64,000 bases of DNA, from the NCBI GenBank assembly GCA_965230765.1, contig CBDDLR010000001.1, forward strand, positions 2,696,515-2,760,514. Reading direction: 5' to 3'. Positions within the stretch are counted from its first letter, which is position 1. Each line of letters opens with the position of its first letter. The notes beneath the pieces are model-generated. The model was not told the DNA's origin and did not search any database. It was given only the letters and a program-made list of their open reading frames with translations. Of the stretch, positions 1 to 64,000 are shown piece by piece. The DNA is from Sunxiuqinia sp. Its GTDB lineage: Bacteria; Bacteroidota; Bacteroidia; Bacteroidales; Prolixibacteraceae. Made by a program: the position numbers and the translations under genes.

Positions 1-2
1 CG

Positions 3-1913
3 AATCAAACGGTTCGATAAAGACAAAAATAAATCTTCATCTTCAACGCCCATTGTAATTGCTCCCAATAAATCTTTAAAAGCTACGGTTGGCTTGCGTT
101 CCAATGGTCGGCTATCTGTTTTCTTACTTTTGGTTGCACCCACAGCATCCACAATTACAAAGTGGGTTTTACTGTTGGCGGTACGTGTAACCTGCATCAA
201 TTTATCGCCGTCGATGGTTCGTGTTCCCCGCCCCTTCATCTGCTCAAAGTAGTTGATGCTTTTTACATCGCGCATAAAAAGCAATACTTCAAGCGGTTTA
301 ACATCCGTTCCCGTTGCAATCATATCTACCGTAACCGCAATACGTGGAAAATACGAATTTCGGAATCGGTTTAGTACCGATTTTGGGTCTTCGTCAATTT
401 TGTAAGTTACCTTTTTACAAAAGTCGTTGCCCTCGTCGAATTCCTCACGAACGATTTTTATAATGTCATCGGCATGACTGTCGGTTTTGGCAAAGATGAG
501 CGTTTTAGGAACTTCGTATTCTCCGTTTTCATCAATACGATTCGGGAATATTTCAGCTTGTAATGCTCGTTTATATTCCTTTATAATATTTCGGATTTGG
601 CTTGGGTTAACAACTTTTCTATCCAAATCGTTTCTTGAATATTCGGTGTCTTCGTCTTCCTGTTGCCAACGTTTTTTACGAGTCAGTTTATCGCGGCGGT
701 CAACATACCAACCCGCTTTTATAACATCGCCCTTTTGTGATATTTCGGTTTCAATGGAATACACATCATAAGGCACGTTTACACCATCGGTAACCGATTG
801 TTCATAGGTGTACTGACTCACCACGTTTTCGTTAAAAAATCCGAAAGTTCGTTTGTCGGGTGTAGCGGTTAAGCCAATTAGGAAGGCATCGAAATAATCT
901 AACACCTGTTTCCAAAGGTTGTAAATAGAACGGTGGCATTCGTCAATGACAATAAAATCGAATTGCTCAATAGGTACTTTAGCCGAATATTCAACCGGAA
1001 TCACTTTCTTTTTTTTGGCTTGTTGTTGAAGCCAGGTATTGCTTTCGCTTGCTGTTTCCTCTGCACTATCGTCCAGTTCTTCTCCTTTTAGAATAGAATA
1101 CAAACGTTGTATCGTGGAGATACAGACCTGACTATCATTCGCTATGTAGCTTGATGAAAGTCGTTGCACATTATAAAGTTCCGTGAATTTTCGGTTATCA
1201 TCAGTTGGCTTAAAGGTCATGAATTCTTGTTCAGCCTGTTCGCCTAGGTTTTTGGTATCTACCAAAAACAAAATCCGCTTGGCGTCAGCGAATTTCAATA
1301 AACGATATATGAATGTGGCTGCCGTGAACGTTTTTCCTGCACCAGTTGCCATTTGGATCAATGCTTTCGGACGATTGTTTTTAAAGGATATCTCTAAATT
1401 TTCAATAGCAATAATCTGAGCAGGACGAAGCCCGATAGGGTCAAGTATTGGTATATTTTGAAGTCTTTCCCGTAGGCTTCTATCTTTTTTTATCCATTCT
1501 GCAATCGCGCCAGGTTTATGAAAACTAAAAACATTTCTTCCTCTTGGTTTCGGGTCTCGATAATCAGTGAATCGGGTTATAACTCCTGTGCTTTCATACA
1601 CAAAAGGGAGCGGGTCGTTATTCAGATATTTTAGTTTTGCATTCGCATATTCGGAAGATTGTTCCTCGACAACTGTTAAACGGTGTCCTTCCTCTTCGCG
1701 TTTAGCTTCAATGATTCCAACAGGTTTTCGGTCAACAAATAATACGTAATCAGCAGGACCAACATCTGTTTGATATTCTCTTACTGCAACACCATGGTTT
1801 GCCGATAAATCAACCCTGCTTTTCGATTGCACAAGCCACTGAGCATCCACCAACATTTGGTCGATTCGGTCTCTTGCAATCTGCTCAGGATTCTGGTTGA
1901 TGTTATCAGTCAT
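3..1913 (-). CDS. hsdR: Type I restriction enzyme R subunit (EcoAI/EcoEI-like HsdR), 5' part; runs off the left edge
   Basis: Not in the ORF track (no stop in window). Manual translation from ATG 1913: MTDNINQNPEQIARDRID...PADYVLFVDRKPVGIIEAK (nuclease), QMATGAGKT (Walker A), FDFIVIDECHRS (DExH). Confidence 0.85.
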   Translation of the reverse strand, partial: MTDNINQNPEQIARDRIDQMLVDAQWLVQSKSRVDLSANHGVAVREYQTDVGPADYVLFVDRKPVGIIEAKREEEGHRLTVVEEQSSEYANAKLKYLNNDPLPFVYESTGVITRFTDYRDPKPRGRNVFSFHKPGAIAEWIKKDRSLRERLQNIPILDPIGLRPAQIIAIENLEISFKNNRPKALIQMATGAGKTFTAATFIYRLLKFADAKRILFLVDTKNLGEQAEQEFMTFKPTDDNRKFTELYNVQRLSSSYIANDSQVCISTIQRLYSILKGEELDDSAEETASESNTWLQQQAKKKKVIPVEYSAKVPIEQFDFIVIDECHRSIYNLWKQVLDYFDAFLIGLTATPDKRTFGFFNENVVSQYTYEQSVTDGVNVPYDVYSIETEISQKGDVIKAGWYVDRRDKLTRKKRWQQEDEDTEYSRNDLDRKVVNPSQIRNIIKEYKRALQAEIFPNRIDENGEYEVPKTLIFAKTDSHADDIIKIVREEFDEGNDFCKKVTYKIDEDPKSVLNRFRNSYFPRIAVTVDMIATGTDVKPLEVLLFMRDVKSINYFEQMKGRGTRTIDGDKLMQVTRTANSKTHFVIVDAVGATKSKKTDSRPLERKPTVAFKDLLGAITMGVEDEDLFLSLSNRLI

Positions 1914-1985
1914 ATTTTATTATAAAATCATTTTTTAATTAAACCTCGAAAGATACTATTTTCAATCCTGTATCTCGCTGTGGGT

Positions 1986-2050
1986 TGGCAAAAATTGCAC
2001 TCTTGGGTAAATTTTGGTTTGTGCATCGGCTCGTGAAACTTGCTAGTGTA
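1986..2050. repeat. Defence-associated 9-25-9 repeat, copy a (degenerate), upstream of hsdR
   Basis: TGGCAAAAATTGCACTCTTGGGTAAATTTTGGTTTGTGCATCGGCTCGTGAAACTTGCTAGTGT aligns with copies at 36489, 41622, 61424. Confidence 0.6.
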
Positions 2051-2215
2051 TGCCTTGTACGTAAAACAATCAGTTTTTTACATAGGGGCATTCTTGTTTT
2101 AGTTTGGACAAGTTAATAAAATACCACTTAAGTGCAAAGGGGTATGTGCTAAGCGAAAAGTTTATCTATAACCCGAACCCCGCAACTAGTATCACTTCTT
2201 TTTCATCACTTTTTA

Positions 2216-2223
2216 TATCTTTG
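2216..2223 (+). promoter_or_regulatory. Bacteroidota sigma-A -7 element of recG
   Basis: TATCTTTG matches TAnnTTTG, 4 nt before the recG ATG. Confidence 0.55.
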
Positions 2224-2227
2224 TTTT

Positions 2228-4327
2228 ATGCCCGAATACCTTGATCAGGAAATAACCTATTTGGCTGGGGTTGGCCCCAAACGCGCAGAACTATTGGCAA
2301 AGGAGTTGCGCATTTTTACATTTAGGGATTTACTTTATTATTTTCCATACAAATACATCGACCGCACAAAATTTCATAAAATTTCTGAAGTGAATGCCAA
2401 TCAGGCCTATATTCAGGTAAAAGGAAAAATACGCACATTTGAAGTGCATGGTGAGCGCAACAAACAACGCTTGTCTGCCGTGTTTTATGATGAAACAGGT
2501 TCAATGGATTTGGTTTGGTTTAAGGGCGTAAAATACATTCGGGAAAGCCTTTCGCTGGAGAAAACCTTTGTTGCTTTTGGCAAGCCTTCGGTTTTTAACG
2601 GGCGGGTGAATATAATTCATCCCGAAATGGAGAACGAACACAGCGAGCAGTTTAAAACGGGTGTGTTGCAGGCTTTTTACAACACAACAGAGCTGCTGAA
2701 AAAACGGTTCCTGAATTCAAGGGCAATCAACAAGCTACAGTTTGCATTGGCCAATTCAATTCAGGGGAAAATTTATGAAACACTTCCAAAGCATGTGAGG
2801 GAGCCACTGAAACTGATGGATCTGCCCCAGGCTTTGCAACAAATCCATTTCCCTGAAAACACACGATTGCTGCAAAAGGCAAACTTCCGTCTAAAATTTG
2901 ATGAACTATTCTACATACAACTGAAAATACTTAGCTTAAAGCATAAACGATATGGTGCTTTTAAGGGATTTGTGTTTTCAGAAGTGGGCTACAACTTTAA
3001 TAAGTTTTACACGGACAACTTACCCTTTGAGCTTACCAATGCACAGAAAAAAGTGATTAGGGAAATACGAAAGGATTTAGGTTCTGCCAAACAAATGAAC
3101 CGGTTGTTGCAAGGCGATGTGGGCAGTGGCAAAACAATGGTGGCACTAATGGTTGCGCTGATTGCTTTTGACAATGGCTATCAGGTAAGCCTGATGGCAC
3201 CTACTGAGATTTTGGCCATTCAACATTTTAATACCATCCGGAAAATGGCTCAGGGGCTGGGATTAAAGATGGCCTTATTGACAGGCTCTACTAAAGCCAG
3301 TGAGCGGAAAGTTATCCACGAGCAATTGCAGAACGGCGATTTGCAGCTACTGGTGGGCACTCATGCACTAATAGAAGATACGGTTGGTTTCAAAAAGTTG
3401 GGGCTGGTGGTTATTGATGAGCAGCACCGTTTTGGGGTGGCACAGCGTGCAAAGCTTTGGAAGAAAAATGTAGGTGTACCACCGCATGTGTTGGTCATGA
3501 CGGCCACACCAATTCCCCGCACACTGGCAATGACGCTTTATGGCGACCTGGATGTTTCCGTGATTGATGAATTGCCGCCAGGAAGAAAACCCATTGAAAC
3601 GAAACACTTCTACGAGAACCGTCGCAAGCAGGTTTATGAGTTTATCCGGAAACAGGTAGATAGTGGCAGGCAGGTTTACATGGTTTATCCATTGATTAGC
3701 GAATCGGAAAAGCTTGACTTGAAAAACCTTGAGGATGGCTATGAATTGATGAAAGAAGTTTTTCCACGATATAAAATTAGCATGGTTCATGGCCGGATGA
3801 AACCTGCAGAGAAAGAAGCAGAGATGCAGCTTTTTAAGGAAGGGAAAACTCAAATTATGGTTGCCACAACTGTGATAGAGGTAGGTGTTGACGTACCCAA
3901 TGCTTCGGTGATGGTGATTGAGAGTGCCGAACGTTTTGGTTTATCGCAACTACACCAGCTTCGTGGACGGGTTGGTCGGGGGGCAGAGCAGTCCTACTGC
4001 CTGCTGATGTCTTCGTATAAAATTAGCAACGAAAGCAGAAAGCGTTTGGAGACCATGGTACGCACCAACGATGGCTTTGAAATAGCGGAAGTAGACTTGC
4101 AACTGCGTGGCCCGGGTGATATTGAAGGTACACAGCAAAGTGGCTTGGGCGTTGAACTAAAAATTGCGAACCTTGGAAAAGACGGCGAAATACTTCGAAT
4201 AGCACGTGATATTGCCAACGATATTCTCAATGATGATCCGCGACTTGAAAAAGAAGAGAATAAACTATTGATCTATCATCTTTCAAAAATGAAAAATACG
4301 GAGTTTAATTGGAGCGTAATTAGCTAA
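2228..4327 (+). CDS. recG: ATP-dependent DNA helicase RecG
   Basis: 699 aa; LLQGDVGSGKT, VVIDEQHRFG, MTATPIPRTL, QLHQLRGRVGRG. Confidence 0.97.
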   Translation: MPEYLDQEITYLAGVGPKRAELLAKELRIFTFRDLLYYFPYKYIDRTKFHKISEVNANQAYIQVKGKIRTFEVHGERNKQRLSAVFYDETGSMDLVWFKGVKYIRESLSLEKTFVAFGKPSVFNGRVNIIHPEMENEHSEQFKTGVLQAFYNTTELLKKRFLNSRAINKLQFALANSIQGKIYETLPKHVREPLKLMDLPQALQQIHFPENTRLLQKANFRLKFDELFYIQLKILSLKHKRYGAFKGFVFSEVGYNFNKFYTDNLPFELTNAQKKVIREIRKDLGSAKQMNRLLQGDVGSGKTMVALMVALIAFDNGYQVSLMAPTEILAIQHFNTIRKMAQGLGLKMALLTGSTKASERKVIHEQLQNGDLQLLVGTHALIEDTVGFKKLGLVVIDEQHRFGVAQRAKLWKKNVGVPPHVLVMTATPIPRTLAMTLYGDLDVSVIDELPPGRKPIETKHFYENRRKQVYEFIRKQVDSGRQVYMVYPLISESEKLDLKNLEDGYELMKEVFPRYKISMVHGRMKPAEKEAEMQLFKEGKTQIMVATTVIEVGVDVPNASVMVIESAERFGLSQLHQLRGRVGRGAEQSYCLLMSSYKISNESRKRLETMVRTNDGFEIAEVDLQLRGPGDIEGTQQSGLGVELKIANLGKDGEILRIARDIANDILNDDPRLEKEENKLLIYHLSKMKNTEFNWSVIS

Positions 4328-4359
4328 CTTTGTTACCAATAACCTAAAACCAACTTAAC

Positions 4360-5265
4360 ATGAAAAAGTTAACTTTTCTCTTATTATTTTCTATTGTGCT
4401 TAGCACATCTGTTTTTGCTAAGAAGTACAGACTTTTTTATTTGGGAGGTCAGTCGAATATGGACGGTTATGGCTATGTAAAAGAACTACCTGATTCGTTG
4501 AAAGCAGGATTTGAAAATGTCATGATTTTCCATGTTCAGATAACCAATGATGGAGAAGAGGTTAATGACAAAGGAATCTGGGCAAAATTAAAACCAGGTC
4601 ATGGTGTTGACTTTAAGTGTGATGGCTCGAAAAATATTTACGGTAAGCGATTTGGGCTTGAATTGAGTTTTGCAGATCGTATACAAAAGCTATTTCCCGG
4701 CGAAGCAATTGCTCTGGTAAAATATTCAAGAGGTGGTAGCTCAATTGATCTGAATGCATATAATTACGGAACATGGGATCCAGATTATTCCAAAAAGAAC
4801 GGTGTAAATCAGTATGATCATTTTCTGGCTACGATTAATGCAGCATTCAGCGTAGGGGATATTGATGGTGATGGGGAAGAAGATGAGCTAATTCCAACCG
4901 GGATATTGTGGATGCAGGGCGAGAGTGATGCAACCAAATATGAAACTTCAATGAAATACGGGTATAACCTGAAGCGATTAATGGATTTAATACGTGCCAG
5001 CCTGCGAAAAGATGATTTACCACTGGTAATCGGTCGGATTTCGGATAGCCAGAGTCACCATGCAGATAGCTTGATTTGGGAATATGGGAATGTTGTTCGT
5101 GCAGCTCAGCATAGTTTTGTTGAAAATGACCCGGCTGCTGCTATTGTTACTTCAACCGATAATTATGGCTATTCGGACAAATGGCACTACGATTCCGCAG
5201 GGTATATTGATCTGGGATTTCAGTTTGCTGAAAAAATGGCAAAGCTCGTCAATAAGAAAGAGTAA
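4360..5265 (+). CDS. Sialate O-acetylesterase (SASA / CE6-like SGNH esterase), secreted
   Basis: Signal peptide; GGQSNMDG, WMQGESDA, D-x-x-H (DKWHY). Confidence 0.8.
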   Translation: MKKLTFLLLFSIVLSTSVFAKKYRLFYLGGQSNMDGYGYVKELPDSLKAGFENVMIFHVQITNDGEEVNDKGIWAKLKPGHGVDFKCDGSKNIYGKRFGLELSFADRIQKLFPGEAIALVKYSRGGSSIDLNAYNYGTWDPDYSKKNGVNQYDHFLATINAAFSVGDIDGDGEEDELIPTGILWMQGESDATKYETSMKYGYNLKRLMDLIRASLRKDDLPLVIGRISDSQSHHADSLIWEYGNVVRAAQHSFVENDPAAAIVTSTDNYGYSDKWHYDSAGYIDLGFQFAEKMAKLVNKKE

Positions 5266-5314
5266 GAAACTGAATGTCTTACTCGGAGTGAGACCCTCAA
5301 TTTTTGCATCAATA

Positions 5315-6058
5315 TTATTCTACTTTCACCAAAAGTGTCCCACCCAGGTTTTCATTGCCGGTGTGCTCAATGATTATCCAAGCCTGCTTCTTCAATTGCC
5401 TGCGGAGCATATGGTTTAAATAGCCGTGTGCAACCAGCAAAACCTTCCCATTTTCTGAGGCTTTTTTCTCAAGGAATTGAGCTGCAGATATTGCCCGTCG
5501 ATGGGCCATGGCGCGGTTCTCTGTGGTTGATTTGGGTTTCGATCCCATCATCCAGAAAACCCGGTTTAAACCACTCCAAATTGGCTTTGGAAGATAGAGT
5601 AAGGGAATGTTTACAGTTCCTGGTTTTGTTTCATTAAAGATCGGATTTGCCTGGTAAACAAAACCGTCTCCAAGCAAGTTGCGGGCAGTTGTTTTTGCAC
5701 GATGGAGCTTACTGGTGAAAACCGTGTCAATTCCTTCTGCATTCAATACAAACTTTTGTGTAACCGGGTAAACATTGTTCGTGTCGTAATCCGATTTGTA
5801 CTTTTCAAGCTTCTTGTAGTTGTAAAAGAATTTCTTTTCAATATCAACCTTTTGGTGCCTGACCAGCATGATTTGCTTTATCTGGCCAGTGTTGCTTAAA
5901 TAAGGTGCAGAATCATTTAAAAAATGAAGTTGAAAATGATTTCCCGTTTTGATATTGCTTTCTTGCTGATAAACCTTAATCAGAAAGTCCTTCAGCTCAG
6001 CGGGTTGAGCTAAACAAATAACCGGACAAAAGAGTATGGCGATAAGCAGCTGTTTCAA
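5315..6058 (-). CDS. Secreted histidine-phosphatase superfamily protein
   Basis: Signal peptide; LVRHQ, TSKLHRAKTTA, FNE, LLVAHGYLN resemble the phosphoglycerate-mutase-like fold. Confidence 0.65.
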   Translation of the reverse strand: MKQLLIAILFCPVICLAQPAELKDFLIKVYQQESNIKTGNHFQLHFLNDSAPYLSNTGQIKQIMLVRHQKVDIEKKFFYNYKKLEKYKSDYDTNNVYPVTQKFVLNAEGIDTVFTSKLHRAKTTARNLLGDGFVYQANPIFNETKPGTVNIPLLYLPKPIWSGLNRVFWMMGSKPKSTTENRAMAHRRAISAAQFLEKKASENGKVLLVAHGYLNHMLRRQLKKQAWIIIEHTGNENLGGTLLVKVE

Positions 6059-9000
6059 AATAAGAAATTAAAATTAAGCGTGATTAAATCTTCTTCTTTT
6101 GAATGCTCATATTGCAGCGAAAGGTTCGTGAAGTAAAATGGTGCAAACCAAATACCGCCACCATAACCCTGGTGCCAGCTGTCAGAATCGTCGCCATCGA
6201 ACCAAACGCGGCCAACATCGTGAAATGCCAAAAGCCCTAAGCTACCATTGAAAATATAGGAGCGAACACTGGTTACCCGAAGCCTTAGGTCGGTATTTTG
6301 ATATACTGACGATTCTCCTGCAAACCGGGATGCCCGGTATCCGCGTAAGTTTGTTTTTTGTCCCAGTCGGGCAGCTTCAAATAATGGAAAATCACCAAAG
6401 TTTTTCTGGCCGCCAGCTTGCAATGCCAGCACCATCCTCGGATCTTTTCTGAAACTGAGGTAGGTAGCAATATGTCCTTTTATTTGAGTGAAGTCTTCAA
6501 AATCATTTACACCAAAAAAATGACCTGCTTCTGCACTTATGGTATAGCCCCGTGTTGGGTAGAGTTTATTGTCCAGTTTTTTGTAATCAAGCGATGCGTT
6601 TGCTGAAACATATTGGCGTCGGTCAAACAAGTCGCCGGGTACAGCTGGAGTAGGATTGTTTTGGATCGTCTCAAACAATTTATGATCCTTGGTTTCTTCC
6701 AGGTCTGTATGTAAAAAACGGACACCTGTTTTTAGCAATGCTTCTTTGTTGTGTATCCATGCAATGGATGGATTAATATCAAGAACCTTGTAGCGAATCC
6801 TGTAGTCTTTTTTATCCTCCAACAGGTTCTCGGTGTTGTTCCCATACCCAAAAAAGTTGTCGGTGGTAAATGGCATGCTGATATTTACATCCATGAACAG
6901 ATCAAAATTTCGCCAAAACGAAGTGGTGAACATTTTATAGTTTGCCTGGAAAGCACCAGTTAAAAACGATGTTTTTCCGGTAAACTGGTGCATGGTTGAA
7001 TCACGGAAATGATACCTGCTGTTCAAAAAACCACCACCCAGCAATACACCATCATCAACATTGTAGCCAAAAGCTACAAGAGGCATCGTGGTGTTGTATT
7101 TAAAAAGCTTGCGGTTGTATGCGTAAACATCTTTACTTTCCCTTAAACGAAGCGCAGTTTCTTTCCCCCTGGTGATTTCACTTTTTCCAAAGCGATCATA
7201 AATCAGTGTTTTCTTGCCACCGCTTTTTACGTTGGAATTATCCACATATTTATCTTTTCCTTTACCACCAACCAAGCGTAATTTGAGTCCTTTATTTGCG
7301 TTTCCTTCAAGCTTGAATTGGTCACCGTCGCCAAGGCCATAAAGCCTTATTTCACCTGTCTCGTTATTCACAAACGTTCTTCCATATAAATGATTTTTTA
7401 CCTTTTCCTTTTTTGGCGACCAGCTGAATACATCGATTCTGGTTGAGTCGTTAAATCGCTTAATTTGAAATAGGTCTTCATCTTCTGTGCCGACAATATC
7501 AACTCCATTATTCAGGAATAAGTGGTAATCATTTGCAAAATCAACCAGGTGTGCACGGCGGCTTTTCAATACATCCTTTATTCTGCCACCAGACAATTCA
7601 TTAATTTCCTTCGGAAGAGATGTGTTTACTGTATTATCAATTACATCATCCGTTAATCGTTCTTGAAGGTCTTTAGCAACCGATATCCAGTCTTCTTTAG
7701 TCAGTTCATTCAGAAATGTCCTGTCAAAATAACGGCCATTAAAATTAAAGCCTTCTATGTTTTTTGTGGCAGGTTCAAAGCCTTGAAACTTAGGCTGGAC
7801 CCAGCTCAGTTCAACAATTTTATAAATAGCACCATCCGAGTTGAAGAAAGCATTGTCACGGTCTCTCGGTATTGGCCGATAAATGGTTTTGCCGTCTTTT
7901 TTAAAGCTTGCCCATCGCCACTGGTCGTCGTGCCTGTCCCAATCGGCAATCCACATGTCAAAAAGCCTGTTCCGAAGTACAAATTTTTGATCGATCACTG
8001 CTTCATCATCCTCCACAATAGCTTCTAAAACATCGGGCGTAGAAACAACCTTTTTCGAAAAACCGAAGCTGGCTACATCGTCCCTGTTTTTTGCAGGGCG
8101 TTCTTCAAACAAAAACAGTTTGTTTTTCATTTCCTGCCTGTAAATTCCCAGCGCTGGGTCATCGGGGACGTAAAATATTTTTGGGTTGGTATGGTAAATT
8201 CTGGCAGCCTCGGCCAGTTCAGGAACAACAATTGCCCCGTAAGGGTGGGAAGCAGAAATCCCGTCCTGGATAATATCTACTGCAAACGTTCCACGCAATG
8301 CTGCAGGTAAGGCACCTTCCGCATTTTTATCAACCGAGCGAAGAACGTATTGCTTTTTGTTATCATTTTGAAGTCGGTACGATTGGGTTTGTTGCCCACC
8401 TCCGCGCTTTAAAATTTTAAGCCCACCTTTTTCTTTTTCAATATCAAAAACAGGGAAGGTACTTTCGGTTGCCCATACCTGGCGATAATTATCGCCCATG
8501 AGGAAGCGGGTAAACTTACCTTTTAGGTATTGCTCACTTATATCAGTATGAACAATGCTGTCGCTGTAATTTTCTTCGTTATCTTTTTCTGCCAGAAAGT
8601 GGGAAGGCTTCAGGTTTATTGTTTTATTGTATGCCGAACTCAAATGGTTGTTTTCAAGCGAGAAATAATCTACCTCAACAATATTGCCCTCATTTAATTT
8701 TAACCGGGTAAATCCGGGGAGAGCAACATCGACCTTGTTATTTTTAAAAGGTTTAGCAACAGCTCCAGCAATAACCTGGTTGGACATGCCCATCTGGTTT
8801 AGCTGAAAGTTTTTTTCATGCCCGGATACGTACAGTACATTTTTATATACCGAAAGCATGTTTTTTAGTCCATAAGACATCTCTTTGTACTGTGGATGGT
8901 TGATATCCTGCACGCCACCTAGCATTTTTCTTGGTGTGTAGTAAAGAAACCCGGGAAGTGGCAGGTAAAAACCAGAGTTGCCAGCTAGTGGAAAGAAATT

Positions 9001-9678
9001 ATTCTTAAAGTTAAAATTTCCTCCATGAAAACCTTCATTTACCGCGGGGTGATGCCCAAAAAGGAGTACATTTTTGTCCTGGTATTTTTTTAAAAGATCG
9101 GAGAAATAGACATATGCATTTCGTTGCAGGTCTCTTATGCTAACAGCATCATCAAAGTCGTGATTAATCCTTGTAACATCAATATTCTGTTGTAACCAAA
9201 ACTGTGTGTTAACGAAAATCAAGACGGTATTGTCATTCAACTCTTCCACGATGGGACCAGGCTGTGCATCATCGGGTATATATTTCACGTGTTTTTTAAA
9301 TCGTTTCTTGAATACCTTCTCAATCTCGTTTACCACATCCTGCCCAGTTTGCCTTCCGTTGTCCCATTCATGGTTTCCTGGCAAAAAATAGGTTTGAACT
9401 TCCTTATTTGCAATGAAATCGAGAAAAAACTCAGGGATATGGGTTTGGTAGTTTAACTCATCTGTTTCGAGATTGTAATCAATTTTACCTGAATAATTTC
9501 CAAGAAAAATCAATGAAGCATTTTCAGATTCAACCTTTTTTTGAAGTTCTTGAAAAATCTGGTCGGTAAATTGTGTTTTTTCTACGTTTCCAACCACATA
9601 AAAAACTGAACTATTTTGAGCGATAATAGAGGGGAGGTATAAAAACTGTAAAATCAGTAAAAGGTAGATTTGCTTCAT
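6055..9678 (-). CDS. Secreted metallophosphoesterase-like + kinase-like + Omp85/BamA-type barrel fusion protein
   Basis: 1207 aa; signal peptide; PGNHEW, GHHP, SGHE; central DWDRHDDQW; C-terminal RGYRASRFAGE, FHDVGRVW, GYGGGIW, terminal LNFNFLF. Confidence 0.7.
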   Translation of the reverse strand: MKQIYLLLILQFLYLPSIIAQNSSVFYVVGNVEKTQFTDQIFQELQKKVESENASLIFLGNYSGKIDYNLETDELNYQTHIPEFFLDFIANKEVQTYFLPGNHEWDNGRQTGQDVVNEIEKVFKKRFKKHVKYIPDDAQPGPIVEELNDNTVLIFVNTQFWLQQNIDVTRINHDFDDAVSIRDLQRNAYVYFSDLLKKYQDKNVLLFGHHPAVNEGFHGGNFNFKNNFFPLAGNSGFYLPLPGFLYYTPRKMLGGVQDINHPQYKEMSYGLKNMLSVYKNVLYVSGHEKNFQLNQMGMSNQVIAGAVAKPFKNNKVDVALPGFTRLKLNEGNIVEVDYFSLENNHLSSAYNKTINLKPSHFLAEKDNEENYSDSIVHTDISEQYLKGKFTRFLMGDNYRQVWATESTFPVFDIEKEKGGLKILKRGGGQQTQSYRLQNDNKKQYVLRSVDKNAEGALPAALRGTFAVDIIQDGISASHPYGAIVVPELAEAARIYHTNPKIFYVPDDPALGIYRQEMKNKLFLFEERPAKNRDDVASFGFSKKVVSTPDVLEAIVEDDEAVIDQKFVLRNRLFDMWIADWDRHDDQWRWASFKKDGKTIYRPIPRDRDNAFFNSDGAIYKIVELSWVQPKFQGFEPATKNIEGFNFNGRYFDRTFLNELTKEDWISVAKDLQERLTDDVIDNTVNTSLPKEINELSGGRIKDVLKSRRAHLVDFANDYHLFLNNGVDIVGTEDEDLFQIKRFNDSTRIDVFSWSPKKEKVKNHLYGRTFVNNETGEIRLYGLGDGDQFKLEGNANKGLKLRLVGGKGKDKYVDNSNVKSGGKKTLIYDRFGKSEITRGKETALRLRESKDVYAYNRKLFKYNTTMPLVAFGYNVDDGVLLGGGFLNSRYHFRDSTMHQFTGKTSFLTGAFQANYKMFTTSFWRNFDLFMDVNISMPFTTDNFFGYGNNTENLLEDKKDYRIRYKVLDINPSIAWIHNKEALLKTGVRFLHTDLEETKDHKLFETIQNNPTPAVPGDLFDRRQYVSANASLDYKKLDNKLYPTRGYTISAEAGHFFGVNDFEDFTQIKGHIATYLSFRKDPRMVLALQAGGQKNFGDFPLFEAARLGQKTNLRGYRASRFAGESSVYQNTDLRLRVTSVRSYIFNGSLGLLAFHDVGRVWFDGDDSDSWHQGYGGGIWFAPFYFTNLSLQYEHSKEEDLITLNFNFLF

Positions 9679-10868
9679 AATAAATTGGTAAGTTGAACAA
9701 CAATAATGCTAATGACAAAAGTGATCAATCCAAACATAAACGTATTGTAGGCAGTACGAATACGGTTGTATTTTGTTGCCAGCACTACGCCCAGGCTATA
9801 TTGATCCCTGATCATGGTGTTGTAGAGCCCGTCGTAATCTTTCATTACTTCCTTTAGTGCCCATTCGTATTCTTCGTATTTCATTCCATAAAAATTGCCA
9901 AAAAACATCAGGTTCACTTTTTTATTCCTGATGTCTTCTTTCGTGAATTTTCCTTTTGATAGTTTTGGACGGGTTGCCAGTATGGCAAAAATAATGGTTA
10001 CAAGTGAAGTTGATAAAATGATTAACATGGGCACAAGCATGCTCGGATTTTGGGCAATAATTCGTTGCACAAATGAAGCAAGAACTGAAATGATAATTGA
10101 ATTAACAGTGATAAGGATGTTTGCTTTGTTATCTGCAATTGAACTCAGGTTGATCTGGCTTCTGGCGGTATTCCTAAACATGGATTCAATGCCTCGCTCG
10201 GGCGAGTGCTGCTTAGCAAGCTTTTGCTCCAGTTTCGCAATCTTTTTTTGTTGCGTTTCAATAATCTTCTTGCTGTTGTCTTTCGTATTGGCCATGCTTT
10301 TTATTGCCTCGTAGTTTTGGCTTTTGCCAGGGGTGAATTCATTTTTTGCATAATCAGTAAAATAATCTTGATCTTCCATAAACGATAGGGTTTTTTTACA
10401 AAAGAATTTCTTCTTGACATCGACCTTATTAATTGCTGATATCTCCTGGCGTAGGTTTTCGCTTTTTACTAAAAAATCATTATTGCGCATATGCGCCATG
10501 TCAGCATCACACAAAACTTTCGAAAGTTCATCGGTCGGTTTTTGTGGGAACCGGGTGGCTTCAATACAGTTTTCAACCTTTTTTATTTTTTCTTCCGGAT
10601 AGGAATGCTTTTCCAGAAATTCACGGGCTAATTTTTGGCTGTGAGCTTCATGATCGGTGTAATTTAACGAGTAACCAGCATCATGGAACCAGGCTGCAAT
10701 CAACACAATTTCTATATCTTCTTCCGATAATTGCAAGTTTGATGCGATTTCCCTGCTTATTTCAACAACTTCTGAAGTGTGGTTAAGGTTGTGGTATTTA
10801 TATACTTCTGGATCGATTTTCGTTAAGATTCCTTCAACCTCTGCTTTCGCTTGCTCTATTATAGACAT
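9675..10868 (-). CDS. HD-domain phosphohydrolase fused to Pycsar-effector-type (PycTM/DUF5706) membrane domain
   Basis: YHNLNHT...AAWFHDAG...LCDAD (HD); RGIESMFR...LSSIADNKANILITVNSIIIS plus three TM helices. Confidence 0.8.
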   Translation of the reverse strand: MSIIEQAKAEVEGILTKIDPEVYKYHNLNHTSEVVEISREIASNLQLSEEDIEIVLIAAWFHDAGYSLNYTDHEAHSQKLAREFLEKHSYPEEKIKKVENCIEATRFPQKPTDELSKVLCDADMAHMRNNDFLVKSENLRQEISAINKVDVKKKFFCKKTLSFMEDQDYFTDYAKNEFTPGKSQNYEAIKSMANTKDNSKKIIETQQKKIAKLEQKLAKQHSPERGIESMFRNTARSQINLSSIADNKANILITVNSIIISVLASFVQRIIAQNPSMLVPMLIILSTSLVTIIFAILATRPKLSKGKFTKEDIRNKKVNLMFFGNFYGMKYEEYEWALKEVMKDYDGLYNTMIRDQYSLGVVLATKYNRIRTAYNTFMFGLITFVISIIVVQLTNLL

Positions 10869-11214
10869 GTACCTGATTTTATAATGACACTAAATTAGTA
10901 AAATTTGACAATGCAAGTAACGTTACAGCACCTTATTTGATTATTCAACAAACGGATTTTTCACATAAATTAACTGTTCTGTACATCAAATAACAGTTTT
11001 ATAAAAAAAATGATCGATTTGTTCGAATATTTCTGGTTTTTATGCGGCTTTATGATTGGGTAGAAACAATGATAAATGTCACAAAGGGTTGTAACATTCA
11101 GAAAATCAATGGAAAGAAGTAGGTAAAAAAAGCAACACTATTTGTAATCAGTATAAATAAGATAAGATGTTCTATAAATGATGTGCTTAGGCAATTGATT
11201 TTTCAAAACATATT

Positions 11215-11222
11215 TAGTTTTG
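11215..11222 (+). promoter_or_regulatory. Bacteroidota sigma-A -7 element of the rseC-rnf operon
   Basis: TAGTTTTG matches TAnnTTTG, 28 nt before the ATG at 11251. Confidence 0.55.
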
Positions 11223-11250
11223 CAGCAAAACAAAGCTTTTTAGGAATAAA

Positions 11251-11670
11251 ATGCCTGAAGATATTTCACACAAAGGAGTTATTAAGGAGCTTTCAGACAA
11301 TAAGATAATAGTAGGCATTATTAATGAATCTGCATGTGCCTCTTGTCATGCCAAAGGGGTTTGTACGGTAGCAGATATGAAGGATAAAGAAGTAGAAATT
11401 AGACATTTCGAGGGTGATTTCCGCATAGGGCAGCAAGTCCTTGTAGTCGGGAAAACATCACAAGGTTTTAAGGCCTTATTTTACGGCTACCTACTACCTT
11501 TCTTATTGCTTATGGCTGTTTTGATCGTTTCATTATCTGTTACAGAAAATGAAGGGTTGAGCGGTTTGTTGGCTTTGGGTGTAACCATACCTTATTACTT
11601 CACCATTTATTTATTCCGAGATAGACTCAAAAAGCATTTTGAATTTGAAATTAAGGCGATTCAATCATGA
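11251..11670 (+). CDS. rseC: SoxR-reducing system RseC family protein
   Basis: SACASCHAKGVC, YLLPFLLL, two TM helices; first gene of the rnf operon. Confidence 0.85.
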   Translation: MPEDISHKGVIKELSDNKIIVGIINESACASCHAKGVCTVADMKDKEVEIRHFEGDFRIGQQVLVVGKTSQGFKALFYGYLLPFLLLMAVLIVSLSVTENEGLSGLLALGVTIPYYFTIYLFRDRLKKHFEFEIKAIQS

Positions 11671-12593
11671 GTATGACCATTGTTTACACGATGATTGCTT
11701 TGAGCGCAATAGGGGCACTGGCTGCAGTGATCCTTTATTTTGTTGCTCAGAAGTTTAAAGTATATGAAGATCCAAGGATCGATGAAGTAGAAAGTGCCCT
11801 GCCGGGAGCAAACTGTGGTGGCTGTGGCTATGCCGGATGTCGAGCATTTGCTGAAGCTTGCGTTAAAGAAAATGACTTGACTGCATTGTTCTGCCCGGTG
11901 GGTGGTAATGATTGTATGACAGATGTCGCAGGTGTCTTGGGACTGGAAGCAGTAGCCCAGGATCCACGTGTTGCTATTGTGCGGTGCAACGGTTCGTGCG
12001 ATCACCGTCCAAAAACCAATCAGTTTGATGGTGCATCATCCTGTGCTGTAGCTTCTTCGTTGTACAGTGGCGATACCGGTTGCCAATATGGCTGTTTAAG
12101 TCATGGGGACTGTGTTGCAGCATGTGATTTCGATGCCATTCACATGAATCCTGAAACTGGTCTTCCGGAAGTGGTTGACGACAAGTGTGTAGCTTGTGGT
12201 GCATGTGTGGATGCTTGTCCAAAAGGATTGATTGAGCTTCGGAAGAAAGCAAAAAAAGACCGAAAAATTTATGTTTCGTGCCGAAATGAAGATAAAGGTG
12301 GAATAGCGAAAAAAGCTTGCTCCGTTGCATGTATCGGTTGCAGCAAGTGTTTCAAGGTATGTCCATTCGATGCAATTTCCATGAACAACAATCTGGCATT
12401 TATTGATTCAGATAAGTGTAAGTTGTGCAGGAAATGTGTTGTTGAATGCCCGACGAATGCTATTGTTGAACTGAACTTTCCACCACGAAAGGTAAAAGTT
12501 GAGGAAGCAGCAAAAGCAAAAAGCGCAAAGCCAGATGCTTCTACAATTAAAGCAGCTCAAGCGAAAGAATCTGATAATTCAGTTAATAAATAA
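11667..12593 (+). CDS. rnfB: Rnf electron transport complex subunit B
   Basis: N-terminal TM, LPGANCGGCGYAGC, several 4Fe-4S CxxCxxCxxxCP motifs. Confidence 0.93.
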   Translation: MSMTIVYTMIALSAIGALAAVILYFVAQKFKVYEDPRIDEVESALPGANCGGCGYAGCRAFAEACVKENDLTALFCPVGGNDCMTDVAGVLGLEAVAQDPRVAIVRCNGSCDHRPKTNQFDGASSCAVASSLYSGDTGCQYGCLSHGDCVAACDFDAIHMNPETGLPEVVDDKCVACGACVDACPKGLIELRKKAKKDRKIYVSCRNEDKGGIAKKACSVACIGCSKCFKVCPFDAISMNNNLAFIDSDKCKLCRKCVVECPTNAIVELNFPPRKVKVEEAAKAKSAKPDASTIKAAQAKESDNSVNK

Positions 12594-12605
12594 AGGAGGC
12601 CAGTC

Positions 12606-13937
12606 GTGTTAAAAACGTTTAAACTTGGAGGGGTTCATCCACCAGAAAATAAGCTTTCAGCTGATAAGGCAATTGAAACGCTGGAATTACCTGAACGTGT
12701 TTTTATCCCAGTAGCCCAACATATTGGAGCACCAGCACAAGCCCTGGTTAAAAAAGGCGATTCTGTAAAAGCAGGACAACTGATTGCAAAGTCTGGAGGT
12801 TTTGTTTCAGCCAACATTCATTCATCTGTATCCGGGAAAGTAACCAAAGTAGATTTGTCGCCAGACAGCTCTGGTTATCCAAAGCAAGGGATTTTTATTG
12901 CTGTTGAGGGTGATGATTGGGTAGAAGGAATTGATTTAAGTCCTGAGTTAAAAACAGAATTTGAAGCGGATAGCAAAAAAATTATTGACAAAATTAACGA
13001 AGCCGGTATCGTGGGGCTTGGGGGCGCAACTTTCCCAACACATGTAAAATTAATTCCACCACAGGGGTTAACGGCTGAAATGCTTATCATTAATGGCGTT
13101 GAGTGTGAACCTTATTTAACTTCAGATCATAGGGTAATGCTTGAAAAAGCCGATGAAATATTGGTAGGCGTGAAATTGTTGATGACTGCCCTGAAGGTTG
13201 ATCAAGCTTATATTGGAATTGAAAACAATAAAAAAGACGCGATACAGCATTTGTCCCAGTTGGTAAATGGAAATGAAAAGATATCTGTAGTCCCATTGAA
13301 AGTTAAGTATCCTCAAGGAGGGGAGAAACAACTTATTAAGGCAGTAACAGGCCGAGAAGTTGCATCCGGTGCGTTACCAATATCTGTTGGGGCAGTGGTA
13401 AGCAATGTTGGAACAGCATTGGCTGTATATGAAGCGGTTCAAAAGAATAAACCCTTGGTTGAACGGGTGGTAACACTTACCGGAAAATCGGTTGAGAAGC
13501 CATCAAACTTTATGGTTCGTGTTGGAACACCCGTAAAAAATCTTGTTGAAGCTGCGGGAGGTTTGCCTGAAGATACCGGGAAGATAATTAGCGGTGGCCC
13601 GATGATGGGAAAAGCCGTTGCTACCATGGAAGTACCTGTAACTAAAGGTACATCGGGTGTTTTAATTATGCCTGAAAAAGAAGCCTCACGTGAGAAGTTG
13701 CAGAACTGTATTCGTTGCTCACGTTGTGTAAGTGTTTGCCCAATGGGATTGGAACCTTATTTCCTGATGACAGTATCTGATAAACAGATTTGGGAAAAAG
13801 CTGAACACAACCATATAATGGATTGCATCGAGTGTGGTTCATGCAGTTATACTTGTCCGGCTGACAGGCCATTGCTTGACTATATACGACTTGGGAAAGG
13901 CAAAGTTGGTCAAATAATGCGTTCCAGAAAGAAATAA
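12606..13937 (+). CDS. rnfC: Rnf electron transport complex subunit C
   Basis: GIVGLGGATFPTHVK, INGVECEPYLTSD, YPQGGEKQL, CIRCSRC/CIECGSC. Confidence 0.96.
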   Translation: MLKTFKLGGVHPPENKLSADKAIETLELPERVFIPVAQHIGAPAQALVKKGDSVKAGQLIAKSGGFVSANIHSSVSGKVTKVDLSPDSSGYPKQGIFIAVEGDDWVEGIDLSPELKTEFEADSKKIIDKINEAGIVGLGGATFPTHVKLIPPQGLTAEMLIINGVECEPYLTSDHRVMLEKADEILVGVKLLMTALKVDQAYIGIENNKKDAIQHLSQLVNGNEKISVVPLKVKYPQGGEKQLIKAVTGREVASGALPISVGAVVSNVGTALAVYEAVQKNKPLVERVVTLTGKSVEKPSNFMVRVGTPVKNLVEAAGGLPEDTGKIISGGPMMGKAVATMEVPVTKGTSGVLIMPEKEASREKLQNCIRCSRCVSVCPMGLEPYFLMTVSDKQIWEKAEHNHIMDCIECGSCSYTCPADRPLLDYIRLGKGKVGQIMRSRKK

Positions 13938-13939
13938 AA

Positions 13940-14009
13940 AGCTGGGAGAGGGGAGTCAGAAGCTTGAAGAATCAAAATAATTTCCAGCTTCTAACTTCCA
14001 GCTTCCAAC
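13940..14009. repeat. Short intergenic heptamer-periodic imperfect inverted repeat (REP-like)
   Basis: AGCTGGGAG...GAAGCTTGAAG then TTCCAGC TTCTAAC TTCCAGC TTCCAAC between rnfC and rnfD. Confidence 0.4.
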
Positions 14010-14035
14010 CAAAATATTAAAAGATATTTTATAAA

Positions 14036-15016
14036 ATGAGTAAACTTCTAACCATATCCCCTTCACCGCATGTGCATACCAGCGATTCGGTGAATAAAAT
14101 AATGTACAGGGTTATATTTGCCCTTGTTCCGGCCTTGGTGTGGTCGGTTTTTATGTTTGGGCTGGAGGCTGTTCGTGTTACGCTCATTGCAGTTGCGGCG
14201 TGCATGGCTTTTGAGTACCTGATTCAAAAATTCATTTTAAAAGAAATTCCAAAGATTACCGATGGTTCAGCTGCCCTGACAGGTATTTTGCTTGCATTTA
14301 ATGTACCTGCATCTTTGCCAACATGGATGATTGTTGCAGGAGCACTGGTTGCCATTGGGGTTGGAAAATTGTCATTCGGTGGGCTCGGGAACAATCCGTT
14401 CAACCCTGCTTTGGTGGGACGTGTATTCCTGTTGATTTCTTTTCCGGTTGACATGACTTTATGGCCTGCTACACGCCATGTAGTTGATGCAACAACTTCT
14501 GCAACACCCTTAGCATTGTTAAAAGAAGGGGTGAAGAATGGAAAACCAATCGTGGATTTAATGCCTGAGCTACCAACAAATATGGATTTGTTTTTTGGAA
14601 ACATGTCCGGCTCATTGGGAGAAATATCAGCTGTATTTCTTCTGCTTGGATTTGGGTACATGCTATGGAAAAAGGTGATTACCTGGCACATCCCGGTGTT
14701 TGTTCTTGGAACCATATTCCTTTTCCAGGGTGGACTTTGGTTAATCAATCCAGAAAAATACATTGAACCTGTTTTTCACCTGCTAACTGGTGGGGCAATG
14801 CTGGGTGCTATTTTTATGGCTACCGATATGGTAACTTCACCAATGACCCATAAAGGTCAATTTTACTATGCAACAGGAATTGGGGTCATCACAGTATTAA
14901 TTCGGAACTTTGGAGCATACCCAGAGGGAATCTCTTTTGCAATACTGATTATGAATGGTTTTACTCCATTATTCAATGCATATATAAAACCTAAACGATT
15001 TGGAGGGAATAACTAA
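14036..15016 (+). CDS. rnfD: Rnf electron transport complex subunit D
   Basis: SPSPHVH, GGLGNNPFNPALVGR, ATTSATPL (FMN-Thr), FMATDMVTSP. Confidence 0.95.
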   Translation: MSKLLTISPSPHVHTSDSVNKIMYRVIFALVPALVWSVFMFGLEAVRVTLIAVAACMAFEYLIQKFILKEIPKITDGSAALTGILLAFNVPASLPTWMIVAGALVAIGVGKLSFGGLGNNPFNPALVGRVFLLISFPVDMTLWPATRHVVDATTSATPLALLKEGVKNGKPIVDLMPELPTNMDLFFGNMSGSLGEISAVFLLLGFGYMLWKKVITWHIPVFVLGTIFLFQGGLWLINPEKYIEPVFHLLTGGAMLGAIFMATDMVTSPMTHKGQFYYATGIGVITVLIRNFGAYPEGISFAILIMNGFTPLFNAYIKPKRFGGNN

Positions 15017-15657
15017 TGGCTCAAAAAGAATCTTCATTTCTGAATATGGTTTTAACCCTGACTGTGGTTACGCTGGTTGCAGCAACGGTTTTGGGTTTTG
15101 TACACGACGTAACTAAAGCAGATATCCAACTGGCAAAAGATATGGCACAGAAAAGTGCTATTGAGAGCGTATTGCCACCCTTTGAAACACTGGGCGAATC
15201 ATGGAAATCACTTCCTGTAGATGGTGCTGACAGCCTGGAGTTTTTTCCGGCTTATGATGCTGACCAAAAGTTGATTGGAATTGCAATAAAAACTTACACA
15301 AAGAATGGCTTTAGCGGTTTAATTACTGTAATGGCTGGTATTGCTGCCGATGGAACGATTTCCGGCTATGAAGTGTTGGAACATAAAGAAACTCCGGGAC
15401 TTGGTTCAAAAATGGATACCTGGTTCAACAATAAAGAAAAACCTACTCAAAATATTATTGGCAAAAGTCCTGAGAAATCAAATCTTCAGGTTACAAAAGA
15501 TGGTGGAGAAGTTGATGCAATAACTGCTTCAACAATTACTTCAAGGGCTTTTCTTGAGGCGATCAACCGAGCTTATAACACTTACAAAGAAGCGAAGCAG
15601 CATATGGATGGTGCTTCTGCAATGAAAAGCGAAAAAATGGAAGGAGGCGAATCATGA
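15016..15657 (+). CDS. rnfG: Rnf electron transport complex subunit G
   Basis: [23 protein letters not shown] (FMN-binding motif). Confidence 0.93.
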
Positions 15658-16238
15658 AACAATGGGCTAATTTTTCAAAAGGATTTGTAAAGGAAAACCC
15701 TGTATTTGTGCTGTTGTTAGGTTTGTGCCCCACGCTGGGGGTTACTACATCAGCTATTAATGGTCTAGGGATGGGCTTAGCTACAACCTTTGTGTTGGTG
15801 ATGTCAAACCTGGTAGTTTCATTAATAAAAAGCCAGATTCCAAGTAAGGTGCGTATTCCGAGTTTTATTGTAATTATTGCTGCGTTTGTTACCGTTGTTG
15901 AATTAACCATGCAGGCTTATCTGCCATCCCTGTTTAAAAGCCTGGGCTTGTTTATTCCATTGATTGTGGTAAACTGCCTTGTGCTTGGACGTGCTGAAGC
16001 TTTTGCATCAAAAAATAATCTAATTTCATCGTTAATAGATGGTGCTGGTATGGGACTGGGTTTCTCTTTTGCTCTTACATTGCTGGGAGCTGCAAGGGAA
16101 TTTTTAGGTGCTGGTAAAATATTCGATATGGTGATATTCCCGGAAGATTATGGCATGTTGTTGTTTGTATTGCCTCCAGGTGCCTTTATTGTGCTAGGCT
16201 ACTTAATTGTGTTAATTAACCGAATGAACAAAGCTTAA
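15654..16238 (+). CDS. rnfE: Rnf electron transport complex subunit E
   Basis: [37 protein letters not shown]. Confidence 0.95.
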
Positions 16239-16248
16239 ACGAATTACT

Positions 16249-16821
16249 ATGGAATATTTTGTAATTATAATAGCCGCCATATTTGTTAACAACATTGTAC
16301 TGAACCAATTTTTGGGTATTTGTCCATTCCTTGGTGTTTCCAAAAAAATATCTACCGCAGTTGGGATGACAGGAGCTGTTACTTTTGTGATGGTCATTGC
16401 AACCATCGTGACTTACCTTATTCAGATGTTTATTCTGAACCCTTATGGGTTGGGATTTTTGCAAACCATCTTTTTTATTCTGGTAATTGCTTCGCTGGTT
16501 CAGTTGGTTGAAATTATATTGAAAAAAGTCAGTCCGGCGCTTTATCAGGCGTTGGGAGTGTTTCTTCCATTGATTACAACTAACTGTGCTATATTGGGTG
16601 TAGCCATCTTAACCATTCAAAAGGAGTACAGCTTGTTAGAGGGTGTGGTTTATGCAATTGCTAATGCGATTGGTTTTGGCCTGGCTTTAGTGCTGTTTGC
16701 TGGTTTGCGCGAACACTTAGACCTGGTTGAGGTACCTAAAGGATTAAAAGGAACACCAATTGCATTGATTGTTGCCGGTATTTTGGCAATGGCCTTTATG
16801 GGATTCTCCGGATTAGTATAG
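16249..16821 (+). CDS. rnfA: Rnf electron transport complex subunit A
   Basis: [30 protein letters not shown]. Confidence 0.95.
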
Positions 16822-16839
16822 TTTCGAACAATATATTGC

Positions 16840-16870
16840 AAAAAAGCTTCCCAGTTAGGGAAGCTTTTTT
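16840..16870. terminator. Bidirectional rho-independent terminator
   Basis: AAAAAAGCTTCCC-AGTTA-GGGAAGCTTTTTT between convergent rnfA and the FecR gene. Confidence 0.85.
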
Positions 16871-16955
16871 TATACGCACTCGTGATGGATTGACTTTCCA
16901 GATTTAACTGGATTTTGGTAATACAAAACTAATCGAACTCTTCTCTGTCAAATAT

Positions 16956-17837
16956 CTATGGGTTTTGGTTCTCCTCAATAATAAATTGTTCGCTTGTTTC
17001 ATCAAAGCTATACTTCAAAGCAAGCGGTTCGCAAAGCATTTTAAGCGCTTCTTTGCAATCTGATGCATAGATATGACCAGAAAAATGCTTTTGCAAGGTT
17101 GTGTCTTTCAGTTCTATTTTAATGTTAAAAAAATACTCAATTTCTTCTGCTACAACTTTAATATTAACCTGTGAAAAATGTTGGTTAAACATGGCTATGT
17201 CCGGGTAATCTTCAGTTGTTTGTTTCTTTACTTCAATTTTCTCCCCTTTTAGTACTATTGCACTTCCGGCATCAATGTGCTGTTCATTACTTTTTGTTTT
17301 AAACTTGATTTTACCTTCAAAACATTCAATCAGTAACCCATCGTTGGTTTCTTCAATGTTAAAGCGTGTACCTAAAACTTTAACTTTCCCGTATTTTGTT
17401 TTTACTGTAAAGTTTTCACCTTTTTCAACTTCAAAATATGCATTCCCATTTAATGAAACTTCATGCTTCCACCAATAACGCGGGTATGAGAAACTACTTT
17501 CAAAATCAAGTACTATACGGCTATTGTCTGGTAGTGTGTATGAGCTGGAGATAAGATCTTTGCTGGAAATTTTTATAGTAGACATAAAAAAATGAAGAAG
17601 GAAAAGAAGCAAGAGAGAAGCTGCGGTTGATATTGCGATTCGATAAACAGGACTTAAAAAAAATATTTTGCTCTGCTCTTGCCCTTTGGTATTTCCTTCT
17701 TCAATTTTAGTTAAGATCTTTTCAAGAATTTCTTTTTTGTCAGAACCGGCAGGAACTTCATAACCTCTCATCGTTTCCCTAATCTTTCTATCAAATTCTT
17801 GGACAACGGATTCTGCCGGTTTCTTCAATTTATTCAT
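16956..17837 (-). CDS. FecR-family anti-sigma factor
   Basis: TM then LPDNSRIVL, LNGNAYFEVEK, VLGTRFN; probable start MNKLKK at 17837 (track start 17888). Confidence 0.85.
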   Translation of the reverse strand: MNKLKKPAESVVQEFDRKIRETMRGYEVPAGSDKKEILEKILTKIEEGNTKGQEQSKIFFLSPVYRIAISTAASLLLLFLLHFFMSTIKISSKDLISSSYTLPDNSRIVLDFESSFSYPRYWWKHEVSLNGNAYFEVEKGENFTVKTKYGKVKVLGTRFNIEETNDGLLIECFEGKIKFKTKSNEQHIDAGSAIVLKGEKIEVKKQTTEDYPDIAMFNQHFSQVNIKVVAEEIEYFFNIKIELKDTTLQKHFSGHIYASDCKEALKMLCEPLALKYSFDETSEQFIIEENQNP

Positions 17838-17935
17838 AATTCTTGTTGAACTTCTCTTCAATATCCATTTTCTACATGATATATCCATACCAATAGAAAT
17901 ACCCTACCAGAACATAAGAAAATATTGTGAAAATT

Positions 17936-18445
17936 TTAAAGTCGCCTGTCAAGCGATTCCTGAAGCATTCGAATCGCTTTGGTCATTTGCTTTTCAATAG
18001 CTTTTACCGAAACATCGAGTTCATCAGCTATTTGTCTATAGCTCTTGTCATCCAGACGGTTCATCAGAAAAATAACTCGAGTGCGTTCTGGAAGGCTGGA
18101 AATGGCAGTCTGAACTTTCTTATCGTATTCTTTAACTTCAATCAGATAGTCGGGAGATTTATAATCGCTGTTGTCACTTCCAATTAAAGAGTTATTGAAT
18201 TTTAAATCGACTGACTTTCGGCGGTGGTGTTTGAAATAACGATTGCGGGCAATTGTGAGGAGGTATGCCCTTAATGTGTTCTCACGCAGTTTATCCTTGT
18301 TTTCCCACAATGATAAAAAAACATCCTGCCCAAGGTCTTCTGATAGTTTCATGTCCCCCGACAGATAAAAAAGATAGTTTCTAACCGCATCAAAATGTTG
18401 GTCAAAAATACCTTCGAACCAATTTTTATCTTTTAAGTCCGTCAT
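17936..18445 (-). CDS. ECF RNA polymerase sigma-70 factor
   Basis: EDLGQDVFLSLW, LPERTRVIFLMNR, SYRQIADELDVSVKAIEKQM. Confidence 0.92.
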   Translation of the reverse strand: MTDLKDKNWFEGIFDQHFDAVRNYLFYLSGDMKLSEDLGQDVFLSLWENKDKLRENTLRAYLLTIARNRYFKHHRRKSVDLKFNNSLIGSDNSDYKSPDYLIEVKEYDKKVQTAISSLPERTRVIFLMNRLDDKSYRQIADELDVSVKAIEKQMTKAIRMLQESLDRRL

Positions 18446-18624
18446 CCAGCACCAAAAATAATTGATATTTACCTATTTCAAACAGAAATATCGAAGTAAT
18501 TCCACTTTTCTGTATAATTAAACCAATTCTCTACATACTAATCCGCCAAATCGCCAAAAGGTTCCTGGTTTTAGCTCAGTTTATATTCAACAAATGTTTA
18601 CAGAAAAGGTTAGATGTTTATAAG

Positions 18625-20589
18625 TTACTGTTTGATAAGTATTATGTCTTCATTTAACTTTTTGACAATTTTATCAAAGTAAGATTTTATTTTTGTGTAT
18701 GTTTCAGGAGGGTAGGTGGATTTCTTGAATACAATGCGTGAAGACGCTGATATGATATTGTTAAAAGCATTATAAGTTACTTCAATGTTTGCCAGCGAGT
18801 TATCCATTTTGTAGTTTTCAGGCTTTTCAAATAACTTAAATCCATTAGGGATTTTAATTGACGATTGGATTGTTTCAATATATGGATATATCAGATCAAC
18901 CGGATAACTTCTTGTTTTTTGTTTAAGTAAGTTTTCCTGAAGAGGAAAGTGTAGAAAAGGTCGAATGATAATTTTGTTTTCAAACTGGTCAAGTGAAGAT
19001 TTCCCAGCAAATTTTATATCATAGTGTTTTTCTGTGTCATTCTGATTTGTAAATTCAATTTTTACTGCATCCCGGATTCCTCTTTTTTCTAGTTCGTCTT
19101 TAACCTTGGTTGTATCCCCATTAAATTCTTTTCTCTGTTCAAGTGCTTCATATCCGCTTGTTTTAATAGAGCCTTTTGTGTTGATGATATATTCAGTGGT
19201 GTCAATTTCAAAATTCAAAAATAATTTTTTAGTTGAATTGCTATTAGCTCCTAATTTTACCCAGTTTACATTATCTTTTTGAATAAGTAATCCTTTGCCA
19301 TTGATACATCTTGGAGGAATATTTTTATGCGAAAGGAAACTTTCTGTACCATCAGTTAAATAACTCTGCTTCTCTGTTTTAATAAAAGGAAGCGTATAAT
19401 TAAAAAAGTGATCAAAGGGATAATCGGTCAGTACTTTACCATGATCTCTCGTACTCAGGATTATTGGCGTAGCCTCAATTCCTGCGGCCTCCATCAAGCC
19501 TATTAAAAAGAGGTTTATATCGGCAGAAGTCCCATTTTTTTGCTCATAAAACTCTTTTGCGTTCTTTGATGCGTATTTTGACATGTACCCATTCCAGGAA
19601 AAATTGGATTTCATATAGTTAATGATTGCTTCGGCCTTTTCCTCTTCGTTGAGGGAGTTTATTGATAACTCCGATTCAAAAATAGATTTACTTAGCTTGC
19701 TGGCACGATTAATATATTTTCCAAATTTATCGTGTTTCAATAATGACTCTGACATTTTTTCCCATGTTGTTACAATATCCTGTGTCGATCCATTAAGGTA
19801 GTGGATACAGGATAACTGAAAATCAATTTTCATGATATAATCTTCAATTGTTGAGATAAATGCTTCGTCTTTAAATGCAGGTATATCTTCCATTCGGAAT
19901 ATATATTCAACATCATAGAACTCAGTGCCACCGAATTTGCGTGAGATTCCTTTTTTTACCTGCGAATCGAAAAAAGTAAATTTAGATATGCCCTGAGCAA
20001 TGTATTGGTATTCATAAAATGGTATCTGGCTTAATGTATATTCGCTATAAAAAGTAGGTATCCGATCTTGAAATTTCCAGTCTGGAAGGTTGAAATGGAA
20101 TGGGGATTCCAGGACGTACTTGTATTCAATTATAGATCCTTCTTTTACATCGGGGAATACAAATTTTTTGGACATCCATCTCTTATTGATTTTTTCTTCA
20201 TAAACAGACTTCTTGTCAAGTGCTTTTTTTATAATTTGACCATTTTCATAATTATATGTAAAGGCCTCAATTTCTCTTATGACTTCTGTTCTGCCAAATC
20301 CGTCAACATAAAAAGGAATGGATATTTCTGCATAGTCTATGCCTTCCTTATCTAGTATTTTAATACGTTTTGAACGAGTAAACCTGATAATAAATCCGTT
20401 ATCGTCATTTGCAAAATAAGACTCACCTTTATCAAATAGGATTACGGCTTCAGCTTCAGGGTCATTATCTACTTCTTTTAAATCAAACTCACTCTTTCCA
20501 ACAACCATAAATCGTGTTGAATATTTCTGACAAAAAGCAACGTTGGAGGTGAAGAAAAATAGAAGAGTGTAAACAAAAATCGTTTTCAT
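18625..20589 (-). CDS. DUF3857 / transglutaminase-like domain protein
   Basis: Signal peptide; FPDVKEGSIIEY, DINLFLIGLM...STRDHG...FNY. Confidence 0.8.
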   Translation of the reverse strand: MKTIFVYTLLFFFTSNVAFCQKYSTRFMVVGKSEFDLKEVDNDPEAEAVILFDKGESYFANDDNGFIIRFTRSKRIKILDKEGIDYAEISIPFYVDGFGRTEVIREIEAFTYNYENGQIIKKALDKKSVYEEKINKRWMSKKFVFPDVKEGSIIEYKYVLESPFHFNLPDWKFQDRIPTFYSEYTLSQIPFYEYQYIAQGISKFTFFDSQVKKGISRKFGGTEFYDVEYIFRMEDIPAFKDEAFISTIEDYIMKIDFQLSCIHYLNGSTQDIVTTWEKMSESLLKHDKFGKYINRASKLSKSIFESELSINSLNEEEKAEAIINYMKSNFSWNGYMSKYASKNAKEFYEQKNGTSADINLFLIGLMEAAGIEATPIILSTRDHGKVLTDYPFDHFFNYTLPFIKTEKQSYLTDGTESFLSHKNIPPRCINGKGLLIQKDNVNWVKLGANSNSTKKLFLNFEIDTTEYIINTKGSIKTSGYEALEQRKEFNGDTTKVKDELEKRGIRDAVKIEFTNQNDTEKHYDIKFAGKSSLDQFENKIIIRPFLHFPLQENLLKQKTRSYPVDLIYPYIETIQSSIKIPNGFKLFEKPENYKMDNSLANIEVTYNAFNNIISASSRIVFKKSTYPPETYTKIKSYFDKIVKKLNEDIILIKQ

Positions 20590-22467
20590 TTAGTGGGGTT
20601 TTAATATTATCGTGTTTTTATTGTTAACTTCTTTTATCTGTTCAAAAAATGAATAGAAATCCTCATATTCACTCTTTGGGTATTGACCTGCAAAAAGTTT
20701 AAATTGCTTTGACACCCTAAGTGTATCTTTATGTAGCTTATAGTACTCACTAAATTCTCCATATTTGGTTTTAATGGTTTTATTTTCAGGAAGCCTCGCC
20801 GTGTATTTGTCAAAAGGAAAATGATATAAATATGAATCTTGATTATTTATTGGAATTGAAACTTTTATCGGATATTCCCTTTTCTCAGGTGGTGTAAGTT
20901 TGATTAGATTTGATGATTGTTTGATCAGAATTGCATTGCCAATTCGTTTTATTTGGTCTTTTGCTAAAACTTCGCACGAAAGGGAAATTGTGGGGGTGTC
21001 GCTGTTGGCTTTATAATAATTCCATGATTGTATTTCGAAGTTTTTCAAGCTAAGATTTTTTCTTATCAAGTCTTTTTGGTCTTCTTTTTTTGATAGTGAG
21101 TGATTCCGTAAATGTTTCTCAAATCTCCAACCCTTAAATTCATGAGATGTCTTAACATTGCAGTTACCATCTTCGTTCAATTTAAGCTCATAAATATTTT
21201 TATTGAGTACATCTTGCAGGGAAAATTTAGGGATATTGACCAATTTGCTTTCACTTTCATTTACCAGCAACCCTTTCCTTCCCTGGCTGAATGTACCTAA
21301 ATAGTTATACGGTTTTAGTTTTGACGTATTCTCCAGCCATAAGGTATCATTATTTAAGGGAACACATAAAATGACGTGGTTAAATTGATGACTTGGAAAA
21401 TCTGTTTTTATTTTTTCAGGGTTTATACCTGCATTAACTATTGTGTAATACGAATTAATACCAGCATATTTGAGCAATGCTTTCATGTAAATGGTAAGGG
21501 CTTTGCAGTCACCATATTTTTTTTCGCATACATAGCTTGCAGGGTAAGGTTTTAACCCTCCAATATCCAAAGAGATGTTAACGTATCGGGTATTTTCTTG
21601 CAAATATTTGAAAAGGGTGTTAATGATTTCTATTTCATTTTCCAGACCATGAATTAATCTGTCAACTTTTGCTTTTTCATTATCCGTTAATATGTCCAAG
21701 CCATGATTGATTAGGCTAAGCCATTCACCGTAACTTTGCCAGCTGTCAAAACATCCATCATGGCCATAGGTGAAATGCATTGGGATCACCTTGATATATG
21801 GTGTAAGTTCTTTTGATGGTGGGGAAAAATATTCGTTATTTATAGCAGGGATATTTTCGATCTCCCAATTATACATCATTCGCTCATCAACCTTATTTAC
21901 TCTTTCTTTATATTCGCCTGAAATACTTGTTTTAAATGCTTTATCGATAGGTAGGTCGATTGTTAGACTTGCATTTAGCGTAGGAACATTTTTATAAACG
22001 AGTGGAAACCAGTTTGCAATTGATAGAAACTCATCGAAAGTTTTTTTGTACTGGTACTTGATAATATACGGATATTGATGCCAATTAAGCTGAAACTCTT
22101 TGACGTAATAGTCATCATGAAATGTATCTTGTGAACGATAGTTACGTGTAACAATTTCTTTTTTCTTTAGTTTTCTCAAGACTTTATTGTCAAGGCTCCT
22201 AATCGATGCCTCGATGATTTCAATTTTCTGATTGTTTTGGAATGGGATTTCAATTTCAGAGATCCAGTTTTCCTGCTTGCAGGATACTAATATTTCGTAA
22301 GTGTTTTCTTCAATCAGTTTATCTTTTTCTACTCTAACGTTTGCAGTGAAGTTTAAAATTTTATTTGCTGATTCATTAGCTTGGATGCAGTAAAAGCCAA
22401 AAATCAGAATAAGGAATAGTGATATTTTTTTAAAGTTTCTGAATGCTTTTCTGATTGGGGTATTCAT
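20590..22467 (-). CDS. DUF3857 / transglutaminase-like domain protein
   Basis: RYVNISLDIGG, KYGDCKALT, FNHVILCV (Cys-His triad residues). Confidence 0.82.
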   Translation of the reverse strand: MNTPIRKAFRNFKKISLFLILIFGFYCIQANESANKILNFTANVRVEKDKLIEENTYEILVSCKQENWISEIEIPFQNNQKIEIIEASIRSLDNKVLRKLKKKEIVTRNYRSQDTFHDDYYVKEFQLNWHQYPYIIKYQYKKTFDEFLSIANWFPLVYKNVPTLNASLTIDLPIDKAFKTSISGEYKERVNKVDERMMYNWEIENIPAINNEYFSPPSKELTPYIKVIPMHFTYGHDGCFDSWQSYGEWLSLINHGLDILTDNEKAKVDRLIHGLENEIEIINTLFKYLQENTRYVNISLDIGGLKPYPASYVCEKKYGDCKALTIYMKALLKYAGINSYYTIVNAGINPEKIKTDFPSHQFNHVILCVPLNNDTLWLENTSKLKPYNYLGTFSQGRKGLLVNESESKLVNIPKFSLQDVLNKNIYELKLNEDGNCNVKTSHEFKGWRFEKHLRNHSLSKKEDQKDLIRKNLSLKNFEIQSWNYYKANSDTPTISLSCEVLAKDQIKRIGNAILIKQSSNLIKLTPPEKREYPIKVSIPINNQDSYLYHFPFDKYTARLPENKTIKTKYGEFSEYYKLHKDTLRVSKQFKLFAGQYPKSEYEDFYSFFEQIKEVNNKNTIILKPH

Positions 22468-22551
22468 CGAGTATGTAAAAGGTTTCTATATTTTGGGTGA
22501 CTCTTGTGCTTGTAGGCGAAAGATAATAAAAACAGAATAAATAATGTGTGG

Positions 22552-23334
22552 TCAATTACTTTTTATTGAAAATTTTAATCCATCGTATGCCATAAATACA
22601 TTTTCAGGAAGTTCTTTTGAAACTTCATCATGAAAACCCATTAAGTGGGAAATATGCGTGAGGTATGCTGTTTTTGGTTTTACTTCTTCAATTAATTGTA
22701 ATGCTTCTTCCAGGTTGTAATGCGAAATGTGCTTCTCTTTGCGTAGGGCATTGACAATCAGAACATCCAGTCCCTGTAGTTTTTCTTTTTCTGGCTCGTC
22801 AATGAAATTTACATCGGTAATGTATGCCATGTTGCCAATCCGGTATCCAAAAACAGGCAGTTTATAATGCAACCCACGAATTGGTATAACTTCTAAATCA
22901 TGTATGCAAAACGGTTTGTTTTCAACCTGGTGCAAGTTCATTTGTGGAATACCCGGGTATTTATAACGAGCAAATACATAATTAAAAACCCGCTTTATGG
23001 CTTCCTGTACCCTGGCTTCTGCATAAATATCGGTTGGGTGTTTTTGTACCCAGTTAAACGAGCGGATGTCATCGAGCCCAAACAGGTGGTCAACATGTTC
23101 ATGGGTAAGCAAAATAGCATTGAGCTGCCTTAATTTTGTACGAAGCATTTGTTGCCTGAAATCAGGGCCGGCATCAATAACCAGCTTCAATCCATTTACT
23201 TCAATCAACAATGATGAACGCAAGCGTTTGTCCTTTGGGTTCTCGGAAACACACACCTCACAGTCGCATGCAACTACGGGTACACCTTGTGATGTACCTG
23301 TACCCAAAAATTCAATATTTATGCTTGTGTTCAT
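22552..23334 (-). CDS. MBL-fold metallo-hydrolase (PhnP-like)
   Basis: FLGTGTSQGVP, IDAGPDFRQQ, THEHVDHLFGLDD; probable start MNTSIN at 23334. Confidence 0.88.
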   Translation of the reverse strand: MNTSINIEFLGTGTSQGVPVVACDCEVCVSENPKDKRLRSSLLIEVNGLKLVIDAGPDFRQQMLRTKLRQLNAILLTHEHVDHLFGLDDIRSFNWVQKHPTDIYAEARVQEAIKRVFNYVFARYKYPGIPQMNLHQVENKPFCIHDLEVIPIRGLHYKLPVFGYRIGNMAYITDVNFIDEPEKEKLQGLDVLIVNALRKEKHISHYNLEEALQLIEEVKPKTAYLTHISHLMGFHDEVSKELPENVFMAYDGLKFSIKSN

Positions 23335-23410
23335 GAATAAGATAAAACTACAAAAAAATGAAATCATGCCAAGGAAAGTAATTTTTTTATTTTTGAAGAA
23401 AAATTCAATA

Positions 23411-24112
23411 ATGGGCAAGCTTTTTCTTATTCCGGTTACTTTGGGCGATAGCGCAATTAGCTCAGTTATTCCATCCGATCATCAGGGAACAATAACTGGC
23501 ATCAAGCATTTTATTGTCGAAAATGTTCGTACAGCAAGACGTTTCCTAAAAAAAGTTGATAGGAATATCGATATTGATTCGTTGCAATTTTACGAGCTGA
23601 ACAAGCACACCGACAAAAATCAGATTTCAGGCTACTTAAACCCGATTAAAGCAGGTGAACATGTTGGACTGATGTCGGAGGCAGGTTGTCCGGGTGTGGC
23701 TGATCCGGGGGCTGATGTTGTGCGCATTGCCCATCAACAAAACATTGAGGTGGTTCCATTGGTTGGCCCATCATCCATCTTACTGGCCATGATGGCTTCT
23801 GGCATGAACGGCCAAAACTTTGCATTTAATGGTTATTTGCCAATAAAAAAAGGCGAAAAACAGAAAGAAATCCGTAGGCTTGAAAGTAGGGTGTATTCCG
23901 AAAACCAAAGCCAGGTTTTTATTGAGGCCCCATACCGAAACATAGCTTTGCTGGAAGATTTTTTGTCGACTTGCAACAGCCAAACTTTGTTGTGTATTGC
24001 CTGTGATATTACCTTGGATACTGAATTTATTCAAACAAAAACCATTGCAACCTGGAAGAAGACTTTACCTGATATTCAGAAACGGCCGACAATATTTATT
24101 TTGGGGAAGTAG
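23411..24112 (+). CDS. SAM-dependent tetrapyrrole-methylase family protein (RsmI-like)
   Basis: MGKLFLIPVTLG, SEAGCPGVADPG, PLVGPSSI, FIEAPYRN; true start 23411, not 23066. Confidence 0.85.
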   Translation: MGKLFLIPVTLGDSAISSVIPSDHQGTITGIKHFIVENVRTARRFLKKVDRNIDIDSLQFYELNKHTDKNQISGYLNPIKAGEHVGLMSEAGCPGVADPGADVVRIAHQQNIEVVPLVGPSSILLAMMASGMNGQNFAFNGYLPIKKGEKQKEIRRLESRVYSENQSQVFIEAPYRNIALLEDFLSTCNSQTLLCIACDITLDTEFIQTKTIATWKKTLPDIQKRPTIFILGK

Positions 24113-24124
24113 AAACTATTGGAC

Positions 24125-24152
24125 AAAAAAATAGCAGGAAAAAATCCTGCTA
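24125..24152 (-). terminator. Rho-independent terminator
   Basis: TAGCAGGA-AAAAA-TCCTGCTA with an A7 run on its left (U-tract on minus), downstream of the DUF2795 gene. Confidence 0.7.
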
Positions 24153-24174
24153 CCATATTTGTTTTGCCTACAAT

Positions 24175-24396
24175 TTAATATTCATCCTCGTTGAAGAAAA
24201 AATCATCTTTGCTGGGGTAATCTGGCCAGATGTCTTCAATACTCTCGTAAATTTCCCCCACATCTTCAATTTCCTGTAGGTTTTCAATAACCTCGAGTGG
24301 CGCCCCAGAGCGAATTGCGTAATCAATAAGCTCATCCTTACTTGCCGGCCAGGGTGCATCCTCAAGTTTTGAAGCTAGTTCTAATGTCCAGTACAT
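24175..24396 (-). CDS. DUF2795 family protein
   Basis: MYWTLELASKLEDAPWPASKDELIDYAIRSGAP, a highly conserved small Bacteroidota protein. Confidence 0.88.
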   Translation of the reverse strand: MYWTLELASKLEDAPWPASKDELIDYAIRSGAPLEVIENLQEIEDVGEIYESIEDIWPDYPSKDDFFFNEDEY

Positions 24397-24474
24397 ATTC
24401 GAAGGAATTTATGTTATACCTAATTTTTGATTTTGCGAATATATAAAAAAATACTTCAAATCAAACAAAAAAAA

Positions 24475-25047
24475 CTAAGGCTTATTTTCCTCCGGAATCC
24501 AAGGGTTTTCAGGGGCATCCTGATCGGCTGCAATTTTGCGGCCTAACACAAATAAATAGTCAGAAAGTCGATTAATATATTTTATTAACTTTTCATCAAC
24601 AACAATGTTTTCACTTAACTCAATAATGCGCCTTTCAGCTCTTCTGCAAACGGTTCGTGCAATCTGTATTTGTGCAGAAGCCTGACTTCCACCTGGCAAA
24701 ATAAAGTAATCCAGTTTTGGCAATGTTTCAAACATCTTGTCCATTTCGTTTTCCAGCAACTGAATATCTTCATCTTTGCAGGGATATCTTTTTATATACT
24801 CCTGGGCAGATTCGTCGGCTGCTAAAATGGATCCAATAGCAAACAGTTTTTTCTGAATGGTTAACAATGTTTTCTCCGAATGTTCGTCAAGTTTGTTCGT
24901 TATCACCAGCCCAATGTGGCTGTTAAGCTCGTCGACAGTTCCATAGGCTTCCAGCCGGTCGTCGTATTTTTTCACCCTGCTACCACCTAGCAAGCCAGTG
25001 GTTCCGTCATCTCCTGTCTTCGTGTAAACGCGTGTTATTTTTGTCAT
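24475..25047 (-). CDS. PduO-type cob(I)alamin adenosyltransferase
   Basis: RVYTKTGDDGTT, YGTVDELNS, RTVCRRAER, YINRLSDYLF. Confidence 0.93.
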   Translation of the reverse strand: MTKITRVYTKTGDDGTTGLLGGSRVKKYDDRLEAYGTVDELNSHIGLVITNKLDEHSEKTLLTIQKKLFAIGSILAADESAQEYIKRYPCKDEDIQLLENEMDKMFETLPKLDYFILPGGSQASAQIQIARTVCRRAERRIIELSENIVVDEKLIKYINRLSDYLFVLGRKIAADQDAPENPWIPEENKP

Positions 25048-25745
25048 TAAACTAATGGATTTGGATTGATTTCATCCGATTCAACTTCGCCGTCTTTCAA
25101 CCGGATAATGCGGTGTGCATGACGGGCTATATCTTCTTCATGGGTTACAACAATTAAGGTGTTACCTTGTTGATGAATGTCTGCAAACAACTGCATAATC
25201 TCTTCTGAAATTTTTGAGTCCAGGTTTCCAGTTGGCTCATCAGCCAGGAGGATTGATGGATTGTTCACCAGTGCCCTGGCAACAGCAACACGCTGGCGTT
25301 GACCACCAGACAATTCATTGGGTTTGTGTTCAACCCGGTCGGCAAGGCCAACATCTGTGAGTATTTTATTGGCCTGTTCAATGCGTTTTTGTTTTTTTAT
25401 TCCTGCATAAATTAGTGGCAACATCACATTGTCAAGGGCAGTATTCCTGGGCAGCAAATTAAAGGTCTGAAAAACAAAGCCAATTTCAGAGTTCCTGATT
25501 TCAGCCAATTCATCATCGGAAAGGTCGCTCACTTTTTTATCATTCAAAATATACTCTCCACTTGTGGGTGTGTCCAAACAACCAATAATGTTCATTAAGG
25601 TTGATTTACCCGAACCGGAGGCACCCATAATGGCCACATATTCGCCCTCTTTAATTTCAAGTGTTACCGAACGTAATGCACGAACGATTTGAGTTCCGAC
25701 TTTATAATTTTTTACGATGTTTTTAAGGTGGATGATTTGTTTCAT
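25047..25745 (-). CDS. ABC transporter ATP-binding protein (LolD/MacB-like)
   Basis: [34 protein letters not shown]. Confidence 0.92.
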
Positions 25746-25913
25746 GTTTTCAGTATCTGTTGTTTTAATGGTTGTCGGTTTGTGATCATCTTTTTAAAAT
25801 ACAGTGAGCTTGAACAAAAACTAAGCCACAAGTTATCAAAATATTCTTAAAAATATTTGGTGGCAACTTGTATATTTATACCTGCTATTTTCAAACTTCA
25901 ATATTCAGATATC

Positions 25914-26939
25914 ATGAAGAGAACATTGTTTTATTTGCTTATTGTATTCATCGTTTCCTGTTCGCATAAACAAGAACCACTGGTAAAAGTAATTAATTAT
26001 AAAGGATGGGAACAGTCTGTAGCGTTAAAAAATGCTAAGGTGAAGGTGGTCGTAGTTCCGCAAATAGGACGCATTATGAACCTGTCTTTTATTGGTGATG
26101 AAAATATTTTGTTTGAAGATGAAAAGCTTATTGGGAAAAAGCTGGCTGATTTTTATGCTGAAGGAGAAGAAATTGTTCCCAAAGGATTTGGTGGCGACCG
26201 GATTTGGCCTTGCTCGCAGGATTTGTTTGAGGGGATTTACGGAAACCGTTTTGTCGCTGATCGCTGGATTGATGGGGGAGAGTGGTCGTACGAATTGATT
26301 AAAAACGGGGTGAAAATTGAAAGTCCTGTAAGTGAAAAACTAGGGGTAAAAGTGACCCGTGAAATTATTCTGGATGAACAGGAAGCAAAAATAACGATCA
26401 ACCAAAAGATGGAGAAGGTGCAGCTTGCTGAAAATACAGCTCTTGAGCCTGTGCCGCTAACCATATGGAACCTGACACAGCTAAAAGCTACCAGCCAGGG
26501 CTTGATTCAGTTAAATGACAACAGCTTGTTTGAAAATAGGATTTTTATTCCCGAATGGCCAGATGCCATAAACTATGCGCAGCACAATTATTTCAGGGAA
26601 GATAAGGTTGGTGTGCTGCTCCCGCCTGATTCTGTGCAGTCGCAAAAAATTGGTGCCGATTCCCCGGGCTGGGTTGCCGGAATTGTTGGTAATACCTTAT
26701 TGGTTGAAGAATTTATTATGGAGCAAGGCCAGAATTACCCCGATGGTGGAACCAGTGCGACAATCTATAGCTCTGCTAGCATGACAGAGCTCGAATGCCT
26801 CAGCCCTGAAATTAAATTAAATATCGGTGAATCGATCAAACATTCAATGACCTGGCAGTTGTATAAAATCCCTAAAGAAATTACTGGATTAGAGGCGCAG
26901 CGGGAGAAGGCTTTGGAGATGATATTCGAGAAAAGTTAA
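25914..26939 (+). CDS. Lipoprotein, DUF4380-like
   Basis: MKRTLFYLLIVFIVSC lipobox; GGDRIWP, YPDGG, ELECLSP; family call from memory. Confidence 0.5.
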   Translation: MKRTLFYLLIVFIVSCSHKQEPLVKVINYKGWEQSVALKNAKVKVVVVPQIGRIMNLSFIGDENILFEDEKLIGKKLADFYAEGEEIVPKGFGGDRIWPCSQDLFEGIYGNRFVADRWIDGGEWSYELIKNGVKIESPVSEKLGVKVTREIILDEQEAKITINQKMEKVQLAENTALEPVPLTIWNLTQLKATSQGLIQLNDNSLFENRIFIPEWPDAINYAQHNYFREDKVGVLLPPDSVQSQKIGADSPGWVAGIVGNTLLVEEFIMEQGQNYPDGGTSATIYSSASMTELECLSPEIKLNIGESIKHSMTWQLYKIPKEITGLEAQREKALEMIFEKS

Positions 26940-27012
26940 TTAATGCCAAGTTTAAGCTGTATTTGTGACATATTGTATCATACACGTTGGTTTGTTGTGC
27001 CGTTTTACTTTT

Positions 27013-27378
27013 CTATTTCCCTTTATTCTTATATGTTACCCAATTTTTCTCCATCATAAAATTCAAAAAATATTCTTCGCCTTTTTCCTTTATCATTTCA
27101 ATTCCTTTTCTGCGGTTTGTTCCTGTTACAAACTGACCAAATCTTATCATGAATGGATTATACTTTTTACACTCCCTGACTGATTGAAATTCATTACATT
27201 CTGCACAAGAGTTTATCCCTTTTTCTATACAACAAGGTCTCACTTGACATTTAGGATAACCAACTGCACATTTTGGGTTATCTCCTTTGCAGCCTTCACA
27301 TTCTTCTTTCTTATATTTTGGGCATGCTGCACAGTAAAAACCGCAATAAGAAATTATACTTTTTTTTTCTTCTATCAT
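27013..27378 (-). CDS. DUF3795 Cys-rich protein
   Basis: YCGFYCAACP, CEGCK, CCIEKGINSCAEC. Confidence 0.75.
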   Translation of the reverse strand: MIEEKKSIISYCGFYCAACPKYKKEECEGCKGDNPKCAVGYPKCQVRPCCIEKGINSCAECNEFQSVRECKKYNPFMIRFGQFVTGTNRRKGIEMIKEKGEEYFLNFMMEKNWVTYKNKGK

Positions 27379-28331
27379 CGTATTTCGTTGTTTAAGAATT
27401 CAATGATTTTATCAATTGCCTTATTATTTTGCCTTAGTAACTCATTGCTGTGACCATTTTCAACAATGTACAGCTCCGTCTTGATATTCATTCCTTTCAA
27501 TAAGTTATAAAAATCCTCTACTTGTTTTAAACTAACAGCAGGGTCATTTTTTGAATGAACAATCAATGTTGGGGGATAATCAGGTTTTATATTGTCAACT
27601 AACGTATATTTTTTTAGTTTTTCAGGCTCTTTGCCTGGGTCAAAACCAAAAGTCTGATATATTCCTAAATTGTTTCTAGTAAGGAATCTCCACAATTTCA
27701 TTCTTGTATCATAGTCGCCGTATGAAACTATTGAGTCTTTGACAATTTCATATGGTCCTGGCTGTTTCAATATTGACAAATCTCCAACTTCAATGACTTT
27801 TGAAGAAAACCCTGTAGGTGCAGATATATCAATTATTGCATTAGGGGCTGATTTCTTGTTAAATCCAGTTGTAAGTGCCAAATATCCTCCTGCTGAACCA
27901 CCTGCAACGGCAATCTGATTGGTATTAATATTGAACTTTTCTAATCCGTTTTCCCTTACCCAATTTACAATATCTAACGCATCGGTCATTATCTGGTCAA
28001 GTTTTGTCTCAGGAACTAAGCGGTAATCAGCAGAAATTGCCGCATAACCCGAATCAAGCAGTTTATTTTTTAGCCTTTCATTTAATCCACTGTCCCTGTT
28101 TCCAAAAATAAATCCGCCCCCATGAAAATAAATCAGAACAGGATGTAGTCCTTTTGACTTTGGTAAAAAGATATTTGCCTTTATCTCATGTCCTTCAACT
28201 GTCTTGTAAACAAATTCAATTTTCTCTGAAGGATGATTCCATGAGAAAGATTTAAGGAAGGGATTTTCTTGTGAGAATGATTGTAGTGAAAAAAACAATA
28301 ACAATCCAATCACCATTTTTTTAATTTTCAT
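27375..28331 (-). CDS. Secreted alpha/beta hydrolase (HSL-like esterase)
   Basis: HGGGF, GGSAGG, HSKNDPAV, NGHS. Confidence 0.85.
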   Translation of the reverse strand: MKIKKMVIGLLLFFSLQSFSQENPFLKSFSWNHPSEKIEFVYKTVEGHEIKANIFLPKSKGLHPVLIYFHGGGFIFGNRDSGLNERLKNKLLDSGYAAISADYRLVPETKLDQIMTDALDIVNWVRENGLEKFNINTNQIAVAGGSAGGYLALTTGFNKKSAPNAIIDISAPTGFSSKVIEVGDLSILKQPGPYEIVKDSIVSYGDYDTRMKLWRFLTRNNLGIYQTFGFDPGKEPEKLKKYTLVDNIKPDYPPTLIVHSKNDPAVSLKQVEDFYNLLKGMNIKTELYIVENGHSNELLRQNNKAIDKIIEFLNNEIR

Positions 28332-28360
28332 ATTATCTAATTTTCAAACTTTAATATTTA

Positions 28361-28403
28361 CCACTACGCCTGCCATTATTTATACAAAATTTAAGCAATA
28401 GGT
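28361..28403 (-). pseudogene. Eroded attC-like remnant (one arm only)
   Basis: CCTGCCATTATTTATACAAAAT-TTAAGCAATAGG matches the arm of site 33093 (CCTGCCATTACTTATACAAAATGTT). Confidence 0.5.
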
Positions 28404-28460
28404 TTTCTTTTACAATTTATATAATTGTAAACCATTATTTTTTCATCGTTAATTCGTTTT

Positions 28461-29483
28461 TCAGTTTTCAGGCTTATACCTAAATGTTGCCTTTACAATT
28501 CCGTGATCAGAAGAACCAACCTCTTTGTGCTCTTCCGTATTTAAATGATCGTTTATCAATTCCATACCTGAAAAAGCCCAAATGCGTTTTTTGCTATTAT
28601 CATAAAACTCTTGGGACACTAAAATGTGATCCAATGATTCTTTGATATTCTTGTGTATGTGTGTGTAATAAACATCACGTAAACTTCTATATTCTTGCAG
28701 AGTCGCAACAGAATATAAGTCAGAATCACTACCTCCTTTGGATAACACGGAAAGATAAGTGGGTTGTCCAGTTATTACATTTAAGGTATTACTTAACTGC
28801 GAATCGTTTAAGTCACCTAATACCACCATTGGTTTATCCGTATCTTTCAATTCATCCACAAGTGTCATACGTAGTGCAGCTGCTTCAGCCGTGCGTCGTA
28901 TTGTTGATAGGGCAGAACCAATACCTTCTGAGTGAGGAGAATAAAAATCTTTATCGTCTTTGTACCATTGATTCTTCCATATTTGTGTGGGTGCTTTTGA
29001 CTTAAAATGACAGACGCAAAAATATATTTTATGATTATTTCGAGGTTCAATTGCGAAACGCAATACAGGGCGAGAATAACTATCAATGTTCACTTGTATG
29101 TCTGGTGTCTGAGGATCATCTCCCTTACTTTCTAGTTTAAATTTATCGGGAAAGTCTGTAATCCATTCTGGAGCACTTGGAGATAAGCTCTTTCGCACCG
29201 CTGCTGCACAAATGATCTTTGATCCATTAGCAGGACTTGCCATTAAGGTATAATCATCCAAAAGCCTTGATTTTTCAAACACTTCCACTAGTGCATCTGC
29301 ATGCCACAGTTCTTGAAAGCCAATAATATCAGCACCTATTGATTGAATAATGGTGCTCGTCCATTCAATTTTTTTATCGTATTGTTCTTGAGTCCATTTG
29401 CTCCCTCGATACATCGGTTTATTTGGAAGCTGTAAGTTGTAAAGGTTACAATTTGCGAATGTGATTTCTTTGAGATTTGCCAT
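28461..29483 (-). CDS. Endonuclease/exonuclease/phosphatase (EEP) family protein
   Basis: ANCNLYNL, GFQE, HFKSK, LGDLND, LDHILVS, SDHG. Confidence 0.85.
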   Translation of the reverse strand: MANLKEITFANCNLYNLQLPNKPMYRGSKWTQEQYDKKIEWTSTIIQSIGADIIGFQELWHADALVEVFEKSRLLDDYTLMASPANGSKIICAAAVRKSLSPSAPEWITDFPDKFKLESKGDDPQTPDIQVNIDSYSRPVLRFAIEPRNNHKIYFCVCHFKSKAPTQIWKNQWYKDDKDFYSPHSEGIGSALSTIRRTAEAAALRMTLVDELKDTDKPMVVLGDLNDSQLSNTLNVITGQPTYLSVLSKGGSDSDLYSVATLQEYRSLRDVYYTHIHKNIKESLDHILVSQEFYDNSKKRIWAFSGMELINDHLNTEEHKEVGSSDHGIVKATFRYKPEN

Positions 29484-29559
29484 AGTTTAACTTTTTAGTT
29501 TATTAATAGTATCTTTCCTATATTATATCATAGTTCCCAAAAATCTTTCTTACCTAATT

Positions 29560-29693
29560 GCTGAACGGTTTAGTGCATGTTACTGTGTCGGATTTGGGAG
29601 CGAGTTACTGTCCGCGAGGACATGAACTGCGATGCGAGAATCCGGCGAACGACGATGCACTGCACCCGCTCGGAAATATGTACTTTGTTACCT
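29560..29693 (-). repeat. attC-like site 1 (family C)
   Basis: + strand GCTGAAC(29566)...G(29687)TTACCTTC. Confidence 0.7.
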
Positions 29694-29701
29694 TCTGGTG
29701 T

Positions 29702-31048
29702 TTATTCATTAAGCAATCCAAGCACTTTATTTTCCAATTCTTTTCCACGTAGATTTTTTGCTACGATTATTCCATCAGGATTTACAAGAAAAGTAGTTGG
29801 GTATCCATGAACCCCAAATGTTTCCTTGATTTTATTGGAATCGGTCGAAAGTATTTGAGTCCAGTTAATAGAGTCTTTTTCTATCATCTCTTTAAGAGCT
29901 TTTGATGGGCTATCTCCAACTATTCCCACAATTTCAAATTTGTCTCTATCAGTTTTTTCATAGAGTTCTTTCAAGTTTGGGATTTCTTGTCGACATGGTC
30001 CACACCAAACCGCCCAAAAATCGAGCAAGATATATTTACCTTTCAATTGTTCAGATGATATTTGAGATTCTGTAATAAAATCGCTACCGTTAAAAGAAAA
30101 TGATTTAAATCCAATCTGTGTTGAATACAATTTACTCTTTGGTATTGTCATTTCTTCTAATTCCAAAGTATTGCTATTTAAATTTACACCGACATTCTTA
30201 TATAGCTTTCCATTGATTTCAATGAATTCATTTTTTGCTATTAACTGTTCATGACTGATTTTATCACCTTTGTTTAGGCTATCTGTCAACAAAACAATAT
30301 TTGGGTTTTTAAATGATAAATTGGTAAAACCATTAGAACAAACTGCAATTTTTTTTCCTTCAAAATCAGCTACTGAATGTTGTGGAAAATTACACATAAA
30401 CATATTGTATTGACTCATATGCACGATAAAGAGAGGGACTGTGAGTAACTGTTTTTTGTTGTCAATCAATCTCTCAAATGAAACTTTGATTGAATTACTT
30501 GATGCAATTGAATCTTTATTGATTTTTTCCCTTGGGGAATAATTAAATGGAATGAAACTTTTATCATCACTAAAATCAAGATTGTTATTTGCATCAACTA
30601 TCATGTTTGTTATTCTTGCTGAGTCTTTACCAAAAGCAAATGCTATCTTCGTTTTCAACGGTTCTTTTGATAGTTCAAGGGTATCAGGTTTCCAATCCCA
30701 AGATTTTTGTAATTCTTCATATCTCTCTTGTGTTATGTTTCCAACTAAATAGTTTTGATAAACTGATTGGTAAATATTTGTCTCAATGTCACCAAATTTA
30801 ATGTCAGTCCAATTCTCTGGAGCTCCTGTTACTGACAAATATGTTTTTTTCCATGGATTATTTTCGTCTTCGGAGTATGGAGAAATTCCACCAAGTGCAG
30901 AGTTAAAATAACCATATCCTTGCTGATGAGTTAATGGAAGTTTAATTGTTTTTTCCGTTGAGCAACTATTTAAGATTGTAATACAAATTGCTAATAAGGT
31001 CAATGTTTTTAAATTCATTTTATTGGGTTTAAATAATAATTTTCTCAT
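29702..31048 (-). CDS. TlpA-family disulfide reductase lipoprotein (cassette)
   Basis: LNSC lipobox (alternative start 31018); DFWAVWCGPCR, YPTTFLVNPDG. Confidence 0.85.
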   Translation of the reverse strand: MRKLLFKPNKMNLKTLTLLAICITILNSCSTEKTIKLPLTHQQGYGYFNSALGGISPYSEDENNPWKKTYLSVTGAPENWTDIKFGDIETNIYQSVYQNYLVGNITQERYEELQKSWDWKPDTLELSKEPLKTKIAFAFGKDSARITNMIVDANNNLDFSDDKSFIPFNYSPREKINKDSIASSNSIKVSFERLIDNKKQLLTVPLFIVHMSQYNMFMCNFPQHSVADFEGKKIAVCSNGFTNLSFKNPNIVLLTDSLNKGDKISHEQLIAKNEFIEINGKLYKNVGVNLNSNTLELEEMTIPKSKLYSTQIGFKSFSFNGSDFITESQISSEQLKGKYILLDFWAVWCGPCRQEIPNLKELYEKTDRDKFEIVGIVGDSPSKALKEMIEKDSINWTQILSTDSNKIKETFGVHGYPTTFLVNPDGIIVAKNLRGKELENKVLGLLNE

Positions 31049-31083
31049 TCTGTTTATTATTTGGCAGTGTCGTTTTTACACTT

Positions 31084-31212
31084 GAAGGGTTTGTACATGT
31101 TGTCGGGGCGGATTTTCAATAGAAATCCAGTCAGACCCGCAGGGGAGTAGCCGGAAGGTTTGACTTGTCAAACCGATAAATGCCCCGCCTGCCATATTGC
31201 AATTTGTTACAG
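31084..31212 (-). repeat. attC-like site 2 (family A) with deleted core
   Basis: GAAGG|GTTTGTAC, expected GAAGGTAACGGTTTGTAC; other end G(31206)TTACAGT. Confidence 0.7.
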
Positions 31213-31227
31213 TGCGTTTTTTCATTT

Positions 31228-32073
31228 TTAGTTAGCGTATACTACATTTATCCCATGCCTTTTACTCAAGCTTGCTTGGTCTCCATTACTGCTAAACAAA
31301 TAAATATTCAAATCATATTTATTGAAATGTTCTTTTGATAATTCAAAAATTGTACGAAAGCTGATGTCCATGGAATAGAGAAAAGATAAACTATGCTTGT
31401 CTGGCTCCCAGTGCCTGTCAATTGTTTTCCCTGTTTCATCCACATTTAAATTGAATGGGGGATTTGAGACGATAGTATCCTTTAGTCCAATTGCTTTTAA
31501 TTTTTCGAAAAACTCATTAGCAAACTCCGTTTTTTCTTCTCCATTAAAAATTACACTACCGTATAATAAATCTGTTGGTGTAGGAAATACGTCTTTAATT
31601 GAACATGAAAAATATTGGTTTTCTGGAATCTCCAATGAAACTTTATTTTCACTAATCAAGAAATTTGATTGAATCGAAAAATCAAAAGTTCTAACCGTAA
31701 AAGTATAATCTCCCGATTTAAGAGAATTCTCAGGTATAAAAAAATCTCCGTCTGAAATGCATAGATTATCTGTTTTATTTGGACTTGGAAATACAGGACA
31801 TTTTCCTTCGTCAATTTTGTCAATTAAATAAATATCGATACTTCTCTGTTTATTATCAATTTTGTATTCAAAGATTAATTCATAGAAATTCTCAAAACGT
31901 TGGGCTTCATAAAACTCAAATACAAATCCTCTTCCTTCTTCTCCAAAGATTTTATGATTCCACCACAAATTTAGTCCTTCAGAGCTTAAAAGTGAGTTTC
32001 TATCAAATTCATCTTTCTGACAACCAAATATCAAAACTCCAATTAGGATTAAGCAAATCAATTTTTCGTTCAT
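31228..32073 (-). CDS. Hypothetical lipoprotein (cassette)
   Basis: MNEKLICLILIGVLIFGC lipobox; probable start 32073. Confidence 0.65.
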   Translation of the reverse strand: MNEKLICLILIGVLIFGCQKDEFDRNSLLSSEGLNLWWNHKIFGEEGRGFVFEFYEAQRFENFYELIFEYKIDNKQRSIDIYLIDKIDEGKCPVFPSPNKTDNLCISDGDFFIPENSLKSGDYTFTVRTFDFSIQSNFLISENKVSLEIPENQYFSCSIKDVFPTPTDLLYGSVIFNGEEKTEFANEFFEKLKAIGLKDTIVSNPPFNLNVDETGKTIDRHWEPDKHSLSFLYSMDISFRTIFELSKEHFNKYDLNIYLFSSNGDQASLSKRHGINVVYAN

Positions 32074-32202
32074 AGTTTTTATTTTTTTGATAGATGCTTC
32101 ATTGCTTTTTTGGTTGCTTATTCCCTCAGCATTGAAGCACATTTCTTTTGGATGATAGGGAACGTAAGTTTCCCAGACAAAAGTCAGCTTTAGCTGAATT
32201 TG

Positions 32203-32335
32203 CCATAACGGTCACTTGTAAGTTGTCGGGGCGGATTTCGAAGAGCGTTCCAGTCCGCCAGGACGGAACGATGATGCGAGAGCAGCAGTTGCAGTGCCGC
32301 ACCAGCCCCGCTCTGAAATATGTACTTTGTTATAG
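32203..32335 (-). repeat. attC-like site 3 (family C)
   Basis: CCATAAC(32209)...G(32329)TTATAGCC. Confidence 0.8.
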
Positions 32336-32347
32336 CCAGTAATTTTA

Positions 32348-33070
32348 TCAATTTGGTTTACATCCTATGTTGTTTACTTTCTTAAGTTGATGCAATTTAT
32401 CTAAATTCAATCCTGTCTTTACCAAAGAAAAATTATCCAGATTAAATTCATAGATATTATCAGATTCTTTGTTCTCAACCCATTCTGCAGCGTAGTATTT
32501 CCCTGCATTCTCATACCATTTTGAAAGATAAACTGGTAGCTCTTTTGAATAAATAATTTTACTTGTTTCGAAATCGAAAATTGTTATTCCTGACAAATCA
32601 GAATACCAGTCTGAGATTATAAACCTGTTGTTGTCCGAGATGAAATAATCGCCTCCTGATTCCTTTATTATTTTTCCTTTATTGTCAATTATTATTAATT
32701 GTCCTGAATAGTCACCATATTTTGAACCTATTAAAAAATTGTCATTTGGTTGTCTTTTGTTAAAGCAGATTCCATATGAACTCCCAACAGGTTCAATATT
32801 TTCAAAATACAATTCATCAATTATTTTATTTTTTCTTGTCGTTTGGATTATTGATTTGCAGTTAAAATCATCACCATTAAATTCTTTCCTAAAAACTTGA
32901 GCGATGGTAATTGTCACTGAACCTAAAGCGAAAGTGTGAAATTCTATATTGTATTCTTTGTCAGAATATTGTTTCCCTTTTATTGAAACTCCATTTTTAA
33001 GTTTATCAAGACTTTGTCCGTTTAGTAAAAGTCCGACAAATAGAAAGCTAATTAATAGTGATAGTCTCAT
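32348..33070 (-). CDS. Hypothetical secreted protein (cassette)
   Basis: 240 aa ORF with signal peptide filling the cassette. Confidence 0.65.
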   Translation of the reverse strand: MRLSLLISFLFVGLLLNGQSLDKLKNGVSIKGKQYSDKEYNIEFHTFALGSVTITIAQVFRKEFNGDDFNCKSIIQTTRKNKIIDELYFENIEPVGSSYGICFNKRQPNDNFLIGSKYGDYSGQLIIIDNKGKIIKESGGDYFISDNNRFIISDWYSDLSGITIFDFETSKIIYSKELPVYLSKWYENAGKYYAAEWVENKESDNIYEFNLDNFSLVKTGLNLDKLHQLKKVNNIGCKPN

Positions 33071-33092
33071 CTTTTGCTTGTTTTTTTATTGG

Positions 33093-33224
33093 CTATAACG
33101 GTAAATTGTATGAGTAGTGGCAGATTGCGTGACACTTTCCTGTCAAACCGCTACGTAGTTTGAGCGGGCTACAAACCATGATATTTAGCACCTTACCTGC
33201 CATTACTTATACAAAATGTTGCCA
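33093..33224 (-). repeat. attC-like site 4 (family B)
   Basis: GGCTATAAC(33099)...G(33218)TTGCCAAC. Confidence 0.8.
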
Positions 33225-34126
33225 ACAGTTAATTCATTTATTCCACCGCTAATTTTTACAACTCGTTCAATCGGAATTTCATTATTTTCAAGAATAATTG
33301 TTCCTTTTATAGCATAAATCCCTTGATCTAAATTGGTGATCACCTTACTTTCCTGCATTTGTTTAAGTTCAAAGGAGTTGTTGTTAATAGTAAATTTTCC
33401 TGCCTTTATGTTTTTATAGTTGAAAGTTATTTGAAGAATTCCTTTTTCGGAAGAAACTTTATTTTCAGCCTCCTCCTCTTTTTTTGCCTTTTCTTCTTCT
33501 TTCTTTTTAGTTTCCAACTTGATGCGTTCCTGAGCAAGATTTTGTCTTGCACTTGTCAATTCTGAATCAACTTTGTTTGTTAATGCAGTGATCTGATTGC
33601 GAAGATTAGTACTCCAATTACTCGTTTCATCAATTATTATAGTTCTTAAAGATTTATCTAAATTGAGAATAGTATCAATTTGCAGTTTCATTAAATCTTC
33701 ATTTGTTCCATCTAATTGATTAATTGAAATAAATTGCGCTTGATATTCAGATATGACTTTTTCAATTTCAAATTGCGCTTGAATATACCTCATCCACCCT
33801 TCGGATAGTCCAAATTGACGATCAATTAGCAATAGTAGACTTGCAAGTACTAATGACCCAACATTCATTGTCAAGATCCTATACTCCTCTTTGTCTGGTG
33901 TGAAATTAATTGTAAGGGCTAAAATCAATGCTAATGCAAAGAGTGCTACAGACCCTATCCTCAAAGTGATTGACCAAATTCTTTTCCATATAACATGATC
34001 AAAGTAAAACTTATGCATTTCATCTGCATAAGCTAAAACACGGTTCAAATAATCGGCTGTGAGTTCATTTGAGATTTCTCCCCACTTCCGATCTACAGCA
34101 ATGCTCTTCCATTCTTTTTTTTTCAT
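33203..34126 (-). CDS. SLATT-domain 2TM effector (SLATT_2-like) with coiled coil and C-terminal beta domain
   Basis: KRIWSITLR-TM-TM-DRQFGLSEGWMRY; ORF reads through the attC box (...VGNILYK*). Confidence 0.7.
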   Translation of the reverse strand: MKKKEWKSIAVDRKWGEISNELTADYLNRVLAYADEMHKFYFDHVIWKRIWSITLRIGSVALFALALILALTINFTPDKEEYRILTMNVGSLVLASLLLLIDRQFGLSEGWMRYIQAQFEIEKVISEYQAQFISINQLDGTNEDLMKLQIDTILNLDKSLRTIIIDETSNWSTNLRNQITALTNKVDSELTSARQNLAQERIKLETKKKEEEKAKKEEEAENKVSSEKGILQITFNYKNIKAGKFTINNNSFELKQMQESKVITNLDQGIYAIKGTIILENNEIPIERVVKISGGINELTVGNILYK

Positions 34127-34150
34127 ATCTATTCGAATTGTTGCAAACAG

Positions 34151-35194
34151 TTATTTCAAAAGAATTGGAATACCTACATAGAAATTTATCGAAAAAATAT
34201 CATCAATGTCTTTTTTTCCTGTTGAGTCATTAAAATCAATGAAGGCGAACTGGAGAGAAGAAATAATATTTGATGAAGACCATTTAGGATGAATGGATGG
34301 TCCTATTGAGAAGTTCCAAGACATCACATCTTCATTGAAATTATATTTTGTTGATAACGATCCAAGAAGTCCAATTCTTGGTCCAATTTCATTCCCATTA
34401 CTATCTTTCTGTAAAAATGGTGTCCATGCGAAATCTAATTTAGGAAGTATAGAAAAATAATCATCCTGAAATTTTGGATATGCTTTCTCAGTTTTTTGAA
34501 TCATACCATTGCTTACTGTTGAATCAATGATAACGAAATCCTTTGTTTTCATATCCGATATAGGGTTAATACTATACTGAATTGCCATTGACAAAGCAAT
34601 TATTAAGTTATCAGAATTATTATTAGTTGAAAGAACCCAGTTAAAACCAGGAGTAATATTAAAGATATGAGATACTTTTTTCTCAATTGTAATTGAGTCA
34701 GTTGTACTTATGCTTCCGAATTTATTTTGTTGCAACCCATAACCAAGTCTAAGAAAGCTATATCTACTTTCTGTCTGAAACTCATCACGGTTATTAATCA
34801 TCTCATAAGATAGTCCTAATCCCGGATTATATTTGCCTCCGCTATAAATCGCATTGGCACCATCAGTTACAGGAACTATAAATTTAAAATTTCTCCCCTT
34901 AAAAGGATTTACATACAATGTATCCGTAATCTTAGTTTTATCTATTTTTGATTCATCAAAGTCTTTCGTAATTTCAATTTTACTGCCATCCTTCATTACA
35001 AGATAACTAATCATTTTACTATGCGTTTTACCATAAGTAAAACGAGCTTCCGACTTGGAAAAATCATATCCGATGTTCATTCCATTTTCTTGTGAAAAAA
35101 CAATTCCATTCTCTGTTTTCGCACTCTTCATGTTAACCTGAGCATAAGATAAATTCACACAAAATATGGCTATAATTGGTAATATCCTTTTCAT
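34151..35194 (-). CDS. Hypothetical secreted / outer-membrane protein
   Basis: Signal peptide, beta-strand-rich, ends FYVGIPILLK. Confidence 0.55.
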   Translation of the reverse strand: MKRILPIIAIFCVNLSYAQVNMKSAKTENGIVFSQENGMNIGYDFSKSEARFTYGKTHSKMISYLVMKDGSKIEITKDFDESKIDKTKITDTLYVNPFKGRNFKFIVPVTDGANAIYSGGKYNPGLGLSYEMINNRDEFQTESRYSFLRLGYGLQQNKFGSISTTDSITIEKKVSHIFNITPGFNWVLSTNNNSDNLIIALSMAIQYSINPISDMKTKDFVIIDSTVSNGMIQKTEKAYPKFQDDYFSILPKLDFAWTPFLQKDSNGNEIGPRIGLLGSLSTKYNFNEDVMSWNFSIGPSIHPKWSSSNIISSLQFAFIDFNDSTGKKDIDDIFSINFYVGIPILLK

Positions 35195-35197
35195 GGC

Positions 35198-35497
35198 TTA
35201 TAAGTTAAATGATGAAATTTTGAATGAACGTGTTATTCTATTTATTCCGCTCTTTTTTAGCTTACCTTTAATTTCTTTTTTAACGGAATTAAGAGTCATA
35301 GACAATTCATATTCTTGTCCTAATTGTCCTCTAATTACAATGGTTACATCTACAGAGTTATCCATATAAGTTACATTTTCCTCTGCTTTCCATTTATCAC
35401 CATGTGAGTAAATATTAAAAGATGTTGTCTCTACCATTAAACCTAGAGGTCCAGGTCTTTTTGAAATTTCAAACTTCGTTACATTTGTTGTTGGCAT
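35198..35497 (-). CDS. Hypothetical protein (99 aa)
   Basis: First gene of the three-gene cassette, 3 nt from the next ORF. Confidence 0.55.
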   Translation of the reverse strand: MPTTNVTKFEISKRPGPLGLMVETTSFNIYSHGDKWKAEENVTYMDNSVDVTIVIRGQLGQEYELSMTLNSVKKEIKGKLKKSGINRITRSFKISSFNL

Positions 35498-35552
35498 ATT
35501 TTTATGGTTTTAGTTTCGTTTAGATTTAATTATAACCTATCTGTCTAATTGT

Positions 35553-35684
35553 TGGCAACGGTCACTTGTATGTGGTCGGGCGGGCTTTCGTGCAGAAATC
35601 CAGTCAGACCCGCAGGAAAGTGGGCGAAAGGTCTGACTTGTCAAACCGATAAAAGCCCCGCCTGCCATATACAATTTGTTGTAC
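35553..35684 (-). repeat. attC-like site 5 (family A)
   Basis: GTTGGCAAC(35559)...G(35678)TTGTACAC. Confidence 0.82.
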
Positions 35685-35691
35685 ACCGTAT

Positions 35692-36252
35692 TTATTTTAG
35701 TTTTTTTCTCATCACATAATAATTATCATACTCCTTGTGCATTAGAAATTCGTTTCTTTTATATAATTCCATAGGACCTTTGAAATTATTTTCACCCGAT
35801 TTTCCTTTTCTCGGATATGCTTCAAGATAATCATAGTCTGTATTCGAATAATCCTCAATGACTTTTTCAAGAAGCTTTTGAGAAATCCCCTTTCTTCTGT
35901 AATCAGGGTGGATTAAAAAACAAACAACTGAGCAAACTTTATCATTTGGATTATCGATCAAATCAAAATCTCTTAATAATCGTTGATAATTTAATCTATT
36001 GTTTGCATTACACCATCCAATCGGTTTACCATTCTCAAAAACCAAATAACCTTGTAGCTCGTTCTCATCTATGCGATTAATTATCAATGAGCGACTCATA
36101 TCACGTGTACAAGTTTCGACATCTCCGAGGAAATGATAGTCATTACAATAACATTTTGACCATTCAGGGTTTTCTTTATGAATCATATTATCAAAAAGAG
36201 ACAAGTAATCGTCTTTTAAATCTTTGGTCAATGGTCTAATTTCAACATTCAT
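35692..36252 (-). CDS. GNAT N-acetyltransferase (cassette)
   Basis: CYC, IGWC, VVCFLIHPDYRRKGIS, EAYP, YKRNEF. Confidence 0.85.
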   Translation of the reverse strand: MNVEIRPLTKDLKDDYLSLFDNMIHKENPEWSKCYCNDYHFLGDVETCTRDMSRSLIINRIDENELQGYLVFENGKPIGWCNANNRLNYQRLLRDFDLIDNPNDKVCSVVCFLIHPDYRRKGISQKLLEKVIEDYSNTDYDYLEAYPRKGKSGENNFKGPMELYKRNEFLMHKEYDNYYVMRKKLK

Positions 36253-36271
36253 TTTTTTCGTCTTTTTTATG

Positions 36272-36403
36272 TGGTAACGGTAAATTGTATGTGGCGTAGC
36301 GGATTACGTGATTCTTTTCTGTCAAGATAGCATTGAAGTACGGGCGAGTGACAAACCTTAAAATACCCGCAAAACCCGCTATGACATATACAAAATGTTA
36401 CCT
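36272..36403 (-). repeat. attC-like site 6 (family B)
   Basis: GTGGTAAC(36278)...G(36397)TTACCTGC. Confidence 0.8.
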
Positions 36404-36488
36404 GCTGGGTTTAGTCTTTCCATTCATAGGACTTCATAATTTTCAATTTTAGCACTATCCCGATTTTGTTTTTCGGGTCGGCAAAAAA

Positions 36489-36560
36489 GCGATGGAAGAC
36501 AGGCAAGCTCTTTTGCAATTTTTGGTTTGTGCGTCTGCTTGTGCGAATTGCAAATGTGCT
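36489..36560. repeat. Defence-associated 9-25-9 repeat, copy b
   Basis: Arms TTTGCAATT (36512-20) and AATTGCAAA (36546-54), 25 nt spacer. Confidence 0.75.
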
Positions 36561-36616
36561 TGGCTGTGTGGGCTGGCTTAATTTATTAATGTGCAATATG
36601 TGCAATTATTGTGCAA

Positions 36617-37942
36617 TCAACTATTTTTAATAACGTAATAAGCTCCAGCTCCCTTTTGTCCACTACTTTCCAATAATTCTTTATTCACTAACTCAGTAAG
36701 GTCATTACTTGCAGTGTTTCTTGAGCAATCATTTATACTCTGATATTCACTATTCGTAATCTTACCTTTTTCTTTGACGTATTTCAAAGCTTCAATTTGC
36801 CTCGGGTTTAATCCAAGAGATTCAAAATACTCAACGTTGAAATTATCTTTCCTAAACTCCACCCAAAAACCCGACATGTCGTAATAATATTTGGGCTGGG
36901 GAATGCCAAACTGAATACATTCGTTAATAATTTTAATCGTTCCTCTTCCCCAGGATTCGATATACCCACTTCTAAAAAGAGCATTTGCAATGTCCGGATT
37001 GTAGGGTTTTGATGGATGTTTAGTCAACAATTTCTCAATTGTCCAGTTTTCAGGTAACTGTCCCTCATTCCAGAAAATCAACTTGTCGTTATAAACGCTG
37101 ATTTGGATTGGTACACCACCAGAATAATCTTTATGGCAAACAGCATTTAATAGTGCTTCACGAACAGCATTTTTTGGATATTCAAACTTTTCAATCCTGT
37201 TTAAGCCTTCATAGCTAATTGATGATTTGATGTATTTGGAGAAAAGTAAATCCATAGTTTTCTCAACCTGTTCAAAAATATTTCCCGTAATTTCATCCTG
37301 AAATTTCAATTCATCATCGGTCTCGAAATATCCAATTTTAATAAATGCACCAGTAATGTATTTTGTTGGTTTGGGATGAAACAATAGAATTGCAGCTCGT
37401 TTCAGGTAATCATTTTCAATCAACTGCAAATTGTCCGCCAAATCTTCGTCCGTATCTGTTAAAACATCATCTTCAATTCGCTGCGCTTTAACCGCTTTTT
37501 TTCTGAAAAAATCAAAAGTTTCATTCTTTAAATCGGCAATTGAAATATTTGGAACAGGAACACCATCCCACTTTTTTCCTTTGCGCTCCAACATAAATTT
37601 ATCGAGAGATGCTCCTTTTAATTCTTGTTTTGTGCTACCACTCCGATAATGATATTGTCCTTTGTAGTTTACTGGGTTTGGATAAGGTTCTACAATTATT
37701 TCAATAAACTGCTTTTCATTTTCGCCCAATAAATTTATGTCGCAAACAACACCTAAGTTGGTAACAATTTTATTGGGTAGGTTATCCATCAATCTTTTAG
37801 CATTGTCAATGCCAACAACTTCACCTTTGTCGTTTTTGCCGATGTAGATTTTGCCTCCTTGTGCATTTGCAAAACCGCAAATCCATTTAAGGTATTCATC
37901 GCGCCAGCTTTCTTTCCACTCTATGTTTTGACTTTCTGCCAT
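36617..37942 (-). CDS. Schlafen/AlbA_2 + HATPase_c_4 + winged-HTH protein
   Basis: ESQNIEWK, CGFANAQGGKIYIG, VREALLNAVCHKDY, NPDIANALFRSGYIESWGRG, C-terminal HTH. Confidence 0.85.
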   Translation of the reverse strand: MAESQNIEWKESWRDEYLKWICGFANAQGGKIYIGKNDKGEVVGIDNAKRLMDNLPNKIVTNLGVVCDINLLGENEKQFIEIIVEPYPNPVNYKGQYHYRSGSTKQELKGASLDKFMLERKGKKWDGVPVPNISIADLKNETFDFFRKKAVKAQRIEDDVLTDTDEDLADNLQLIENDYLKRAAILLFHPKPTKYITGAFIKIGYFETDDELKFQDEITGNIFEQVEKTMDLLFSKYIKSSISYEGLNRIEKFEYPKNAVREALLNAVCHKDYSGGVPIQISVYNDKLIFWNEGQLPENWTIEKLLTKHPSKPYNPDIANALFRSGYIESWGRGTIKIINECIQFGIPQPKYYYDMSGFWVEFRKDNFNVEYFESLGLNPRQIEALKYVKEKGKITNSEYQSINDCSRNTASNDLTELVNKELLESSGQKGAGAYYVIKNS

Positions 37943-37945
37943 TAA

Positions 37946-39406
37946 TTAACAAACATTAAAAATTTTGGCTCTTTCGTATTCCTTAATATTTGAAATCGCC
38001 TGCCTGTTTTGAATTTTCTCCATTGAGCGAGCTACTTTAGTACTTTCCTTATCGCTAAAACCAAGGAATTTGTTTATTACTTTCAATTCATTCTTGCTTT
38101 TAATATTCATCAAGAAAGCAGTTTCACACATGCTTGAAAAATCGAATGAAGGTTGATTAAACTCTTCAATACCTTGAGATAATAATACTACAGATACTCC
38201 TTTTGAACGGATTTCGCGCAAAATCTTTTCAAGTATTTCTTTTGATTTTTTGTCTTTGAAAACGTTATGAGCTTCATCTATTATTAAAACATACCTCATT
38301 CCTTTCATATCATTTTCAACAACAGAATTTTCCATATTCATGAAAGTGTTGTAAATGTAATTTATAATTAGGAATGCGGCTGTAAACCGAACATTTCGAC
38401 TCAAATCGCCGGATAAACTTAAATAATAGTTTTGATTTAAAAATGAACCATCAGAGTTCGTGTCGAACAAATTAATTTCGCTTAAACCAATTAATATTTC
38501 GGTTAGAGTGCTGGGCTTGTCTCCAGCAATCTCATAAACGTTATTGAGAATTTCTTTTAAAGTTGGGTATTTTCCACTATGATGATTGTCAAAAGCTTGT
38601 TTTGTTGCTTCTTTTAAATGTTGAACCTGAACCTTTCCCAACCCCGCATAATCCGTAATAATATCGACAAATTTATTTATGCCCAATATCTTATTGTTAG
38701 CATTGATATTATCTATAAACGACAGTGGATTAACAGGGAATGGCTTATGCGGCGTATCAATCAAATTTGCTTGTGTATTTCTAAAGAAATTTTTGAATTC
38801 ATTGCTTTCTTTTTCCGATTCGCTAATTCCTTTAAAATCGAGGAAAATGAAGTTTGTTCGGAAATTACTTGCTTCAACGATTCGTTCTAAAAGTCTTTGG
38901 GCAAAATAGGTTTTACCAGAACCGGATTGTCCAGCAACTGCTATGTGAGCATTGCTATACAAGATTGTGTCATTTGGCGTGAAGTAAATATCTTTTCCTT
39001 CATCGTCCTTGCCAACCAGTAATTTCCAAGGATTACAAGACAATGTTTTTTCGATATTTTGACTGTAATTATCAACATGTTCTAATCCGACAATGGCGTT
39101 TTCAAGCTCGGAAATACCACTATCAATACTGTCAATTAGAAAGTCGAATCCTGAATAATTTGCATTGTCCTCAAACAGTTTATTAATGTGTTCCAAGCCG
39201 TGGTCAACATGCATTTTTACGAACTTTCCAATATCTGTATTTGATTTGTGAAAACTATAATGCTGGCAAATTAATGCAATGTAGTAATCTTTGTATTTCC
39301 CAAAAAAAGTATCATCCTTGTAAGATTTCCCTTTTGAATCTTTCAGGTTTTGAGTGATGGAAAAGCTGCTCAAATGAGTATTTATATGTTGGCTGCGCAG
39401 ATTCAT
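37946..39406 (-). CDS. DndE-like domain fused to HerA/FtsK-type ATPase (N-terminus possibly truncated)
   Basis: DSKGKSYKDD...YIALICQHY...MHVDHGLE (DndE-like, from memory); AGQSGSGKT, FLDFKG, IIDEAH. Confidence 0.65.
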   Translation of the reverse strand: MNLRSQHINTHLSSFSITQNLKDSKGKSYKDDTFFGKYKDYYIALICQHYSFHKSNTDIGKFVKMHVDHGLEHINKLFEDNANYSGFDFLIDSIDSGISELENAIVGLEHVDNYSQNIEKTLSCNPWKLLVGKDDEGKDIYFTPNDTILYSNAHIAVAGQSGSGKTYFAQRLLERIVEASNFRTNFIFLDFKGISESEKESNEFKNFFRNTQANLIDTPHKPFPVNPLSFIDNINANNKILGINKFVDIITDYAGLGKVQVQHLKEATKQAFDNHHSGKYPTLKEILNNVYEIAGDKPSTLTEILIGLSEINLFDTNSDGSFLNQNYYLSLSGDLSRNVRFTAAFLIINYIYNTFMNMENSVVENDMKGMRYVLIIDEAHNVFKDKKSKEILEKILREIRSKGVSVVLLSQGIEEFNQPSFDFSSMCETAFLMNIKSKNELKVINKFLGFSDKESTKVARSMEKIQNRQAISNIKEYERAKIFNVC

Positions 39407-40368
39407 CCTTTAAAAATATTAAAGTTATGCCAACGGATATTTTCTACAGAAGGATAAAACTTTTCTTCGGCAGGCAATTGAATTTGTTTTCCTCGAAACT
39501 GAGTTAGTGAATAATCAGTTTTGTTTTCGCTAAATTTTGTTGAAATAAGTACATTAAAATTTTCATCTATTGATAATAAACCTCTGTCAAAAGCTCTGTG
39601 GAGATTGGGACAAAGTGCTAATCCATTTGATATTGTGTCGTTATTACTTTCAGAAAATGGAACAATATGACAAGCATCAATCATTGAAATATTAACTACA
39701 CTGTCAATTCTTAATTCTGAAATACAACATGTGTAATTATATATTTTAGGAATCTCGCGTTTAAAAACATTGCTCCGAATAAATATTTCTTCCTGGTATG
39801 ATTCTTCTTTTAATTCTTTTCTAAGTTCTAAAAGTCTTTTTGAATAAACTTCTGAATCTTCGTTTGCAATTTGATTTTCAATATCATTCAAATATGAATT
39901 ATGTCCGTAATTACCTTTTGTTTCATGAAAGTAAGAATCTAAAACAAATTGTTTTGCAATCTGGTTGTTTTCAGGAATAAGAAGTAATTCAAATAATTCG
40001 TTGTCAATCAATGCATATTTTACGGCTGTTGTGATATTTTGCAGACTTCTCATCGAACTTTTTGATTTTACCCAAATCTCACAACCTTTATTTGGAACAA
40101 GTTTCCAAAACGGTTCTGAATTCATATGATAATAAGGTAAAGCAAAGAGGCATTGATGGTTTGATGTTACCAAACTATTCCAGTTTGATTTGAAAAGTCC
40201 TACAAATTCAGGAGAAATGGAAATCTTATTGTTTGAGAACAGACCGTTTCTAATTCCTTGAAAAAGGCTCAATAACAAAATCGGTTTATGAGGAGCACCT
40301 CCATTTTTATAGTCTCGCCTGAGTTTCTCAAAACGGTTCAAATAATATTTTAAATTTTTATTCTTCAA
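39403..40368 (-). CDS. SBD-HNH endonuclease (putative phosphorothioate-dependent type IV restriction enzyme)
   Basis: APHKPILLL and LPYYHM (sulfur-binding-domain-like); ACHIVPF...NGLALCPNLHRAFDRG (HNH); TTG start. Confidence 0.75.
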   Translation of the reverse strand: MKNKNLKYYLNRFEKLRRDYKNGGAPHKPILLLSLFQGIRNGLFSNNKISISPEFVGLFKSNWNSLVTSNHQCLFALPYYHMNSEPFWKLVPNKGCEIWVKSKSSMRSLQNITTAVKYALIDNELFELLLIPENNQIAKQFVLDSYFHETKGNYGHNSYLNDIENQIANEDSEVYSKRLLELRKELKEESYQEEIFIRSNVFKREIPKIYNYTCCISELRIDSVVNISMIDACHIVPFSESNNDTISNGLALCPNLHRAFDRGLLSIDENFNVLISTKFSENKTDYSLTQFRGKQIQLPAEEKFYPSVENIRWHNFNIFKG

Positions 40369-40377
40369 TTTTGTTAT

Positions 40378-41577
40378 TTAAGCTGCTTTCAACATTACAT
40401 CTTCTTTATCCTGACGTTCAGTTTTATTCTTCATATCAAGTTCGATGTTAAACACTTCGTTATATATTTGGGATACTTTTTTGTCAAAAAATAAATCTCT
40501 TGTCCAAATTACCTGAATTGCAATAAGTTCTTGATTGGTAATTAATTCAACGTGAGGTTTGTCTTCTTGAATAATTTTTTGTGTTTCAAGCACTCGCTTC
40601 AAAATATTGGCTCTGTACGTTGGTTTGTACGTGCCCATTTCATTGATTGCTTTGGTGCCATCACGCCGAGTAGGCATTCTAATTTCAATATTATTTCTTT
40701 CCGATTCCAAATCATCTCGTAATTTCAACAATGGTTTAAGCCAATCAAAACCATTGTTAATTAGTGCAGCCATCGACTTATCAACTTTAACAACAGTACA
40801 AGTCCAGCAACCAAATCGGCTCTGTCCGCACGATGAATGTTCTTTATTTGTAACTAAAGTTGGACATTCATAATCGTCTGAACTTGCATCTGCATAAATT
40901 TGAAAAAGCTCAGAATTGTCAGCCCCCCAAGGAGAAGGGTGAGAATTTATGATTCCCCAAATTTCTTCAAGCATCAAATGTTTAATTGGAGAATAAACAA
41001 AAGTGTTTGCTTGTAACGAATGTTTTGTAAGCCGTTTCCCACGAATTTCGTGCTTTTTAATAGACTTAGCTCTTGAAGCACTTTCCGCAGAACGTGTCCC
41101 AATTAAAATGATTGCTTCTCCATTTTCAGCAACTTGCTCATTAATGTATCGTGATGTTGGTTTAATTTTTAATTTGTCGGTACACCAACGGAAAGCATTA
41201 TTCGGAACCGGGTAACCTTTTCCAATAATGTTTACCCAAAATGAATCTTCTAACCTTGGAATCGTTTTTCTGACAAATATTGGCAAATCATTTTCCCTTG
41301 CTGCTTTGCTAATTTTATTTAGAACTCGTTCGGTATATTCTACGATTATTGGATTTTCAACTAAAGTGTCGTTGCATACTACATAAACTGGTCTTTTGAG
41401 TTGAAAAGGATTTGGCATTTTTCTGATTTTTAAAAGTGCCTCCCAAACCAGAGTTAATAATACTGTCGAATCTTTTCCTCCACTAAAACCTATTATCCAA
41501 GGTTTTTCTGTGTCGTCAGCATAACAGTATTGGTCGATTATTTCGTTTATTATATGTTCAATTCTTTTATTTCTCAT
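40378..41577 (-). CDS. dndC: DNA phosphorothioation sulfurtransferase DndC (PAPS-reductase fold), C-terminus possibly shortened
   Basis: WIIGFSGGKDST, NDTLVENP, FRWCTDKLKIKPT, SCGQSRFGCWTCTVVKVDKSM. Confidence 0.85.
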   Translation of the reverse strand: MRNKRIEHIINEIIDQYCYADDTEKPWIIGFSGGKDSTVLLTLVWEALLKIRKMPNPFQLKRPVYVVCNDTLVENPIIVEYTERVLNKISKAARENDLPIFVRKTIPRLEDSFWVNIIGKGYPVPNNAFRWCTDKLKIKPTSRYINEQVAENGEAIILIGTRSAESASRAKSIKKHEIRGKRLTKHSLQANTFVYSPIKHLMLEEIWGIINSHPSPWGADNSELFQIYADASSDDYECPTLVTNKEHSSCGQSRFGCWTCTVVKVDKSMAALINNGFDWLKPLLKLRDDLESERNNIEIRMPTRRDGTKAINEMGTYKPTYRANILKRVLETQKIIQEDKPHVELITNQELIAIQVIWTRDLFFDKKVSQIYNEVFNIELDMKNKTERQDKEDVMLKAA

Positions 41578-41621
41578 TTATTTCATCTTGAAAACCCAAA
41601 AATAACAAATTATGCCATGGA

Positions 41622-41694
41622 GCGATGGCAAAATTGCAGCTCTTTTGCAAAGCTTTGGATTGTGTGCCGGCTTGTGCGGCTTTGCAAATGTGCT
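41622..41694. repeat. Defence-associated 9-25-9 repeat, copy c
   Basis: Arms TTTGCAAAGC (41644-53) and GCTTTGCAAA (41679-88), 25 nt spacer. Confidence 0.75.
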
Positions 41695-41839
41695 GCAATG
41701 TAGGCGGGATTTCCCAAACTGCCCCATAGGGCAGAAGCGCGTGGGCAAAACAAAATCTTCATCGAAGCTGTCAATTTTCTTTTTTTATTGGTTTAGTTAG
41801 TCTCTTATTTCTGGTTCTTTTTCTTCAATTTAACCTTGC

Positions 41840-41972
41840 AGGTAACGTTCAGTTGTATGTGGTCTGGCGGGATTTCGTGCAGAAATCCTGTCAGACCGGT
41901 AGGAGAGTAGCCGGAAGGTTTGACGTGTCAAACCGATAAGTACCCCGCCTGCCATATTACAATTTGTTATGT
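41840..41972 (-). repeat. attC-like site 7 (family A)
   Basis: GCAGGTAAC(41846)...G(41966)TTATGTGC. Confidence 0.85.
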
Positions 41973-41979
41973 GCTGTAT

Positions 41980-42405
41980 TTATTCTTTTTTTGATTCAAT
42001 TTTTATAGGAATATTGTATTCTGGTATATAGTCACATTTAATATCCGTTTTAACTATTTCTATCGGTCCAATGTTTTTGATTATTTCAGTCATGTTATTT
42101 TCAAGGAATTTAAAATTTCCTAGTTTATTCTCTAATCGTATTTCAATACTGTCTCCTTCATCTATGTTTGAGTAAAGTTTGGCAAATTTTATTCTAAAAT
42201 CTCTCAAATTTAATCTTACAGTATCACAACTAGCTGGAATTAACATTTTGCCGTAATAGTTTCCTCTAAGCGTTATTGGATTGATTTTATTTGCATTTTT
42301 TAAGTTATAGCAAGGGATTAATGGGGTTATAATCTCTTCGTTAACCTGGCAAAATGCATTTAAGTTTGAAAAAACTATTGATATTATTATAACAAATTTT
42401 ATCAT
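41980..42405 (-). CDS. Hypothetical secreted protein (cassette)
   Basis: 141 aa with signal peptide. Confidence 0.6.
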   Translation of the reverse strand: MIKFVIIISIVFSNLNAFCQVNEEIITPLIPCYNLKNANKINPITLRGNYYGKMLIPASCDTVRLNLRDFRIKFAKLYSNIDEGDSIEIRLENKLGNFKFLENNMTEIIKNIGPIEIVKTDIKCDYIPEYNIPIKIESKKE

Positions 42406-42420
42406 ATCGTTCTATATTGC

Positions 42421-42551
42421 ACATAACGGCCGCGGATATGTTGCGGCGGGGTTTTATTTGCACTAAAGTTTCATATATTTTTTAAAATTATGTATTGTAT
42501 TGTTAAAATCAAATAGCACCAAACACCCCGCTGAAATATAAAATGTTAGGC
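42421..42551 (-). repeat. attC-like site 8 (family D, AT-rich loop)
   Basis: GCACATAAC(42427)...G(42545)TTAGGCAAA. Confidence 0.82.
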
Positions 42552-42559
42552 AAAGTAGT

Positions 42560-43615
42560 TTATGTATTTATCTTATTTTCAAAATCTTCAATAACTTTAT
42601 CCAGTTTTTCACCAAATATTAATTTCGCATTATCATAAGTCTGATTGCCAAAAAAATCTATAAACTTTTCTCGTCCAAAATTATCAATCAACTCTTTTAT
42701 AAATAATCCTGAAAGTGGGTAAGTTAATGCGTCAGGATAATCTCTAAAATTTGTCCAAAGCTCATTAATCGTAATTTCTTTGTCATTTGTTTTTAACCAA
42801 TCTTTTACAATTTGTTCTTTGTCCTGATTTGTCTGGTCAAAACAAACGGCTGTGCCTTCATTAATTAAACCAGTTTTCATAACCATCTTAGTCGAGTAGT
42901 TTGAAATCACATGTGTCATTTCATGTCCAACAGTCTGTTGAAAATGCGAGTGAACAATACACATATTTGGTCTTGCAAATCCTAAATTCGCCCTTAAAAT
43001 TCTTTTCGCATCTTCTCTGGAATCCCAAACGAAAAAGTCAATTTTCTTGGGTAATTCACTTGCAAAAAACTCATTAATATTTTTAAAAGCTTTTTCTCTA
43101 GATGAAATATATCTTTCAATATCCGAATCGCTCATGTTTTGAAAATGAAATCTGAAATTATCTGATTCTACAATTTTCCAATCTTTGTAAAAATCATCGA
43201 AACCAAACATTAAAATTCTTTTGTATGCGTATCGGGTTGCATTTTTAGTGGCATTTAAATCAAAACATTCTTTTGTCGATATTCTTGAGTTTTCATAATC
43301 CTGGAGTATGAAATGACAAGTGCCCAAATATCCAAGAGCCCATGCTTTTCTCCATGAATTATTCTGGTCATTGTTTGCAGTAAAATCGAGATATGGAATT
43401 GCCGATTTAAAATCTCCTTTGTCAGCATAGGTGCGACCTAACAACAAATTCAAATCTACTTTTAATGAATCAGTATCAAGATGTGGTTTTGCTTCTTTAA
43501 TCACTTTTTCATAATCTCGAGATTGGTAAAGTTTCCACAAATCATCTAAAACTGGATTTTGTCCAAATGTTATCAGACTTGAAAGAATAAAAATTGAAGT
43601 AATAATTTTTTTCAT
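42560..43615 (-). CDS. TPR + gluzincin metallopeptidase-like protein (cassette)
   Basis: Signal peptide, TPR-like helices, GHEMTH...NEGTA. Confidence 0.65.
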   Translation of the reverse strand: MKKIITSIFILSSLITFGQNPVLDDLWKLYQSRDYEKVIKEAKPHLDTDSLKVDLNLLLGRTYADKGDFKSAIPYLDFTANNDQNNSWRKAWALGYLGTCHFILQDYENSRISTKECFDLNATKNATRYAYKRILMFGFDDFYKDWKIVESDNFRFHFQNMSDSDIERYISSREKAFKNINEFFASELPKKIDFFVWDSREDAKRILRANLGFARPNMCIVHSHFQQTVGHEMTHVISNYSTKMVMKTGLINEGTAVCFDQTNQDKEQIVKDWLKTNDKEITINELWTNFRDYPDALTYPLSGLFIKELIDNFGREKFIDFFGNQTYDNAKLIFGEKLDKVIEDFENKINT

Positions 43616-43659
43616 AATATGTTGGTTTGTATTTAGTATGCTGGTTCTTTCTCTATTTT

Positions 43660-43790
43660 GCCTAACGTTCAGTTGTATGTGGTCGGGCGGGATTTCGGAC
43701 TGCGTCTGTATCCCCCGTTACCGAAATTGAAGCGGGAGACTATGCTTCGCATACCACTGAAACCCTTATGAATTATACACATTGTTGTGC
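43660..43790 (-). repeat. attC-like site 9 (hybrid: family A left part, unrelated right part)
   Basis: TTTGCCTAAC(43666)...G(43784)TTGTGCGTA. Confidence 0.75.
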
Positions 43791-43805
43791 GTAGATTATT
43801 TTTCA

Positions 43806-44522
43806 TCACTGTCTTAAATTTTGCATCTTCTCATACCAGTGAAAATGCATTCCTAAAAACGCAATCAAGTTACTAAATCCATGTGCGATTATCACAGGCC
43901 AAAGTTTTTTATGTTTATAATAATAGTATCCAAATACCAATCCAGTTGGAAGAATCATAATCAAGCTTAACCAACCTTGATAAGTATGATAAAGTTGTCG
44001 AATCAGCATGCTTAATCCAATAATTATAACTGGATTATATTTTTCAAGTCGTTTAAACAAGTATCCAATTAATATAAATTCCTCAAAAATCGAATTGATT
44101 ATAATAATCAATGAAATGCTAATCCAATTTGCTTCTAATCCATATTGCACATGTTTTACAGTCGTGTCATCAACAACTTGAAATGCCTCAAGTATCTTAA
44201 ATCCAACATTCCCAATTACGTTTCGAATAAACATTATCAACAGAGCAATCCAAATCAAACGAAATGTAAAAGTCAAGTTAAAATCCGACATTTTCCATTC
44301 TCTGACTTTCAAGATGTAGAAAATTATCAGAAGTGCAACAATCTCATAAATCACAATCGAGAAGTGAGATTGGCTTGTAATTTTATAAGTCCAGGAATGA
44401 GTATAGTCTGAGTTTACAACAAAAAATGAACAAGTCGAAGAATAAATAAACAATCCGAATCCGATTATCAATATTGTAATCAGTTCAGTTGTCGGTGAGA
44501 GTTTTTTAATCAGTTTATTCAT
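43806..44522 (-). CDS. CPBP (Abi/CAAX) intramembrane glutamic endopeptidase (cassette)
   Basis: FEEFILIGYL, HTYQG, IIAHGFSN, multi-TM. Confidence 0.85.
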   Translation of the reverse strand: MNKLIKKLSPTTELITILIIGFGLFIYSSTCSFFVVNSDYTHSWTYKITSQSHFSIVIYEIVALLIIFYILKVREWKMSDFNLTFTFRLIWIALLIMFIRNVIGNVGFKILEAFQVVDDTTVKHVQYGLEANWISISLIIIINSIFEEFILIGYLFKRLEKYNPVIIIGLSMLIRQLYHTYQGWLSLIMILPTGLVFGYYYYKHKKLWPVIIAHGFSNLIAFLGMHFHWYEKMQNLRQ

Positions 44523-44547
44523 ATGCAGTATGGGTCTTTTAATTTAC

Positions 44548-44680
44548 GCACAACGGCCGCGGATATGTTGCGGCGGGGTTTTATTTGCACTAAAGTTTCA
44601 TATATTTTTTAAAATTATGTATTGTATTGTTAAAATCAAATAGCACCAAACACCCCGCTGAAATATAAACGATGTTATGG
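44548..44680 (-). repeat. attC-like site 10 (family D)
   Basis: TACGCACAAC(44554)...G(44674)TTATGGTT. Confidence 0.82.
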
Positions 44681-45294
44681 TTAGGCAGGGCAATACGGGC
44701 GTGCTCAGTCATTGTAACAAAACCAGCCTGGCAGTTTGTTTGCCCCTCCCAAGTGATGTGCCAAGTTTGCAAAACCAGTAGTTGCTTACCGCTGTCCCTG
44801 TTTGGTGTTGTTTGCCTTTCCTTAATTTACATATCTTTAAGCAACAATACCTGTCCCAGGTTACCCGTTCAGGTAGGGGCAAACATGGCGCAGGAGTTGA
44901 TTAACCGCAAACAAGGTGACAGGCTGTAGATGCTTTTGGGCGTGATTTTATGAAAATTGCTTCCCAATGACCACTAGTCAGGTAGATGTATTACCTGAAA
45001 CTATGTTCCACTTTCACAAGTGCCATTTACAAAAACCAAGCTTTTAAAGAACGCTTTTTTTAATAAACTGAAATGCTGAATTTTGCAGCTTGTGATTTTC
45101 CGGTCAGAAAACACGGACACGTACCAACTTGTCAGGTAACCTTTCCTCTGCGAATCCCTCTCAATCAAACTCTGGTGGGTTGGGGTGTCAATTTGAACAC
45201 TTGGTTTTAAAAATAATTATTTCAAAGAAGAATTGGAAGTGTCCAATTTAGAGAATCGTTCTAAATAATCAGTTTTTTAGAAATAAACCATAAC
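44675..45294. other. ORF-less cassette cargo X' (X body plus the module shared with Y)
   Basis: No credible ORF; near-identical to 59198-59600 over ~400 bp, and to the last ~200 bp of Y. Confidence 0.7.
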
Positions 45295-45420
45295 GTTCAG
45301 TTGTATGTGGTCGGGCGGGATTTCGAAGAGAAATCCAGTCAGACCGGTAGGGGAGTAGCCGGAAGGTTTGACCAGTCAAACCGATAAATGCCCCGCCTGC
45401 CATATTACAATTTGTTATGG
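45288..45420 (-). repeat. attC-like site 11 (family A)
   Basis: AACCATAAC(45294)...G(45414)TTATGGTTT. Confidence 0.85.
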
Positions 45421-45877
45421 TTTGTTTTTTTGTTATCATCTTTTTCAAGTACCGATGAAAAGGAAACGTTCCTTTCAAACGGTGAGCAGTTTTCTGGTTT
45501 TTACAAACCTTTCAAAAAACTGCTTAAACTACACTTTGTTTCAAACTTCGTTTCTTCACTCCCGTCAAAAAGAATGGGGTGCGAAGGGTGTTTATAATGC
45601 AGTGTCAAGTTTTTGCGTTCTTGTCAGATAAGGAAAACAAGCGGACTTGTCAAACAGCAAGACTTTATCAACTTGTAACATTCTGGTCAATAAGCACGGA
45701 CACGTACCAACTTGTCAGGTAACCTTTCCTCTGCGAATCCCTCTCAATCAAACTCTGGTGGGTTGGGGTGTCAATTTGAACACTTGGTTTTAAAAATAAT
45801 TATTTCAAAGAAGAATCGGAAGTGTCCAATTTAGAGAATCGTTCTAAATAATCAGTTTTTTATAAATAAACCATAAC
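45415..45877. other. ORF-less cassette cargo Y, copy 1
   Basis: Close copy at 57361-57825; no credible ORF. Confidence 0.7.
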
Positions 45878-46002
45878 GGTTTGTGCATGTTGTCGTAGCG
45901 GATTTCGGAGCGCGTTCCAGTCCGGTAGGACTGAACGATGATGCGAGAGCCGCAGTTGGCACACCACCAAATCCCGCTATGCAATATGGCACGTTGTTAT
46001 AA
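45871..46002 (-). repeat. attC-like site 12 (family C)
   Basis: AAACCATAAC(45877)...G(45996)TTATAACAC. Confidence 0.82.
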
Positions 46003-46107
46003 CACGTTTTTTTCATTTAAACCATGCACAGATTTCTAATATTATTGTTTTCAATTTTATTCACTAAGTGATAATAAGAATTATAAATTTGAAACTAGGT
46101 TGACTTT

Positions 46108-48999
46108 TCATCGAATAATCTTTTTTGACCAAATAAATCTACCTTTTTTTTCAATCGTCAAAATATTCAAACTTGGAGTTTTACTTATACTTGTAATCCA
46201 TAATAACTCGTTATTAATGCTCTGTTTTAAAGACTTAACCTTACTACCTTTTGTATCCCATAAAGTGATGGTATATATTTCAAACGATGTAGAATTATTC
46301 TTCAGATAAATGTTTTTTTCTGACTGGATCAAACTAAATTTTTTTTCATCTTTTAAACTGACAGAATTTAAACCTGTATTAATATCCTGATATTCACATG
46401 CACCAATGTCTATCACATTGTTAGAAATTCTTGGATTTCCCACAATATCTAGTCTGGGAAATTCAACATCATCGATGAACATATCCCCAGCATCGATACA
46501 GGGAGAACTACTTAAAATATCAAAATCATCAGTTTCATAGCTGAAAAAATGGGGATCATTAAGATAATTATTTGAAAAGATATATTCAGATTGGGATCCA
46601 GAATATTTTTTGAATTCTTGATAGTCGTTTGGTTGGTTGTTGAAAATGATGTTATTTTTTGTAACTACTTTATCTGAAAGGCTAAGATAAATACCGCCGC
46701 CGCCTTCAACAGCAAAATTATTAGTAATTGTATTATTTACAATGTAACATATTGGCGAATTAGATATAAACATGCCTCCTCCCCATTGAGATATCCCTGT
46801 ACCTTGTTTATTGTTGTTTATAACATTATTAACGATAATCAAGGAGTCATTTTCGGAAAAGATACCAGCGCTACCATATTTAGAACTATTGTTAGATATG
46901 TAATTTGAACTAATGGTTAAGTTTGATCCTCTGCTGCTAATTCCGCCTTCACGTTTATTATAGTTATTGTTAATAATATTCCCTAGAATCTTGCCTTTAG
47001 AAGAACGTACAGCGATGGTTCCAGTGGAAGCCACGTTAATAGGTTTAATTGAGAAATAATTATTTTTAGTAACAAAATTATTCATAAAAGAAAAGTCACA
47101 CTGTTCTAAAAATATTGAAGTTCCATATAGTGCACCGTTTTGTAAAAAGCTGCAACTGTCGATTAACATTTCTGAATTAGTAGCGCAAATTGCTCCCCCA
47201 TATTCGGATTTGCAGTTTTTAAAATGACAATTTTTGATTGTCACATTCTTTGAATCAATACATGTAATACCCCCAGCATATCTATCGTCATAGTAAGTTC
47301 TATTTGTCGTTAAACAATTAGTTATGTTTGAATATTCTATTTTTATACCATTATGATTCTTGATCATAATAGCAGAGTAATAATTATTAGCCCAAGTAGC
47401 ATTATAATTTTTTGTATACTGTATATCTGTATAACTTAAAGTTGACGCGGTCGCCTGATCATAATTTTCGCCAAAAACAAGTCCTTTCCATCCCAGCCAA
47501 TTTAGTTTCTCTGGCTTTAAATCCCAATAGTGGTCAGTACTAATAAAACTGATTCTTTCCGTTGGTGTTCCATTACATAAAAGTTGACCGTTAATATTCA
47601 TTTTCACATCCTTCCCAAAGATTGCTCTTACGCTTGGTTCAACTATCAACTGATTATTTTCCAGAATCTCAATATTATTCTTTATGAGATATGGCGATTT
47701 TTCTTTTGTCCAAATCCCATTTACTGTTTCATCATTGATTTCGGTAACAACTGAAATATAATTTTCATAAATCAACGTATTTTGATTACCGTTGGAGTTT
47801 GTAATTTGTAAGCTAACATCAAATGATCCATTCTGCTGATATGTATGTGATGGATTTTCGTCGGATGAAGTATTGCCATCCCCAAAGTTCCATAAACATG
47901 TGTATTGATCGTTTAAGAAAAAAGAACGATTGCTAAAGGTAACTGTCTCTCCAATTGCTATGTAATTTGTGTCAGCGGAGAAATAAGCCATTGGAATTTT
48001 TTCAAAATCTTCCTGAAAAAAACTGAGAGCACCAATATCAGGAACTGAACCGTCATAATCCTCACCTGAAAATGGATCACCTGCATCTATACATTTGGAC
48101 TTTGAATTATCGTCAATAGGATAACCAGACCAACTCAAATGATAGTCTCCGTTTTCAGGGTCAACGAATAAGGGATCTTCATCGATATTCCCTTCTCCTT
48201 CCCATCCTCCTTCAATATTTGAATATCTAACATTAACCAGGTCATGAACAGTATTTTGTATTATTGATCCTCTATTATTCCTCATAATTGAATTACATAT
48301 TTCTACTTCTCCAAATGAATATTCAATATATATAGCATTACTTTTATTATCAACAATAGTATTGTTCTTTAATGAAAATTTATAATCATTAATAGCATTT
48401 ATTACGATTACTCCATCACGGGAATGAGTATTTTCATTACTATAAAACAAACAATTGTTTACATTGCTCATCCCTTTCAGACTTAAAGGAACTTGGTTAT
48501 CATGAAACACAGAGTTATTAACTTGAAGTGTTGCTCCATCTATTGAAAAACCCAATTGACAATTTGTAAAAACACAACTATCAATTACAACATCATGTCT
48601 TGCATAAATTGAGGCGATGCTATCTACTTTGCAATATTTAAACGAACTAGCAAGTTTCTCATTCTTATATTGAGGATAAGACAAGTAAATTGGTTGATAA
48701 TTCCATTTGCCTCCTCCTTTAAATTCAATGTGTTGTGATTGCGTGCCTTCAGCACTAATTCTTCCATCGACCAATAAGTAAGCTTTATCTTGAAAAATGA
48801 TTTTACAACCAGCTTCAATTATTAAGACCGAATCTTTTGGAACAGTAATAAATTTATTAATAATGTATGGCGAAGACTCTTTCGTTAAATTACCGTATAA
48901 AATATCATTCTCAATAATAGTTTGACATTGAATAGGGTTGAAAGAGATATTAAATAATAATAACGCAATAGTGCACAAGGTATAATTTTTATTAGTCAT
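46108..48999 (-). CDS. Secreted right-handed beta-helix + PKD protein with probable T9SS C-terminal domain (cassette)
   Basis: Signal peptide; N/I-rich pectin-lyase-like repeats; WNFGDGNTSSDENPSHTY (PKD); SPCIDAG/DIGAxEY; ends WSKKIIR. Confidence 0.7.
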   Translation of the reverse strand: MTNKNYTLCTIALLLFNISFNPIQCQTIIENDILYGNLTKESSPYIINKFITVPKDSVLIIEAGCKIIFQDKAYLLVDGRISAEGTQSQHIEFKGGGKWNYQPIYLSYPQYKNEKLASSFKYCKVDSIASIYARHDVVIDSCVFTNCQLGFSIDGATLQVNNSVFHDNQVPLSLKGMSNVNNCLFYSNENTHSRDGVIVINAINDYKFSLKNNTIVDNKSNAIYIEYSFGEVEICNSIMRNNRGSIIQNTVHDLVNVRYSNIEGGWEGEGNIDEDPLFVDPENGDYHLSWSGYPIDDNSKSKCIDAGDPFSGEDYDGSVPDIGALSFFQEDFEKIPMAYFSADTNYIAIGETVTFSNRSFFLNDQYTCLWNFGDGNTSSDENPSHTYQQNGSFDVSLQITNSNGNQNTLIYENYISVVTEINDETVNGIWTKEKSPYLIKNNIEILENNQLIVEPSVRAIFGKDVKMNINGQLLCNGTPTERISFISTDHYWDLKPEKLNWLGWKGLVFGENYDQATASTLSYTDIQYTKNYNATWANNYYSAIMIKNHNGIKIEYSNITNCLTTNRTYYDDRYAGGITCIDSKNVTIKNCHFKNCKSEYGGAICATNSEMLIDSCSFLQNGALYGTSIFLEQCDFSFMNNFVTKNNYFSIKPINVASTGTIAVRSSKGKILGNIINNNYNKREGGISSRGSNLTISSNYISNNSSKYGSAGIFSENDSLIIVNNVINNNKQGTGISQWGGGMFISNSPICYIVNNTITNNFAVEGGGGIYLSLSDKVVTKNNIIFNNQPNDYQEFKKYSGSQSEYIFSNNYLNDPHFFSYETDDFDILSSSPCIDAGDMFIDDVEFPRLDIVGNPRISNNVIDIGACEYQDINTGLNSVSLKDEKKFSLIQSEKNIYLKNNSTSFEIYTITLWDTKGSKVKSLKQSINNELLWITSISKTPSLNILTIEKKGRFIWSKKIIR

Positions 49000-49024
49000 A
49001 GTCTCATTGATATTTTAAAATGTG

Positions 49025-49156
49025 TTATAACGGTCAGTTGTATGTGGTCGGGCGGGATTTCGTGCAGAAATCCTGTCAGACCGGTAGGAGAGTAGCCAGA
49101 AGGTTTGACTTGTCAAACCGCTAAAACCCCCGCCTGCCATATACAATTTGTTGTGC
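49025..49156 (-). repeat. attC-like site 13 (family A)
   Basis: GTGTTATAAC(49031)...G(49150)TTGTGCAAC. Confidence 0.85.
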
Positions 49157-49163
49157 AACGTAA

Positions 49164-50345
49164 TTATTTAATCTCTTTTGTATATGAATCAATCACCTCA
49201 AATACTTTATGGTCTGATTCGTAAACTTTTTTAAATATCTCCCGTGACTTCTCAAAGTTGTCTTTAGAGTTTTTAAAAGCCTCTTTGTCATATTGAATCA
49301 CAGCTGTATAAAAATATATGTTACCATCTACTTTATTGTCAGTTTGGTATTTATCATGTTGTGATGCCAAGAAAGTTAGTAATTCATCAATCTTTTCATT
49401 ATTCCAATACATTTTCATTAAATCCTGATATATCGTTGGATTTCCTGGTGCAATTGAAAAAAACTGATTTGTCCTATCAAGATAGTTTTCCTTGTCTAAA
49501 GAAATCTCCAAATCAAGTAGAGGTTTTAATGTATAATAATCATTAGGTTGAATTTTATCTGCTTGTTTATAAAAGTCAATTGAGTTATCGAAATCCTCAA
49601 GTTCTCGATACATAACTGCAATCATTCTAGCAGCATCCGCTTTATACTGAGGATAATCATACAAATTCATTGCTACTTTAGCACTCTCAATCCCTTTTTC
49701 TCGCTGGTCGTCATACAAATATGCATATGCAAGGTTATAATAACTTGATGGGTAATCTTTTTTTAATTCTGTCGATTTTTCCAAATAAGGTATCGCGGAC
49801 TTATAATCTTGTTGCATTAAATATGCATATCCTAATCCATATGCCGACCAGTAATCATAAATCCCGTTGTCATAAGCAATCTTGTAATTATCAAAGAATC
49901 GCTTTATCACAATTGAATCAGGCTCTAACCAGTTCTGCTGATATTTTAAATGTACCTCATGATAATAATAGCCAAGTGATTTTCTCAAATTGTAGTTGTC
50001 AGGGTATTTGTAAATTAGAGGATTTAAAATAGAATCGGGCGCAAAAGTAAACATTGCAAAACTTCCATTACTTCCACGAATATCCATAACATCTTGGTCT
50101 TGCTCTAAATCTGTTAATGCGAACATTTTATGCATTATACTAGTAACAAAGTATTTTAAATACAAGTCCGTTTTGGCAATGACAATATCTGGATTTTCAT
50201 TTCTCGGGTCTGCATCATTTAATACTTTAATTGCAGATTCATACTTTTTATTCTCAATCAGCTTATTCGCATCTACAATTGCATCATTCTGAGCAAATGT
50301 TATCCCGAAGGTGAAAATTAAAATCAGTGTAAATGTTTGTTTCAT
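49164..50345 (-). CDS. Secreted TPR protein (cassette)
   Basis: Probable start MKQTF at 50345; YGLGYAYL, YYNLAYAY TPR patterns. Confidence 0.72.
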   Translation of the reverse strand: MKQTFTLILIFTFGITFAQNDAIVDANKLIENKKYESAIKVLNDADPRNENPDIVIAKTDLYLKYFVTSIMHKMFALTDLEQDQDVMDIRGSNGSFAMFTFAPDSILNPLIYKYPDNYNLRKSLGYYYHEVHLKYQQNWLEPDSIVIKRFFDNYKIAYDNGIYDYWSAYGLGYAYLMQQDYKSAIPYLEKSTELKKDYPSSYYNLAYAYLYDDQREKGIESAKVAMNLYDYPQYKADAARMIAVMYRELEDFDNSIDFYKQADKIQPNDYYTLKPLLDLEISLDKENYLDRTNQFFSIAPGNPTIYQDLMKMYWNNEKIDELLTFLASQHDKYQTDNKVDGNIYFYTAVIQYDKEAFKNSKDNFEKSREIFKKVYESDHKVFEVIDSYTKEIK

Positions 50346-50368
50346 GTTATTTCGATTCTGTTTATGTT

Positions 50369-50500
50369 GCACAACGGTGGCGGTATGAAATGTTGCGCAT
50401 TTCGAAGCACAAACTTATCAGCCCACTAAGTCGTTGATTAAATGTTATTTCGTTTAAATTTAGCACAATCTGCGCAATGTTTTATGACCGCGTGTTAGGC
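50369..50500 (-). repeat. attC-like site 14 (family E, unique)
   Basis: GTTGCACAAC(50375)...G(50494)TTAGGCATA; arms GCGGTATGAAATGTTGCGCA / TGCGCAATGTTTTATGACCGC. Confidence 0.8.
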
Positions 50501-50507
50501 ATAGTAC

Positions 50508-51878
50508 TTATTTTAGAATTTTCAGAAATGGGAAAAAGATATTTAAAGCAAGACCTCCAATTATAATTATTAAGAATACACTGATAATTCCTGATTTAAG
50601 ACCAAACCGTGGTAAAAGATTTTTTAATGAAAAACTTCTCACTTTAGGTTCTGGAGGATTCCATTCTGGTAATATATTTTTAGGTATTGTAACTTCTAAA
50701 TCACCAATTACTAATAGGGGTACTAAAAATTCAAATTCAAGCTGGTCATTTTGTTGTTCTAGACCAAGTAATTTCCGTCTTGACCCTAAATTATCAGTCC
50801 AAAGTCGAAAATAATATTTTCTATCCCAAATATTTAATCTGTTAAATTCATTGTATTTGCGGAGAATTGCAGTCTTTTCTGTACTAAGGTTTTTTGATGA
50901 TATGCTGTCAGAAAGTTCAAATGTGCTAAAATATAACGGTTCTGCAGAACCAGCAAAAGTATTTATATTTATTTCCTTTTTTCTGGGCACTTTAGGGTTA
51001 TAGTGCTTACAAAAAATACCTCCTACAGCAATCATTGGTTTTGGTGACTTAATATTTTCGTGTTTTATATACCATGGAGATGCGTTTGGATTAATCTCAA
51101 AAGAAATGGTCAAATCTCGATAAAATTGGTCATCATTCTCATCGAGATGTGGAAATTCATTGATACTAACCAGTCCTCTCCCTGCACCATACCAAGCAGC
51201 GGGAAAAAGCTTCATATTTCTCTCTTCTTCTGTTGGCTTAATAATATCTTTGTTAGATGTTGGAGAAATCTTAACTAAAACGTTAAATGTTGTTAACCAT
51301 AAATCAATTAAAAGTGTTTTAGAAACTGCATTTCCTGTCAAAGTATCAATTTCGATTATTTGCTTTTGGTATGTCTTATATGGCTTATTTTCTTTGTCCT
51401 TACTTTTTGAGAAAAGTCTCTTAAAACTACTTTCTTCCGGAGTGTAATATTCTACGGGACCAACTGTAACATTAACGTTTGGTAGTCCATAATATTCATG
51501 ATCAGGGTCAAATCCTATTTCATTACAATCATATCTGTAAACATTGCAATTTTCAAAACCTTTCTCACCTCTATGAGATTTATTAAAAAATTTTCTATTA
51601 AAATACTTAATACCAGCTATCTTCACTTCGGCTCCTTCAAAGTTTGTTATCTTGCAAACATCAAAGTCTCCCATTTCTCCAGTAAATTCAAGTTGAAATT
51701 CTTGAGATAATTCTTTCGTTACCTTATTATATTCCCTTTTTACCGAATCCTGATATTCGGAAAGGTATAATATATAGTTTGGATTATCTTTCTTCTTTGA
51801 AAGGTTGTCAAAGTCTCGAAACATACCAATTAACCAAATAATTGATAATGGGATAATAATAAAATAACTTTTTTTCAT
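50508..51878 (-). CDS. Hypothetical membrane-anchored protein (N- and C-terminal TM)
   Basis: 456 aa; hydrophobic ends. Confidence 0.6.
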   Translation of the reverse strand: MKKSYFIIIPLSIIWLIGMFRDFDNLSKKKDNPNYILYLSEYQDSVKREYNKVTKELSQEFQLEFTGEMGDFDVCKITNFEGAEVKIAGIKYFNRKFFNKSHRGEKGFENCNVYRYDCNEIGFDPDHEYYGLPNVNVTVGPVEYYTPEESSFKRLFSKSKDKENKPYKTYQKQIIEIDTLTGNAVSKTLLIDLWLTTFNVLVKISPTSNKDIIKPTEEERNMKLFPAAWYGAGRGLVSINEFPHLDENDDQFYRDLTISFEINPNASPWYIKHENIKSPKPMIAVGGIFCKHYNPKVPRKKEININTFAGSAEPLYFSTFELSDSISSKNLSTEKTAILRKYNEFNRLNIWDRKYYFRLWTDNLGSRRKLLGLEQQNDQLEFEFLVPLLVIGDLEVTIPKNILPEWNPPEPKVRSFSLKNLLPRFGLKSGIISVFLIIIIGGLALNIFFPFLKILK

Positions 51879-51907
51879 TTTGATTAGGTTTAGTTTATCT
51901 TAAAATC

Positions 51908-52351
51908 TTAGATTAATCTTCTCACTCCAAGAATTCTGTTTTTATCATAAGGGCTTATATTTACTTCATCAGATTGGTTACCCCCTAAAATATAAACATA
52001 ATTTTCATCTAAGCCAGCAAATAACCCAACATGTCCAGGTGCATCAATAATTTCAGGTCCTGGCTGTTCACCTTGCCCTCGCTTAAGAATGACGACATCA
52101 TTTTCTGGTTTTGCTGAATCAAGTTTAATTACTTGACCTACTTTGAGCCAAGAACGAGCTCTCAAAGATTTTGAACGAGGCAATCTTAATTGCCAAGCAA
52201 TATAATTAATAAACGCTGAACACCATGGAACATGGTCTCCCTCTGGCCAAGAACTATCTAATTTCAGCATTTTTAATATTGTCTCATTTGAAGCTATTCC
52301 TTCAACTTCTTCTAATCCAATATATCGGCTTGCAAGTTCATATAGTTTCAT
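51908..52351 (-). CDS. TIGR02594-family protein (NlpC/P60-like Cys-His hydrolase)
   Basis: VPWCSAFIN, RARSWL, GHVGLFAG, LGGNQSDEV. Confidence 0.8.
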   Translation of the reverse strand: MKLYELASRYIGLEEVEGIASNETILKMLKLDSSWPEGDHVPWCSAFINYIAWQLRLPRSKSLRARSWLKVGQVIKLDSAKPENDVVILKRGQGEQPGPEIIDAPGHVGLFAGLDENYVYILGGNQSDEVNISPYDKNRILGVRRLI

Positions 52352-52430
52352 ATTTTTTTGAATTAAAATTATTAAACCTTAACTAAATTTTCACCTTTTC
52401 TATTTGTAGTTTCATCTCGGCGTGTATTAT

Positions 52431-52562
52431 GCCTAACGGTTGGTGTAAGTTTTTGTAGCGGATTCAGAGCGATCGTCAGCGTCTGTTAGGACGGGACGTT
52501 CGAAAAAGAATTCGCTGCCAGGGCTGCACCAACCCCGCTATAAAATTTACACTTTGTTACCG
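52431..52562 (-). repeat. attC-like site 15 (family C)
   Basis: TATGCCTAAC(52437)...G(52556)TTACCGCCA. Confidence 0.82.
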
Positions 52563-52610
52563 CCAGTATTTTCATTATAGTCGTTAGTCTTTTATCGTTT
52601 ACAATCAGTT

Positions 52611-53444
52611 TTAGTAATTAAAATATAAAAATCTAATAAGTTCTCCTGTTTGAGTGTCAATACAAACGAGAACATCGTCAAATCTGGATAGGACTTCCCA
52701 GCATTCTCTTAATTCTAATTTATTCTCGAGTTTATAGGGAACAAGAATTTTATTGAATTTATCTGAATCATCAATGTTTATGTCTAGCGGCATTAATTCA
52801 TTGTAATTTTCGACAATATAATTGATTGCAATTTCAAAAGCTTTCTTAGCGTTTATTATTTCATTCTTTGGGACAAAAGCTTCTCTAAACCAGTTTCCTG
52901 ATATTTCAAGAACTGATTCCTTCTGATTAAAATGAAAAATAATAGGAGCATTTATAATACGGTAGTTTCCTAATTGTTCCTGTTCCAAATAAAACTCTAA
53001 TTTATTTGCCCATAATTCATGGTCAAAATAATCATCCAATGAAGAGTAATATCCACTTGATAGACGTATGTAAATTTGCTCATTAAATAAAATGTCTTTA
53101 GATTTCTCAATACCTAAATAATCTTTGTAATAGGAAACAAAATCAGAGATGTTTTTTATAATAAAATCTTTATCTATTTCATTTATAAAATCAATCGGGA
53201 TTTTCCCATGAACAAATCCAAATTGGTTTATCACTAGATTCTCATGTTGATTGATTAAATTAAATTGTTCTATTTTTTCTTTTATTTCTGTTTTATTTAA
53301 ACTATAAATCGTAAATGGATAATTAATATCAGGAAGAGGAATTTCGTCTTTGTTTTTTCTGCATGCTTGTCCTAAAATCAATAAAATTGAAAGTATTGGA
53401 ATAAGATATTTTTTTATAATTGTCATCATTTTATCTTCATTCAA
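52611..53444 (-). CDS. Hypothetical lipoprotein (cassette)
   Basis: ILGQAC lipobox; PepSY-like end (CIDTQTGE). Confidence 0.6.
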   Translation of the reverse strand: MNEDKMMTIIKKYLIPILSILLILGQACRKNKDEIPLPDINYPFTIYSLNKTEIKEKIEQFNLINQHENLVINQFGFVHGKIPIDFINEIDKDFIIKNISDFVSYYKDYLGIEKSKDILFNEQIYIRLSSGYYSSLDDYFDHELWANKLEFYLEQEQLGNYRIINAPIIFHFNQKESVLEISGNWFREAFVPKNEIINAKKAFEIAINYIVENYNELMPLDINIDDSDKFNKILVPYKLENKLELRECWEVLSRFDDVLVCIDTQTGELIRFLYFNY

Positions 53445-53448
53445 TTGG

Positions 53449-53581
53449 CGGTAACGGTTGGTGTAAGTTTTTGTAGCGGATTCAAGGCGATCGTCAGCGT
53501 CCGGTAGGACGGGACGGTCAATAGAGAATCCGCCGCCAGCGATGCCACCAAAACCGCTATTAAATTTACACTGTGTTGTGT
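53449..53581 (-). repeat. attC-like site 16 (family C)
   Basis: TGGCGGTAAC(53455)...G(53575)TTGTGTTTA. Confidence 0.82.
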
Positions 53582-53624
53582 TTAGTTTTTTATTTAAATC
53601 TATTCAAAGTCAGTTAATTATTTA

Positions 53625-54179
53625 TCAAATCCATGCTGTTCCATTTGCTACTAAATATATCAATCCCCACCATAGCCCATGATAAATTATTCCAATGATA
53701 GCTGATTTTATCAAATCGAGTTTAAATAATCTATAAAATCCAAGTATCTCAATTGCCAACCCTACAATAATCCCAATATTTGAAAGGCTTGGAACAGCCG
53801 AAACTATTAATCCAATCGTTGCAAAAGTCTCAATCTGTTTAGCCTTTAACACATTATCAAGTTCAGTTTTTAAAATCGGTGTGGCAATATATCGTAGGTA
53901 CAAATGAAGTATCGCTCCTTTAAAATGAACAATTAGTAATCCAAAAAGCGGCGTAATCAATAATCCAATTGCGATATATAACAAGTACATCCAAGGTTCA
54001 TAGAAATTGTTAGTCTGGTTTAATGTTCTAACAATCACAGTAAATCCTGATAATACTGATGCCACAAAAACTAAACTTTTGTCATTGTCAAGATTGTCAA
54101 TTGGCTTGTAAAATGGATTTCTTATAAAATCGTAAATTATTATCAGCGAATCGTTTACCCTCTCTTTAAAATTGTTCAT
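53625..54179 (-). CDS. Hypothetical multi-pass membrane protein (cassette)
   Basis: 184 aa, about 5 hydrophobic segments. Confidence 0.6.
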   Translation of the reverse strand: MNNFKERVNDSLIIIYDFIRNPFYKPIDNLDNDKSLVFVASVLSGFTVIVRTLNQTNNFYEPWMYLLYIAIGLLITPLFGLLIVHFKGAILHLYLRYIATPILKTELDNVLKAKQIETFATIGLIVSAVPSLSNIGIIVGLAIEILGFYRLFKLDLIKSAIIGIIYHGLWWGLIYLVANGTAWI

Positions 54180-54256
54180 TAATCAATTTTTTTGTTTAAT
54201 AAATCTTTAATCATATATCTTTATTTAAATCATGTTTGCTCGTTTTCCAAAATTAA

Positions 54257-54388
54257 ACACAACGTTCAGTTGTATGTGGTCGGGCGGGATTTCGTGCAGA
54301 AATCCAGTCAGACCCGCAGGAAAGTGGGCGCTAGGTCTGACTTGTCAGACCGCCAAGCACCCCGCCTGCCATATACAATTTGTTAACG
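54257..54388 (-). repeat. attC-like site 17 (family A)
   Basis: TAAACACAAC(54263)...G(54382)TTAACGCC. Confidence 0.85.
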
Positions 54389-54407
54389 CCTGGTTTTTTC
54401 TTTTTTA

Positions 54408-55073
54408 TCATTGTATCATTACTAAAAATCCATTTTTTCTAAATTTTGATAGTTTAAATTTTGATGGTTTATTTCTTTCAAAAATATAGTCATTGTCGTT
54501 TAAAGAGTAATACTTTACTTTGTCTGGTTCATATTTGTTTGGAACGATTTTTATGAATTTCCCTAATTGAATATCAGAACAAAAATGTATTACATAATTG
54601 TCCAAAAACACAATAAAATTATTGACAATACCCTTAATTTGTTTAATCTGCTTCAAAAATATTGTGAATTCTAAATCTCCATCTTTAATTGTCAATTTCG
54701 ATTTTTCTTGGAAATAGATTTTTTTGAATGGTAGTAAATATTCGTTTATGGTCTGAATACTGTTTTCGCTATCCAGAACTTTTATTTTACGATAAAATTT
54801 TGAAAAGAAAATAATTAACTCCAAGGCGATGCTTTGTGCATCTTCATTCTGGTAGTTAAAAGAATAAACTTTTTTGTTGAAGTCATTTTCGTGATTTTTT
54901 TTCTTGGCTTCAAATATTTCTGTAATTACTAAAACAGAATAACTAAAATCAAATCCGGGATTAGAGATTTGCTTTAAAACAGATTTCTCAGTTTTGTCAT
55001 ACTTTTTATATTCTCGCAGAAACTCTGCACGAGAAACAACAAAGGAGATATTCTTATGTACTATTATTGGCAT
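54408..55073 (-). CDS. Hypothetical protein (second gene of a two-gene cassette)
   Basis: 221 aa ORF. Confidence 0.55.
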   Translation of the reverse strand: MPIIVHKNISFVVSRAEFLREYKKYDKTEKSVLKQISNPGFDFSYSVLVITEIFEAKKKNHENDFNKKVYSFNYQNEDAQSIALELIIFFSKFYRKIKVLDSENSIQTINEYLLPFKKIYFQEKSKLTIKDGDLEFTIFLKQIKQIKGIVNNFIVFLDNYVIHFCSDIQLGKFIKIVPNKYEPDKVKYYSLNDNDYIFERNKPSKFKLSKFRKNGFLVMIQ

Positions 55074-55099
55074 TAAATTATTTTAGTGTTTTCGTTGTT

Positions 55100-55570
55100 T
55101 TAGTTGACTTCCCACTCATTATATTTTTTCAACTCTTCAATGAATTCCTTGCCAGTAATTTTTAAATGGTTTTCAATGAATTTTTTTCTTTTGTCCATTG
55201 GAATAGTGACGAGGAGATTATAAATACCTTCACATATTTCATCATACCTTTCCTGCATTTGAGAAACACTATTGTTAATATCGGCTTGTAAAACTTCTCT
55301 AATGTATGGCTCGGCATTTTCCGCAAATTCTTTTTTGTTTTTTTCAATGTAGTTTTCCAAGTTTAACTGCATTGTTTCAGTACGGACATCAACAAATTTT
55401 TTTAATTCGTCAATGCTGAATATTTCCATAAATGACTTCATCTTTTCATTAATGTTGTCTTGGGATTTTAGGCGTTGTTTTATTACAGTATTTGACCAAA
55501 CTACAAAAGTTATTAAAATCAAGTACAGTATAATTTGGGCAATTGCGATTATGATTTGGTTATCAGTCAT
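55100..55570 (-). CDS. Hypothetical protein with N-terminal TM (first gene of a two-gene cassette)
   Basis: 156 aa; hydrophobic N-terminus, helical remainder. Confidence 0.6.
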   Translation of the reverse strand: MTDNQIIIAIAQIILYLILITFVVWSNTVIKQRLKSQDNINEKMKSFMEIFSIDELKKFVDVRTETMQLNLENYIEKNKKEFAENAEPYIREVLQADINNSVSQMQERYDEICEGIYNLLVTIPMDKRKKFIENHLKITGKEFIEELKKYNEWEVN

Positions 55571-55601
55571 TTTGTATCTGTTTATTCGTCTTTAAACTTG
55601 G

Positions 55602-55733
55602 CGTTAACGTTCAGTTGTATGTGGTCGGGCGGGATTTCGTGCAGAAATCCAGTCAGACCGGTAGGAGAGTAGCCGGAAGGTTTGACTTGTTAAACCGATA
55701 AATGCCCCGCCTGCCATATACAATTTGTTAGCG
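55602..55733 (-). repeat. attC-like site 18 (family A)
   Basis: GGCGTTAAC(55608)...G(55727)TTAGCGCG. Confidence 0.85.
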
Positions 55734-55738
55734 CGTCG

Positions 55739-56245
55739 TTATTTTTCTTTTTTATTAATTCTCAATAGTCGTAAAATAAAGTTTATGTTGGTAATCATTA
55801 AGTATCCAAGTAAAATATTTAATCCATTTACAATCCAATTCCAATTGAAATTTGAAGTCATATTTTGTGAATTTATATCCGAATAAAATGCACTAAAGGT
55901 TTGATTTATAAAAATTGGAATGTTGTCAATAATTAAAAAGCCTCCAATTATGAAGATTGCAATTTTTACAATCTCAGTTGTGGACAAATTTCCCAATTCA
56001 ATTTTGTCATTGTCAAAACCTTTTTCGAGTTTTAGTATCCTAACAACATGATGAGATTTAAAAATCAAAAAAATAAAAAGTGCAATGAGTATTCCTAAAA
56101 TCATCACCAAATAAATAATGGATATAAGCCCAATTTCCATAAAAACAAAGGAAAAATTACTTGGCAATGTGACAAATAATGCAGTGATTATCGAGTAAAG
56201 TCCAAAGAGTTTTATTATCAGAATAAAGAAGTCCTTTTTAGTCAT
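55739..56245 (-). CDS. Hypothetical 4-TM membrane protein (cassette)
   Basis: 168 aa, hydrophobic. Confidence 0.6.
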   Translation of the reverse strand: MTKKDFFILIIKLFGLYSIITALFVTLPSNFSFVFMEIGLISIIYLVMILGILIALFIFLIFKSHHVVRILKLEKGFDNDKIELGNLSTTEIVKIAIFIIGGFLIIDNIPIFINQTFSAFYSDINSQNMTSNFNWNWIVNGLNILLGYLMITNINFILRLLRINKKEK

Positions 56246-56445
56246 AAATCTGGTTTTATTGTTTGTAATTCTGACTAACGTTAAAGTTAGTCTTTGATTA
56301 TCAGTGTTTTATATTTTGCTCAAAATTGTCATTTTCTTTACATTTTTGCTACCCACTTTACGTTAGCAACCGGATTTAATATGCTCTGGAAAAATAGATA
56401 ATTTACTTTTAAATCTATTTCGGAAGTGCTTATGTGGGGAATGCG

Positions 56446-56577
56446 CGCTAACGGTCACTTGTATGTGGTCGGGCGGGATTTCGAAGAGAAATCCTGTCAG
56501 ACCCGCAGGAAAGTGGGTGAAAGATCTGACTTGTCAGACCGCCAAGCACCCCGCCTGCCATATACAATTTGTTACCA
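56446..56577 (-). repeat. attC-like site 19 (family A)
   Basis: CGCGCTAAC(56452)...G(56571)TTACCAGTA. Confidence 0.85.
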
Positions 56578-56581
56578 GTAG

Positions 56582-57217
56582 TTATTTATTTTTTAAACAC
56601 TTTATAATTTCTTTATTTTCTTTTTCGCTAAACTGAAAATCTTCGATTTGAAATTCGCTTAAAACTGGATAAGTTTTGTTCAATTTGGCAAAAGACATGC
56701 TGTAATAAGCAATTACCAAGTCATTTCCTTTTTCAGATTCGACTGTTTTTATTGCATCGTTAAGCTTGCTTTCTGTCCATCCATTGTCCAGGTAAAGCTT
56801 TTTCTTGAGATTAAATTCAGATTTTGTTTTATTTATTTTTTTCTTGTCCTGCGAAAGTGTGTAAGTTGTTTTTGATGGCATCCCACATTCAATATCTGCA
56901 TTTTCTTTCCCGTCGGAATCCAAGAAATATGCAACAATTGTTGTGTCATTAGGGTATTCAAATTTAATCCATACACTCAAATAGCACAAATGGCTATATT
57001 TTAAACTCCCATCTTTATAAAATTTGAGTTCAGTCACTCTCCCATTATTATCTATAGTTTCCTCTACGTATTTTTTTGGTAAATTATTCTTGTCAACATT
57101 CCATTCTTTTACATGTATATCTGATGCGGTATTGTAGTACTCATGAAATATTATTTTTTGTCCATAACAATTAATATTTAAGAAGAGTAGGATGAATAAG
57201 ATTAGTCTAAGTTTCAT
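56582..57217 (-). CDS. Hypothetical secreted protein (cassette)
   Basis: 211 aa with signal peptide. Confidence 0.6.
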   Translation of the reverse strand: MKLRLILFILLFLNINCYGQKIIFHEYYNTASDIHVKEWNVDKNNLPKKYVEETIDNNGRVTELKFYKDGSLKYSHLCYLSVWIKFEYPNDTTIVAYFLDSDGKENADIECGMPSKTTYTLSQDKKKINKTKSEFNLKKKLYLDNGWTESKLNDAIKTVESEKGNDLVIAYYSMSFAKLNKTYPVLSEFQIEDFQFSEKENKEIIKCLKNK

Positions 57218-57233
57218 GTCTTTTTATAATTAC

Positions 57234-57366
57234 TGGTAACGTTCAGTTGTATGTGGTCGGGCGGGATTTCGTGCAGAAATCCTGTCAGACCGGTAGGAGA
57301 GTAGCTGGAAGGTTTGACATGTCAAACCGATAAATGCCCCGCCTGCCATATTACAATTTGTTATGG
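57234..57366 (-). repeat. attC-like site 20 (family A)
   Basis: TACTGGTAAC(57240)...G(57360)TTATGGTTT. Confidence 0.85.
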
Positions 57367-57825
57367 TTTGTTTTTTCGTTATCATCTTTTTCAAGTACCG
57401 ATGAAATGGGAACGTACCTTTCAAACGGTGAGCAGCTTTCTGGTTTTTAAATATTTTTCAAAAAGCTGCTTAAACTACACTTTGTTTCAAACTTCGTTCC
57501 TTCACTCCCGTCAAAAAAGATTGGGGTGCGAAGGATGTTTATAATGCAGTGTCAAGTTTTTGCTTTCTTGTCAGACCAGGAAAACAAGCGGACTGGTCAA
57601 AAAGCAAAACTTTATCAACTTGTAACATTCCAGTCAGAAAAGCACGGACACGTACCAACTTGTCAGGTAACCTTTCCTCTGCGAATCCCTCTCAATCAAA
57701 CTCTGGTGGGTTGGGGTGTCAATTTGAACACTTGGTTTTAAAAATAATTATTTCAAAGAAGAATCGGAAGTGTCCAATTTAGAGAATCGTTCTAAATAAT
57801 CAGTTTTTTAGAAATAAACCATAAC
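57361..57825. other. ORF-less cassette cargo Y, copy 2
   Basis: Close copy of 45415-45877. Confidence 0.7.
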
Positions 57826-57951
57826 GGTCACTTGTAAGTTGTCGTTGCGGATTATGGTGAGCGTCAGCGTCCGGTAGGACCTGACTGCGATACGAGAATC
57901 CGGCGAACAACGCTGCACTACACCCGCAATGCAATTTACAATTTGTTATGT
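57819..57951 (-). repeat. attC-like site 21 (family C)
   Basis: AAACCATAAC(57825)...G(57945)TTATGTAGC. Confidence 0.82.
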
Positions 57952-57968
57952 AGCGATTTTTTATGTTT

Positions 57969-59051
57969 CTATTCCATATATCCATTTAAATATAAAACTG
58001 TTACAGTAATAAGTGGTATTATAAATGTCAAAATCCATACGAAAAGGAACAAAACTTTTCCTCCTATTTTTATGTCTTTAGTCGGTTGTCTTTGAACCAC
58101 TTGTTTCATTACATCAATTATGCGATTCTCAGCAGGAATTGGGCGATATCGTTTAGGTTCCACCATATTTGAAATAACTTTAATATTTACCGCTATTTCA
58201 TCTCGAAGTGTCCAATATTCCTCATTTGATAACTCGTTAAAGTCTCTGTCAATGTTAAATCCTTTATTTTTGATATAAGTTTTGAAATTCCTCATTTCTG
58301 TCTGGTTTTTTATTTGCATGAAAAGAAAAAATGGAATTACCAATAAAATGTAAGATTCCAGTTTTAATGCAATCAGACTTATGATGATTATCGAAATCCA
58401 GACGAATACAATATTTATCTTATCGTTGTTTTGGAAAAACATGTTTTTTATAATTTGTCCTCCGTCTAAAGGCAATACTGGCAAAAGATTAAATAAATTT
58501 AGAAATATAAATATTGCCCCAGTTTTCCATAAAAAATCGTTTTCGTTTACCAAGCTTAGGGCTATTAAACCAGAGCCTATTAATACTCCTGGCAATGGTC
58601 CTGCAAGTGAGTTTATTGTTTTTTGTTTTTGAGAAATTTCATCTTTTTGTCCAGATGCAAGTGCTCCGATTAATGGTATGAAAAAAATACTCAAGTCTTT
58701 GTATTTGTAAAATCTCATTGCCAAGAAATGACCGAGTTCATGAATTAAAATGACTCCTGTAAGTATGAGTATATATTGTAAGTCCCATTTAAAAATGAAG
58801 TAAAAGGCTGCGATAAATAATACAAAACTGATTAAGGATTTTTTTGTCGATTGTTTCCTTTCGTCTGGAATTGGTTTTTCTGGGAACTCAGGTTCAACAT
58901 TAAAAGATTGATTTTTCTTTCTTTTCTTTATTTCGTTTTCGGCTTCCAATAATGCATCACTTTCCAAACTGTCAGGATTTTCTTTCAGAATTTCCTCCAG
59001 TTGAGCATCTGTTTTCATGTCCATTATTTTCTCCCAATTATATGCTGCCAT
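57969..59051 (-). CDS. Site-2 protease (M50) family metalloprotease (cassette)
   Basis: IHELGH, LAGPLPG, NLFNLLPVLPLDGG. Confidence 0.88.
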   Translation of the reverse strand: MAAYNWEKIMDMKTDAQLEEILKENPDSLESDALLEAENEIKKRKKNQSFNVEPEFPEKPIPDERKQSTKKSLISFVLFIAAFYFIFKWDLQYILILTGVILIHELGHFLAMRFYKYKDLSIFFIPLIGALASGQKDEISQKQKTINSLAGPLPGVLIGSGLIALSLVNENDFLWKTGAIFIFLNLFNLLPVLPLDGGQIIKNMFFQNNDKINIVFVWISIIIISLIALKLESYILLVIPFFLFMQIKNQTEMRNFKTYIKNKGFNIDRDFNELSNEEYWTLRDEIAVNIKVISNMVEPKRYRPIPAENRIIDVMKQVVQRQPTKDIKIGGKVLFLFVWILTFIIPLITVTVLYLNGYME

Positions 59052-59070
59052 GTTCTTCTTTTAAATTGCT

Positions 59071-59203
59071 ACATAACGGCCGCGGATATGTTGCGGCGGG
59101 GTTTTATTTGCACTAAAGTTTCATATATTTTTTAAAATTATGTATTGTATTGTTAAAATCAAATAGCACCAAACACCCCGCTGAAATATAAACGATGTTA
59201 TGG
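59071..59203 (-). repeat. attC-like site 22 (family D, same as site 10)
   Basis: GCTACATAAC(59077)...G(59197)TTATGGTTA. Confidence 0.82.
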
Positions 59204-59610
59204 TTAGGCAGGGCAATACGGGCGTGCTCAGTCATTGTAACAAAACCAGCCTGGCAGTTTGTTTGCCCCTCCCAAGTGATGTGCCAAGTTTGCAAAACCA
59301 GTTGTTGCTTACCGCTGTCCCTGTTTGGTGTTGTTTGCCTTTCCTTAATTTACATATCTTTAAGCAACAATACCTGTCCCAGGTTACCCGTTCAGGTAGG
59401 GGCAAACATGGCGCAGGAGTTGATTAACCGCAAACAAGGTGACAGGCTGTAGATGCTTTTGGGCGTGATTTTATGAAAATTGCTTTCCAATGACCACTAG
59501 TCAGGTAGATGTATTACCTGAAACTATGTTCCACTTTCACAAGTGCCATTTACAAAAACCAAGCTTTTAAAGAACGCTTTTTTTAATAAACTGAAATGCT
59601 TAACCATAAC
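59198..59610. other. ORF-less cassette cargo X
   Basis: Near-identical to 44675-45078; flanks GTTATGGTTA / TAACCATAAC. Confidence 0.7.
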
Positions 59611-59735
59611 GGTCACTTGTATGTGGTCGGGCGGGATTTCGTGCAGAAATCCAGTCAGACCGGTAGGAGAGTAGCCGGAAGGTTTGACTTGTCAAACCGA
59701 TAAAAGCCCCGCCTGCCATATACAATTTGTTAACC
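59604..59735 (-). repeat. attC-like site 23 (family A)
   Basis: TAACCATAAC(59610)...G(59729)TTAACCAC. Confidence 0.85.
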
Positions 59736-59743
59736 ACTGATTT

Positions 59744-60358
59744 TTAATATTTTTCTTTTCTTTCAAATTTGTCGTTTTGTGTCAAGTAATGAATTGCAAT
59801 TATTAGCCTGACTTTTGGGTCTTTGATGTTATAATTTTTATAATTCTTAATTAAGTCTCCTACCATTGTAGGTGAAATATCTCCTGCGATTTCGAGAGAG
59901 TTGTAATAATTGTTAATTACACTGTCTTGTTGCCCTAATGACTTTAAAAACTCCACGTATTTGCCTTGCCGATTTAATTGAATGTATTTCAATGAGTCAT
60001 TCGAGTCAGGTTTAGTCAACCAGCTAATTGTCCAAATATTATCAAATGTCTTTTTGTCGAGTTGATTATACATTCCCTTTTGGTCGTTGAAATTAATCGA
60101 TAGTTTAAAGTCTGACATTTTTTCAATGTCGGAGTTTTGCAGAAAAAAGTCTGTGTACACTTTTTCCAAATTATCTTGTTTATCACTCTCCGTCAAACCA
60201 ATACTTTTGTCAAAGAAACTTTGGATTTTTGTTAAGTCATTAATTTCAGTTGTATTAAACGACTCTTTGATTGTTAGGTCATTTGATAAGTCGTTTTGTC
60301 TTTGAGTAGTGCAACTGAGTGCAATAATCATGGTTGAAATCAGAAATAAATTTTTCAT
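59744..60358 (-). CDS. Hypothetical lipoprotein (cassette)
   Basis: MKNLFLISTMIIALSC lipobox. Confidence 0.65.
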   Translation of the reverse strand: MKNLFLISTMIIALSCTTQRQNDLSNDLTIKESFNTTEINDLTKIQSFFDKSIGLTESDKQDNLEKVYTDFFLQNSDIEKMSDFKLSINFNDQKGMYNQLDKKTFDNIWTISWLTKPDSNDSLKYIQLNRQGKYVEFLKSLGQQDSVINNYYNSLEIAGDISPTMVGDLIKNYKNYNIKDPKVRLIIAIHYLTQNDKFERKEKY

Positions 60359-60380
60359 TTGGCGTCAATTTTAAATTTGT

Positions 60381-60513
60381 GGTTAACGGTCACTTGTAAG
60401 TTGTCGTTGCGGATTTCGGTGAGCGTCAGCGTCCGGTAGGACCTGACTGCGATGCGAGAATCCGGCGAACAACACACCACGAACCCCGCAATGCAATTTA
60501 CAATTTGTTAGCA
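60381..60513 (-). repeat. attC-like site 24 (family C)
   Basis: GTGGTTAAC(60387)...G(60507)TTAGCAATT. Confidence 0.82.
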
Positions 60514-60520
60514 ATTGTTT

Positions 60521-61234
60521 TTATTTAATTTGTTGTCCACCTATATATTTTACGGAATCGAGTTTTATAAACTCAAATATCCCATTGTTGTATATTTGAA
60601 TTTTTGCAAATAATGTGTCAATCTCAAAACTGGTTGAATCATCGTTTAAACTTTCGTCATTGAATTGAGCCTTGTTAATTTTGAAAATACTATCATTTTC
60701 CCAGTAACCTGTGTCATTTTCACTCCAACCACCGTCACCTCCGGTAAGCCCAAAAACAGCTATGTTTATTGGTGTTAAATTCTCTTTACTCAATGAAACA
60801 CCATAAACAGTATTGCAACAATATTCATTTGCATGTATGAATGAAAAGAAATGAAAGTTTGAAAATTCCTTATGTTGATAAAACCTGAATTCTTCTGGGT
60901 ATTTTACTCCTAGTTTATCTGTCCAGCCAAATTTTATATCTTGCTCTTTTACATACTTCTCAAGGAACTCAACAGGAATTTTTTGGAGATCGTAAATATT
61001 TAAGTTCTCAATATTAAATGAATCACTCATTAGTATCGTTGAGTTTTTTATATAGTTCCAGTCGTATGTTTTACTTGAATTATTTGGCTTTTTTTTCACA
61101 ACAATCTCAAATCCATCTTCAACGGGAATAATTTCTCCTGTTCTTATCGTTTCGCCATTTAGTTTAATCGATTTATTCTGAGTATAACCAATAAGAAAAG
61201 AACCTAATAATAGTAATGTCAAAATAATTTTCAT
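60521..61234 (-). CDS. Hypothetical secreted protein (cassette)
   Basis: Probable start MKIILTLLLL at 61234; the track's upstream extension lies inside the attC. Confidence 0.6.
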   Translation of the reverse strand: MKIILTLLLLGSFLIGYTQNKSIKLNGETIRTGEIIPVEDGFEIVVKKKPNNSSKTYDWNYIKNSTILMSDSFNIENLNIYDLQKIPVEFLEKYVKEQDIKFGWTDKLGVKYPEEFRFYQHKEFSNFHFFSFIHANEYCCNTVYGVSLSKENLTPINIAVFGLTGGDGGWSENDTGYWENDSIFKINKAQFNDESLNDDSTSFEIDTLFAKIQIYNNGIFEFIKLDSVKYIGGQQIK

Positions 61235-61254
61235 ACTTCTGTTTTTAAAATAAT

Positions 61255-61376
61255 TGCTAACGGTTGGTACATGTTGCGGAGCGGATTTCGGAGTGATTTT
61301 CCGTCCGATAGGATGGAAAATTGATGCGAGAGCCGCAGTTACAAACCGCACCACCCCCGCTCTGAAAATGTTGTGT
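61255..61376 (-). repeat. attC-like site 25 (family C, about 10 nt short)
   Basis: AATTGCTAAC(61261)...G(61370)TTGTGTGCC. Confidence 0.65.
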
Positions 61377-61423
61377 GCCCGTGCTTTGTCTTCGTAGTCA
61401 GTCTGTGCGAGGGACTAGCCATA

Positions 61424-61476
61424 CTCTTTGGCAAGTTTTGGATTGCGTGATGGCTTGTGCGACTTGCCAATGTGTA
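61424..61476. repeat. Defence-associated 9-25-9 repeat, copy d
   Basis: Arms TTGGCAAGT (61428-36) and ACTTGCCAA (61462-70), 25 nt spacer. Confidence 0.72.
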
Positions 61477-61492
61477 TGGATGTGCGGCTCGG

Positions 61493-63004
61493 CTAGAATC
61501 CATAAACACTTTTAATCAATTCATTATTTCTTTTTTCAAGTTCTGAATCGTAATCTTCTCCATTTTTTAGTTGATTCATAATTTGAGAAATATTGTCTGA
61601 TATCTGAATCCTAATATTTTCATTTGGTTTTATAAATGGAATTTTCTTAATGTAATTCGATGAATTGTTTGTTGATGGGTTAATTGTCCTAATTAAAGTA
61701 TTACAAGTTGGAGAATTAAAAAAAGCTAATAGATATTCTAATAGCTCTATTTTTTTTGGGAAAATCCCAACTATCGATTGGTCAAATAATCTTTTATCAA
61801 TTAAAGCTCCGGTAATTGAACTTGAACTAACCATTGGAACAGCAATTCCCTTTTTAAAATAAAATGAAGAGTTCTGATATCGTGCTTTTTTATCCTTTTT
61901 AAAAAAACTAACCAAATCAGATGACCAGTTCATAAACCAATTGTCAGGTTTGTAATATTTTGTATTGCCTCCTTTTACGATTGGTACAAATGCTTTTTCT
62001 GTTTGTATTCCGTTTAATAGAGTTTCATTACATTGAAAAGTAATTTTATCTTTCGGTACTACATCGTATCTTTTTGAGTTTCTAATTTTCTTGCTTATAA
62101 CTTTTAAGTATTCTTTGTCATTTCCTGAATAAAATCCAGTAACACAATCACAGATTTCGCCAATAATCATTTCTGTTTCTTTAATGCAAGAAGAAATTTG
62201 AGGATTTGAATTATTTATAAAAGCATGGTCATTATTAGAAATAACATCTTTCTGCTTTAGTTTAATTACCTCCAAATTTTCCGAGTCATTAGTTCCGAGT
62301 TCATCAACATTGTTGTAACCTTTTATAATTTTAAACTCATTGCCTGCGCAGGCTTTGTAGTCCGAGCATTTTTCTAAAGCTATAATTGAAAGATTTGCAT
62401 AACCAAAATTAACACCTGGAAAATATGAAGATGGGAAAAGGGCAATCTCTTTTAATTTTGTTTTTGAAAGTATAAACTTTCTGATATCCTTATGCATATG
62501 AAGATTTAGATATGTATCGGGAATGATAAATACCAAACGACCTCCCTCTTTTAATGATTCTATGCTTCTATAAAGGAAAAGCGAATAGCTTTCTTTTGCA
62601 TAGAAACCATTAAACCTCTTTTTTAACAGTTTTCTGTCTTCTGTGTTTCTCCACGCTCCATATGGCGGATTTGCAATTACCGCATCATATTTACCACCCA
62701 TTGAACATAGAAACTCCAATTCACTGTCGGTTAAAGTATCTGTTTGTTTAATGGAAATATTTTTAAAGTTAGAATACTTTACTGCTAAGTTTTTTATTGA
62801 GTCTTCATTTAGCTCATAAGCTTCAATGCTTACCTCTCTATGTTTATTTACTATTGGGTCAATAAAGACGCCATCTCCAGCGCAAGGTTCAAATATTGTC
62901 TCATTACCTTTAAGGTTTAAAAGGTTTACCATGTAATCTACAATGGGAGTTGATTTTGTATAGTAAGCCTGATATATTCTATTTTCACTAATCATAGCTA
63001 CCAA
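61493..63004 (-). CDS. N6-adenine DNA methyltransferase (type II R-M, gamma class)
   Basis: FEPCAGDG (motif I), IANPPYG (motif IV), FIIPDTYL, C-terminal TRD. Confidence 0.9.
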   Translation of the reverse strand: MVAMISENRIYQAYYTKSTPIVDYMVNLLNLKGNETIFEPCAGDGVFIDPIVNKHREVSIEAYELNEDSIKNLAVKYSNFKNISIKQTDTLTDSELEFLCSMGGKYDAVIANPPYGAWRNTEDRKLLKKRFNGFYAKESYSLFLYRSIESLKEGGRLVFIIPDTYLNLHMHKDIRKFILSKTKLKEIALFPSSYFPGVNFGYANLSIIALEKCSDYKACAGNEFKIIKGYNNVDELGTNDSENLEVIKLKQKDVISNNDHAFINNSNPQISSCIKETEMIIGEICDCVTGFYSGNDKEYLKVISKKIRNSKRYDVVPKDKITFQCNETLLNGIQTEKAFVPIVKGGNTKYYKPDNWFMNWSSDLVSFFKKDKKARYQNSSFYFKKGIAVPMVSSSSITGALIDKRLFDQSIVGIFPKKIELLEYLLAFFNSPTCNTLIRTINPSTNNSSNYIKKIPFIKPNENIRIQISDNISQIMNQLKNGEDYDSELEKRNNELIKSVYGF

Positions 63005-63912
63005 GTTAAATATTGAATTAAATCGTTTTCCTTAAGGTGTTTAATGAAGTCAGCATTCAAATCTTCAGTCCACTTAATGTGTGTGTCAATCCATGCTCTA
63101 ATATCATACCCCGAATACTTTTTTAACTGTTCATATGTGTCAGTTCCTGAATAAGCACTCCAAATTCCAGAGTTTTTTAAAGTATTAAAATAATTATTAT
63201 TCTCGTCAGAACGAACGAAAATCAATGGTTCATAATTCTCTTCCAAGTTGTGATATATACTTGCAACAAGTAATAGTCTATTAGTGTTTCCTTTTTCATT
63301 TGAACCGAAACCACTTTTAAAATCAACAACATATTTTCTGCCATCGTAAATGAAATGAAGGTCAAGTTCTAGCTGAATTTCTCCAGATGTAACAAGTCCC
63401 CAAACTTTGTTATAATACTTCAATAATTGTTCTTTCTGCTTGTCTGTAATGTTTAAACTGTCTATATATTCTTCGATTTCACTTGCAAGTTGTTTTTTAA
63501 CGTCAGAAAAGAGGGGTGGAATAAATAACTCTAAATCGTTAATTGGATATTCAAAAGCAAGTTTGCAAAAAGGTTCCCAAAGTTCTCCAATTCGACGAGA
63601 AAATGCCATGTATTCATATGACCAAACAGAATGGCGTACCTCAAGCATTACAACATAATTGCAATAGGTTACCATCAATACACTTTCAAGAATTTCGGCA
63701 TTTGTCCAATCGTCTTTCTTCGCTTTCTGTTCAATTATTTCAATAACCGTTGAACGTGCTTTAACAAGTAAGGTGTTTAATTTCTTTGCCTTTTTCTTGT
63801 ATTCAGTATTGCCATATTCGTCATTAACTTCTGCGATAAATTCAGTTGACCTATCCCTGAAATATTTAAGAAGTTTTTCCTTTTCGTTTCTTATTTCTTT
63901 TGAAATATCCAT
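62998..63912 (-). CDS. Putative type II restriction endonuclease
   Basis: Overlaps the MTase start; RRIGELWE...ELDLHF...VVDFKSG PD-(D/E)xK-like. Confidence 0.6.
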   Translation of the reverse strand: MDISKEIRNEKEKLLKYFRDRSTEFIAEVNDEYGNTEYKKKAKKLNTLLVKARSTVIEIIEQKAKKDDWTNAEILESVLMVTYCNYVVMLEVRHSVWSYEYMAFSRRIGELWEPFCKLAFEYPINDLELFIPPLFSDVKKQLASEIEEYIDSLNITDKQKEQLLKYYNKVWGLVTSGEIQLELDLHFIYDGRKYVVDFKSGFGSNEKGNTNRLLLVASIYHNLEENYEPLIFVRSDENNNYFNTLKNSGIWSAYSGTDTYEQLKKYSGYDIRAWIDTHIKWTEDLNADFIKHLKENDLIQYLTW

Positions 63913-63914
63913 AA

Positions 63915-63998
63915 TTATTTTTTCTGCTTTAAATAATTTACTTTTTGCTCCGCAACTTTCAGGGCATCAATTCCATATTCATCATCCTCAATGTCATA
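63915..63998 (-). CDS. 3' end of a gene, possibly an XRE-HTH controller (C) protein
   Basis: ...YDIEDDEYGIDALKVAEQKVNYLKQKK* ends 2 nt before the REase start; family call from memory. Confidence 0.4.
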   Translation of the reverse strand, partial: YDIEDDEYGIDALKVAEQKVNYLKQKK

Positions 63999-64000
63999 TA

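Follow-up and report, generated by a model that had tools for sequence, protein, structure and literature searches.

What are the short palindromic repeats that stand beside the defence genes of Sunxiuqinia sp.? In a window of 64,000 nucleotides from this genome (G000), the initial annotation had described four co-oriented copies (a to d) of ~55-70 bp, and had proposed a recombination site or structured element specific to defence modules. All four were recovered on the plus strand at the positions it had reported, and their neighbours were confirmed as hsdR (copy a), an AlbA_2/HATPase_c_4 gene (b), a PAPS-reductase (DndC-like) gene (c) and an Eco57I/N6 methylase gene (d); on its other side, copy a has the housekeeping gene recG. 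The 23-nt core TTTGGWTTGYG-N5-GCTYGTG matches the window four times with no mismatch (expected 0.01 from 100 shuffles), and the rest of the 4.06 Mb genome has zero occurrences. With a covariance model, at least ten copies were found in the genome, all on the same strand, together with one decayed relic, so that four was an undercount. Six of these copies lie beyond the window, in the same attC array further along and on contig 2.

In copies b, c and d, the arms are perfect, specific to each copy and complementary, the loop is 25 nt in each, and the DNA folds at -14 to -20 kcal/mol with z of -3.7 to -4.9 (copy b, -18 kcal/mol, z -4.9; copy c, -19.7 kcal/mol, z -4.5). The arms of copy a are degenerate, as had been claimed, and give no fold (z = +1.1). 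The earlier size was too short: the element spans ~80-110 nt and consists of an outer covarying stem, a T:T/C-G/T:T internal loop, a 9-10 bp inner stem (~20 bp of stem in total), the ~25-nt loop and a conserved, TGTGCGTTGGCT-like tail. The loop is G+T-rich (79% G+T on the element strand) and holds two GGYTTGTGCG units, and a TGTGCG-TTGG motif recurs in the leader, the loop (twice) and the tail. The arm covariation persists in a larger alignment of ~150 copies, where 98.7% of stem cells pair, against 18-44% in slid controls, and double changes occur in nine of the 13 stem pairs, with 91 compensated cells. This strong covariation supports a structured element under selection for pairing, as the initial annotation had suggested.

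The copies stand at the two ends of cargo operons, and we refer to them as brackets. Integron attC sites carry the R''/R' cores RYYYAAC ... GTTRRRY with the crossover at G|TT, and there is one per cassette, at its 3' boundary. The features of the locus are as follows.

C1:2692062-2692149, left of the window: decayed 3' partner of copy a, directly after the hsdM stop codon
1988..2068, plus strand: copy a, a degenerate 5'-type bracket (R1 covariance model, 75.5 bits), in the recG/hsdR divergent intergenic region, 5' of an hsdR-hsdS-hsdM operon that runs leftwards and exits the window
36269..36411, plus strand: attC of the Dnd-like cassette, 85 nt outside copy b (R2 attC model, 110 bits)
36496..36578, plus strand: copy b, 3'-type bracket of the Dnd-like/HNH/HerA-like/AlbA_2 cassette (91.5 bits), with an upstream extension from ~36440 that is kept in G005, G017 and Sunxiuqinia
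36617..41577, minus strand: cargo of cassette 1, four genes (PAPS-reductase-like, HNH_2, DndE/HerA-like ATPase and AlbA_2-HATPase_c_4; Pfam)
41597..41632, minus strand: promoter of the cassette 1 cargo as predicted from the sequence, with -33 TTTG at 41632-41629, at the foot of hairpin c, and -7 TATTTTTG at 41604-41597, 20 nt upstream of the ATG (41577)
41628..41710, plus strand: copy c, 5'-type bracket of cassette 1 (87.2 bits), with a downstream extension to ~41770 that is kept at five other loci
41837..41980, plus strand: attC of the adjacent cassette (R2, 141 bits), on the outer side of copy c at a distance of 127 nt
61252..61384, plus strand: attC of the type II restriction-modification cassette (R2, 61 bits), on the outer side of copy d at a distance of 28 nt
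61412..61494, plus strand: copy d, 3'-type bracket (88.2 bits)
61493..64000, minus strand: cargo of cassette 2 (Pfam), an Eco57I/N6 methylase (ORF 61493-63004, its stop TAG at 61493-61495 overlapping the tail end of copy d), a 304-aa protein and an HTH protein
Window-equivalent 64305-64383 (C1:2760819-2760897), past the window end: 5'-type bracket of cassette 2 (R1, 48.2 bits)

Each bracketed unit is one whole integron cassette. Read in gene sense, it starts with the crossover G|TT, followed by 14-176 nt, the 5' bracket, the promoter and the cargo operon, and ends with the 3' bracket, 20-150 nt and its own attC. Because of this linear order, the brackets of a circular cassette stand immediately on either side of attC, and the three elements make up a conserved non-coding platform, ~0.4-0.6 kb long. 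All 83 attC matches are adjacent to brackets and co-oriented with them. Nearly every bracket in Prolixibacteraceae-like genomes, Flavobacteriia, Ignavibacteria and Balneolales has an attC on its outer side, at 14-176 nt, and the adjacency extends to distant classes and phyla. The copies and relic of the Sunxiuqinia genome are almost totally confined to attC arrays; among the sequences examined, there were no brackets away from cassettes and no empty platform, hybrid hairpin or solo copy. Brackets are carried by the largest, multi-gene cassettes, while most cassettes of the same arrays have none.

The brackets resemble attC in being imperfect hairpins with conserved mismatches, in which structure is conserved and stem sequence varies, in their location in cassettes, in their common orientation along the array and in apparently folding on the bottom strand. 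The 3'-type outer stem conserves a purine:purine mismatch, and wobble pairs number 32-33 G:T against 11 A:C on the element strand, in both forms of the element, an asymmetry of only ~3:1 among copies that are not phylogenetically independent. The strand so favoured is the attC bottom strand, given the established cassette polarity. However, brackets have neither RYYYAAC/GTTRRRY cores nor extrahelical bases, are conserved in the loop and tail instead of the stem base, and lie inside the cassette, in a 5' and a 3' form, rather than at the G|TT crossover. With no AAC/GTT cores at conserved positions and two internal sites per cassette, we rejected their identity with attC. The earlier distinction between the two families therefore holds: the attC and bracket models match different places, and crossovers map to neighbouring true attC sites, not to brackets.

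The brackets also keep a fixed relation to the genes. Bracket pairs enclose opposite-strand operons at ~20 loci, and ORFs within 3 kb of brackets are antisense in 239 cases and sense in 14. In ~40 of 80 3' copies, the tail ends within 2 nt of a stop codon (-2 to +2). The 5' bracket is followed by a T-run and then by a predicted Bacteroidota-type promoter motif, and 13 of 40 5'-type copies have a strict TAnnTTTG at 30-49 nt from the anchor, against 0-1 of 54 3'-type copies. We infer that the -33 element of the cargo promoter comes from the 5' bracket.

Three comparisons show an attC-plus-bracket platform of 83-100% identity, unrelated cargo and sharp breaks, homology ending at the cargo-facing edge of each bracket. 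Between cassettes of G000 and G005, attC and both brackets are 80-90% identical and the R''/R' extension boxes are identical, with unrelated cargo. In G013, platform halves of 83-100% identity stand beside unrelated cargo, and identity is 50-60% past the bracket edge. The converse was also observed, namely cargo of 95% identity with different 5' hairpin stems. Such breakpoints fit a possible role in module exchange. The proposal of a recombination site or structured element is borne out in part: breaks fall exactly at bracket edges, but no recombinase or nuclease is consistently linked to brackets among the genomes compared, and the expected tie to one particular recombinase did not appear. 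In 61 genomes, an IntI-like gene and brackets occur together in 32, the element only in 9, IntI only in 5 and neither in 15; G022 has 10 bracket copies with no IntI-like match, and G050 has 10 with no Y1_Tnp match.

Bracketed cargo is mostly defence across genomes, and the bracketed modules examined in G000 agree with a defence-only neighbourhood. However, relatives carry RND efflux (AcrB/OEP/HlyD), cation efflux, beta-lactamase and K+/Na+ transport genes, so that the specificity is for large integron cassettes and not, as first thought, for defence.

Covariance-model matches occur in 41 of 61 genomes of the same order and in 33 of 150 high-quality genomes sampled phylum-wide, and an exact 22-nt signature is present on over 119 contigs, among them contigs of Ignavibacteria, Calditrichaceae and Balneolales. 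The brackets are thus a widespread family of Bacteroidota and neighbouring phyla (FCB group). An Rfam scan of the window returned nothing at the gathering threshold, with chance matches only (E of at least 1.4) around copies b and c, and the literature yielded no paper describing a matching element. The family is previously undescribed.

Two known kinds of repeat offer partial parallels. REP/BIME (RAYT) elements are likewise short imperfect palindromes between genes, but they reach hundreds of copies per genome against 10 for the brackets, which occur within cassettes only, possess a long conserved loop and lack a GTAG head; with nearly all copies in attC arrays, we rejected this assignment. 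The brackets behave neither as a genome-wide REP nor as an ordinary terminator, and none of the refuting outcomes named in the initial annotation arose. In the pdif (Xer) modules of Acinetobacter plasmids, short sites also bracket exchangeable accessory modules; pdif sites, however, are 28 bp long with a 6-bp spacer and inverted, whereas brackets are hairpins of 80-110 nt in direct orientation.

Our best guess, with a probability of about 0.4, is that the brackets are bottom-strand DNA hairpins that serve as joints for cargo loading or exchange. The hairpins would fold on the bottom strand, the same strand as folded attC, and operons would be loaded into, or swapped within, the attC-bearing platform at these joints, either by a putative structure-specific enzyme or by template switching at the hairpins. 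It is tempting to speculate further that 3' bracket, attC and 5' bracket make up a cassette-building device, in which operons enter at the hairpin feet via a structure-specific activity, although we consider this more specific version unlikely; such an activity might reside in a host enzyme or in the extra N-terminal domain of the FCB-type integrase. Against hairpin joints, the gene-relative orientation and operon-end placement would also suit a transcriptional element, and homologous recombination between conserved parts could yield sharp breakpoints.

The main alternative, although somewhat doubtful, is a transcriptional insulator: the hairpins would act at the level of RNA or transcription, by terminating or processing transcripts or by loading Rho. 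They would protect a self-promoted cargo operon from array read-through and prevent transcription from entering attC, and homologous recombination between the conserved parts would exchange cargo only incidentally. The fixed orientation (239:14) suits this role, as do the position of the 3' copy about one ribosome footprint past the stop codon, the succession of 5' copy, T-run and predicted promoter, a loop and tail that are C+A-rich and G-poor on the gene strand, and the presence of brackets on the largest multi-gene cassettes, which would need expression of their own. Like intrinsic terminators and T7-type RNase III hairpins, brackets lie at operon ends and have two stems with an internal loop, and a T-run follows the 5' form as in intrinsic terminators. 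However, there is no U-tract in the 3' form, the wobble pairs point to the strand antisense to the genes (32:11), and the gene strand has a pyrimidine:pyrimidine mismatch in place of the conserved purine:purine pair. The 5' hairpin is absent from the cargo mRNA because it lies upstream of the promoter, core genes of these genomes end in ordinary hairpin-plus-T-run terminators, and a terminator would not need a 25-nt loop, an internal loop and a tail that all stay conserved from phylum to phylum; nor were brackets found away from cassettes. A stem of ~20 bp, a loop of 25 nt and a 3' form with no gene-strand T-run at its foot do not describe an intrinsic terminator. The same wobble asymmetry, together with the conserved loop sequence, would favour a small or antisense regulatory RNA from the element strand, which we regard as extremely unlikely: that strand has no Bacteroidota promoter motif upstream, Rfam gave no match, neighbouring genes are nearly all on the other strand, and the paired 5'/3' architecture would be left unexplained.

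If the hairpins act on DNA, they could instead be accessory sites for integron recombination. Placed next to attC and on its single strand, these arm-like or folding-helper structures would promote efficient recombination of long cassettes when bound by the FCB-type integrase, with its extra N-terminal domain of ~80 aa, or by a host factor. The adjacency and co-orientation of nearly every bracket with an attC, folding favoured on the attC bottom strand, the TGTGCG-TTGG repeats in leader, loop and tail, and the co-occurrence of IntI with brackets point in this direction, and IntI-like proteins are confidently predicted to have an extra N-terminal alpha/beta domain (pLDDT ~90). Lambda attP arm-type sites, used by heterobivalent tyrosine recombinases, similarly flank a core site as short repeated motifs. 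Their bracket counterparts, however, are embedded in covarying hairpins, integrase binding is putative, and most attC sites and cassettes of the same arrays go without brackets. The N-terminal domain has no significant structural match (best, a HARP domain, E = 0.3), and G022 has bracketed cassettes with no IntI-like match. We consider this reading improbable. Ends of non-autonomous single-strand transposons (IS200/IS605 or IS91, HUH), moving defence passengers independently of the integron, are very unlikely. Brackets share with IS200/IS605 subterminal hairpins and PATEs the co-oriented hairpins on one strand at both ends, the conserved mismatches and a single-strand logic; an IS200-like tnpA lies within two bracketed cargos (the hsd operon and G005:C3:1373330), and IS91-like elements lie near modules in G004 and G024. 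Yet bracket hairpins stay with the flanking attC platform and not with mobile cargo, the units are bounded by attC and not by a target-site (tetranucleotide) signature, and G050 has its 10 brackets with no Y1 transposase. These findings speak against an IS200/IS605 element or PATE. Nor does IS91 or rolling-circle transposition apply: the ends of the IS91-like elements differ in sequence from the bracket and lie at variable distances (50-1965 nt), and G000 gave no Y2_Tnp match, although control genomes likewise gave none.

How integron cassettes originate from genes is an old open question, and a sharper one for multi-gene defence cassettes. In several phyla, the joints between an attC platform and unrelated cargo operons coincide exactly with a conserved structured element, and the cassette-origin question therefore becomes experimentally approachable with defined DNA sites. 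If true, a cassette-building device would offer a testable route to multi-gene cassettes, especially defence systems. Our analysis shows that large defence-carrying attC arrays are a common feature of Bacteroidota and related phyla, where integrons were rare according to IntegronFinder 2.0 (PMC9024848). With the covariance-model signatures obtained, one for the bracket and one for the FCB-type attC, genomes and metagenomes can be mined for new defence and resistance modules.

All four copies of the element described in the initial annotation are present on the + strand of the window, which covers positions 2696515–2760514 of contig 1. Each is a bracket, a covarying hairpin element of ~80–110 nt that occurs in a 5′ and a 3′ form at the cargo ends of large integron cassettes.

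Brackets in the window
1988, + strand: copy a, 5′ form, without a fold
36496, + strand: copy b, 3′ form
41628, + strand: copy c, 5′ form
61412, + strand: copy d, 3′ form

A 23-nt core has 4 exact matches (0 mismatch) in the window, compared with 0.01 expected from shuffles, and no further occurrence in the 4.06 Mb, two-contig genome. As claimed, the inverted arms of copies b, c and d are perfect, differ between copies yet stay complementary, and enclose exactly 25 nt; the arms of copy a are indeed degenerate. While the hairpin with its 25-nt loop stands, folding gives a longer element than the one first described.

Parts of the bracket
Leader motif: GCG(A/T)TGG-type; related motif ahead of the hairpin
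Outer stem: 5–9 bp, also covarying (folding)
Internal loop: conserved, a C-G pair with a T:T mismatch on each side (folding)
Inner stem: 9–10 bp (folding)
Loop: ~25 nt, 79% G+T, two GGYTTGTGCG units
Tail: TGTGCGTTGGCT-like

The 5′ form is consistently distinguished from the 3′ form by its leader and outer stem. Between the copy b tail and the neighbouring AlbA_2 stop codon (window 36583–36625), TGTGCAAT occurs in three tandem copies with a period of 11 nt, similar to the 3′ outer arm of one 5′-bracket subtype.

A covariance model of the bracket was run against the genome and its relatives, and further copies were found in the latter. The genome holds 10 copies, every one on the + strand: four in the window, one just beyond its end (equivalent to position 64305), four further along contig 1 (C1) and one on contig 2 (C2), where there is an additional weak second match. 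Left of the window, a decayed relic lies behind the hsdM stop codon. Among 49 copies from relatives, which are not phylogenetically independent, pairing is kept in 98.7% of cells, compared with 18–44% in slid controls; 9 of 13 pairs show two-sided changes, with 91 compensated cells. Explicit pairing of 146 copies gave 32–33 G:T wobbles against 11 A:C in both forms, and revealed a conserved purine:purine mismatch in the outer stem of about half of them. True copies score 87–91 bits on the proper strand and 12–14 bits on the opposite one.

The placement of the brackets relative to genes is equally regular. At ~20 loci, co-oriented pairs surround operons of 1–9 genes over 3–11 kb, and the bracketed genes always lie on the strand opposite to the brackets. 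Across 80 diverse loci, mechanical ORF calls from the first ATG gave 239 antisense and 14 sense ORFs within 3 kb of copies. The 3′ form adjoins the last stop codon, which falls between −2 and +2 relative to the tail end in ~40 of 80 cases, copy d included, and 17–100 nt separate the 5′ form from the start codon. The 5′ form alone is followed, 30–49 nt from the anchor, by a strict −7 box of the Bacteroidota type (TAnnTTTG), and a TTTG at the 5′ hairpin foot is positioned as a −33 box. This arrangement would place the 5′ hairpin immediately upstream of the cargo promoter, so that transcription from the predicted promoter, assigned by motif only, would start beyond the hairpin and leave it out of the cargo mRNA. 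A promoter entirely within the hairpin was ruled out, since its TTTG is spaced only 11 nt from the −7 motif.

Brackets accompany attC sites. An attC-like array of >70 sites extends over ~165 kb from window position 29557 to C1:2891044, the end of contig 1, and a second one (C2:1086883–1110623, ~24 kb) follows the gene of an IntI-like tyrosine recombinase co-oriented with the cassettes. Integrons have been reported to be rare in Bacteroidetes (IntegronFinder 2.0, PMC9024848). At same-order loci, 83 of 83 matches of an attC model are co-oriented with the brackets; an attC lies outside the 3′ form by 19–150 nt and outside the 5′ form mostly by 14–176 nt. The same arrangement is found with attC matches in Flavobacteriia, Ignavibacteria and Balneolales; on contig 2, an attC likewise adjoins the 3′ bracket of a small RhuM module.

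Integrase gene of the second array
C2:1083423–1084562 (L055:3424–4563): IntI-like recombinase, 379 aa

Close homologues of this protein in Draconibacterium and other Prolixibacteraceae are named site-specific tyrosine recombinase/integron integrase. It carries an extra N-terminal alpha/beta domain of ~80 aa with a predicted pLDDT of ~90 and without a Pfam match; its predicted fold has no significant match in the PDB, the best being the SMARCAL1 HARP domain (E = 0.3). IntI and brackets co-occur with odds of ~10, a value that ignores relatedness, and there are exceptions to the association.

A cassette shared with a relative (G005) settles the cassette polarity. Identity rises from 65–75% to 95–97% at G|TTATGCCC and remains high over the ORF and the downstream attC until CCG|TT, which indicates that cassettes are canonical on the gene strand, with an ORF followed by its own attC. 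This profile overturned a reversed polarity that had been read from a homology break at G|TTACCT between this genome and another relative, G017. Comparison of duplicated cassettes is uninformative on polarity, as different cassettes have nearly identical type I attC bodies. The strand of best bracket pairing is thus the attC bottom strand. Taken with the attC placement, the polarity makes a bracketed module one whole cassette, and in the circular cassette the 3′ bracket, attC and 5′ bracket form one contiguous non-coding platform. The bracketed cassettes of the window measure 5.6 and 3.2 kb, compared with a median of ~0.9 kb; a search of its other cassettes with filters off found no bracket, weak relic or empty shell.

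Two other sites were observed. A canonical terminator is separated from the decayed hsd 3′ bracket by a palindrome, TGTTATAACA (C1:2692010–2692030; L051:12011–12031), that may be a collapsed attC remnant. In two congeneric 2.2 Mb genomes, different bracketed cassettes occupy the same position, flanked by aroA and a 256-aa gene (L177, G129:C1:1785000–1804000; L178, G149:C1:303000–322000), with a common chromosomal end junction G|TTATAAAAA; the site resembles a small cassette hotspot that lacks an integrase.

Comparison of related cassettes locates the boundaries between platform and cargo. The Dnd-like cassette of the window (cargo at 36617–41577) and a G005 cassette have attC bodies, both brackets and extensions in common at 80–90% identity, with identical R″/R′ extension boxes, and their cargo has no detectable similarity, that of G005 encoding a metallophosphoesterase, an ORC/CDC6-like ATPase, an unknown protein and a Dam-type methylase. 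The similarity stops directly after the 3′ tail and at the 5′ hairpin foot. Within another genome, G013, platform halves are 83–100% identical next to unrelated cargo, and identity drops to 50–60% exactly at the cargo-facing bracket edge. In two loci from Flavobacteriales, cargo and leader are ~95% identical, yet the 5′ hairpin stems differ by compensatory changes. Together, these breaks show that platform and cargo have repeatedly been separated at the bracket edges in evolution. The G017 homology (88%; window 36396–36411, L042:5107) leaves out the body of the cassette's own attC and sets in precisely at G|TTACCT, on its R″ side. In a Cellulophaga/Brumimicrobium comparison, homology likewise breaks ~20 nt from the attC, and these two cases indicate that cargo with its 3′ bracket can be joined to different attC bodies.

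To analyze the distribution of the bracket, we searched genome samples that are partial, so that absences apply to the genomes searched: 41 of 61 same-order genomes (1–21 copies each) and 33 of 150 high-quality genomes across the phylum have matches. The exact signature CTCTTTTGCAA-N24-40-TTGCAAATGTG occurs on >119 contigs, from Flavobacteriales, Bacteroidales/Marinilabiliales, Chitinophagales, Cytophagales and Saprospiraceae as well as Ignavibacteria, Calditrichaceae and Balneolales. BLAST returned no match in phages and two in plasmids, both unannotated, of Persicobacter and Adhaeribacter. Rfam contains no matching family at gathering or permissive thresholds, and a full-text literature search with conserved 11-mers and integron, Bacteroidota and hairpin topics found no description.

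Bracketed cargo examined in this genome
Type I restriction-modification operon
Dnd-like/HNH/HerA-like/AlbA_2 set
Two type II restriction-modification pairs
TOTE-type primase-helicase, IrrE-like peptidase and AlbA_2 protein
RhuM

In relatives, 63 cargo proteins include type II/IIG restriction-modification, Gabija, DRT, MADS, Lamassu, BREX BrxC, SIR2-Argonaute-associated and Wadjet-like proteins, together with AcrB/OEP/HlyD, cation efflux and beta-lactamase. Further cargo comprises NurA-HerA with a methylase, a DISARM-like set, an RND pump and ion transporters. The proposed restriction to defence modules is not borne out by efflux, beta-lactamase, RND pump and ion transporter cargo; this mixture makes the bracket cassette-specific and defence-enriched, not defence-specific. 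An AlbA_2/HATPase_c_4 gene of 441–442 aa closes the cargo next to the 3′ bracket of three modules that otherwise differ (window 36617–37942; C1:2768459–2769787; L042:5326–6651), the G017 copy having 88% DNA identity to that of the window. In the core region, an HD-PycTM fusion gene (window 9675–10868) lies upstream of a 1207-aa phosphoesterase/Omp85-like gene, with no cyclase gene adjacent to the fusion.

No enzyme is consistently linked to the bracket. An IS91-like Y2 transposase with a tyrosine recombinase, an IS110 element of G005 and IS200-like Y1 transposases were rejected as partners, as none of them tracks it.

IS91-family elements (tyrosine recombinase and Y2 transposase) inserted in the G004 and G024 arrays
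L032:828–2850, co-oriented with brackets
L033:3460–4611, co-oriented with brackets
L046:12041–14069, co-oriented with brackets

They lie at variable distances from brackets and have a distinct hairpin end of their own. An IS200-like Y1 transposase gene (154 aa, C1:2693758–2694222) lies between hsdS and hsdM of the bracketed type I module left of the window, and in G005 another Y1 gene opens the cargo behind a 5′ bracket (C3:1373330).

From the observed structure, placement, attC linkage and breakpoints, we infer how the brackets act. The main rival to the reading that we favour, a transcriptional insulator, would account for the fixed orientation, the adjoining stop codon, the T-run and the promoter. 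The strand asymmetry, a 3′ form without a U-tract and the elaborate conserved loop are poorly explained by an insulator, which we consider somewhat less likely. Accessory sites for the integrase are possible, as the IntI-like proteins have a confidently predicted extra N-terminal domain, which however lacks a significant structural match. It is tempting to speculate instead that the brackets are DNA hairpins formed on the attC bottom strand that act as joints for the loading or exchange of cargo (probability about 0.4). The wobble asymmetry favours such DNA joints, as do the conserved mismatches and loop, which suggest protein recognition, the exclusive association with attC and the breakpoints at bracket edges.

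Follow-up and report, generated by a model that had tools for sequence, protein, structure and literature searches.

Relation of the repeats to attC sites

A series of 25 attC-like repeats in the genome of Sunxiuqinia sp. raises the question of what these elements are and why they should be of nearly the same length when much of their sequence is not conserved. The window analysed is a stretch of 64,000 nucleotides from contig C1. The initial annotation read its repeats as attC-like sites of unrelated families held to one length, possibly served by a distinct clade of recombinase. The evidence assembled here makes it probable that they are the attC equivalents of an integron-like system of Bacteroidota, that a 379-aa recombinase is the enzyme involved and that site length is set by selection on the fold.

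The window is the distal part of a large cassette array

A covariance model of the site, trained on 56 sites, identified 25 attC-like sites within the window, from 29564 to 61372, with match E-values as low as 1e-33. Plus-strand scores were about 120 bits and minus-strand scores about 10 bits. The genome as a whole yielded 156 sites, an inventory from which sites of very different architecture may be missing, as covariance-model searches prefer matches of model length. An Rfam scan of the window returned no match; Rfam has no attC family. Single attC-like copies also occur elsewhere in the genome, outside the arrays.

The ORF list, site inventory and cassette-unit test place the cassette array at 29690-64000, with its ORFs on the minus strand, and it extends past the window as far as contig C1 reaches. 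The array had initially been closed at 61376. That boundary is not an end, as the whole array occupies C1:2726078-2890163 (about 165 kb, 139 sites, median spacing 736 nt), and the window contains 32 kb at the distal end of an array at least 165 kb long. No recombinase gene adjoins it in the assembly, which may be an assembly effect since C1 breaks off within the array. While the lack of a recombinase gene on the assembled contig is a feature shared with CALINs, the contig end inside the array is not, nor is the presence in the same genome of a second array (23 kb, on contig C2) with a recombinase gene beside it.

All sites in the window lie on the plus strand. At its distal end the array closes with site 1 (29564-29689, 126 nt, 86.8 bits). 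Site 2 (31079-31214, 58.7 bits) is degenerate, its AAC core being lost (it reads AAGGG), and a near-identical copy of it is present at C2:1108493-1108628. Site 3 (32207-32331, 125 nt) is followed by site 4 (33097-33220, 124 nt), whose family has an unbulged stem in which pairs 7 and 12 are G·T wobbles, by site 5 (35557-35680, 124 nt, family A), with a bulged T on the AAC-side arm, and by site 6 (36276-36399, 124 nt). The covariance model detected no site in the 5.4 kb between site 6 and site 7 (41844-41968, 125 nt), and this stretch would therefore be one multi-gene cassette. Sites 8 (42425-42547, 123 nt, GC 0.35), 10 (44552-44676, 125 nt) and 22 (59075-59199, 125 nt) are of the AT-rich family. 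Family A also includes sites 11 (45292-45416, 125 nt), 13 (49029-49152, 124 nt), 17 (54261-54384, 124 nt), 18 (55606-55729, 124 nt), 19 (56450-56573, 124 nt), 20 (57238-57362, 125 nt) and 23 (59608-59731, 124 nt), while sites 21 (57823-57947, 125 nt) and 24 (60385-60509, 125 nt) are of family C and site 14 (50373-50496, 124 nt, GC 0.40) is of a divergent family. Further matches to the model are sites 12 (45875-45998, 124 nt), 15 (52435-52558, 124 nt), 16 (53453-53577, 125 nt) and 9 (43664-43786, 123 nt); from its sequence, site 9 looks like a hybrid of a family A left arm and a different right half. The right arm of site 25 (61259-61372, 114 nt) is shortened.

The cassette consists of an ORF and its 3' site

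In repeated cassettes, blocks of homology span one AAC to the next AAC, and identical cassettes are found at many array positions with homology stopping exactly at AAC. Homologous cassette contents formed 438 pairs. In 402 of them the left site was co-inherited, and median identity was 0.98 for the left site against 0.57 for the right. The core flanks within one cassette are mutually complementary (GTTAACGCC ... GGCGTTAAC). An attI-like crossover lies about 87 nt beyond the stop codon of the recombinase gene on C2; the attI junction is taG|TTAGCGGC, in agreement with GCCGCTAAC of cassette 1. Taken as a whole, these sequence comparisons show the cassette to be an ORF together with its 3' site and place the predicted crossover at AAC (G|TT on the coding strand), which is the logic of integrons.

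Site length is conserved across divergent sites

From AAC to GTT, both included, the 23 intact sites of the window span 123-126 nt; counted from C to G, the distance is 119-122 nt. The constant length reported initially (118-121) is thus confirmed within one-base counting, as are its two exceptions, sites 2 and 25. In the genome, 144 of the 156 sites are 122-126 nt long, and the remainder are of 136 nt (two), 168 nt (one), 182-188 nt (five) and 114 nt (one) or have a degraded core (three). The rare class of about 183 nt has the same ends but a middle that is longer by about 60 nt. It recurs in several genera, and 78 sites from five other genera fall into the same two length classes. Uniform attC length is normal in sedentary chromosomal integrons, so comparison with the attC sites of mobile integrons overstates how odd the length is, and in this respect the initial contrast with classical attC is overdrawn.

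GC content of the window sites ranges from 0.34 to 0.55, and the families had been described as unrelated. This is refuted by their alignment, which needs few indels and has 15 invariant and 11 near-invariant columns in common. By that alignment, the families are diverged members of one site type on a conserved scaffold. The central region (VTS) is 72.9 ± 0.74 nt long over 172 distinct sequences from six genera, about half of the VTS pairs in this set being at random-level identity. Three short motifs keep a fixed register within it (ATTtcg at positions 1-6, TC at 20-21 and cac at 66-68), and its predicted topology varies between site families. Drift to random-level identity is, on the aligned sequences, confined to this central region, the length of which is unchanged.

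A ruler-like constraint had been proposed to account for the fixed length. The narrow spread of the VTS is in its favour, but a simple linear ruler is too strong a description given the class of about 183 nt; the length has a sharply defined mode but is not absolute. It is possible, although we think it rather unlikely, that the sites are attC equivalents in which fixed length is merely a by-product of a templated origin, or of swaps of equal-length modules accompanied by drift through substitution only. Hybrid site 9 suggests that parts have been exchanged between sites, and a by-product would fit the existence of two discrete classes (about 124 and 183 nt) with no continuum, just as the family-dependent VTS topologies speak against one required shape. 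What such an origin accounts for poorly is the persistence of a length varying by ± 0.7 nt over 172 distinct VTS and across the phylum despite saturated substitutions. Judging from general indel-to-substitution ratios, this constancy would be hard to maintain without selection against indels, and the fixed register of the short motifs points the same way. Selection on a folded architecture needed by the enzyme, rather than on sequence, is proposed instead as what would fix the length.

An asymmetric stem with invariant G·T pairs

The scaffold common to all sites is made up of the AAC and GTT cores, an uneven spacer, a covarying stem of 18-19 bp and three invariant G·T wobbles. The cores are invariant and 93.7% of stem cells are paired, a figure to be read with the bias of model-fitted alignments towards the structure of the model. 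Compensatory changes were seen at 15 of 17 stem pairs in this genome and at 14 of 17 in other genera, and the observed covariation was reached in none of 500 shuffles. The three G·T pairs are kept in 83-86 of 86 sites and in 73-77 of 77 sites. With the invariant G·T next to the core counted as a pair, 236 of the 238 sites compared across six genera leave 4-5 spacer nt unpaired on the AAC side and 2 nt on the GTT side; the asymmetry of 6 versus 3 nt given in the initial annotation is the same thing. Surplus bases are on the AAC arm, in the form of the longer spacer and, in families A and C, a bulged T. No conserved bulge was present on the GTT arm in the sites examined.

Canonical attC sites have a spacer of 5-6 nt on each arm and carry their extrahelical bases (G16, T23/24) on the bottom-strand L'' arm, across from AAC (PMC5027507). 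The comparison supports a geometry that departs from the published canonical attC, and to this extent the earlier description of the sites as non-canonical was sound.

When both strands were folded, a check suggested at the outset, 104 of 115 sites gave the more stable structure on the plus strand, the one complementary to the ORFs. Mean folding energy was -23.3 kcal/mol for the plus and -20.6 kcal/mol for the minus strand, an average difference of 2.7 kcal/mol; the published strand difference for attC sites is 2.12 kcal/mol.

The site may thus act as a folded single strand, the folding strand being the plus strand of the window, complementary to the cassette ORFs. Read 5' to 3', it comprises the AAC core with the invariant G·T, 4-5 unpaired nt, the stem of 18-19 bp, a branched centre of about 73 nt, the returning stem arm, 2 unpaired nt and the GTT core. 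The stem takes any sequence that pairs, apart from pairs 7 and 12, which stay G·T wobbles, and strand exchange would occur at AAC on the folded strand, corresponding to G|TT on the coding strand. On the opposite strand the three G·T pairs become A·C mismatches. The surplus unpaired bases and the G·T pairs may together replace the extrahelical bases of classical attC as marks of the strand.

The candidate recombinase has no IntI-specific insertion

In Vibrio IntI, the IntI-specific insertion grips flipped-out bases. The sole Xer/IntI-like tyrosine recombinase of this kind in the genome is encoded beside the 23-kb array (C2:1083423-1084562; 379 aa), with separate XerC/D-like genes elsewhere. It has an extra N-terminal domain of 78 residues and a C-terminal tail that is IntI-like. 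Against the IntI model TIGR02249 it scored 202 bits (cut-off 265), in two pieces that missed model positions 180-239, and it scored 120.6 bits against NF011946 (cut-off 435). Only about 21 residues of the recombinase stand in the place of VchIntIA residues 180-242, XerA aligns with it ungapped, and its AF2 model shows no additional helix where the IntI-specific insertion would be. These results support a partner recombinase belonging to a distinct clade that, judged by its alignments, is without the insertion, as the initial annotation had suspected of the clade; a search of 151 genomes of the order turned up canonical IntI in only 2. The 379-aa recombinase would be the enzyme acting on the sites.

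The top structural and sequence matches were to XerA (4A8E, 5HXY), followed by IntI4. XerA, XerC and XerD are closest to the core of the recombinase in sequence and fold, and they too have no insertion in the catalytic domain. However, the recombinase falls under the XerA cut-off (NF040815, 213.8 bits against 220) and differs from XerA in its tail and its added N-terminal domain, and it scored about 187 bits against the XerC/XerD models (cut-offs > 329). Xer enzymes work on one double-stranded dif site close to the terminus, whereas the recombinase is in genetic linkage with cassette arrays, which lie beside the gene, and the genome has 156 predicted folded sites. The 156 arrayed sites and the sub-cut-off XerA, XerC and XerD scores do not fit Xer/dif dimer resolution.

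Comparison with known integrons

The likeness to the Vibrio cholerae superintegron (VCR attC, VchIntIA, PDB 2A3V) is extensive. Both consist of very large arrays in the chromosome, with cassettes that mostly carry a single gene and look promoterless. In both, the sites are imperfect palindromes about 120-130 nt long that have AAC/GTT cores and a branched VTS, the crossover is at G|TT, the bottom strand folds better than the top, and site length is uniform inside the array. Unlike VchIntIA, the recombinase here is without the IntI-specific insertion and has an added N-terminal domain, and its gene has the orientation of the cassettes. The sites differ from VCRs in their spacer (4-5 versus 2 nt, not about 5-6 per arm), in having surplus bases on the AAC arm and an opposite arm that has no conserved extrahelical G or T, in their three invariant G·T wobbles and in a VTS that is sequence-free yet length-fixed. 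Vibrio VCRs are about 90% identical to one another.

These differences bear on whether the locus is simply an ordinary sedentary chromosomal integron or CALIN, with the usual homogeneity of arrays, normal attC geometry and a slightly degenerate IntI. We regard this as improbable. The uneven spacer and the surplus on the AAC arm do not fit normal geometry, and random-level VTS identity at constant length is unlike the VCRs, yet the cassette logic is that of integrons and a single scaffold is common to all sites. Taxon-conserved attC structure and co-evolution of IntI with attC have already been published (PMC8352920). Similarly, the missing insertion and a score under the curated cut-off have to be set against the IntI-like tail, the 202 bits on the IntI model and the published 'integron-like' class of tyrosine recombinases, which has members without the conserved insertion (PMC8138268).

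An integrase gene co-oriented with the cassettes and an attI directly downstream of intI are also features of the 'inverted-integrase' integrons of Treponema denticola and its relatives and of archaeal integrons (Ghaly et al.). Those integrons retain the IntI-specific additional domain, which the recombinase here does not have; in the description of archaeal integrons, with attI directly downstream of intI, this domain is treated as defining (10.1101/2022.02.06.479319).

Distribution in other Bacteroidota

The site model matched 132 of 151 family, 101 of 151 order and 70 of 151 phylum genomes, and matched sites were always of about equal length across family, order and phylum. A broad range of lengths in other Bacteroidota arrays would have spoken against the initial annotation; the arrays, themselves found with the site model, had the same narrow length. 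IntegronFinder surveys report almost no integrons in Bacteroidetes (PMC9024848), which contrasts with the presence of this site type in 70 of 151 phylum genomes and is a further argument against an ordinary integron. A literature search found no paper on this system.

The data support an integron-like cassette system that is widespread in Bacteroidota and has a recombinase without the IntI-defining domain. That the repeats might instead be REP/BIME-like elements, terminators or miniature transposons between genes can practically be dismissed, as intergenic hairpins at ORF 3' ends and solo copies elsewhere in the genome weigh little beside the complementary core flanks of one cassette, the identical cassettes at many positions with homology ending exactly at AAC, the tyrosine recombinase heading arrays in many genera and the lack of an Rfam match.

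About 41 order genomes carry sites without an ortholog of the recombinase at E ≤ 1e-70, and several orthologs contain stop codons. In all five complete genomes from other genera, orthologs lie upstream of the arrays and are co-oriented with them, and the linkage of ortholog and array is also seen in several other families.

Site inventory and extent of the arrays

Direct-repeat and ORF scans revealed repeats of about 125 nt that separate minus-strand ORFs, beginning at 29.5 kb and continuing to the window's end. A covariance model of these attC-like sites (R1), built from 56 sites with the outer helices alone kept, matched exactly 25 sites in the window, the same inventory as in the initial annotation to within one base of counting. 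The 23 intact sites are 123 to 126 nt long, counted from AAC through GTT inclusive. R1 also matched, on the plus strand, a site that has lost its AAC (window 31079-31214) and a site cut to 114 nt (window 61259-61372). GC content of the window sites ranges from 0.34 to 0.55; iterated nhmmer missed an AT-rich site family, which the covariance model recovered. An Rfam scan of the window gave no family match.

The host genome comprises 4.06 Mb in two contigs, C1 and C2, and the window is C1:2696515-2760514. The large array runs from window position 29564 to the end of C1 (C1:2726078-2891044; loci L009-L015) and has 139 sites in about 165 kb, spaced 736 nt apart at the median. A further 17 sites make up a second array at C2:1086770-1110147. 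Contig C1 terminates inside the large array, and no recombinase gene adjoining this array was found in the assembly, either just past the window or at the contig ends; the final 262 nt of C1 (L015:13783-14044) bear no resemblance to the attI region on C2. An R1 search over 40 kb with filters off gave one extra site, of normal length, and none in the long gaps, indicating that these gaps are multi-gene cassettes.

Solo sites or small clusters also occur outside both arrays (C1:34638, 374482, 2028319, 2232255 and 2383052-2383831; C2:136371, 282437-285745, 611072-612058 and 662592). Some have degraded cores, and by appearance they are remnants of the CALIN kind or secondary points of insertion. 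A segmental duplication, inverted and about 50 kb long, links window 1-32200 (C1:2672352-2728717) with C2:1107504-1157440 at about 98% identity (88% over one stretch). It takes in the chromosomal flank together with the two final sites of each array, which makes the distal ends of the two arrays copies of a single locus; the duplication may be genuine, or may reflect strain heterogeneity in the assembly. A common repeat of 3.9 to 4.7 kb, in inverted orientation, opens both contigs (C2:1-3891 versus C1:1-3890 and C1:349577-354291; 99.9% identity) and is probably an rRNA operon at which the assembly broke.

Geometry of the folded site

Read on the plus strand, a site starts with AAC and a G that forms a G·T pair with the T before GTT (86/86 sites). 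This is followed by four to five unpaired nt, a stem (18 to 19 nt in the 5' arm versus 17 to 19 nt in the 3' arm) that leads into the VTS (the central region between the conserved helices), the returning stem arm, two unpaired nt (in 236 of 238 sites) and T-GTT-3'. Compensatory changes were seen in 15 of the 17 stem pairs, and the observed covariation was reached by none of 500 shuffles. Sliding the partner column by one to three positions lowered pairing from 94% to 31 to 61%. RNAalifold on a plain MAFFT alignment recovered only seven pairs because the arms were misaligned, and was replaced by a column-pair dynamic programme with a hand-set outer structure.

Stem pairs 7 and 12 are G·T in 83 to 84 of 86 sites while neighbouring pairs covary freely, and the three G·T pairs are kept in 73 to 77 of 77 sites from five other genera. 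Families A and C (two of the sequence groups among the sites) have an added bulged T on the AAC arm; one further family lacks any bulge. Each G·T pair is an A·C mismatch when the opposite strand is read, which agrees with the better folding of the plus strand in 104 of 115 sites (-23.3 versus -20.6 kcal/mol); R1 scores are about 120 bits for the plus strand and about 10 bits for the minus strand. In canonical attC sites the spacer is 5 to 6 nt on each arm, and the extrahelical G16 and T23/24 are on the L'' arm, opposite the bottom-strand AAC (PMC5027507). Here, in contrast, the surplus bases are on the AAC arm; thus, the asymmetry is reversed and larger than that of canonical attC.

Site length and the central region

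The genome has 156 distinct sites, 144 of which are 122 to 126 nt long, including 43 of 124 nt and 78 of 125 nt. The others are two of 136 nt, caused by a 12-nt internal duplication, one of 168 nt, five of 182 to 188 nt, which gain about 60 nt as an additional central hairpin, one of 114 nt and three with degraded cores. The 182 to 188 nt class (host loci L012:6580-6774, L012:13814-14008, L013:1622-1815, L014:16427-16621 and L017:7167-7366; in other genera, L033-L036) has the same ends as the main class, its additional hairpin being a 10-bp stem of GCCAATTCGT/ACGAATTGGC type that closes an AT-rich loop. A model-free scan for AAC...GTT hairpins of any length gave no sign of a class of shorter sites; it was too unspecific to be relied on (290 matches in a control region). 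The scan peaked at 73, 80, 93 and 116 nt, and these peaks were rejected as a second kind of site, being pieces of repeated cassettes. By the genome inventory and the scans, then, length has one very sharp mode and a rare, discrete second class, and is no absolute rule. Since the class of about 183 nt shows that one extra hairpin is tolerated, the measured quantity is more likely to be folded geometry than linear distance.

Site length is conserved across the phylum. Among 78 sites examined in detail from five other genera, 70 are 121 to 126 nt and seven are 182 to 187 nt long. Nearly all full-length R1 matches in relatives are 133 to 140 nt including 12 flanking nt, a range that holds for R1-visible sites, as R1 favours its own length. 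With the same bias, a broad length range elsewhere in Bacteroidota was sought among R1-visible sites and none was found.

The site families had been described in the initial annotation as unrelated, which was not borne out: they are one site type with common columns, differing in the central region. Alignment of 56 representative sites required few indels and gave 15 invariant and 11 near-invariant columns, with a mean column identity of 64%; at 70% identity the representatives fall into about ten clusters, all of equal length. The VTS was compared in 238 sites from six genera. In the main class (172 distinct sequences) it measures 72.9 ± 0.74 nt, yet about half of VTS pairs have an identity of ≤ 0.55, close to that of random 73-mers (0.49 ± 0.03), and 85% of these low-identity pairs differ in length by ≤ 1 nt. 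Eighteen VTS clusters of exactly 73 nt share few conserved positions, and these stay in register (ATTtcg at 1-6, TC at 20-21, cac at 66-68, C at 73). Predicted VTS topologies are not alike between families, this difference being all that the flawed shape-abstraction script served for. Fixed size with free sequence, as first proposed for the site, thus applies to the VTS but not to the site as a whole.

The mobile unit and the point of exchange

The two core flanks that bound one cassette complement each other, as in GTTAACGCC ... GGCGTTAAC. Repeated cassettes are numerous in the array, including two families of 22 and 20 copies, and in an all-against-all comparison blocks of homology begin at AAC and stop just past the next AAC. 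Comparison of 438 pairs with homologous cassette contents showed co-inheritance of the site at the 3' end of the ORF (median identity 0.98) but not of that on the other side (median 0.57); the 3' site was the more similar in 402 pairs, and the opposite was seen in 30. It is clear from these two results that the mobile unit is an ORF with its downstream site, that is, a canonical cassette, exchanged at the plus-strand AAC (G|TT on the coding strand). With the crossover at this AAC, the plus strand is the counterpart of the integron 'bottom strand'.

The 22- and 20-copy cassette families have no long ORFs and are scattered in the C1 array at about 91 to 96% identity (for example, window 44552-45291, 45292-45874 and 59075-59607). 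One of them carries the AT-rich site family.

A recombinase lacking the IntI insertion

No protein of the genome reached the IntI cut-off. The best recombinase candidate, of 379 aa, is encoded on C2 (L016:5423-6562; C2:1083423-1084562), directly upstream of the C2 array and in the same direction as the cassettes. The first C2 cassette joins at taG|TTAGCGGC, about 87 nt past the recombinase stop codon, and this junction matches GCCGCTAAC at the first cassette's own site. The attI region next to the recombinase gene is L016:6565-6660. The protein scored below cut-off with every model: 213.8 bits with NF040815 (XerA/'integron integrase'; cut-off 220), 202 bits with TIGR02249 (IntI; cut-off 265) and about 187 bits with the XerC and XerD models.

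Alignment to VchIntIA (2A3V) gave two blocks, 12-179 and 243-318, with about 21 residues in place of about 63 in IntI, while archaeal XerA aligns unbroken. The insertion that defines IntI is therefore absent; published work treats it as defining and essential (10.1101/2022.02.06.479319; PMC8138268). The C-terminal tail (…HV…G.KNPLD) is IntI-like. Residues 1-78 are confidently predicted to form an α/β domain (pLDDT ~86), joined by a disordered linker to a Xer-like core, and this N-terminal domain has no match in Pfam. A fold search with the whole model, which treated the N-terminal domain and the core as one unit, returned XerA, then IntI4, then XerH, and also full-length lambda-type integrases.

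Linkage and distribution in Bacteroidota

Orthologs of the recombinase (52 to 65% identity) are found in Draconibacterium, Mangrovibacterium, Maribellus, Mariniphaga, Marinilabilia, Carboxylicivirga and relatives. In five complete genomes from five other genera the ortholog heads an array and is co-oriented with it. In G035 the recombinase is at 2.331 Mb and the sites at 1.96 to 2.32 Mb (G035:C1:1962522-2331711), and in G088 the sites are at 556 to 687 kb and the recombinase, with a TAG, at 708 to 709 kb (G088:C1:556224-709630); G106, G038 and G045 have the same layout. Recombinase-headed arrays are also present in other families of the order (G255, G255:C1:1872930-2043506; G176, G266, G222 and G239). 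The extents of about 350 kb (G035), 170 kb (G255) and 150 kb (G088) are taken from the best-scoring sites listed and do not imply continuity; at that extent, the G035 array would be among the largest cassette arrays known.

R1 detected sites in 132 of 151 genomes sampled from the family (34/36 genera), 101/151 from the order and 70/151 from the phylum. In the order, a recombinase ortholog (E ≤ 1e-70) was found in 65/151 genomes, about 60 of which also have sites, and canonical IntI above cut-off in 2/151. The system is thus present in about half of the sampled phylum genomes, with arrays that rival or exceed Vibrio superintegrons. Several orthologs that head large arrays have in-frame stop codons (G088:C1:708509-709630, G222:C17:59333-60454, and in G207, G214, G243, G153 and G225), which suggests either frequent inactivation or a recoding or regulatory feature.

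Relation to known integrons and proposed mechanism

In practice, what counts as an integron is decided by the IntI-specific domain and by an attC model whose training sites were Proteobacterial, and on these criteria Bacteroidota seem to have almost none. IntegronFinder surveys report almost no integrons in Bacteroidetes (PMC9024848). Here the same cassette logic operates with a recombinase without that domain and with sites of different asymmetry. Parts of this are familiar: attC structure is conserved within a taxon and IntI and attC co-evolve (PMC8352920), sedentary chromosomal integrons ordinarily have homogeneous attC sites, an intI that is co-directional and followed by attI occurs in the inverted-integrase group and in Archaea (10.1101/2022.02.06.479319), and an 'integron-like' recombinase subgroup has members without conservation of the insertion (PMC8138268). 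However, the system differs from sedentary, inverted-integrase and archaeal integrons in its recombinase without the IntI insertion, in a reversed and larger spacer asymmetry, in G·T wobbles as its conserved non-Watson-Crick features and in a VTS fixed in size and free in sequence. Full-text searches on integrons with these genera, and on 'integron-like' cassettes with Bacteroidetes, found no description of it. It is an integron-like system whose recombinase is not an IntI and whose sites follow a grammar of their own.

The fixed length and asymmetric spacer first noted at window 29560-61376 are confirmed and hold more widely, the length in the genome, family, order and phylum and the spacer in sites from six genera. 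The ruler and distinct recombinase clade proposed to explain them gain partial support from the VTS size constraint and the recombinase without the IntI insertion, but not in respect of unrelated families or absolute length.

The plus strand may be recombined as a folded single strand by the 379-aa recombinase, with the G·T pairs and the uneven spacer determining strand choice, a task of the extrahelical bases in classical attC sites. The architecture of the protein-DNA complex might keep VTS size constant, perhaps with the N-terminal domain involved. A fuller reading, which we offer tentatively and consider rather unlikely in its entirety, is of an integron lineage of Bacteroidota's own, phylum-wide and with arrays of up to about 350 kb, whose recombinase dispenses with the IntI insertion thought essential and recognises hairpins by other rules (an asymmetric spacer, G·T wobbles at three pairs, a VTS of defined size). 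The recombinase's N-terminal domain would touch a conserved feature at the stem top or in the VTS (GCGGATT..., TC at VTS 20-21) in an arm-binding-like manner, and this contact would set site length, to about 124 nt or, where a hairpin is added, to about 183 nt.

The sites amount to a natural experiment, as their anatomy would show what a tyrosine recombinase that reads a single strand needs: stem complementarity rather than sequence, G·T at three constant pairs, a spacer of just 2 nt on one arm and a central region kept within one nucleotide in size while its sequence drifts to randomness. How a strand is chosen without the classical extrahelical bases, and what measures VTS size, become testable questions.

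Cassette content

A very large, unexplored cassette pool, defence genes included, is opened to systematic mining. Two large cassettes, at window 36405-41838 (5.4 kb) and L009:8288-14672 (6.4 kb), have no internal site even with filters off, indicating that several genes travel as one cassette. The 5.4-kb cassette is the Dnd-like locus pointed out in the initial annotation. After site 25 there is a cassette of about 3 kb, in which a gene of the Eco57I/N6-methylase family (503 aa) and an ORF of 304 aa without a Pfam match occupy window 61493-63912; the next site is at C1:2760952, just past the window.

Follow-up and report, generated by a model that had tools for sequence, protein, structure and literature searches.

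Can a whole multi-gene defense locus travel as a single cassette of an integron-like array? The question is raised by a four-gene block in a 64,000-nt stretch of a Sunxiuqinia sp. contig (hereafter, the window). An initial annotation had described the block as a phosphorothioate (PT)-related defense locus packaged as one cassette between perfectly matching boxes, with no attC-like site inside. A covariance model of attC (R1), trained on 12 repeats of the array and searched with filters off, identified 25 attC-type sites in the 64-kb window, spanning positions 29554 to 61392. One such site lies at either end of the block. The upstream site, at 41832 to 41988 on the minus strand (R1, 166 bits, with its boxes placed in a box table), belongs to the preceding cassette, and its GTT box, with the G at 41846, provides the crossover point at the start of the block. 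The block's own site, at 36278 to 36405 on the minus strand, scores 102.6 bits (model match 36264–36419), with the C of its AAC and the G of its GTT 119 nt apart; its R″ box, GCAGGTAAC in minus-strand reading, occupies 36397 to 36405, and the G of its GTT lies at 36278. Positions 36278 to 41845 on the minus strand are one gene cassette of 5,568 bp, as the initial annotation had claimed, with limits set by the attC-type sites, their boxes, and the homology break points in other genomes.

The matching of the end boxes holds as well. The 9-nt GTTACCTGC is present at two places only in the 64-kb window, 36397 to 36405 (plus strand) and 41838 to 41846 (minus strand), where shuffled sequences give 0.25 matches on average. 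The first 9 nt of the cassette are the exact reverse complement of the R″ box in its own 3′ site, and by eye in the box table complementarity of 9 to 10 nt between cassette start and R″ box is seen in 10 of 11 adjacent cassettes, the exception being the GNAT cassette at 35559 to 36277. Spacing is likewise uniform: in 23 of the 24 attC-type sites measured, the C of AAC and the G of GTT are 118 to 121 nt apart. The exception is the site at 61247 to 61392, with 109 nt; at 31073 to 31228, no GTT was found. Inside the cassette, between 36420 and 41831, the R1 search detected no attC-type site, its maximum being 14.1 bits (E 0.73, within dndC). The claim of an interior free of attC-like sites thus stands for the R1 model, with the qualification that two copies of another structured repeat (41633–41699 and 36499–36567) do lie inside.

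Comparison with other genomes places the recombination point at these same ends. In six cassettes from five genomes, likeness begins at one and the same point, between the G and TTACCTGCAAGG, and the sequence before it is unrelated (alignment A9). This point opens the cassette head, or 5′ leader, at 41700 to 41845 on the minus strand, which starts with TTACCTGCAAGG and recurs at 74 to 79% in cassettes of related genomes that carry other cargo. In a cassette on a contig of a Paludibacter metagenome-assembled genome (L018), the inner genes are different, yet the 5′ junction is shared and so is the 3′ end as far as the R″ box (AGGTAAC); five further cassettes, from same-genus and same-family genomes, carry the same head from the same crossover point, and the match to a vent-metagenome contig ends at 41845. 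The tail, at 36406 to 36498 on the minus strand between a hairpin and the attC-type site, is kept in L018 and in cassettes of related genomes. Because the homology breaks at these shared ends, the unit recombines at them. The contrary expectation, that non-cassette islands with other ends would always surround the block, does not hold, since the L018 cassette shares both ends.

A search for the block at other array positions, which the initial annotation had proposed, gave a divided answer: none of 40 relatives yielded the exact set of four genes at a different position in an array, whereas the head and crossover point of the cassette recur. The nearest full copy, in Plebeiibacterium marinum (L021), has the same four-gene order and no clear attC-type site, with only a 21-bit attC-like match downstream. 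Assembled contigs of public runs contain neither the joint of 36278 to 41845 that a circle would produce nor the deletion joint of 36277 to 41846. A joint of 41969 to 36273 with a 60-nt side, seen in one minor contig of depth 8.4, is ambiguous, as the repeated attC family could produce it; a contig joint of 36409 to 41829, with a 21-nt side, could stem from the same family. Taking these observations together, we consider it very probable that the block is a single mobile cassette.

The chromosomal array in which it lies is very large. On this contig, about 124 attC-type sites delimit 123 cassettes over 164 kb, and the array reaches the contig end; a further 17 attC-type sites lie on contig 2, beside an Xer-like tyrosine recombinase encoded at 1083423 to 1084562 of that contig. 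No recombinase was found adjoining the array on the cassette's contig. The one beside the 17-site array scores 202 bits with the integron integrase model TIGR02249, below the cut-off of 265, and leaves profile positions 180 to 240 unaligned; with the XerA/integron-integrase model it reaches 213.8 against a cut-off of 220. In this respect the array departs from an integron, which is served by an IntI with the extra domain and by an attI. At 5,568 bp, the cassette ranks second in size among the 123 (median 1,041 bp). The initial annotation had called this size unusual, which is true against published surveys and less so in this lineage, where 10 of the 123 cassettes measure at least 3 kb and the large ones share a common build: other cassettes of 3.7 to 8 kb have the same hairpin-bracketed design.

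What does the cassette carry? Profile, domain, and structure-sequence matches agree with the four gene identities assigned initially, and the genes are separated by 9, −4, and 3 nt. The first gene, dndC (40378–41577, minus strand), encodes a 399-aa sulfurtransferase of the PAPS-reductase family that scores 390.5 bits with TIGR03183 (cut-off 290.4) and matches PADLOC DndC at 3.5e-133; a PDB sequence search with DndC returned no match. The second (39403–40368, minus strand) encodes a 321-aa SBD-HNH nuclease with a sulfur-binding domain at residues 6 to 130 and HNH_2 at residues 214 to 268. Its N-terminal part matches SBDHga1 (PDB 8h0l) at 5.9e-11 and retains the pocket motifs PHK and LPYYH, which align with H25/K26 and L75/P76/H79 of SBDHga, whose cavity residues served for the comparison (PMC10602919). 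Residues H27, P78, H81, H234, N248, and H257 are invariant across 18 homologs. The third gene (37946–39406, minus strand), whose first 4 nt lie within the HNH gene, encodes a 486-aa fusion of a DndE domain with a HerA/FtsK-type ATPase. The DndE match covers profile positions 46 to 105 of 111 only (39.8 bits), and the domain has a 28-aa in-frame deletion of residues kept in all relatives. A fold search places the ATPase closest, among solved folds, to the DndH C-domain (7es4, E 4.6e-18); the TdpA structure 8wet_A appears at rank 36 (TM 0.36), with no sequence-level match. Complex prediction for the ATPase with the SBD-HNH protein gave a score of 0.00, which speaks neither for nor against binding.

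The nuclease gene occupies the position at which relatives carry dndD. In most of 48 related loci, ~2.4 kb separates DndC from the DndE-ATPase, and in the two gaps examined, those of L018 and L020, the interval is a single 699-aa ORF, which in L018 encodes an SMC-like ATPase like DndD. In some related loci, all that is left of DndD is its C-terminal half, which follows the SBD-HNH gene. By tblastn and the TIGR03185 profile, dndD is absent from both the cassette and its own genome, which is 99.9% complete. The cassette also has no DndA, DndB, or DndFGH, and no cysteine desulfurase (DndA or IscS); genes of the Aminotran_5 class, to which cysteine desulfurases belong, are found elsewhere in the genome (best 498.5 bits).

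We propose that, as in classical integrons, the cassette is cut and joined between the G and the TT of GTT in attC-type sites. It carries its own operon, in the order head, hairpin, dndC, SBD-HNH, DndE-HerA/FtsK ATPase, AlbA_2/GHKL/HTH, hairpin, tail, and attC. Its first three genes probably constitute a slimmed Dnd system with a PT-reading nuclease in place of dndD. DndC, aided by the DndE-motor protein and a cysteine desulfurase of the housekeeping kind, would place sulfur in the backbone of the DNA. The HNH nuclease would read this PT mark through its sulfur-binding domain, and the trio would in this way tell self from foreign DNA, much as Tdp or Dnd systems do. The data establish the cassette limits, the crossover point, the identities of the genes, the absence of dndD, and selection on all four genes, whereas PT writing independent of DndD, the direction in which PT affects the nuclease, and the parts played by the hairpins and AlbA_2 are inferred. 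In the characterized Dnd systems, from work on Streptomyces lividans and Salmonella, DndD is needed for PT. Elsewhere, PT writing proceeds without it, as tdpC alone suffices and brxP with brxC suffice (PMC12914056). The overall explanation, a cassette of an integron-like array with a slimmed PT-based defense, is in our judgment likely to be right, and the cargo itself is probably a PT-based defense. The specific model in which one operon both writes and reads the mark is offered more tentatively.

Characterized SBD-HNH enzymes cut PT-DNA (PMC7461809, PMC10602919), an activity hard to reconcile with an operon that also encodes a PT writer. The most serious competing explanation is a PT-dependent (type IV) restriction system only: insertion of an SBD-HNH gene into a dnd operon would have disrupted dndD, the host would not produce PT, and the nuclease would cut incoming PT-DNA, with DndC and the DndE-ATPase as leftovers or as co-opted helpers in targeting or as a motor. 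Restriction of PT-DNA is what the characterized enzymes do, and the sulfur pocket and HNH residues of the cassette's nuclease are intact. Mutated dnd clusters have been proposed as one reason for rare co-occurrence (PMC7461809), and a series is visible from full DndD through its C-terminal half to none. The deletion in the DndE domain is in keeping with such decay, as are variants L075 and L080, which have no ATPase at all. The genes expected to decay are nevertheless preserved. Between the window and L021, pN is 0.09 to 0.24 and pS 0.68 to 0.80 across all four genes, values which indicate that all four are under strong purifying selection; since this selection acts in the DndD-less arrangement, dndC and the ATPase gene are not dead remnants. 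Linkage argues in the same direction. Fewer than 3.6% of SBD-HNH enzymes in general lie near dnd genes (PMC7461809); in this clade, a DndC-like gene accompanies the nuclease in 12 of 33 metagenomic loci (36%) with at least 1.3 kb on both sides of the SBD-HNH gene, and does so across deep divergence. In the cassette, dndC is 9 nt upstream in the same operon, an arrangement that departs from that of an enzyme acting alone in a host with no matching PT writer. We therefore regard restriction alone as an unlikely account, if the strongest of the alternatives, and retain the slimmed PT-based defense.

The fourth gene and the two internal repeats appear to belong to the frame of the cassette rather than to the Dnd set. 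The gene (36617–37942, minus strand) encodes a 441-aa protein with AlbA_2, HATPase_c_4 (GHKL), and C-terminal HTH (wHTH) domains; it is common to unrelated defense cassettes and goes with the cassette tail, not with the Dnd set. The description of a four-gene PT-related locus is accordingly sound as to a multi-gene operon with Dnd parts and needs amending for the AlbA_2 gene, which belongs to the tail. The repeats form a 5′ bracket hairpin (41633–41699, minus strand) and a 3′ bracket hairpin of the same family (36499–36567, minus strand), with an outer stem, an internal loop of A.A, C-G, and A.A, an inner stem, and a conserved loop of ~25 nt. Folded singly, 16 of 17 aligned copies give the same two-stem shape, with differing stem sequences and conserved loop and internal loop; RNAalifold returned no structure for the 17-copy alignment, because gaps on one side of the outer stem have no counterpart on the other. 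A search of the whole window against Rfam at gathering thresholds found no family, and the hairpins match no curated RNA. We rejected the hairpins as a second kind of attC, as they have no AAC/GTT ends and no match to the attC model, and as homology between genomes breaks at the attC boxes and not at the hairpins. In this genome, four cassettes (Dnd, two restriction-modification, and TOTE) have such a hairpin pair around their genes, as do cassettes in related genomes whose head and tail are shared and whose cargo is unrelated. The AlbA_2 gene and the two hairpins would thus be a cassette frame common to other multi-gene cassettes, and they probably regulate or insulate the operon. A scan for sigma-70 promoters and terminators gave nothing above shuffles, the sigma-70 model being ill-suited to Bacteroidota promoters. 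The idea that the multi-copy ORF-less cassettes of ~583 bp are empty frames found no support, as neither the hairpin profile nor the head and tail sequence matches any of those in this genome.

This shared frame raises the possibility that the moving unit is the hairpin-bracketed module and not, or not only, the attC-bounded cassette, with operons swapped at the hairpins. The uniform fold, the conserved loops, and the recurrence of hairpin pairs around unrelated cargo would fit such exchange, as would L021, which keeps both hairpins and has no clear attC-type site. No recombinase travels with the hairpins, however, and one lone copy stands upstream of hsdR outside the array. Moreover, ordinary homologous recombination within the 200- to 300-nt head and tail would swap cargo equally well, and a role as terminators, insulators, or operator sites is conceivable for the hairpins. 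Exchange at the hairpins seems to us rather improbable, and we keep the attC-bounded cassette as the moving unit.

Less probable still is that the cargo only modifies DNA, with the HNH protein as the nickase required by DndD-type systems and PT serving an epigenetic, redox, or anti-restriction role with no restriction partner. The Ssp system consists of SspD, SspB, and SspC, of which SspB is a nickase, and the set of PAPS-reductase-like enzyme, nuclease, and ATPase in the cassette may parallel these three by analogy; the nuclease also lies exactly at the dndD position of relatives. A nickase acting before sulfur insertion would have no need of a sulfur-reading domain, however, and the neighboring large cassettes with the same frame hold defense systems. 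Finally, that several cassettes fused after decay of their inner attC-type sites into a block now immobile is very doubtful: recombination does fall with cassette length, a 4-kb cassette not having been recovered in a capture assay (10.64898/2026.03.17.712381), and no circle joint appears in the public-run contigs, but the genes are packed too closely to leave remnants of sites between them, the match of the end boxes remains perfect, and the same head and tail frame surrounds other multi-gene cargo in five genomes.

Giant integron-like arrays of Bacteroidota can thus carry whole multi-gene defense loci, beyond the one- or two-gene systems surveyed so far. Because the operon, with four genes in 5.6 kb, conforms to all the sequence rules for a cassette, and because the head and tail recur around other cargo of 4.5 to 8 kb in related genomes, the cassette size limit appears to be looser in this lineage, possibly owing to the dedicated frame. 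The cargo offers a compact natural test of whether a DndC-type enzyme works without DndD and of how one operon can accommodate both a PT writer and a nuclease that reads PT. A more far-reaching reading would combine both aspects: an undescribed class of frame cassettes, in a Bacteroidota integron-like system with no canonical IntI, that exchange defense operons at paired hairpins, and a DndD-independent PT system in which the DndC mark keeps the HNH nuclease off self DNA, the reverse of known SBD-HNH action. We consider this combination unlikely.

Among known elements, the cassette most resembles the defense cassettes of integrons (Darracq et al. 2025, 10.1101/2024.07.02.601686; Kieffer et al. 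2025, 10.1101/2024.07.02.601719; Getz et al. 2025), with which it shares a co-oriented array, terminal folded attC-type sites, and defense genes with their own expression signals; like integron cassettes, it has its crossover between the G and the TT and a start complementary to its own R″ box. Published surveys found integron-borne defense systems to be small, mostly of one or two genes, attributed this limit to cassette recombination, and placed Bacteroidota among the clades with no integrons. In contrast, the present cassette comprises four genes and 5.6 kb in a member of the Bacteroidota, has an extra hairpin pair inside its ends, and has as its only nearby recombinase an Xer-like one below the IntI cut-off.

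The cargo resembles the Dnd system (DndABCDE with DndFGH) in a DndC above the family cut-off and in the DndE-HerA/FtsK fusion. A clade with this fusion has been described beside a DndD-related ATPase, with a nuclease near some dnd loci (PMC10853773); the nuclease neighborhood is alike here, whereas the position of the DndD-related ATPase is taken by the sulfur-binding HNH nuclease. The trio, at ~3.6 kb, is far smaller than a dndBCDE plus dndFGH locus and has no DndD, DndA, DndB, or DndFGH. TdpABC (An et al. 2025, as presented in PMC12914056; PDB 8wet) appears from that account to be similar in combining a PT writer with a HerA-like ATPase and a partner and in writing PT without DndD, although the ATPase of the cassette is only a distant structural match in a comparison that covers TdpA alone. 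With the PT-dependent type IV enzymes ScoMcrA, SprMcrA, EcoWI, and Hga (SBDHga, PDB 8h0l), the cassette's nuclease shares an N-terminal SBD with the H-K and L-P-x-x-H motifs and a C-terminal HNH domain with its catalytic residues; it differs in that its clade adjoins dndC in about a third of informative loci, here inside the operon.

The reading of 36278-41845 (minus strand) as a single cassette is supported, with qualifications, and the underlying observation is real. We built a covariance model from 12 repeat copies and ran it without filters on the window, where it located 25 attC-type sites (the folded repeats that end each cassette) within 29554-61392, all on the minus strand. Two of these flank the block, at 36264-36419 (102.6 bits) and 41832-41988 (166 bits), both on the minus strand; no attC-type site lies between them, the best inner score being 14.1 bits (E 0.73). 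On the minus strand the opening box of each site ends in AAC and the closing end is GTT; in 23 of 24 measured sites, 118-121 nt separate the C of AAC from the G of GTT. The G of GTT falls at 41846 and at 36278, and the cassette therefore extends from 41845 down to 36278, or 5,568 bp. The window contains two copies of the 9-mer GTTACCTGC (36397-36405, +; 41838-41846, -), compared with a shuffle mean of 0.25, and each copy sits at the edge of a repeat from the ~135-nt family. The extent, the matching end boxes and the absence of an inner attC claimed in the initial annotation are thus all borne out.

In classical integrons, because crossover takes place between the G and the TT, each cassette begins with the final bases of the preceding site, and these bases therefore pair with the opening box of the cassette's own site. 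The cassette start, GTTACCTGC, is the exact complement of GCAGGTAAC, with which its own site opens at 36405. In a box table inspected by eye, 10 of 11 adjacent cassettes show such a pairing over 9-10 nt in cassette-specific sequence, the exception being a GNAT cassette at 35559-36277.

The ends of the block recur as cassette ends in other genomes, although a search of 40 relatives found no second array position holding the exact four-gene cargo. In a Paludibacter MAG contig (L018), similarity to the window begins exactly at GTTACCTGCAAGG, preceded by an unrelated attC-type body, and continues at ~81% through dndC; two inner segments differ, and similarity resumes from the 3′ hairpin to AGGTAAC, beyond which the site bodies diverge. 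Four more cassettes, from same-genus and same-family genomes, share the ~220-nt head of the window cassette, with the same start base and unrelated sequence before it. A matching hairpin is also present in the tail of three of the four (in relatives G005 and G006), and for two of these three the terminal attC-type site matches as well (81% and 75% across the final 290-313 nt). The match of a vent-metagenome contig to the window ends at 41845. Taken together, the end-box rule, the ends of the Paludibacter cassette, the shared heads and the metagenome break point place recombination at the predicted base, between G and TT, in independent genomes, as judged by sequence comparison. Separately, a minor contig from the organism's own run X1 (823 nt; depth 8.4, versus 22 for the main path) joins 36273-36566 to ~41969, so that the cassette 3′ end adjoins an attC-type site at its start. 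The assembly lacks this arrangement, which may be a repeat artefact or reflect a culture in which the array is heterogeneous.

The array on contig 1 runs from window position 29554 to the contig end and comprises 123 cassettes over 164 kb (median 1,041 bp). Ten of the 123 are at least 3 kb long; the largest is 7,051 bp and the Dnd cassette is second. The other contig holds a further array, of 17 sites, upstream of which a 379-aa Xer-like tyrosine recombinase is encoded on the same strand (contig 2, 1083423-1084562; L072:3423-4562); this recombinase is co-oriented with the cassettes and is the sole recombinase adjoining an array. It scores 202 bits on the integron-integrase model, below the cut-off of 265, and 213.8 bits on the XerA/integron-integrase model (cut-off 220), and does not align over integron-integrase profile positions 180-240, where IntI has an extra domain. 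In opposite orientation, the two arrays share 98.5-98.9% identity at their distal ends and across at least 11 kb of flanking sequence (contig 2, 1107504-1125000; contig 1, 2712615-2728717). This is indicative of a duplication, of two strain versions or of one locus split in assembly; the assembled sequence may contain a single locus in two versions. Because of this possibility and the below-cut-off recombinase, we term the system integron-like.

Elsewhere in the array, the GNAT acetyltransferase cassette is present in three copies (35559-36277; contig 1, 2813604-2814161 and 2834870-2835427; 99.5-100% amino acid identity). A three-gene, 2,460-bp cassette at 33099-35558, encoding a protein with a SLATT_2 membrane effector domain (307 aa) followed by proteins of 347 and 99 aa that have no Pfam matches, is possibly another defence cassette.

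All four genes of the claimed defence locus were identified by profile or domain, on the minus strand with intergenic gaps of 9, -4 and 3 nt. dndC (40378-41577, 399 aa) scores 390.5 bits on TIGR03183 (cut-off 290.4). In the SBD-HNH protein (39403-40368, 321 aa), residues 6-130 match the sulfur-binding domain SBDHga (8h0l, 5.9e-11) and HNH_2 is at 214-268; its PHK and LPYYH align with the SBDHga cavity residues H25, K26, L75, P76 and H79 (PMC10602919), and 18 homologues share the His, Pro and HNH residues without variation. The DndE-ATPase (37946-39406, 486 aa) combines a partial DndE domain with a P-loop ATPase. Its predicted structure (mean pLDDT 77.5) best matches the DndH C-domain (7es4, E 4.6e-18, target TM 0.79), followed by VirB4 and HerA, with TdpA (8wet) at rank 36. 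The fourth protein (36617-37942, 441 aa) has AlbA_2 and HATPase_c_4 domains and, at its C terminus, an HTH. The window DndE domain has lost 28 aa of a conserved part through an in-frame deletion (residues ~10-20 of the protein) that is absent from all aligned relatives, including Plebeiibacterium marinum (L021), which has the same gene order; this is one sign of window-specific wear.

With the ATPase as query we found 48 related loci, in most of which DndC and the DndE-ATPase are ~2.4 kb apart. In the two gaps examined (L018 and L020), among the closest relatives (DndC 79-92% identical in L017-L020), one 699-aa ORF fills this space; that of L018 is an SMC-like ATPase (AAA_23, SMC_N), i.e. DndD. 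In the window and in P. marinum the SBD-HNH gene occupies the dndD place, and neither tblastn nor a profile search detects DndD in the source genome (99.9% complete). Gene order and homology thus indicate that dndD is replaced in the window cassette. Four loci (L045, L049, L083 and L089) have, after the nuclease gene, an open frame corresponding to DndD residues 312-699, and in L075 and L080 the ATPase is missing too. In the Paludibacter cassette, two proteins of 364 and 322 aa with no Pfam match replace AlbA_2 (L018:5504-7563); because they recur directly after the SBD-HNH or ATPase gene in metagenome contigs (L081, L082), they are candidate partners of this Dnd variant.

Between the window and P. 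marinum, nonsynonymous differences (0.09-0.24 per site) are low relative to synonymous ones (0.68-0.80); therefore, selection kept all four genes in the DndD-less state. A DndC-like gene is present in 12 of 33 metagenomic loci of this SBD-HNH clade (at least 1.3 kb on both sides), whereas <3.6% of SBD-HNH enzymes at large lie near dnd genes (PMC7461809). We tentatively favor a slimmed system that both writes and reads phosphorothioate (PT): DndC, the DndE-motor protein and a housekeeping desulfurase would write PT, and the SBD of the nuclease would recognize the mark as self. In Tdp and BREX type 4 systems, PT writing by PAPS-reductase-family enzymes can dispense with DndD, as stated in PMC12914056. 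Pure type IV (PT-dependent) restriction would fit both the known enzymology, in which characterized SBD-HNH enzymes cut PT-DNA (PMC7461809, PMC10602919), and the stepwise loss of DndD, but it leaves the selection on dndC unexplained and is rather unlikely. Modification only, with the HNH protein as a nickase, is improbable.

Hairpins of ~70 nt lie just inside the 5′ (41633-41699) and 3′ (36499-36567) cassette ends. Another (61424-61494), with its partner just beyond the window, brackets a restriction-modification cassette at the window end, and a lone copy (~1981-2068) lies upstream of hsdR, outside the array. A profile search found further copies on contig 1 (2760815-2760897, 2768323-2768384, 2774553-2774627, 2854859-2854924 and 2858140-2858215), among them the pairs that bracket a 7-kb TOTE-type and a 3.7-kb restriction-modification cassette farther down the array, and in L018, L021, L075, L028, L030 and L059; altogether, hairpin pairs enclose four multi-gene defence cassettes in the source genome. 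Folded singly, 16 of 17 aligned copies adopt one shape, with two covarying stems of variable sequence, a conserved internal loop (A.A / C-G / A.A) and a conserved 25-nt apical loop; the family has no Rfam match.

In relatives, cassettes that share this head and hairpin pair, together with the tail wherever it was seen, carry different cargo: a Metallophos/ORC-CDC6-like/Dam methylase set, a TerB_C/BrxC-D-like ATPase/helicase set, a C5-methylase/GHKL set, a DndD-like ATPase with DndE-ATPase and without DndC and, in one case, a FecR/TonB-receptor set, which is not a defence system. One same-family cassette (L162, 1244-8979; G017:C2:120500-131000), with the same head and 3′ hairpin, encodes a 711-aa unknown protein, a DndD-like ATPase, a full-length DndE-ATPase and AlbA_2, with no DndC, and may pair a DndDE core with another modifying enzyme. 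The AlbA_2 gene travels with the tail, not with Dnd: the G017 copy (88% DNA identity) has unrelated cargo upstream, and a paralogue with 53% amino acid identity is the last gene of the TOTE-type cassette. This largest cassette (7,051 bp; contig 1, 2768148-2775199; L065:8148-15199), bracketed by the same hairpin family, also encodes a primase-helicase (AEP-TOTE + ResIII), an M78/ImmA-like peptidase and three small ORFs. We interpret the hairpins and AlbA_2 as belonging to a frame common to large cassettes, in which they may serve insulation, regulation or cargo exchange.

A fusion of DndE to HerA/FtsK is already on record (PMC10853773), but adjoins a DndD-like ATPase, whereas that of the window adjoins the SBD-HNH gene. 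Our literature search found no paper placing a dnd-type locus in a cassette, and cassette recovery declines with size (10.64898/2026.03.17.712381). Defence systems in integron cassettes are established and described as streamlined (Darracq et al. 2025, 10.1101/2024.07.02.601686; Kieffer et al. 2025, 10.1101/2024.07.02.601719; Getz et al. 2025), and Bacteroidota are listed among clades without integrons in a published survey. Whereas the published defence cassettes mostly contain one or two genes, the cassette described here carries four in 5,568 bp, in a member of the Bacteroidota.

Follow-up and report, generated by a model that had tools for sequence, protein, structure and literature searches.

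The window, the whole 64,000-nt stretch of the Sunxiuqinia sp. genome analysed here, contains four minus-strand genes that are bracketed exactly by two co-oriented hairpin copies of about 80 nt, designated b (36493-36573, plus strand) and c (41626-41707, plus strand). A first-pass annotation had proposed that these repeats enclose exactly the four genes, and both copies were found where it had placed them; the arm-to-arm distance, given as about 5.13 kb (36512 to 41644), measured 5132 nt. Copy b is a trailer-type structured hairpin (P1, T.T / C:G / T.T, P2 and a 25-nt loop; covariance model R1, 89.5 bits), and 44 nt separate its end from the stop of the last gene at 36617. Copy c is a leader-type structured hairpin (R1, 75.7 bits) located upstream in the sense of the genes, with 49 nt between it and the first-gene start at 41577. 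Matches to the core TTTGGNTTGYGYRNNNGCTYGTG fall at 36521, 41654, 2013 and 61437, each on the plus strand; dinucleotide-preserving shuffles gave none. Copy a (1985-2065, plus strand), of the leader type, lies upstream of hsdR and outside the attC array, with a degenerate partner 6.4 kb leftward at C1:2692062. The hsdRSM operon near copy a also contains a Y1 transposase gene, which is probably an IS200-like insertion. Copy d (61409-61489, plus strand) takes the trailer position of a type II R-M cassette, and its partner at C1:2760817 (L009:303-381) falls just past the window end and is followed by an attC site. The R-M cassette had been said to show the same order of elements as the four-gene locus; that order is present, together with the second hairpin copy at its far end beyond the window.

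All four cargo genes are read on the minus strand. The first (40378-41577) encodes a 399-aa DndC-like protein of the PAPS-reductase fold (PADLOC DndC, 3.5e-133), and the second (39403-40368) a 321-aa HNH endonuclease (Pfam PF13391). The third (37946-39406) encodes a 486-aa protein in which a DndE-like N-terminus is fused to a HerA/FtsK-type ATPase (Pfam PF08870 and P-loop families), with a PADLOC match to the C-terminal region of DndH, and the fourth (36617-37942) a 441-aa Schlafen AlbA_2 and HATPase_c_4 protein (Pfam). Pfam and PADLOC searches of the four genes found no DndA, DndB or DndD in the module. We therefore rejected a full Dnd phosphorothioation system (DndABCDE with DndFGH): DndC is clear, the DndE-like domain is fused to the HerA-type ATPase, and the HNH nuclease and the AlbA_2 protein fill the remaining places. 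Judged from its genes, the module is best called Dnd-like. The HNH gene marks its variable slot, which holds other DNA in L059, L060, L061 and L063. The same DndC core also occurs without any surrounding repeats (L061), and homologues of the AlbA_2 gene adjoin b-type copies next to other cargo in G017 (twice), G138 and L009.

The locus lies in an attC array. Covariance model R2 identified 146 attC sites in this genome, forming a co-oriented array with an integrase-like gene at one end, and the window represents the far end of an array of about 190 kb. Two of these sites flank the four genes on the plus strand, one downstream in the gene sense (36271-36409; 103 bits; C1:2732785-2732923) and one of the neighbouring, upstream cassette (41839-41978; 128.9 bits; C1:2738353-2738492). 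We take the former as the Dnd-like cassette's own. Since symmetric end boxes cannot assign a flanking attC, this assignment relied on a duplicated cassette, in which the attC body moves with the content to its right (plus-strand coordinates), and on gene orientation and integrase position. The integrase-like gene encodes a 379-aa tyrosine recombinase that adjoins the first attC on contig 2, the window's array being on another contig; against TIGR02249 it scored 114 + 94 bits, under the curated integron-integrase cut-off of 265. An integron cassette usually consists of one promoterless ORF of about 0.5-1 kb. With four genes in 5.4 kb, compared with a median cassette content of 1.1 kb in the same array, the Dnd-like cassette is ruled out as a typical small single-ORF cassette. 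Nine of the 10 hairpin copies in the genome lie within or beside the attC array; one pair (copy a and its degenerate partner) is outside it. Hairpin pairs were found in 4 of the 12 cassettes of at least 3 kb and in none of the 90 shorter ones. The other 8 of the 12 longest cassettes have no pair, so the repeats are not required for cassettes of 3-4 kb.

The hairpin element has two helices, outer P1 (5-8 bp) and inner P2 (9-11 bp), a pair of conserved 1x1 mismatches, and a conserved 25-nt loop containing a tandem TTGTGCG. The first-pass description of a 9-25-9 repeat was therefore incomplete. Between 94.7 and 96.1% of stem cells are paired, 12 of the 16 stem pairs show compensatory changes, and stem covariation exceeds every shuffle and every slid control. 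The wobble-pair bias favours the strand antisense to the cargo genes: the modelled strand has 22 G.U pairs versus 5 A.C pairs, and the metagenome set has 26 G.U pairs versus 16 mismatches of all other kinds, counts that a strand-specific mutation bias could inflate and that come from related copies which are not independent. This is the same strand as that of attC model R2, where the attC stem has a conserved G.T pair. Rfam 15 has no family matching in the window, and permissive filters around copy b gave only a chance match to GOLLD (E = 3); the element was also without a match in the phage collection searched.

Copies b and c are two old, differentiated types without concerted evolution. Identity between b copies of different loci is 85%, whereas b and c share 59.8% both within one locus and across different loci, with longest shared runs of 12-13 nt. 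The c type is likewise conserved across loci. Every copy c precedes its first gene by 20-90 nt, and copy b follows closely on the last stop; in L060 only the gene-proximal half of c is left.

Outside the hairpins, the homology extends into a two-armed shell whose order on the plus strand is R' box, AT-rich spacer, IR-L, b, cargo, c, small GC hairpin, IR-R, AT-rich spacer and R'' box. In the window, homology between shells begins at the left end box GTTACCTGC (36397-36405, plus strand; alignment A4), an R-box half complementary to 41838-41846, and ends at the right end box GCAGGTAAC at those positions (plus strand; alignment A5). The start of the cassette is complementary to the inverse core (R'') of its own attC in the window (GTTACCTGC/GCAGGTAAC), with covarying variants in L048, L054 and L062; the end boxes covary left and right as GTTACCAAC/GTTGGTAAC, GTTAGCTGC/GCAGCTAAC and GTTGTATGC/GCATACAAC. 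Inside the boxes, the subterminal inverted repeat IR-L GATTTTGTTTT (36462-36472, plus strand), 5' of copy b, is the perfect complement of its partner IR-R AAAACAAAATC (41747-41757, plus strand). IR-L keeps a fixed position in most shells, about 27-30 nt 5' of b. Complementarity of IR-L and IR-R spans 11-16 nt at fixed positions in at least four covarying sequence variants, and the mean longest complement is 13.8 nt versus 6.0 (maximum 10) for shuffled flanks. Both inverted pairs (R'/R'' and IR-L/IR-R) keep their complementarity across 2.5-8.4 kb of cargo despite sequence change. The leader arm also carries a small conserved GC hairpin, CTGYCC-N4-GGRCAG (41719-41734, plus strand; alignment A5 and all arms compared).

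The hairpin element is present in 39 of 61 related genomes and also occurs in Cytophagales, which makes two orders of Bacteroidota in all; at least 81 metagenome contigs from marine, sediment and fermenter sources carry it. Of 60 relatives, 30 carry the motif together with an IntI homologue, 8 carry the motif alone, 6 have IntI without the motif and 16 lack both. Without exception the hairpins come as b...c pairs in the same orientation, with 2.5-8.4 kb of cargo between them, and they are nearly always on the opposite strand from the cargo genes. The shells in L047, L048, L051 and L054 have flanking attC sites as well. Arms homologous to 36397-36580 and 41620-41846 flank differing cargo in many genomes and metagenome contigs, so the prediction that the same shell exists with other defence cargo was borne out many times. 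The cargo is mostly anti-phage, including Shango, Zorya, Mokosh, DISARM, Avs4, Qat and R-M systems, and at least 20 different kinds of full-size anti-phage systems are carried in shells. About a third of the cargo signature proteins tested had no PADLOC match.

The first-pass annotation had interpreted the locus as nested mobility, in which recombination between b and c releases about 5.13 kb and leaves an empty shell. A replaceable module bracketed inside a cassette is indeed what we found, but recombination between b and c as the mechanism was not borne out: no empty shell, hybrid copy or junction contig was detected, and the two types are differentiated. Empty shells were absent from 151 family genomes, 401 order genomes and the metagenome scan. 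The flank of b was never adjacent to the flank of c in the 151 family genomes, and the inverted-flank pattern gave only palindromic chance matches, at about the control rate, in the 401 order genomes (few of them of the organism's own family). A hybrid copy, with the 5' flank of b and the 3' flank of c, was found 0 times in the metagenome scan, compared with at least 81 normal b copies as a positive control, and the shortest b-to-c spacing observed was 2.5 kb. No b/c junction occurred among the assembled contigs of the source sample, in which rare events would not be revealed. Two odd contig joints were seen there, 36409>41829 (21-nt side) and 41969>36273 at depth 8.4; both most likely come from paralogous attC sites or strain variants. 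Some cargo breakpoints fall between genes and away from the hairpins, the AlbA_2 gene being retained in G017 and the HNH gene swapped in L059-L063. With recombination between b and c unsupported and some breakpoints between genes, the suggested second mechanism of module loading or exchange is only possible.

We favour, with about even confidence, a reading in which the conserved non-coding two-armed shell, with b as its trailer element and c as its leader element, provides the integron cassette's own accessory arms, between which the cargo has been replaced over evolution. The hairpins would form in single-stranded DNA, on the same strand as the recombining (bottom) strand of attC. Once the cassette is excised as a single-stranded circle, or while its integrated strand is looped out, IR-L would pair with IR-R and R' with R''; the paired arms would assemble around attC and draw together two attC sites that lie far apart. 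The conserved 25-nt loops are a candidate protein docking site. The arms may in this way aid the integrase with cassettes much longer than usual, and cargo would be replaced by recombination in or beside the conserved arms rather than by deletion between b and c. More tentatively, the arms may form an 'extended attC', in which the hairpins and the 11-16-nt inverted pair zip the ends of a long cassette on the recombining strand, recruit a factor, lift the length limit and let Bacteroidota integrons bank and trade full-size defence systems as single cassettes, while doubling as portable homology for cargo swaps; we regard this fuller version as possible, on balance improbable.

The arms could act in transcription instead: read in the direction of the genes, a T-run, TTTT(T)G, comes after the c-type hairpin but not after the b type, and TTTGGG comes after the small GC hairpin. 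As an expression or insulation module, they would block transcription entering from neighbouring cassettes, provide or control a cassette-borne promoter, and stabilise or end the transcript of the operon. We consider this doubtful, though worth weighing. The constant placement of c upstream of the first gene and of b right after the last stop is in line with it, as are the survival of the gene-proximal half of c in L060, a -7-like TAnnTTTG box of their own in about half of the cargoes and the position of the window beyond the reach of the integron promoter; if it is true, defence operons could be expressed far from that promoter. However, the G.U counts favour the strand opposite the genes, and the complementarity of IR-L/IR-R and of the end boxes across the cargo would be left unexplained. 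The Bacteroidota promoter consensus is TTTG / TAnnTTTG. Nowhere inside the hairpin do these boxes fit with the canonical -33/-7 spacing, and we rejected a promoter of this consensus within it.

It is unlikely that a separate enzyme recognises the two hairpins and, independently of the integrase, excises or loads what lies between them; such an enzyme could be a single-strand-specific HUH protein or some other site-specific recombinase supplied in trans. The hairpins are co-oriented and imperfect, with mismatches conserved on one strand, a geometry found at IS200/IS605 ends and in initiation and termination at two rolling-circle origins. Homology between shells with differing cargo often stops at the inner edges of b and c, the DndC core is shell-free in L061, and the genome has ten Y1 transposase genes. 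Set against this are the missing empty shells, hybrids and source-sample junction contigs described above, the lack of spacings below 2.5 kb, the fact that b and c never homogenise, the shells without a recombinase gene inside and the breakpoints between genes. The Y1 transposases were rejected as the cognate enzyme, as none of the ten genes is flanked by the motif. An IS200/IS605-type transposon or PATE was rejected as well: the hairpins are in direct orientation, but we found neither a Y1 gene in any shell or flanked by the motif nor empty sites.

Very unlikely is a non-autonomous transposon or REP/MITE-like selfish element that hopped into gene-less cassettes, with IR-L/IR-R as terminal inverted repeats for a transposase encoded elsewhere: the 11-16-nt repeats do sit at fixed subterminal positions and short direct repeats recur in the spacers beyond them (GGTTTAGT ... 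TTCAATTT), but copy numbers are low (1-25 per genome) and limited to cassette arrays, point changes in mid-repeat are matched exactly at the other end, which fits base pairing better than protein recognition, and conservation of the arms includes the end boxes, which lie beyond the inverted repeats. A dispersed REP/MITE repeat was likewise rejected, with 10 copies in the genome, 9 of them in or beside the array, and 1-25 clustered copies in relatives.

The favoured reading, accessory arms of the cassette itself, can be set beside several known systems. Sedentary chromosomal integrons hold cassettes, some of them with defence genes (Darracq et al., 10.1101/2024.07.02.601686; Kieffer et al., 10.1101/2024.07.02.601719), that resemble the unit in the window: it too is bounded by attC, has end boxes that pair across the cargo, belongs to an array of at least 146 co-oriented sites and carries anti-phage cargo. 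Integron cassettes are reported to be under a size constraint, and the defence systems inside them are small and 'streamlined' (bioRxiv 10.1101/2024.07.02.601686); the shells instead hold full multi-gene systems of 2.5-8.4 kb, and they have conserved non-coding arms with two structured hairpins plus another inverted pair that covaries. Such cassette arms are not described in the papers covered by our literature search. IS200/IS605 elements, PATEs and REP/RAYT share with the shells two co-oriented, imperfect one-strand hairpins at the unit ends with conserved stem mismatches, and a single-strand-specific logic is plausible for both. In contrast to those elements, the shell unit has no transposase, its hairpin is far larger with a conserved 25-nt loop, its ends are differentiated, its copies are tied to attC arrays, and no empty sites or hybrids were found. 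The Frpo/ssi type of single-strand promoters and priming signals of plasmid leading regions also consists of long, imperfect hairpins on one strand, and transcription templated by the folded plus strand at hairpin c would read the cargo in sense; promoter boxes could not be fitted, however, and the b copy at the end of the operon would have no obvious role there. As a working analogy, the arms may work like recombination-site accessory sequences. The arm-type sites of lambda att and the accessory regions of cer/psi (Xer) are, like the arms, conserved DNA beside the crossover. They shape the synapse without being exchanged themselves and act as double-stranded protein-binding arrays, whereas the evidence on the arms points to folded single strands and base pairing between the two ends.

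Whatever its role, the scaffold is a defined set of cis-elements, and the b...c pair can serve as a sequence marker for defence cargo. With about a third of the tested signature proteins lacking a PADLOC match, this marker could guide the discovery of new systems. The usual view has integron cassettes confined to small units, mostly of one gene, and the defence systems found in them so far as miniaturised, whereas the shells go with cassettes of 2.5-8.4 kb. If the arms help recombination, they would explain how large modules enter the integron economy, which bears on how cassettes are built.

The cassette that carries the Dnd module is flanked by attC sites at 36271-36409 and 41839-41978, as located by R2, a covariance model from 20 attC-like sites of the surrounding array (alignment A6). 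Its cargo genes lie on the minus strand and encode a DndC-like protein (PADLOC DndC, 3.5e-133), an HNH nuclease (39403-40368), a DndE-like domain fused to a HerA-type ATPase and a Schlafen AlbA_2/HATPase_c_4 protein (36617-37942). The first-pass annotation held that a pair of repeats brackets these four Dnd-like genes, and this was borne out: both copies are in place, the trailer-type copy b (36493-36573) 44 nt past the last stop and the leader-type copy c (41626-41707) 49 nt ahead of the first start. Within the window the conserved core is present at four places, always on the plus strand, and is absent from shuffled sequence.

Each copy is a hairpin: between its outer and inner helices lie two conserved 1x1 mismatches that enclose a C:G pair, and its 25-nt loop carries tandem TTGTGCG. 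The element matches no Rfam family. Paired cells amounted to 94.7% among 41 copies from genomes and, among 104 distinct metagenome copies, to 96.1% overall and 98.8% in the main helix, and in 12 of the 16 stem pairs both partners had changed, more than in any shuffle or slid control (the alignments are fitted to the model and the copies related, which biases these counts towards structure). Given the slid controls, a real helix is hard to doubt. On the modelled strand G.U pairs outnumber A.C pairs (22 versus 5), and the metagenome copies have 26 G.U pairs versus 16 mismatches of every other kind. This is good but not final evidence that the hairpin would fold on the strand antisense to the cargo, as part of the signal could come from strand-biased mutation. 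The same strand was used to model the attC sites, where attC shows a conserved G.T pair. With the hairpin covariance model (R1) we found ten copies in the window's own genome (G000), nine within or next to the array and all ten in one orientation. Among relatives across the order, 39 of 61 genomes have the hairpin, with 1-25 clustered and co-oriented copies each, and the b-type occurs on at least 81 metagenome contigs.

The hairpins belong to a conserved non-coding scaffold around the cargo, which we call the shell. BLAST and alignment against other genomes indicated that homology starts exactly at GTTACCTGC (36397-36405), continues through copy b, restarts at copy c and stops exactly at GCAGGTAAC (41838-41846); beyond these end boxes the attC bodies differ between shells, as does the cargo within them. 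R' and R'', the end boxes, are complementary to each other, and they covary from shell to shell (CCAAC/GTTGG, AGCTGC/GCAGCT, GTATGC/GCATAC). An integron cassette is expected to show such pairing between its first bases and its own inverse core. Beyond the repeats described in the first-pass annotation there is an additional inverted pair, IR-L (36462-36472, ~27-30 nt 5' of b) and IR-R (41747-41757, ~45 nt 3' of c). In most of 55 shells (17 from genomes, 38 from metagenomes and a Persicobacter replicon) the two are perfectly complementary over 11-16 nt at fixed positions, and the pair comes in at least four covarying forms (GATTTTGTTTT, GAAAAAATTAGTTTTT, GAAAAAAATAGTTTTT, GAAAAAAACAGTTTTT). The longest complement in the 38-shell set averaged 13.8 nt, versus 6.0 nt (maximum 10) for shuffled flanks. 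The shell contains two inverted pairs and one direct pair, in the order R', spacer, IR-L, b, cargo, c, small GC hairpin, IR-R, spacer, R''. Short direct repeats (GGTTTAGT ... TTCAATTT) are common to its two AT-rich outer spacers (36406-36461, beyond IR-L, and 41758-41837, beyond IR-R) and follow each other in the same order in both; base composition, an ancient duplication or duplication of a target may account for them. The main rival to a role for folded DNA is that the shell arms serve expression and insulation. Such a module would suit the places where b and c lie and the T-runs read in gene sense, but it leaves the strand bias and the long-range complementarity unexplained, and we consider it rather unlikely.

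Shells of the same kind with other cargo, which the first-pass annotation had proposed to look for, were found many times in the same genome, in relatives and in metagenomes. Hairpin pairs in the genome surround five gene sets: hsdRSM (outside the array, its partner copy being degenerate), the Dnd-like module, two type II R-M systems and a PrimPol/CapP/AlbA_2 set. The hsdR-hsdS-hsdM operon is bracketed by copy a, a leader-type copy upstream of hsdR, and a degenerate b-like copy at C1:2692062 (C1 and C2, contigs 1 and 2); inside the operon, just left of the window, is a gene for a 154-aa Y1 (IS200-like) transposase (C1:2693758-2694222, L056:11759-12223). At the head of a type II R-M cassette, between the leader hairpin and a 99-aa gene, the palindrome TTGACAAAAGT(A/T)GTCAACA occurs twice (L009:230-300, C1:2760744-2760814) and looks like an operator for a controller protein. 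Cargo in relatives includes Shango plus an AlbA_2 gene, a set resembling DndD/PbeC, a C5-methylase plus a GHKL ATPase (in four genomes), a methylase together with a CARF protein, Zorya type I plus a PD-(D/E)xK nuclease, PDC-S37/Hhe, a DdmD-like protein, a Mokosh-like protein and a FecR/TonB-receptor-like set that is not defence-like in appearance (two genomes). For metagenome shells, 14 of 20 signature proteins matched PADLOC models: Qat, Mokosh, Avs4, TGT, PDC-S06, DISARM DrmA, DpdF-like, pAgo-associated REase, Zorya, type I R-M, viperin-like, Snf2/HKD and two weaker matches. All cargo ORFs lie opposite in strand to the motif in 33 of 34 metagenome shells; the remaining one (L094:2726-6654) has three cargo ORFs on the hairpin strand, and those tested had no PADLOC match. 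A hairpin pair also surrounds a Shango (SngABC-sized) operon on a 1.58-Mb replicon of the Cytophagales isolate Persicobacter sp. JZB09 (L169, CP012852.1:991035-997124), indicating that shell and cargo have crossed orders.

The slot that varies in the Dnd-like module is the HNH gene. In four relatives (L059, L060, L061 and L063) it is swapped: the DndC and DndE-ATPase genes are 75-82% identical in DNA, and 2.4 kb of other DNA occupies the HNH interval. The DndC core also exists without the shell, in L061 (protein 83% identical, homology ending 6 nt upstream of the start codon) and likewise in homologues at 64-71% identity, and therefore module and shell have separate histories. At L060:430-545, upstream of a 91%-identical DndC gene, only the gene-proximal half of the leader hairpin is left and the distal half is unrelated sequence; this contig, labelled a Woesearchaeota MAG, is probably misbinned. 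Shells whose cargo is unrelated repeatedly have a 441-443-aa AlbA_2/HATPase_c_4 gene directly beside the b-type hairpin (in the window and at L041:8326-9651, L049:6697-8025, L051:896-2227 and L009:7945-9273). It accompanies Dnd-like, Shango, DndD-like, PDC-S37 and PrimPol/CapP cargo and may be a semi-resident part of the shell.

The first-pass annotation had read b and c as a second mobility mechanism inside the cassette, with the Dnd module as its cargo. Exchange by b x c recombination is unsupported: the genomes and metagenomes searched gave no empty shells, no hybrids and no b-c homogenisation. Between shells, b-b identity is 85% and c-c identity 74%, while b-c identity is 59.8% both within a shell and between shells, and thus the two copies of a shell do not homogenise; by sequence, b and c are two differentiated types. 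The longest runs that they have in common in the window are 12-13 nt, a poor substrate for homologous recombination. A b flank was never adjacent to a c flank in 151 family genomes, a palindrome-flank pattern for empty shells gave chance matches only in 401 genomes of the order, and a metagenome scan for hybrid copies (b 5' flank with c 3' flank) returned 0 versus at least 81 normal b copies. Where a contig bears two or more copies (40 contigs), b and c stand 2.5-8.4 kb apart, and the sole short spacings (350-650 nt) are c - attC - b, that is, two neighbouring shells. No b/c joint was seen in source-sample contigs, which are blind to rare events. These contigs do contain a joint from 41969 back to 36273 (depth 8.4 versus 22 for the main path) and one skipping from 36409 to 41829 (with a 21-nt side); neither looks like a simple integrase product, and they may come from paralogous attC sites or a strain variant. 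Some cargo replacements have breakpoints between genes, away from the hairpins: in one relative (G017) the AlbA_2 gene is kept alongside Shango, and the HNH slot is exchanged in the four relatives named above. We judge a separate recombination system of this sort improbable. That the shell is a selfish transposon-like element is less likely still, and very improbable.

From ~29.5 kb to its end, the window is part of a very large attC-like array, with 146 R2 matches in the genome. Matches extend over C1:2726073-2890166, to the contig end (a stretch that includes window 29559-64000), and on contig 2 they adjoin a gene for a 379-aa tyrosine recombinase (C2:1083423-1084562), this part of the array with its recombinase gene spanning C2:1083423-1110148. 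This integrase-like protein is encoded in the same orientation as the cassettes and scores under the curated integron-integrase cut-off (TIGR02249). The array is spread across two contigs, and ~59 kb of attC-free DNA follows the contig-2 part. Among 60 relatives, which are related genomes and not independent, 30 have both the motif and an IntI homologue, 8 carry the motif but no IntI, 6 the reverse, and 16 lack both. In the own genome, hairpin pairs occur in 4 of 12 cassettes of at least 3 kb and in 0 of 90 shorter ones. In structure the shell-bearing unit conforms to an integron cassette; compared with a typical one, the Dnd-like unit is atypical in size and gene number. It does not qualify as an IS200/IS605-like element or a REP/MITE repeat and matches no Rfam family. 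Our partial coverage of the literature yielded no description of conserved hairpin-bearing cassette arms, which is absence of evidence only.

The anatomy, the covariation and the links to attC arrays, to integrase homologues and to cassette length are established. We give an even chance to the family of explanations in which the arms would act as folded single-stranded DNA in the cassette; within it, a specific 'extended attC' mechanism is possible, and we offer it tentatively. Around the attC of an excised circle the order would be b, IR-L, spacer, R'', attC body, R', spacer, IR-R, c, and because of this order IR-L:IR-R pairing would lengthen the attC stem, with the two hairpins at the stem base. 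Were the cassette integrated and single-stranded, these pairings would loop the cargo out and place side by side the two attC sites whose synapsis excision requires. Recombination between attC sites falls with cassette length (bioRxiv 10.1101/2024.07.02.601686), a loss that such looping-out would counter in long cassettes.
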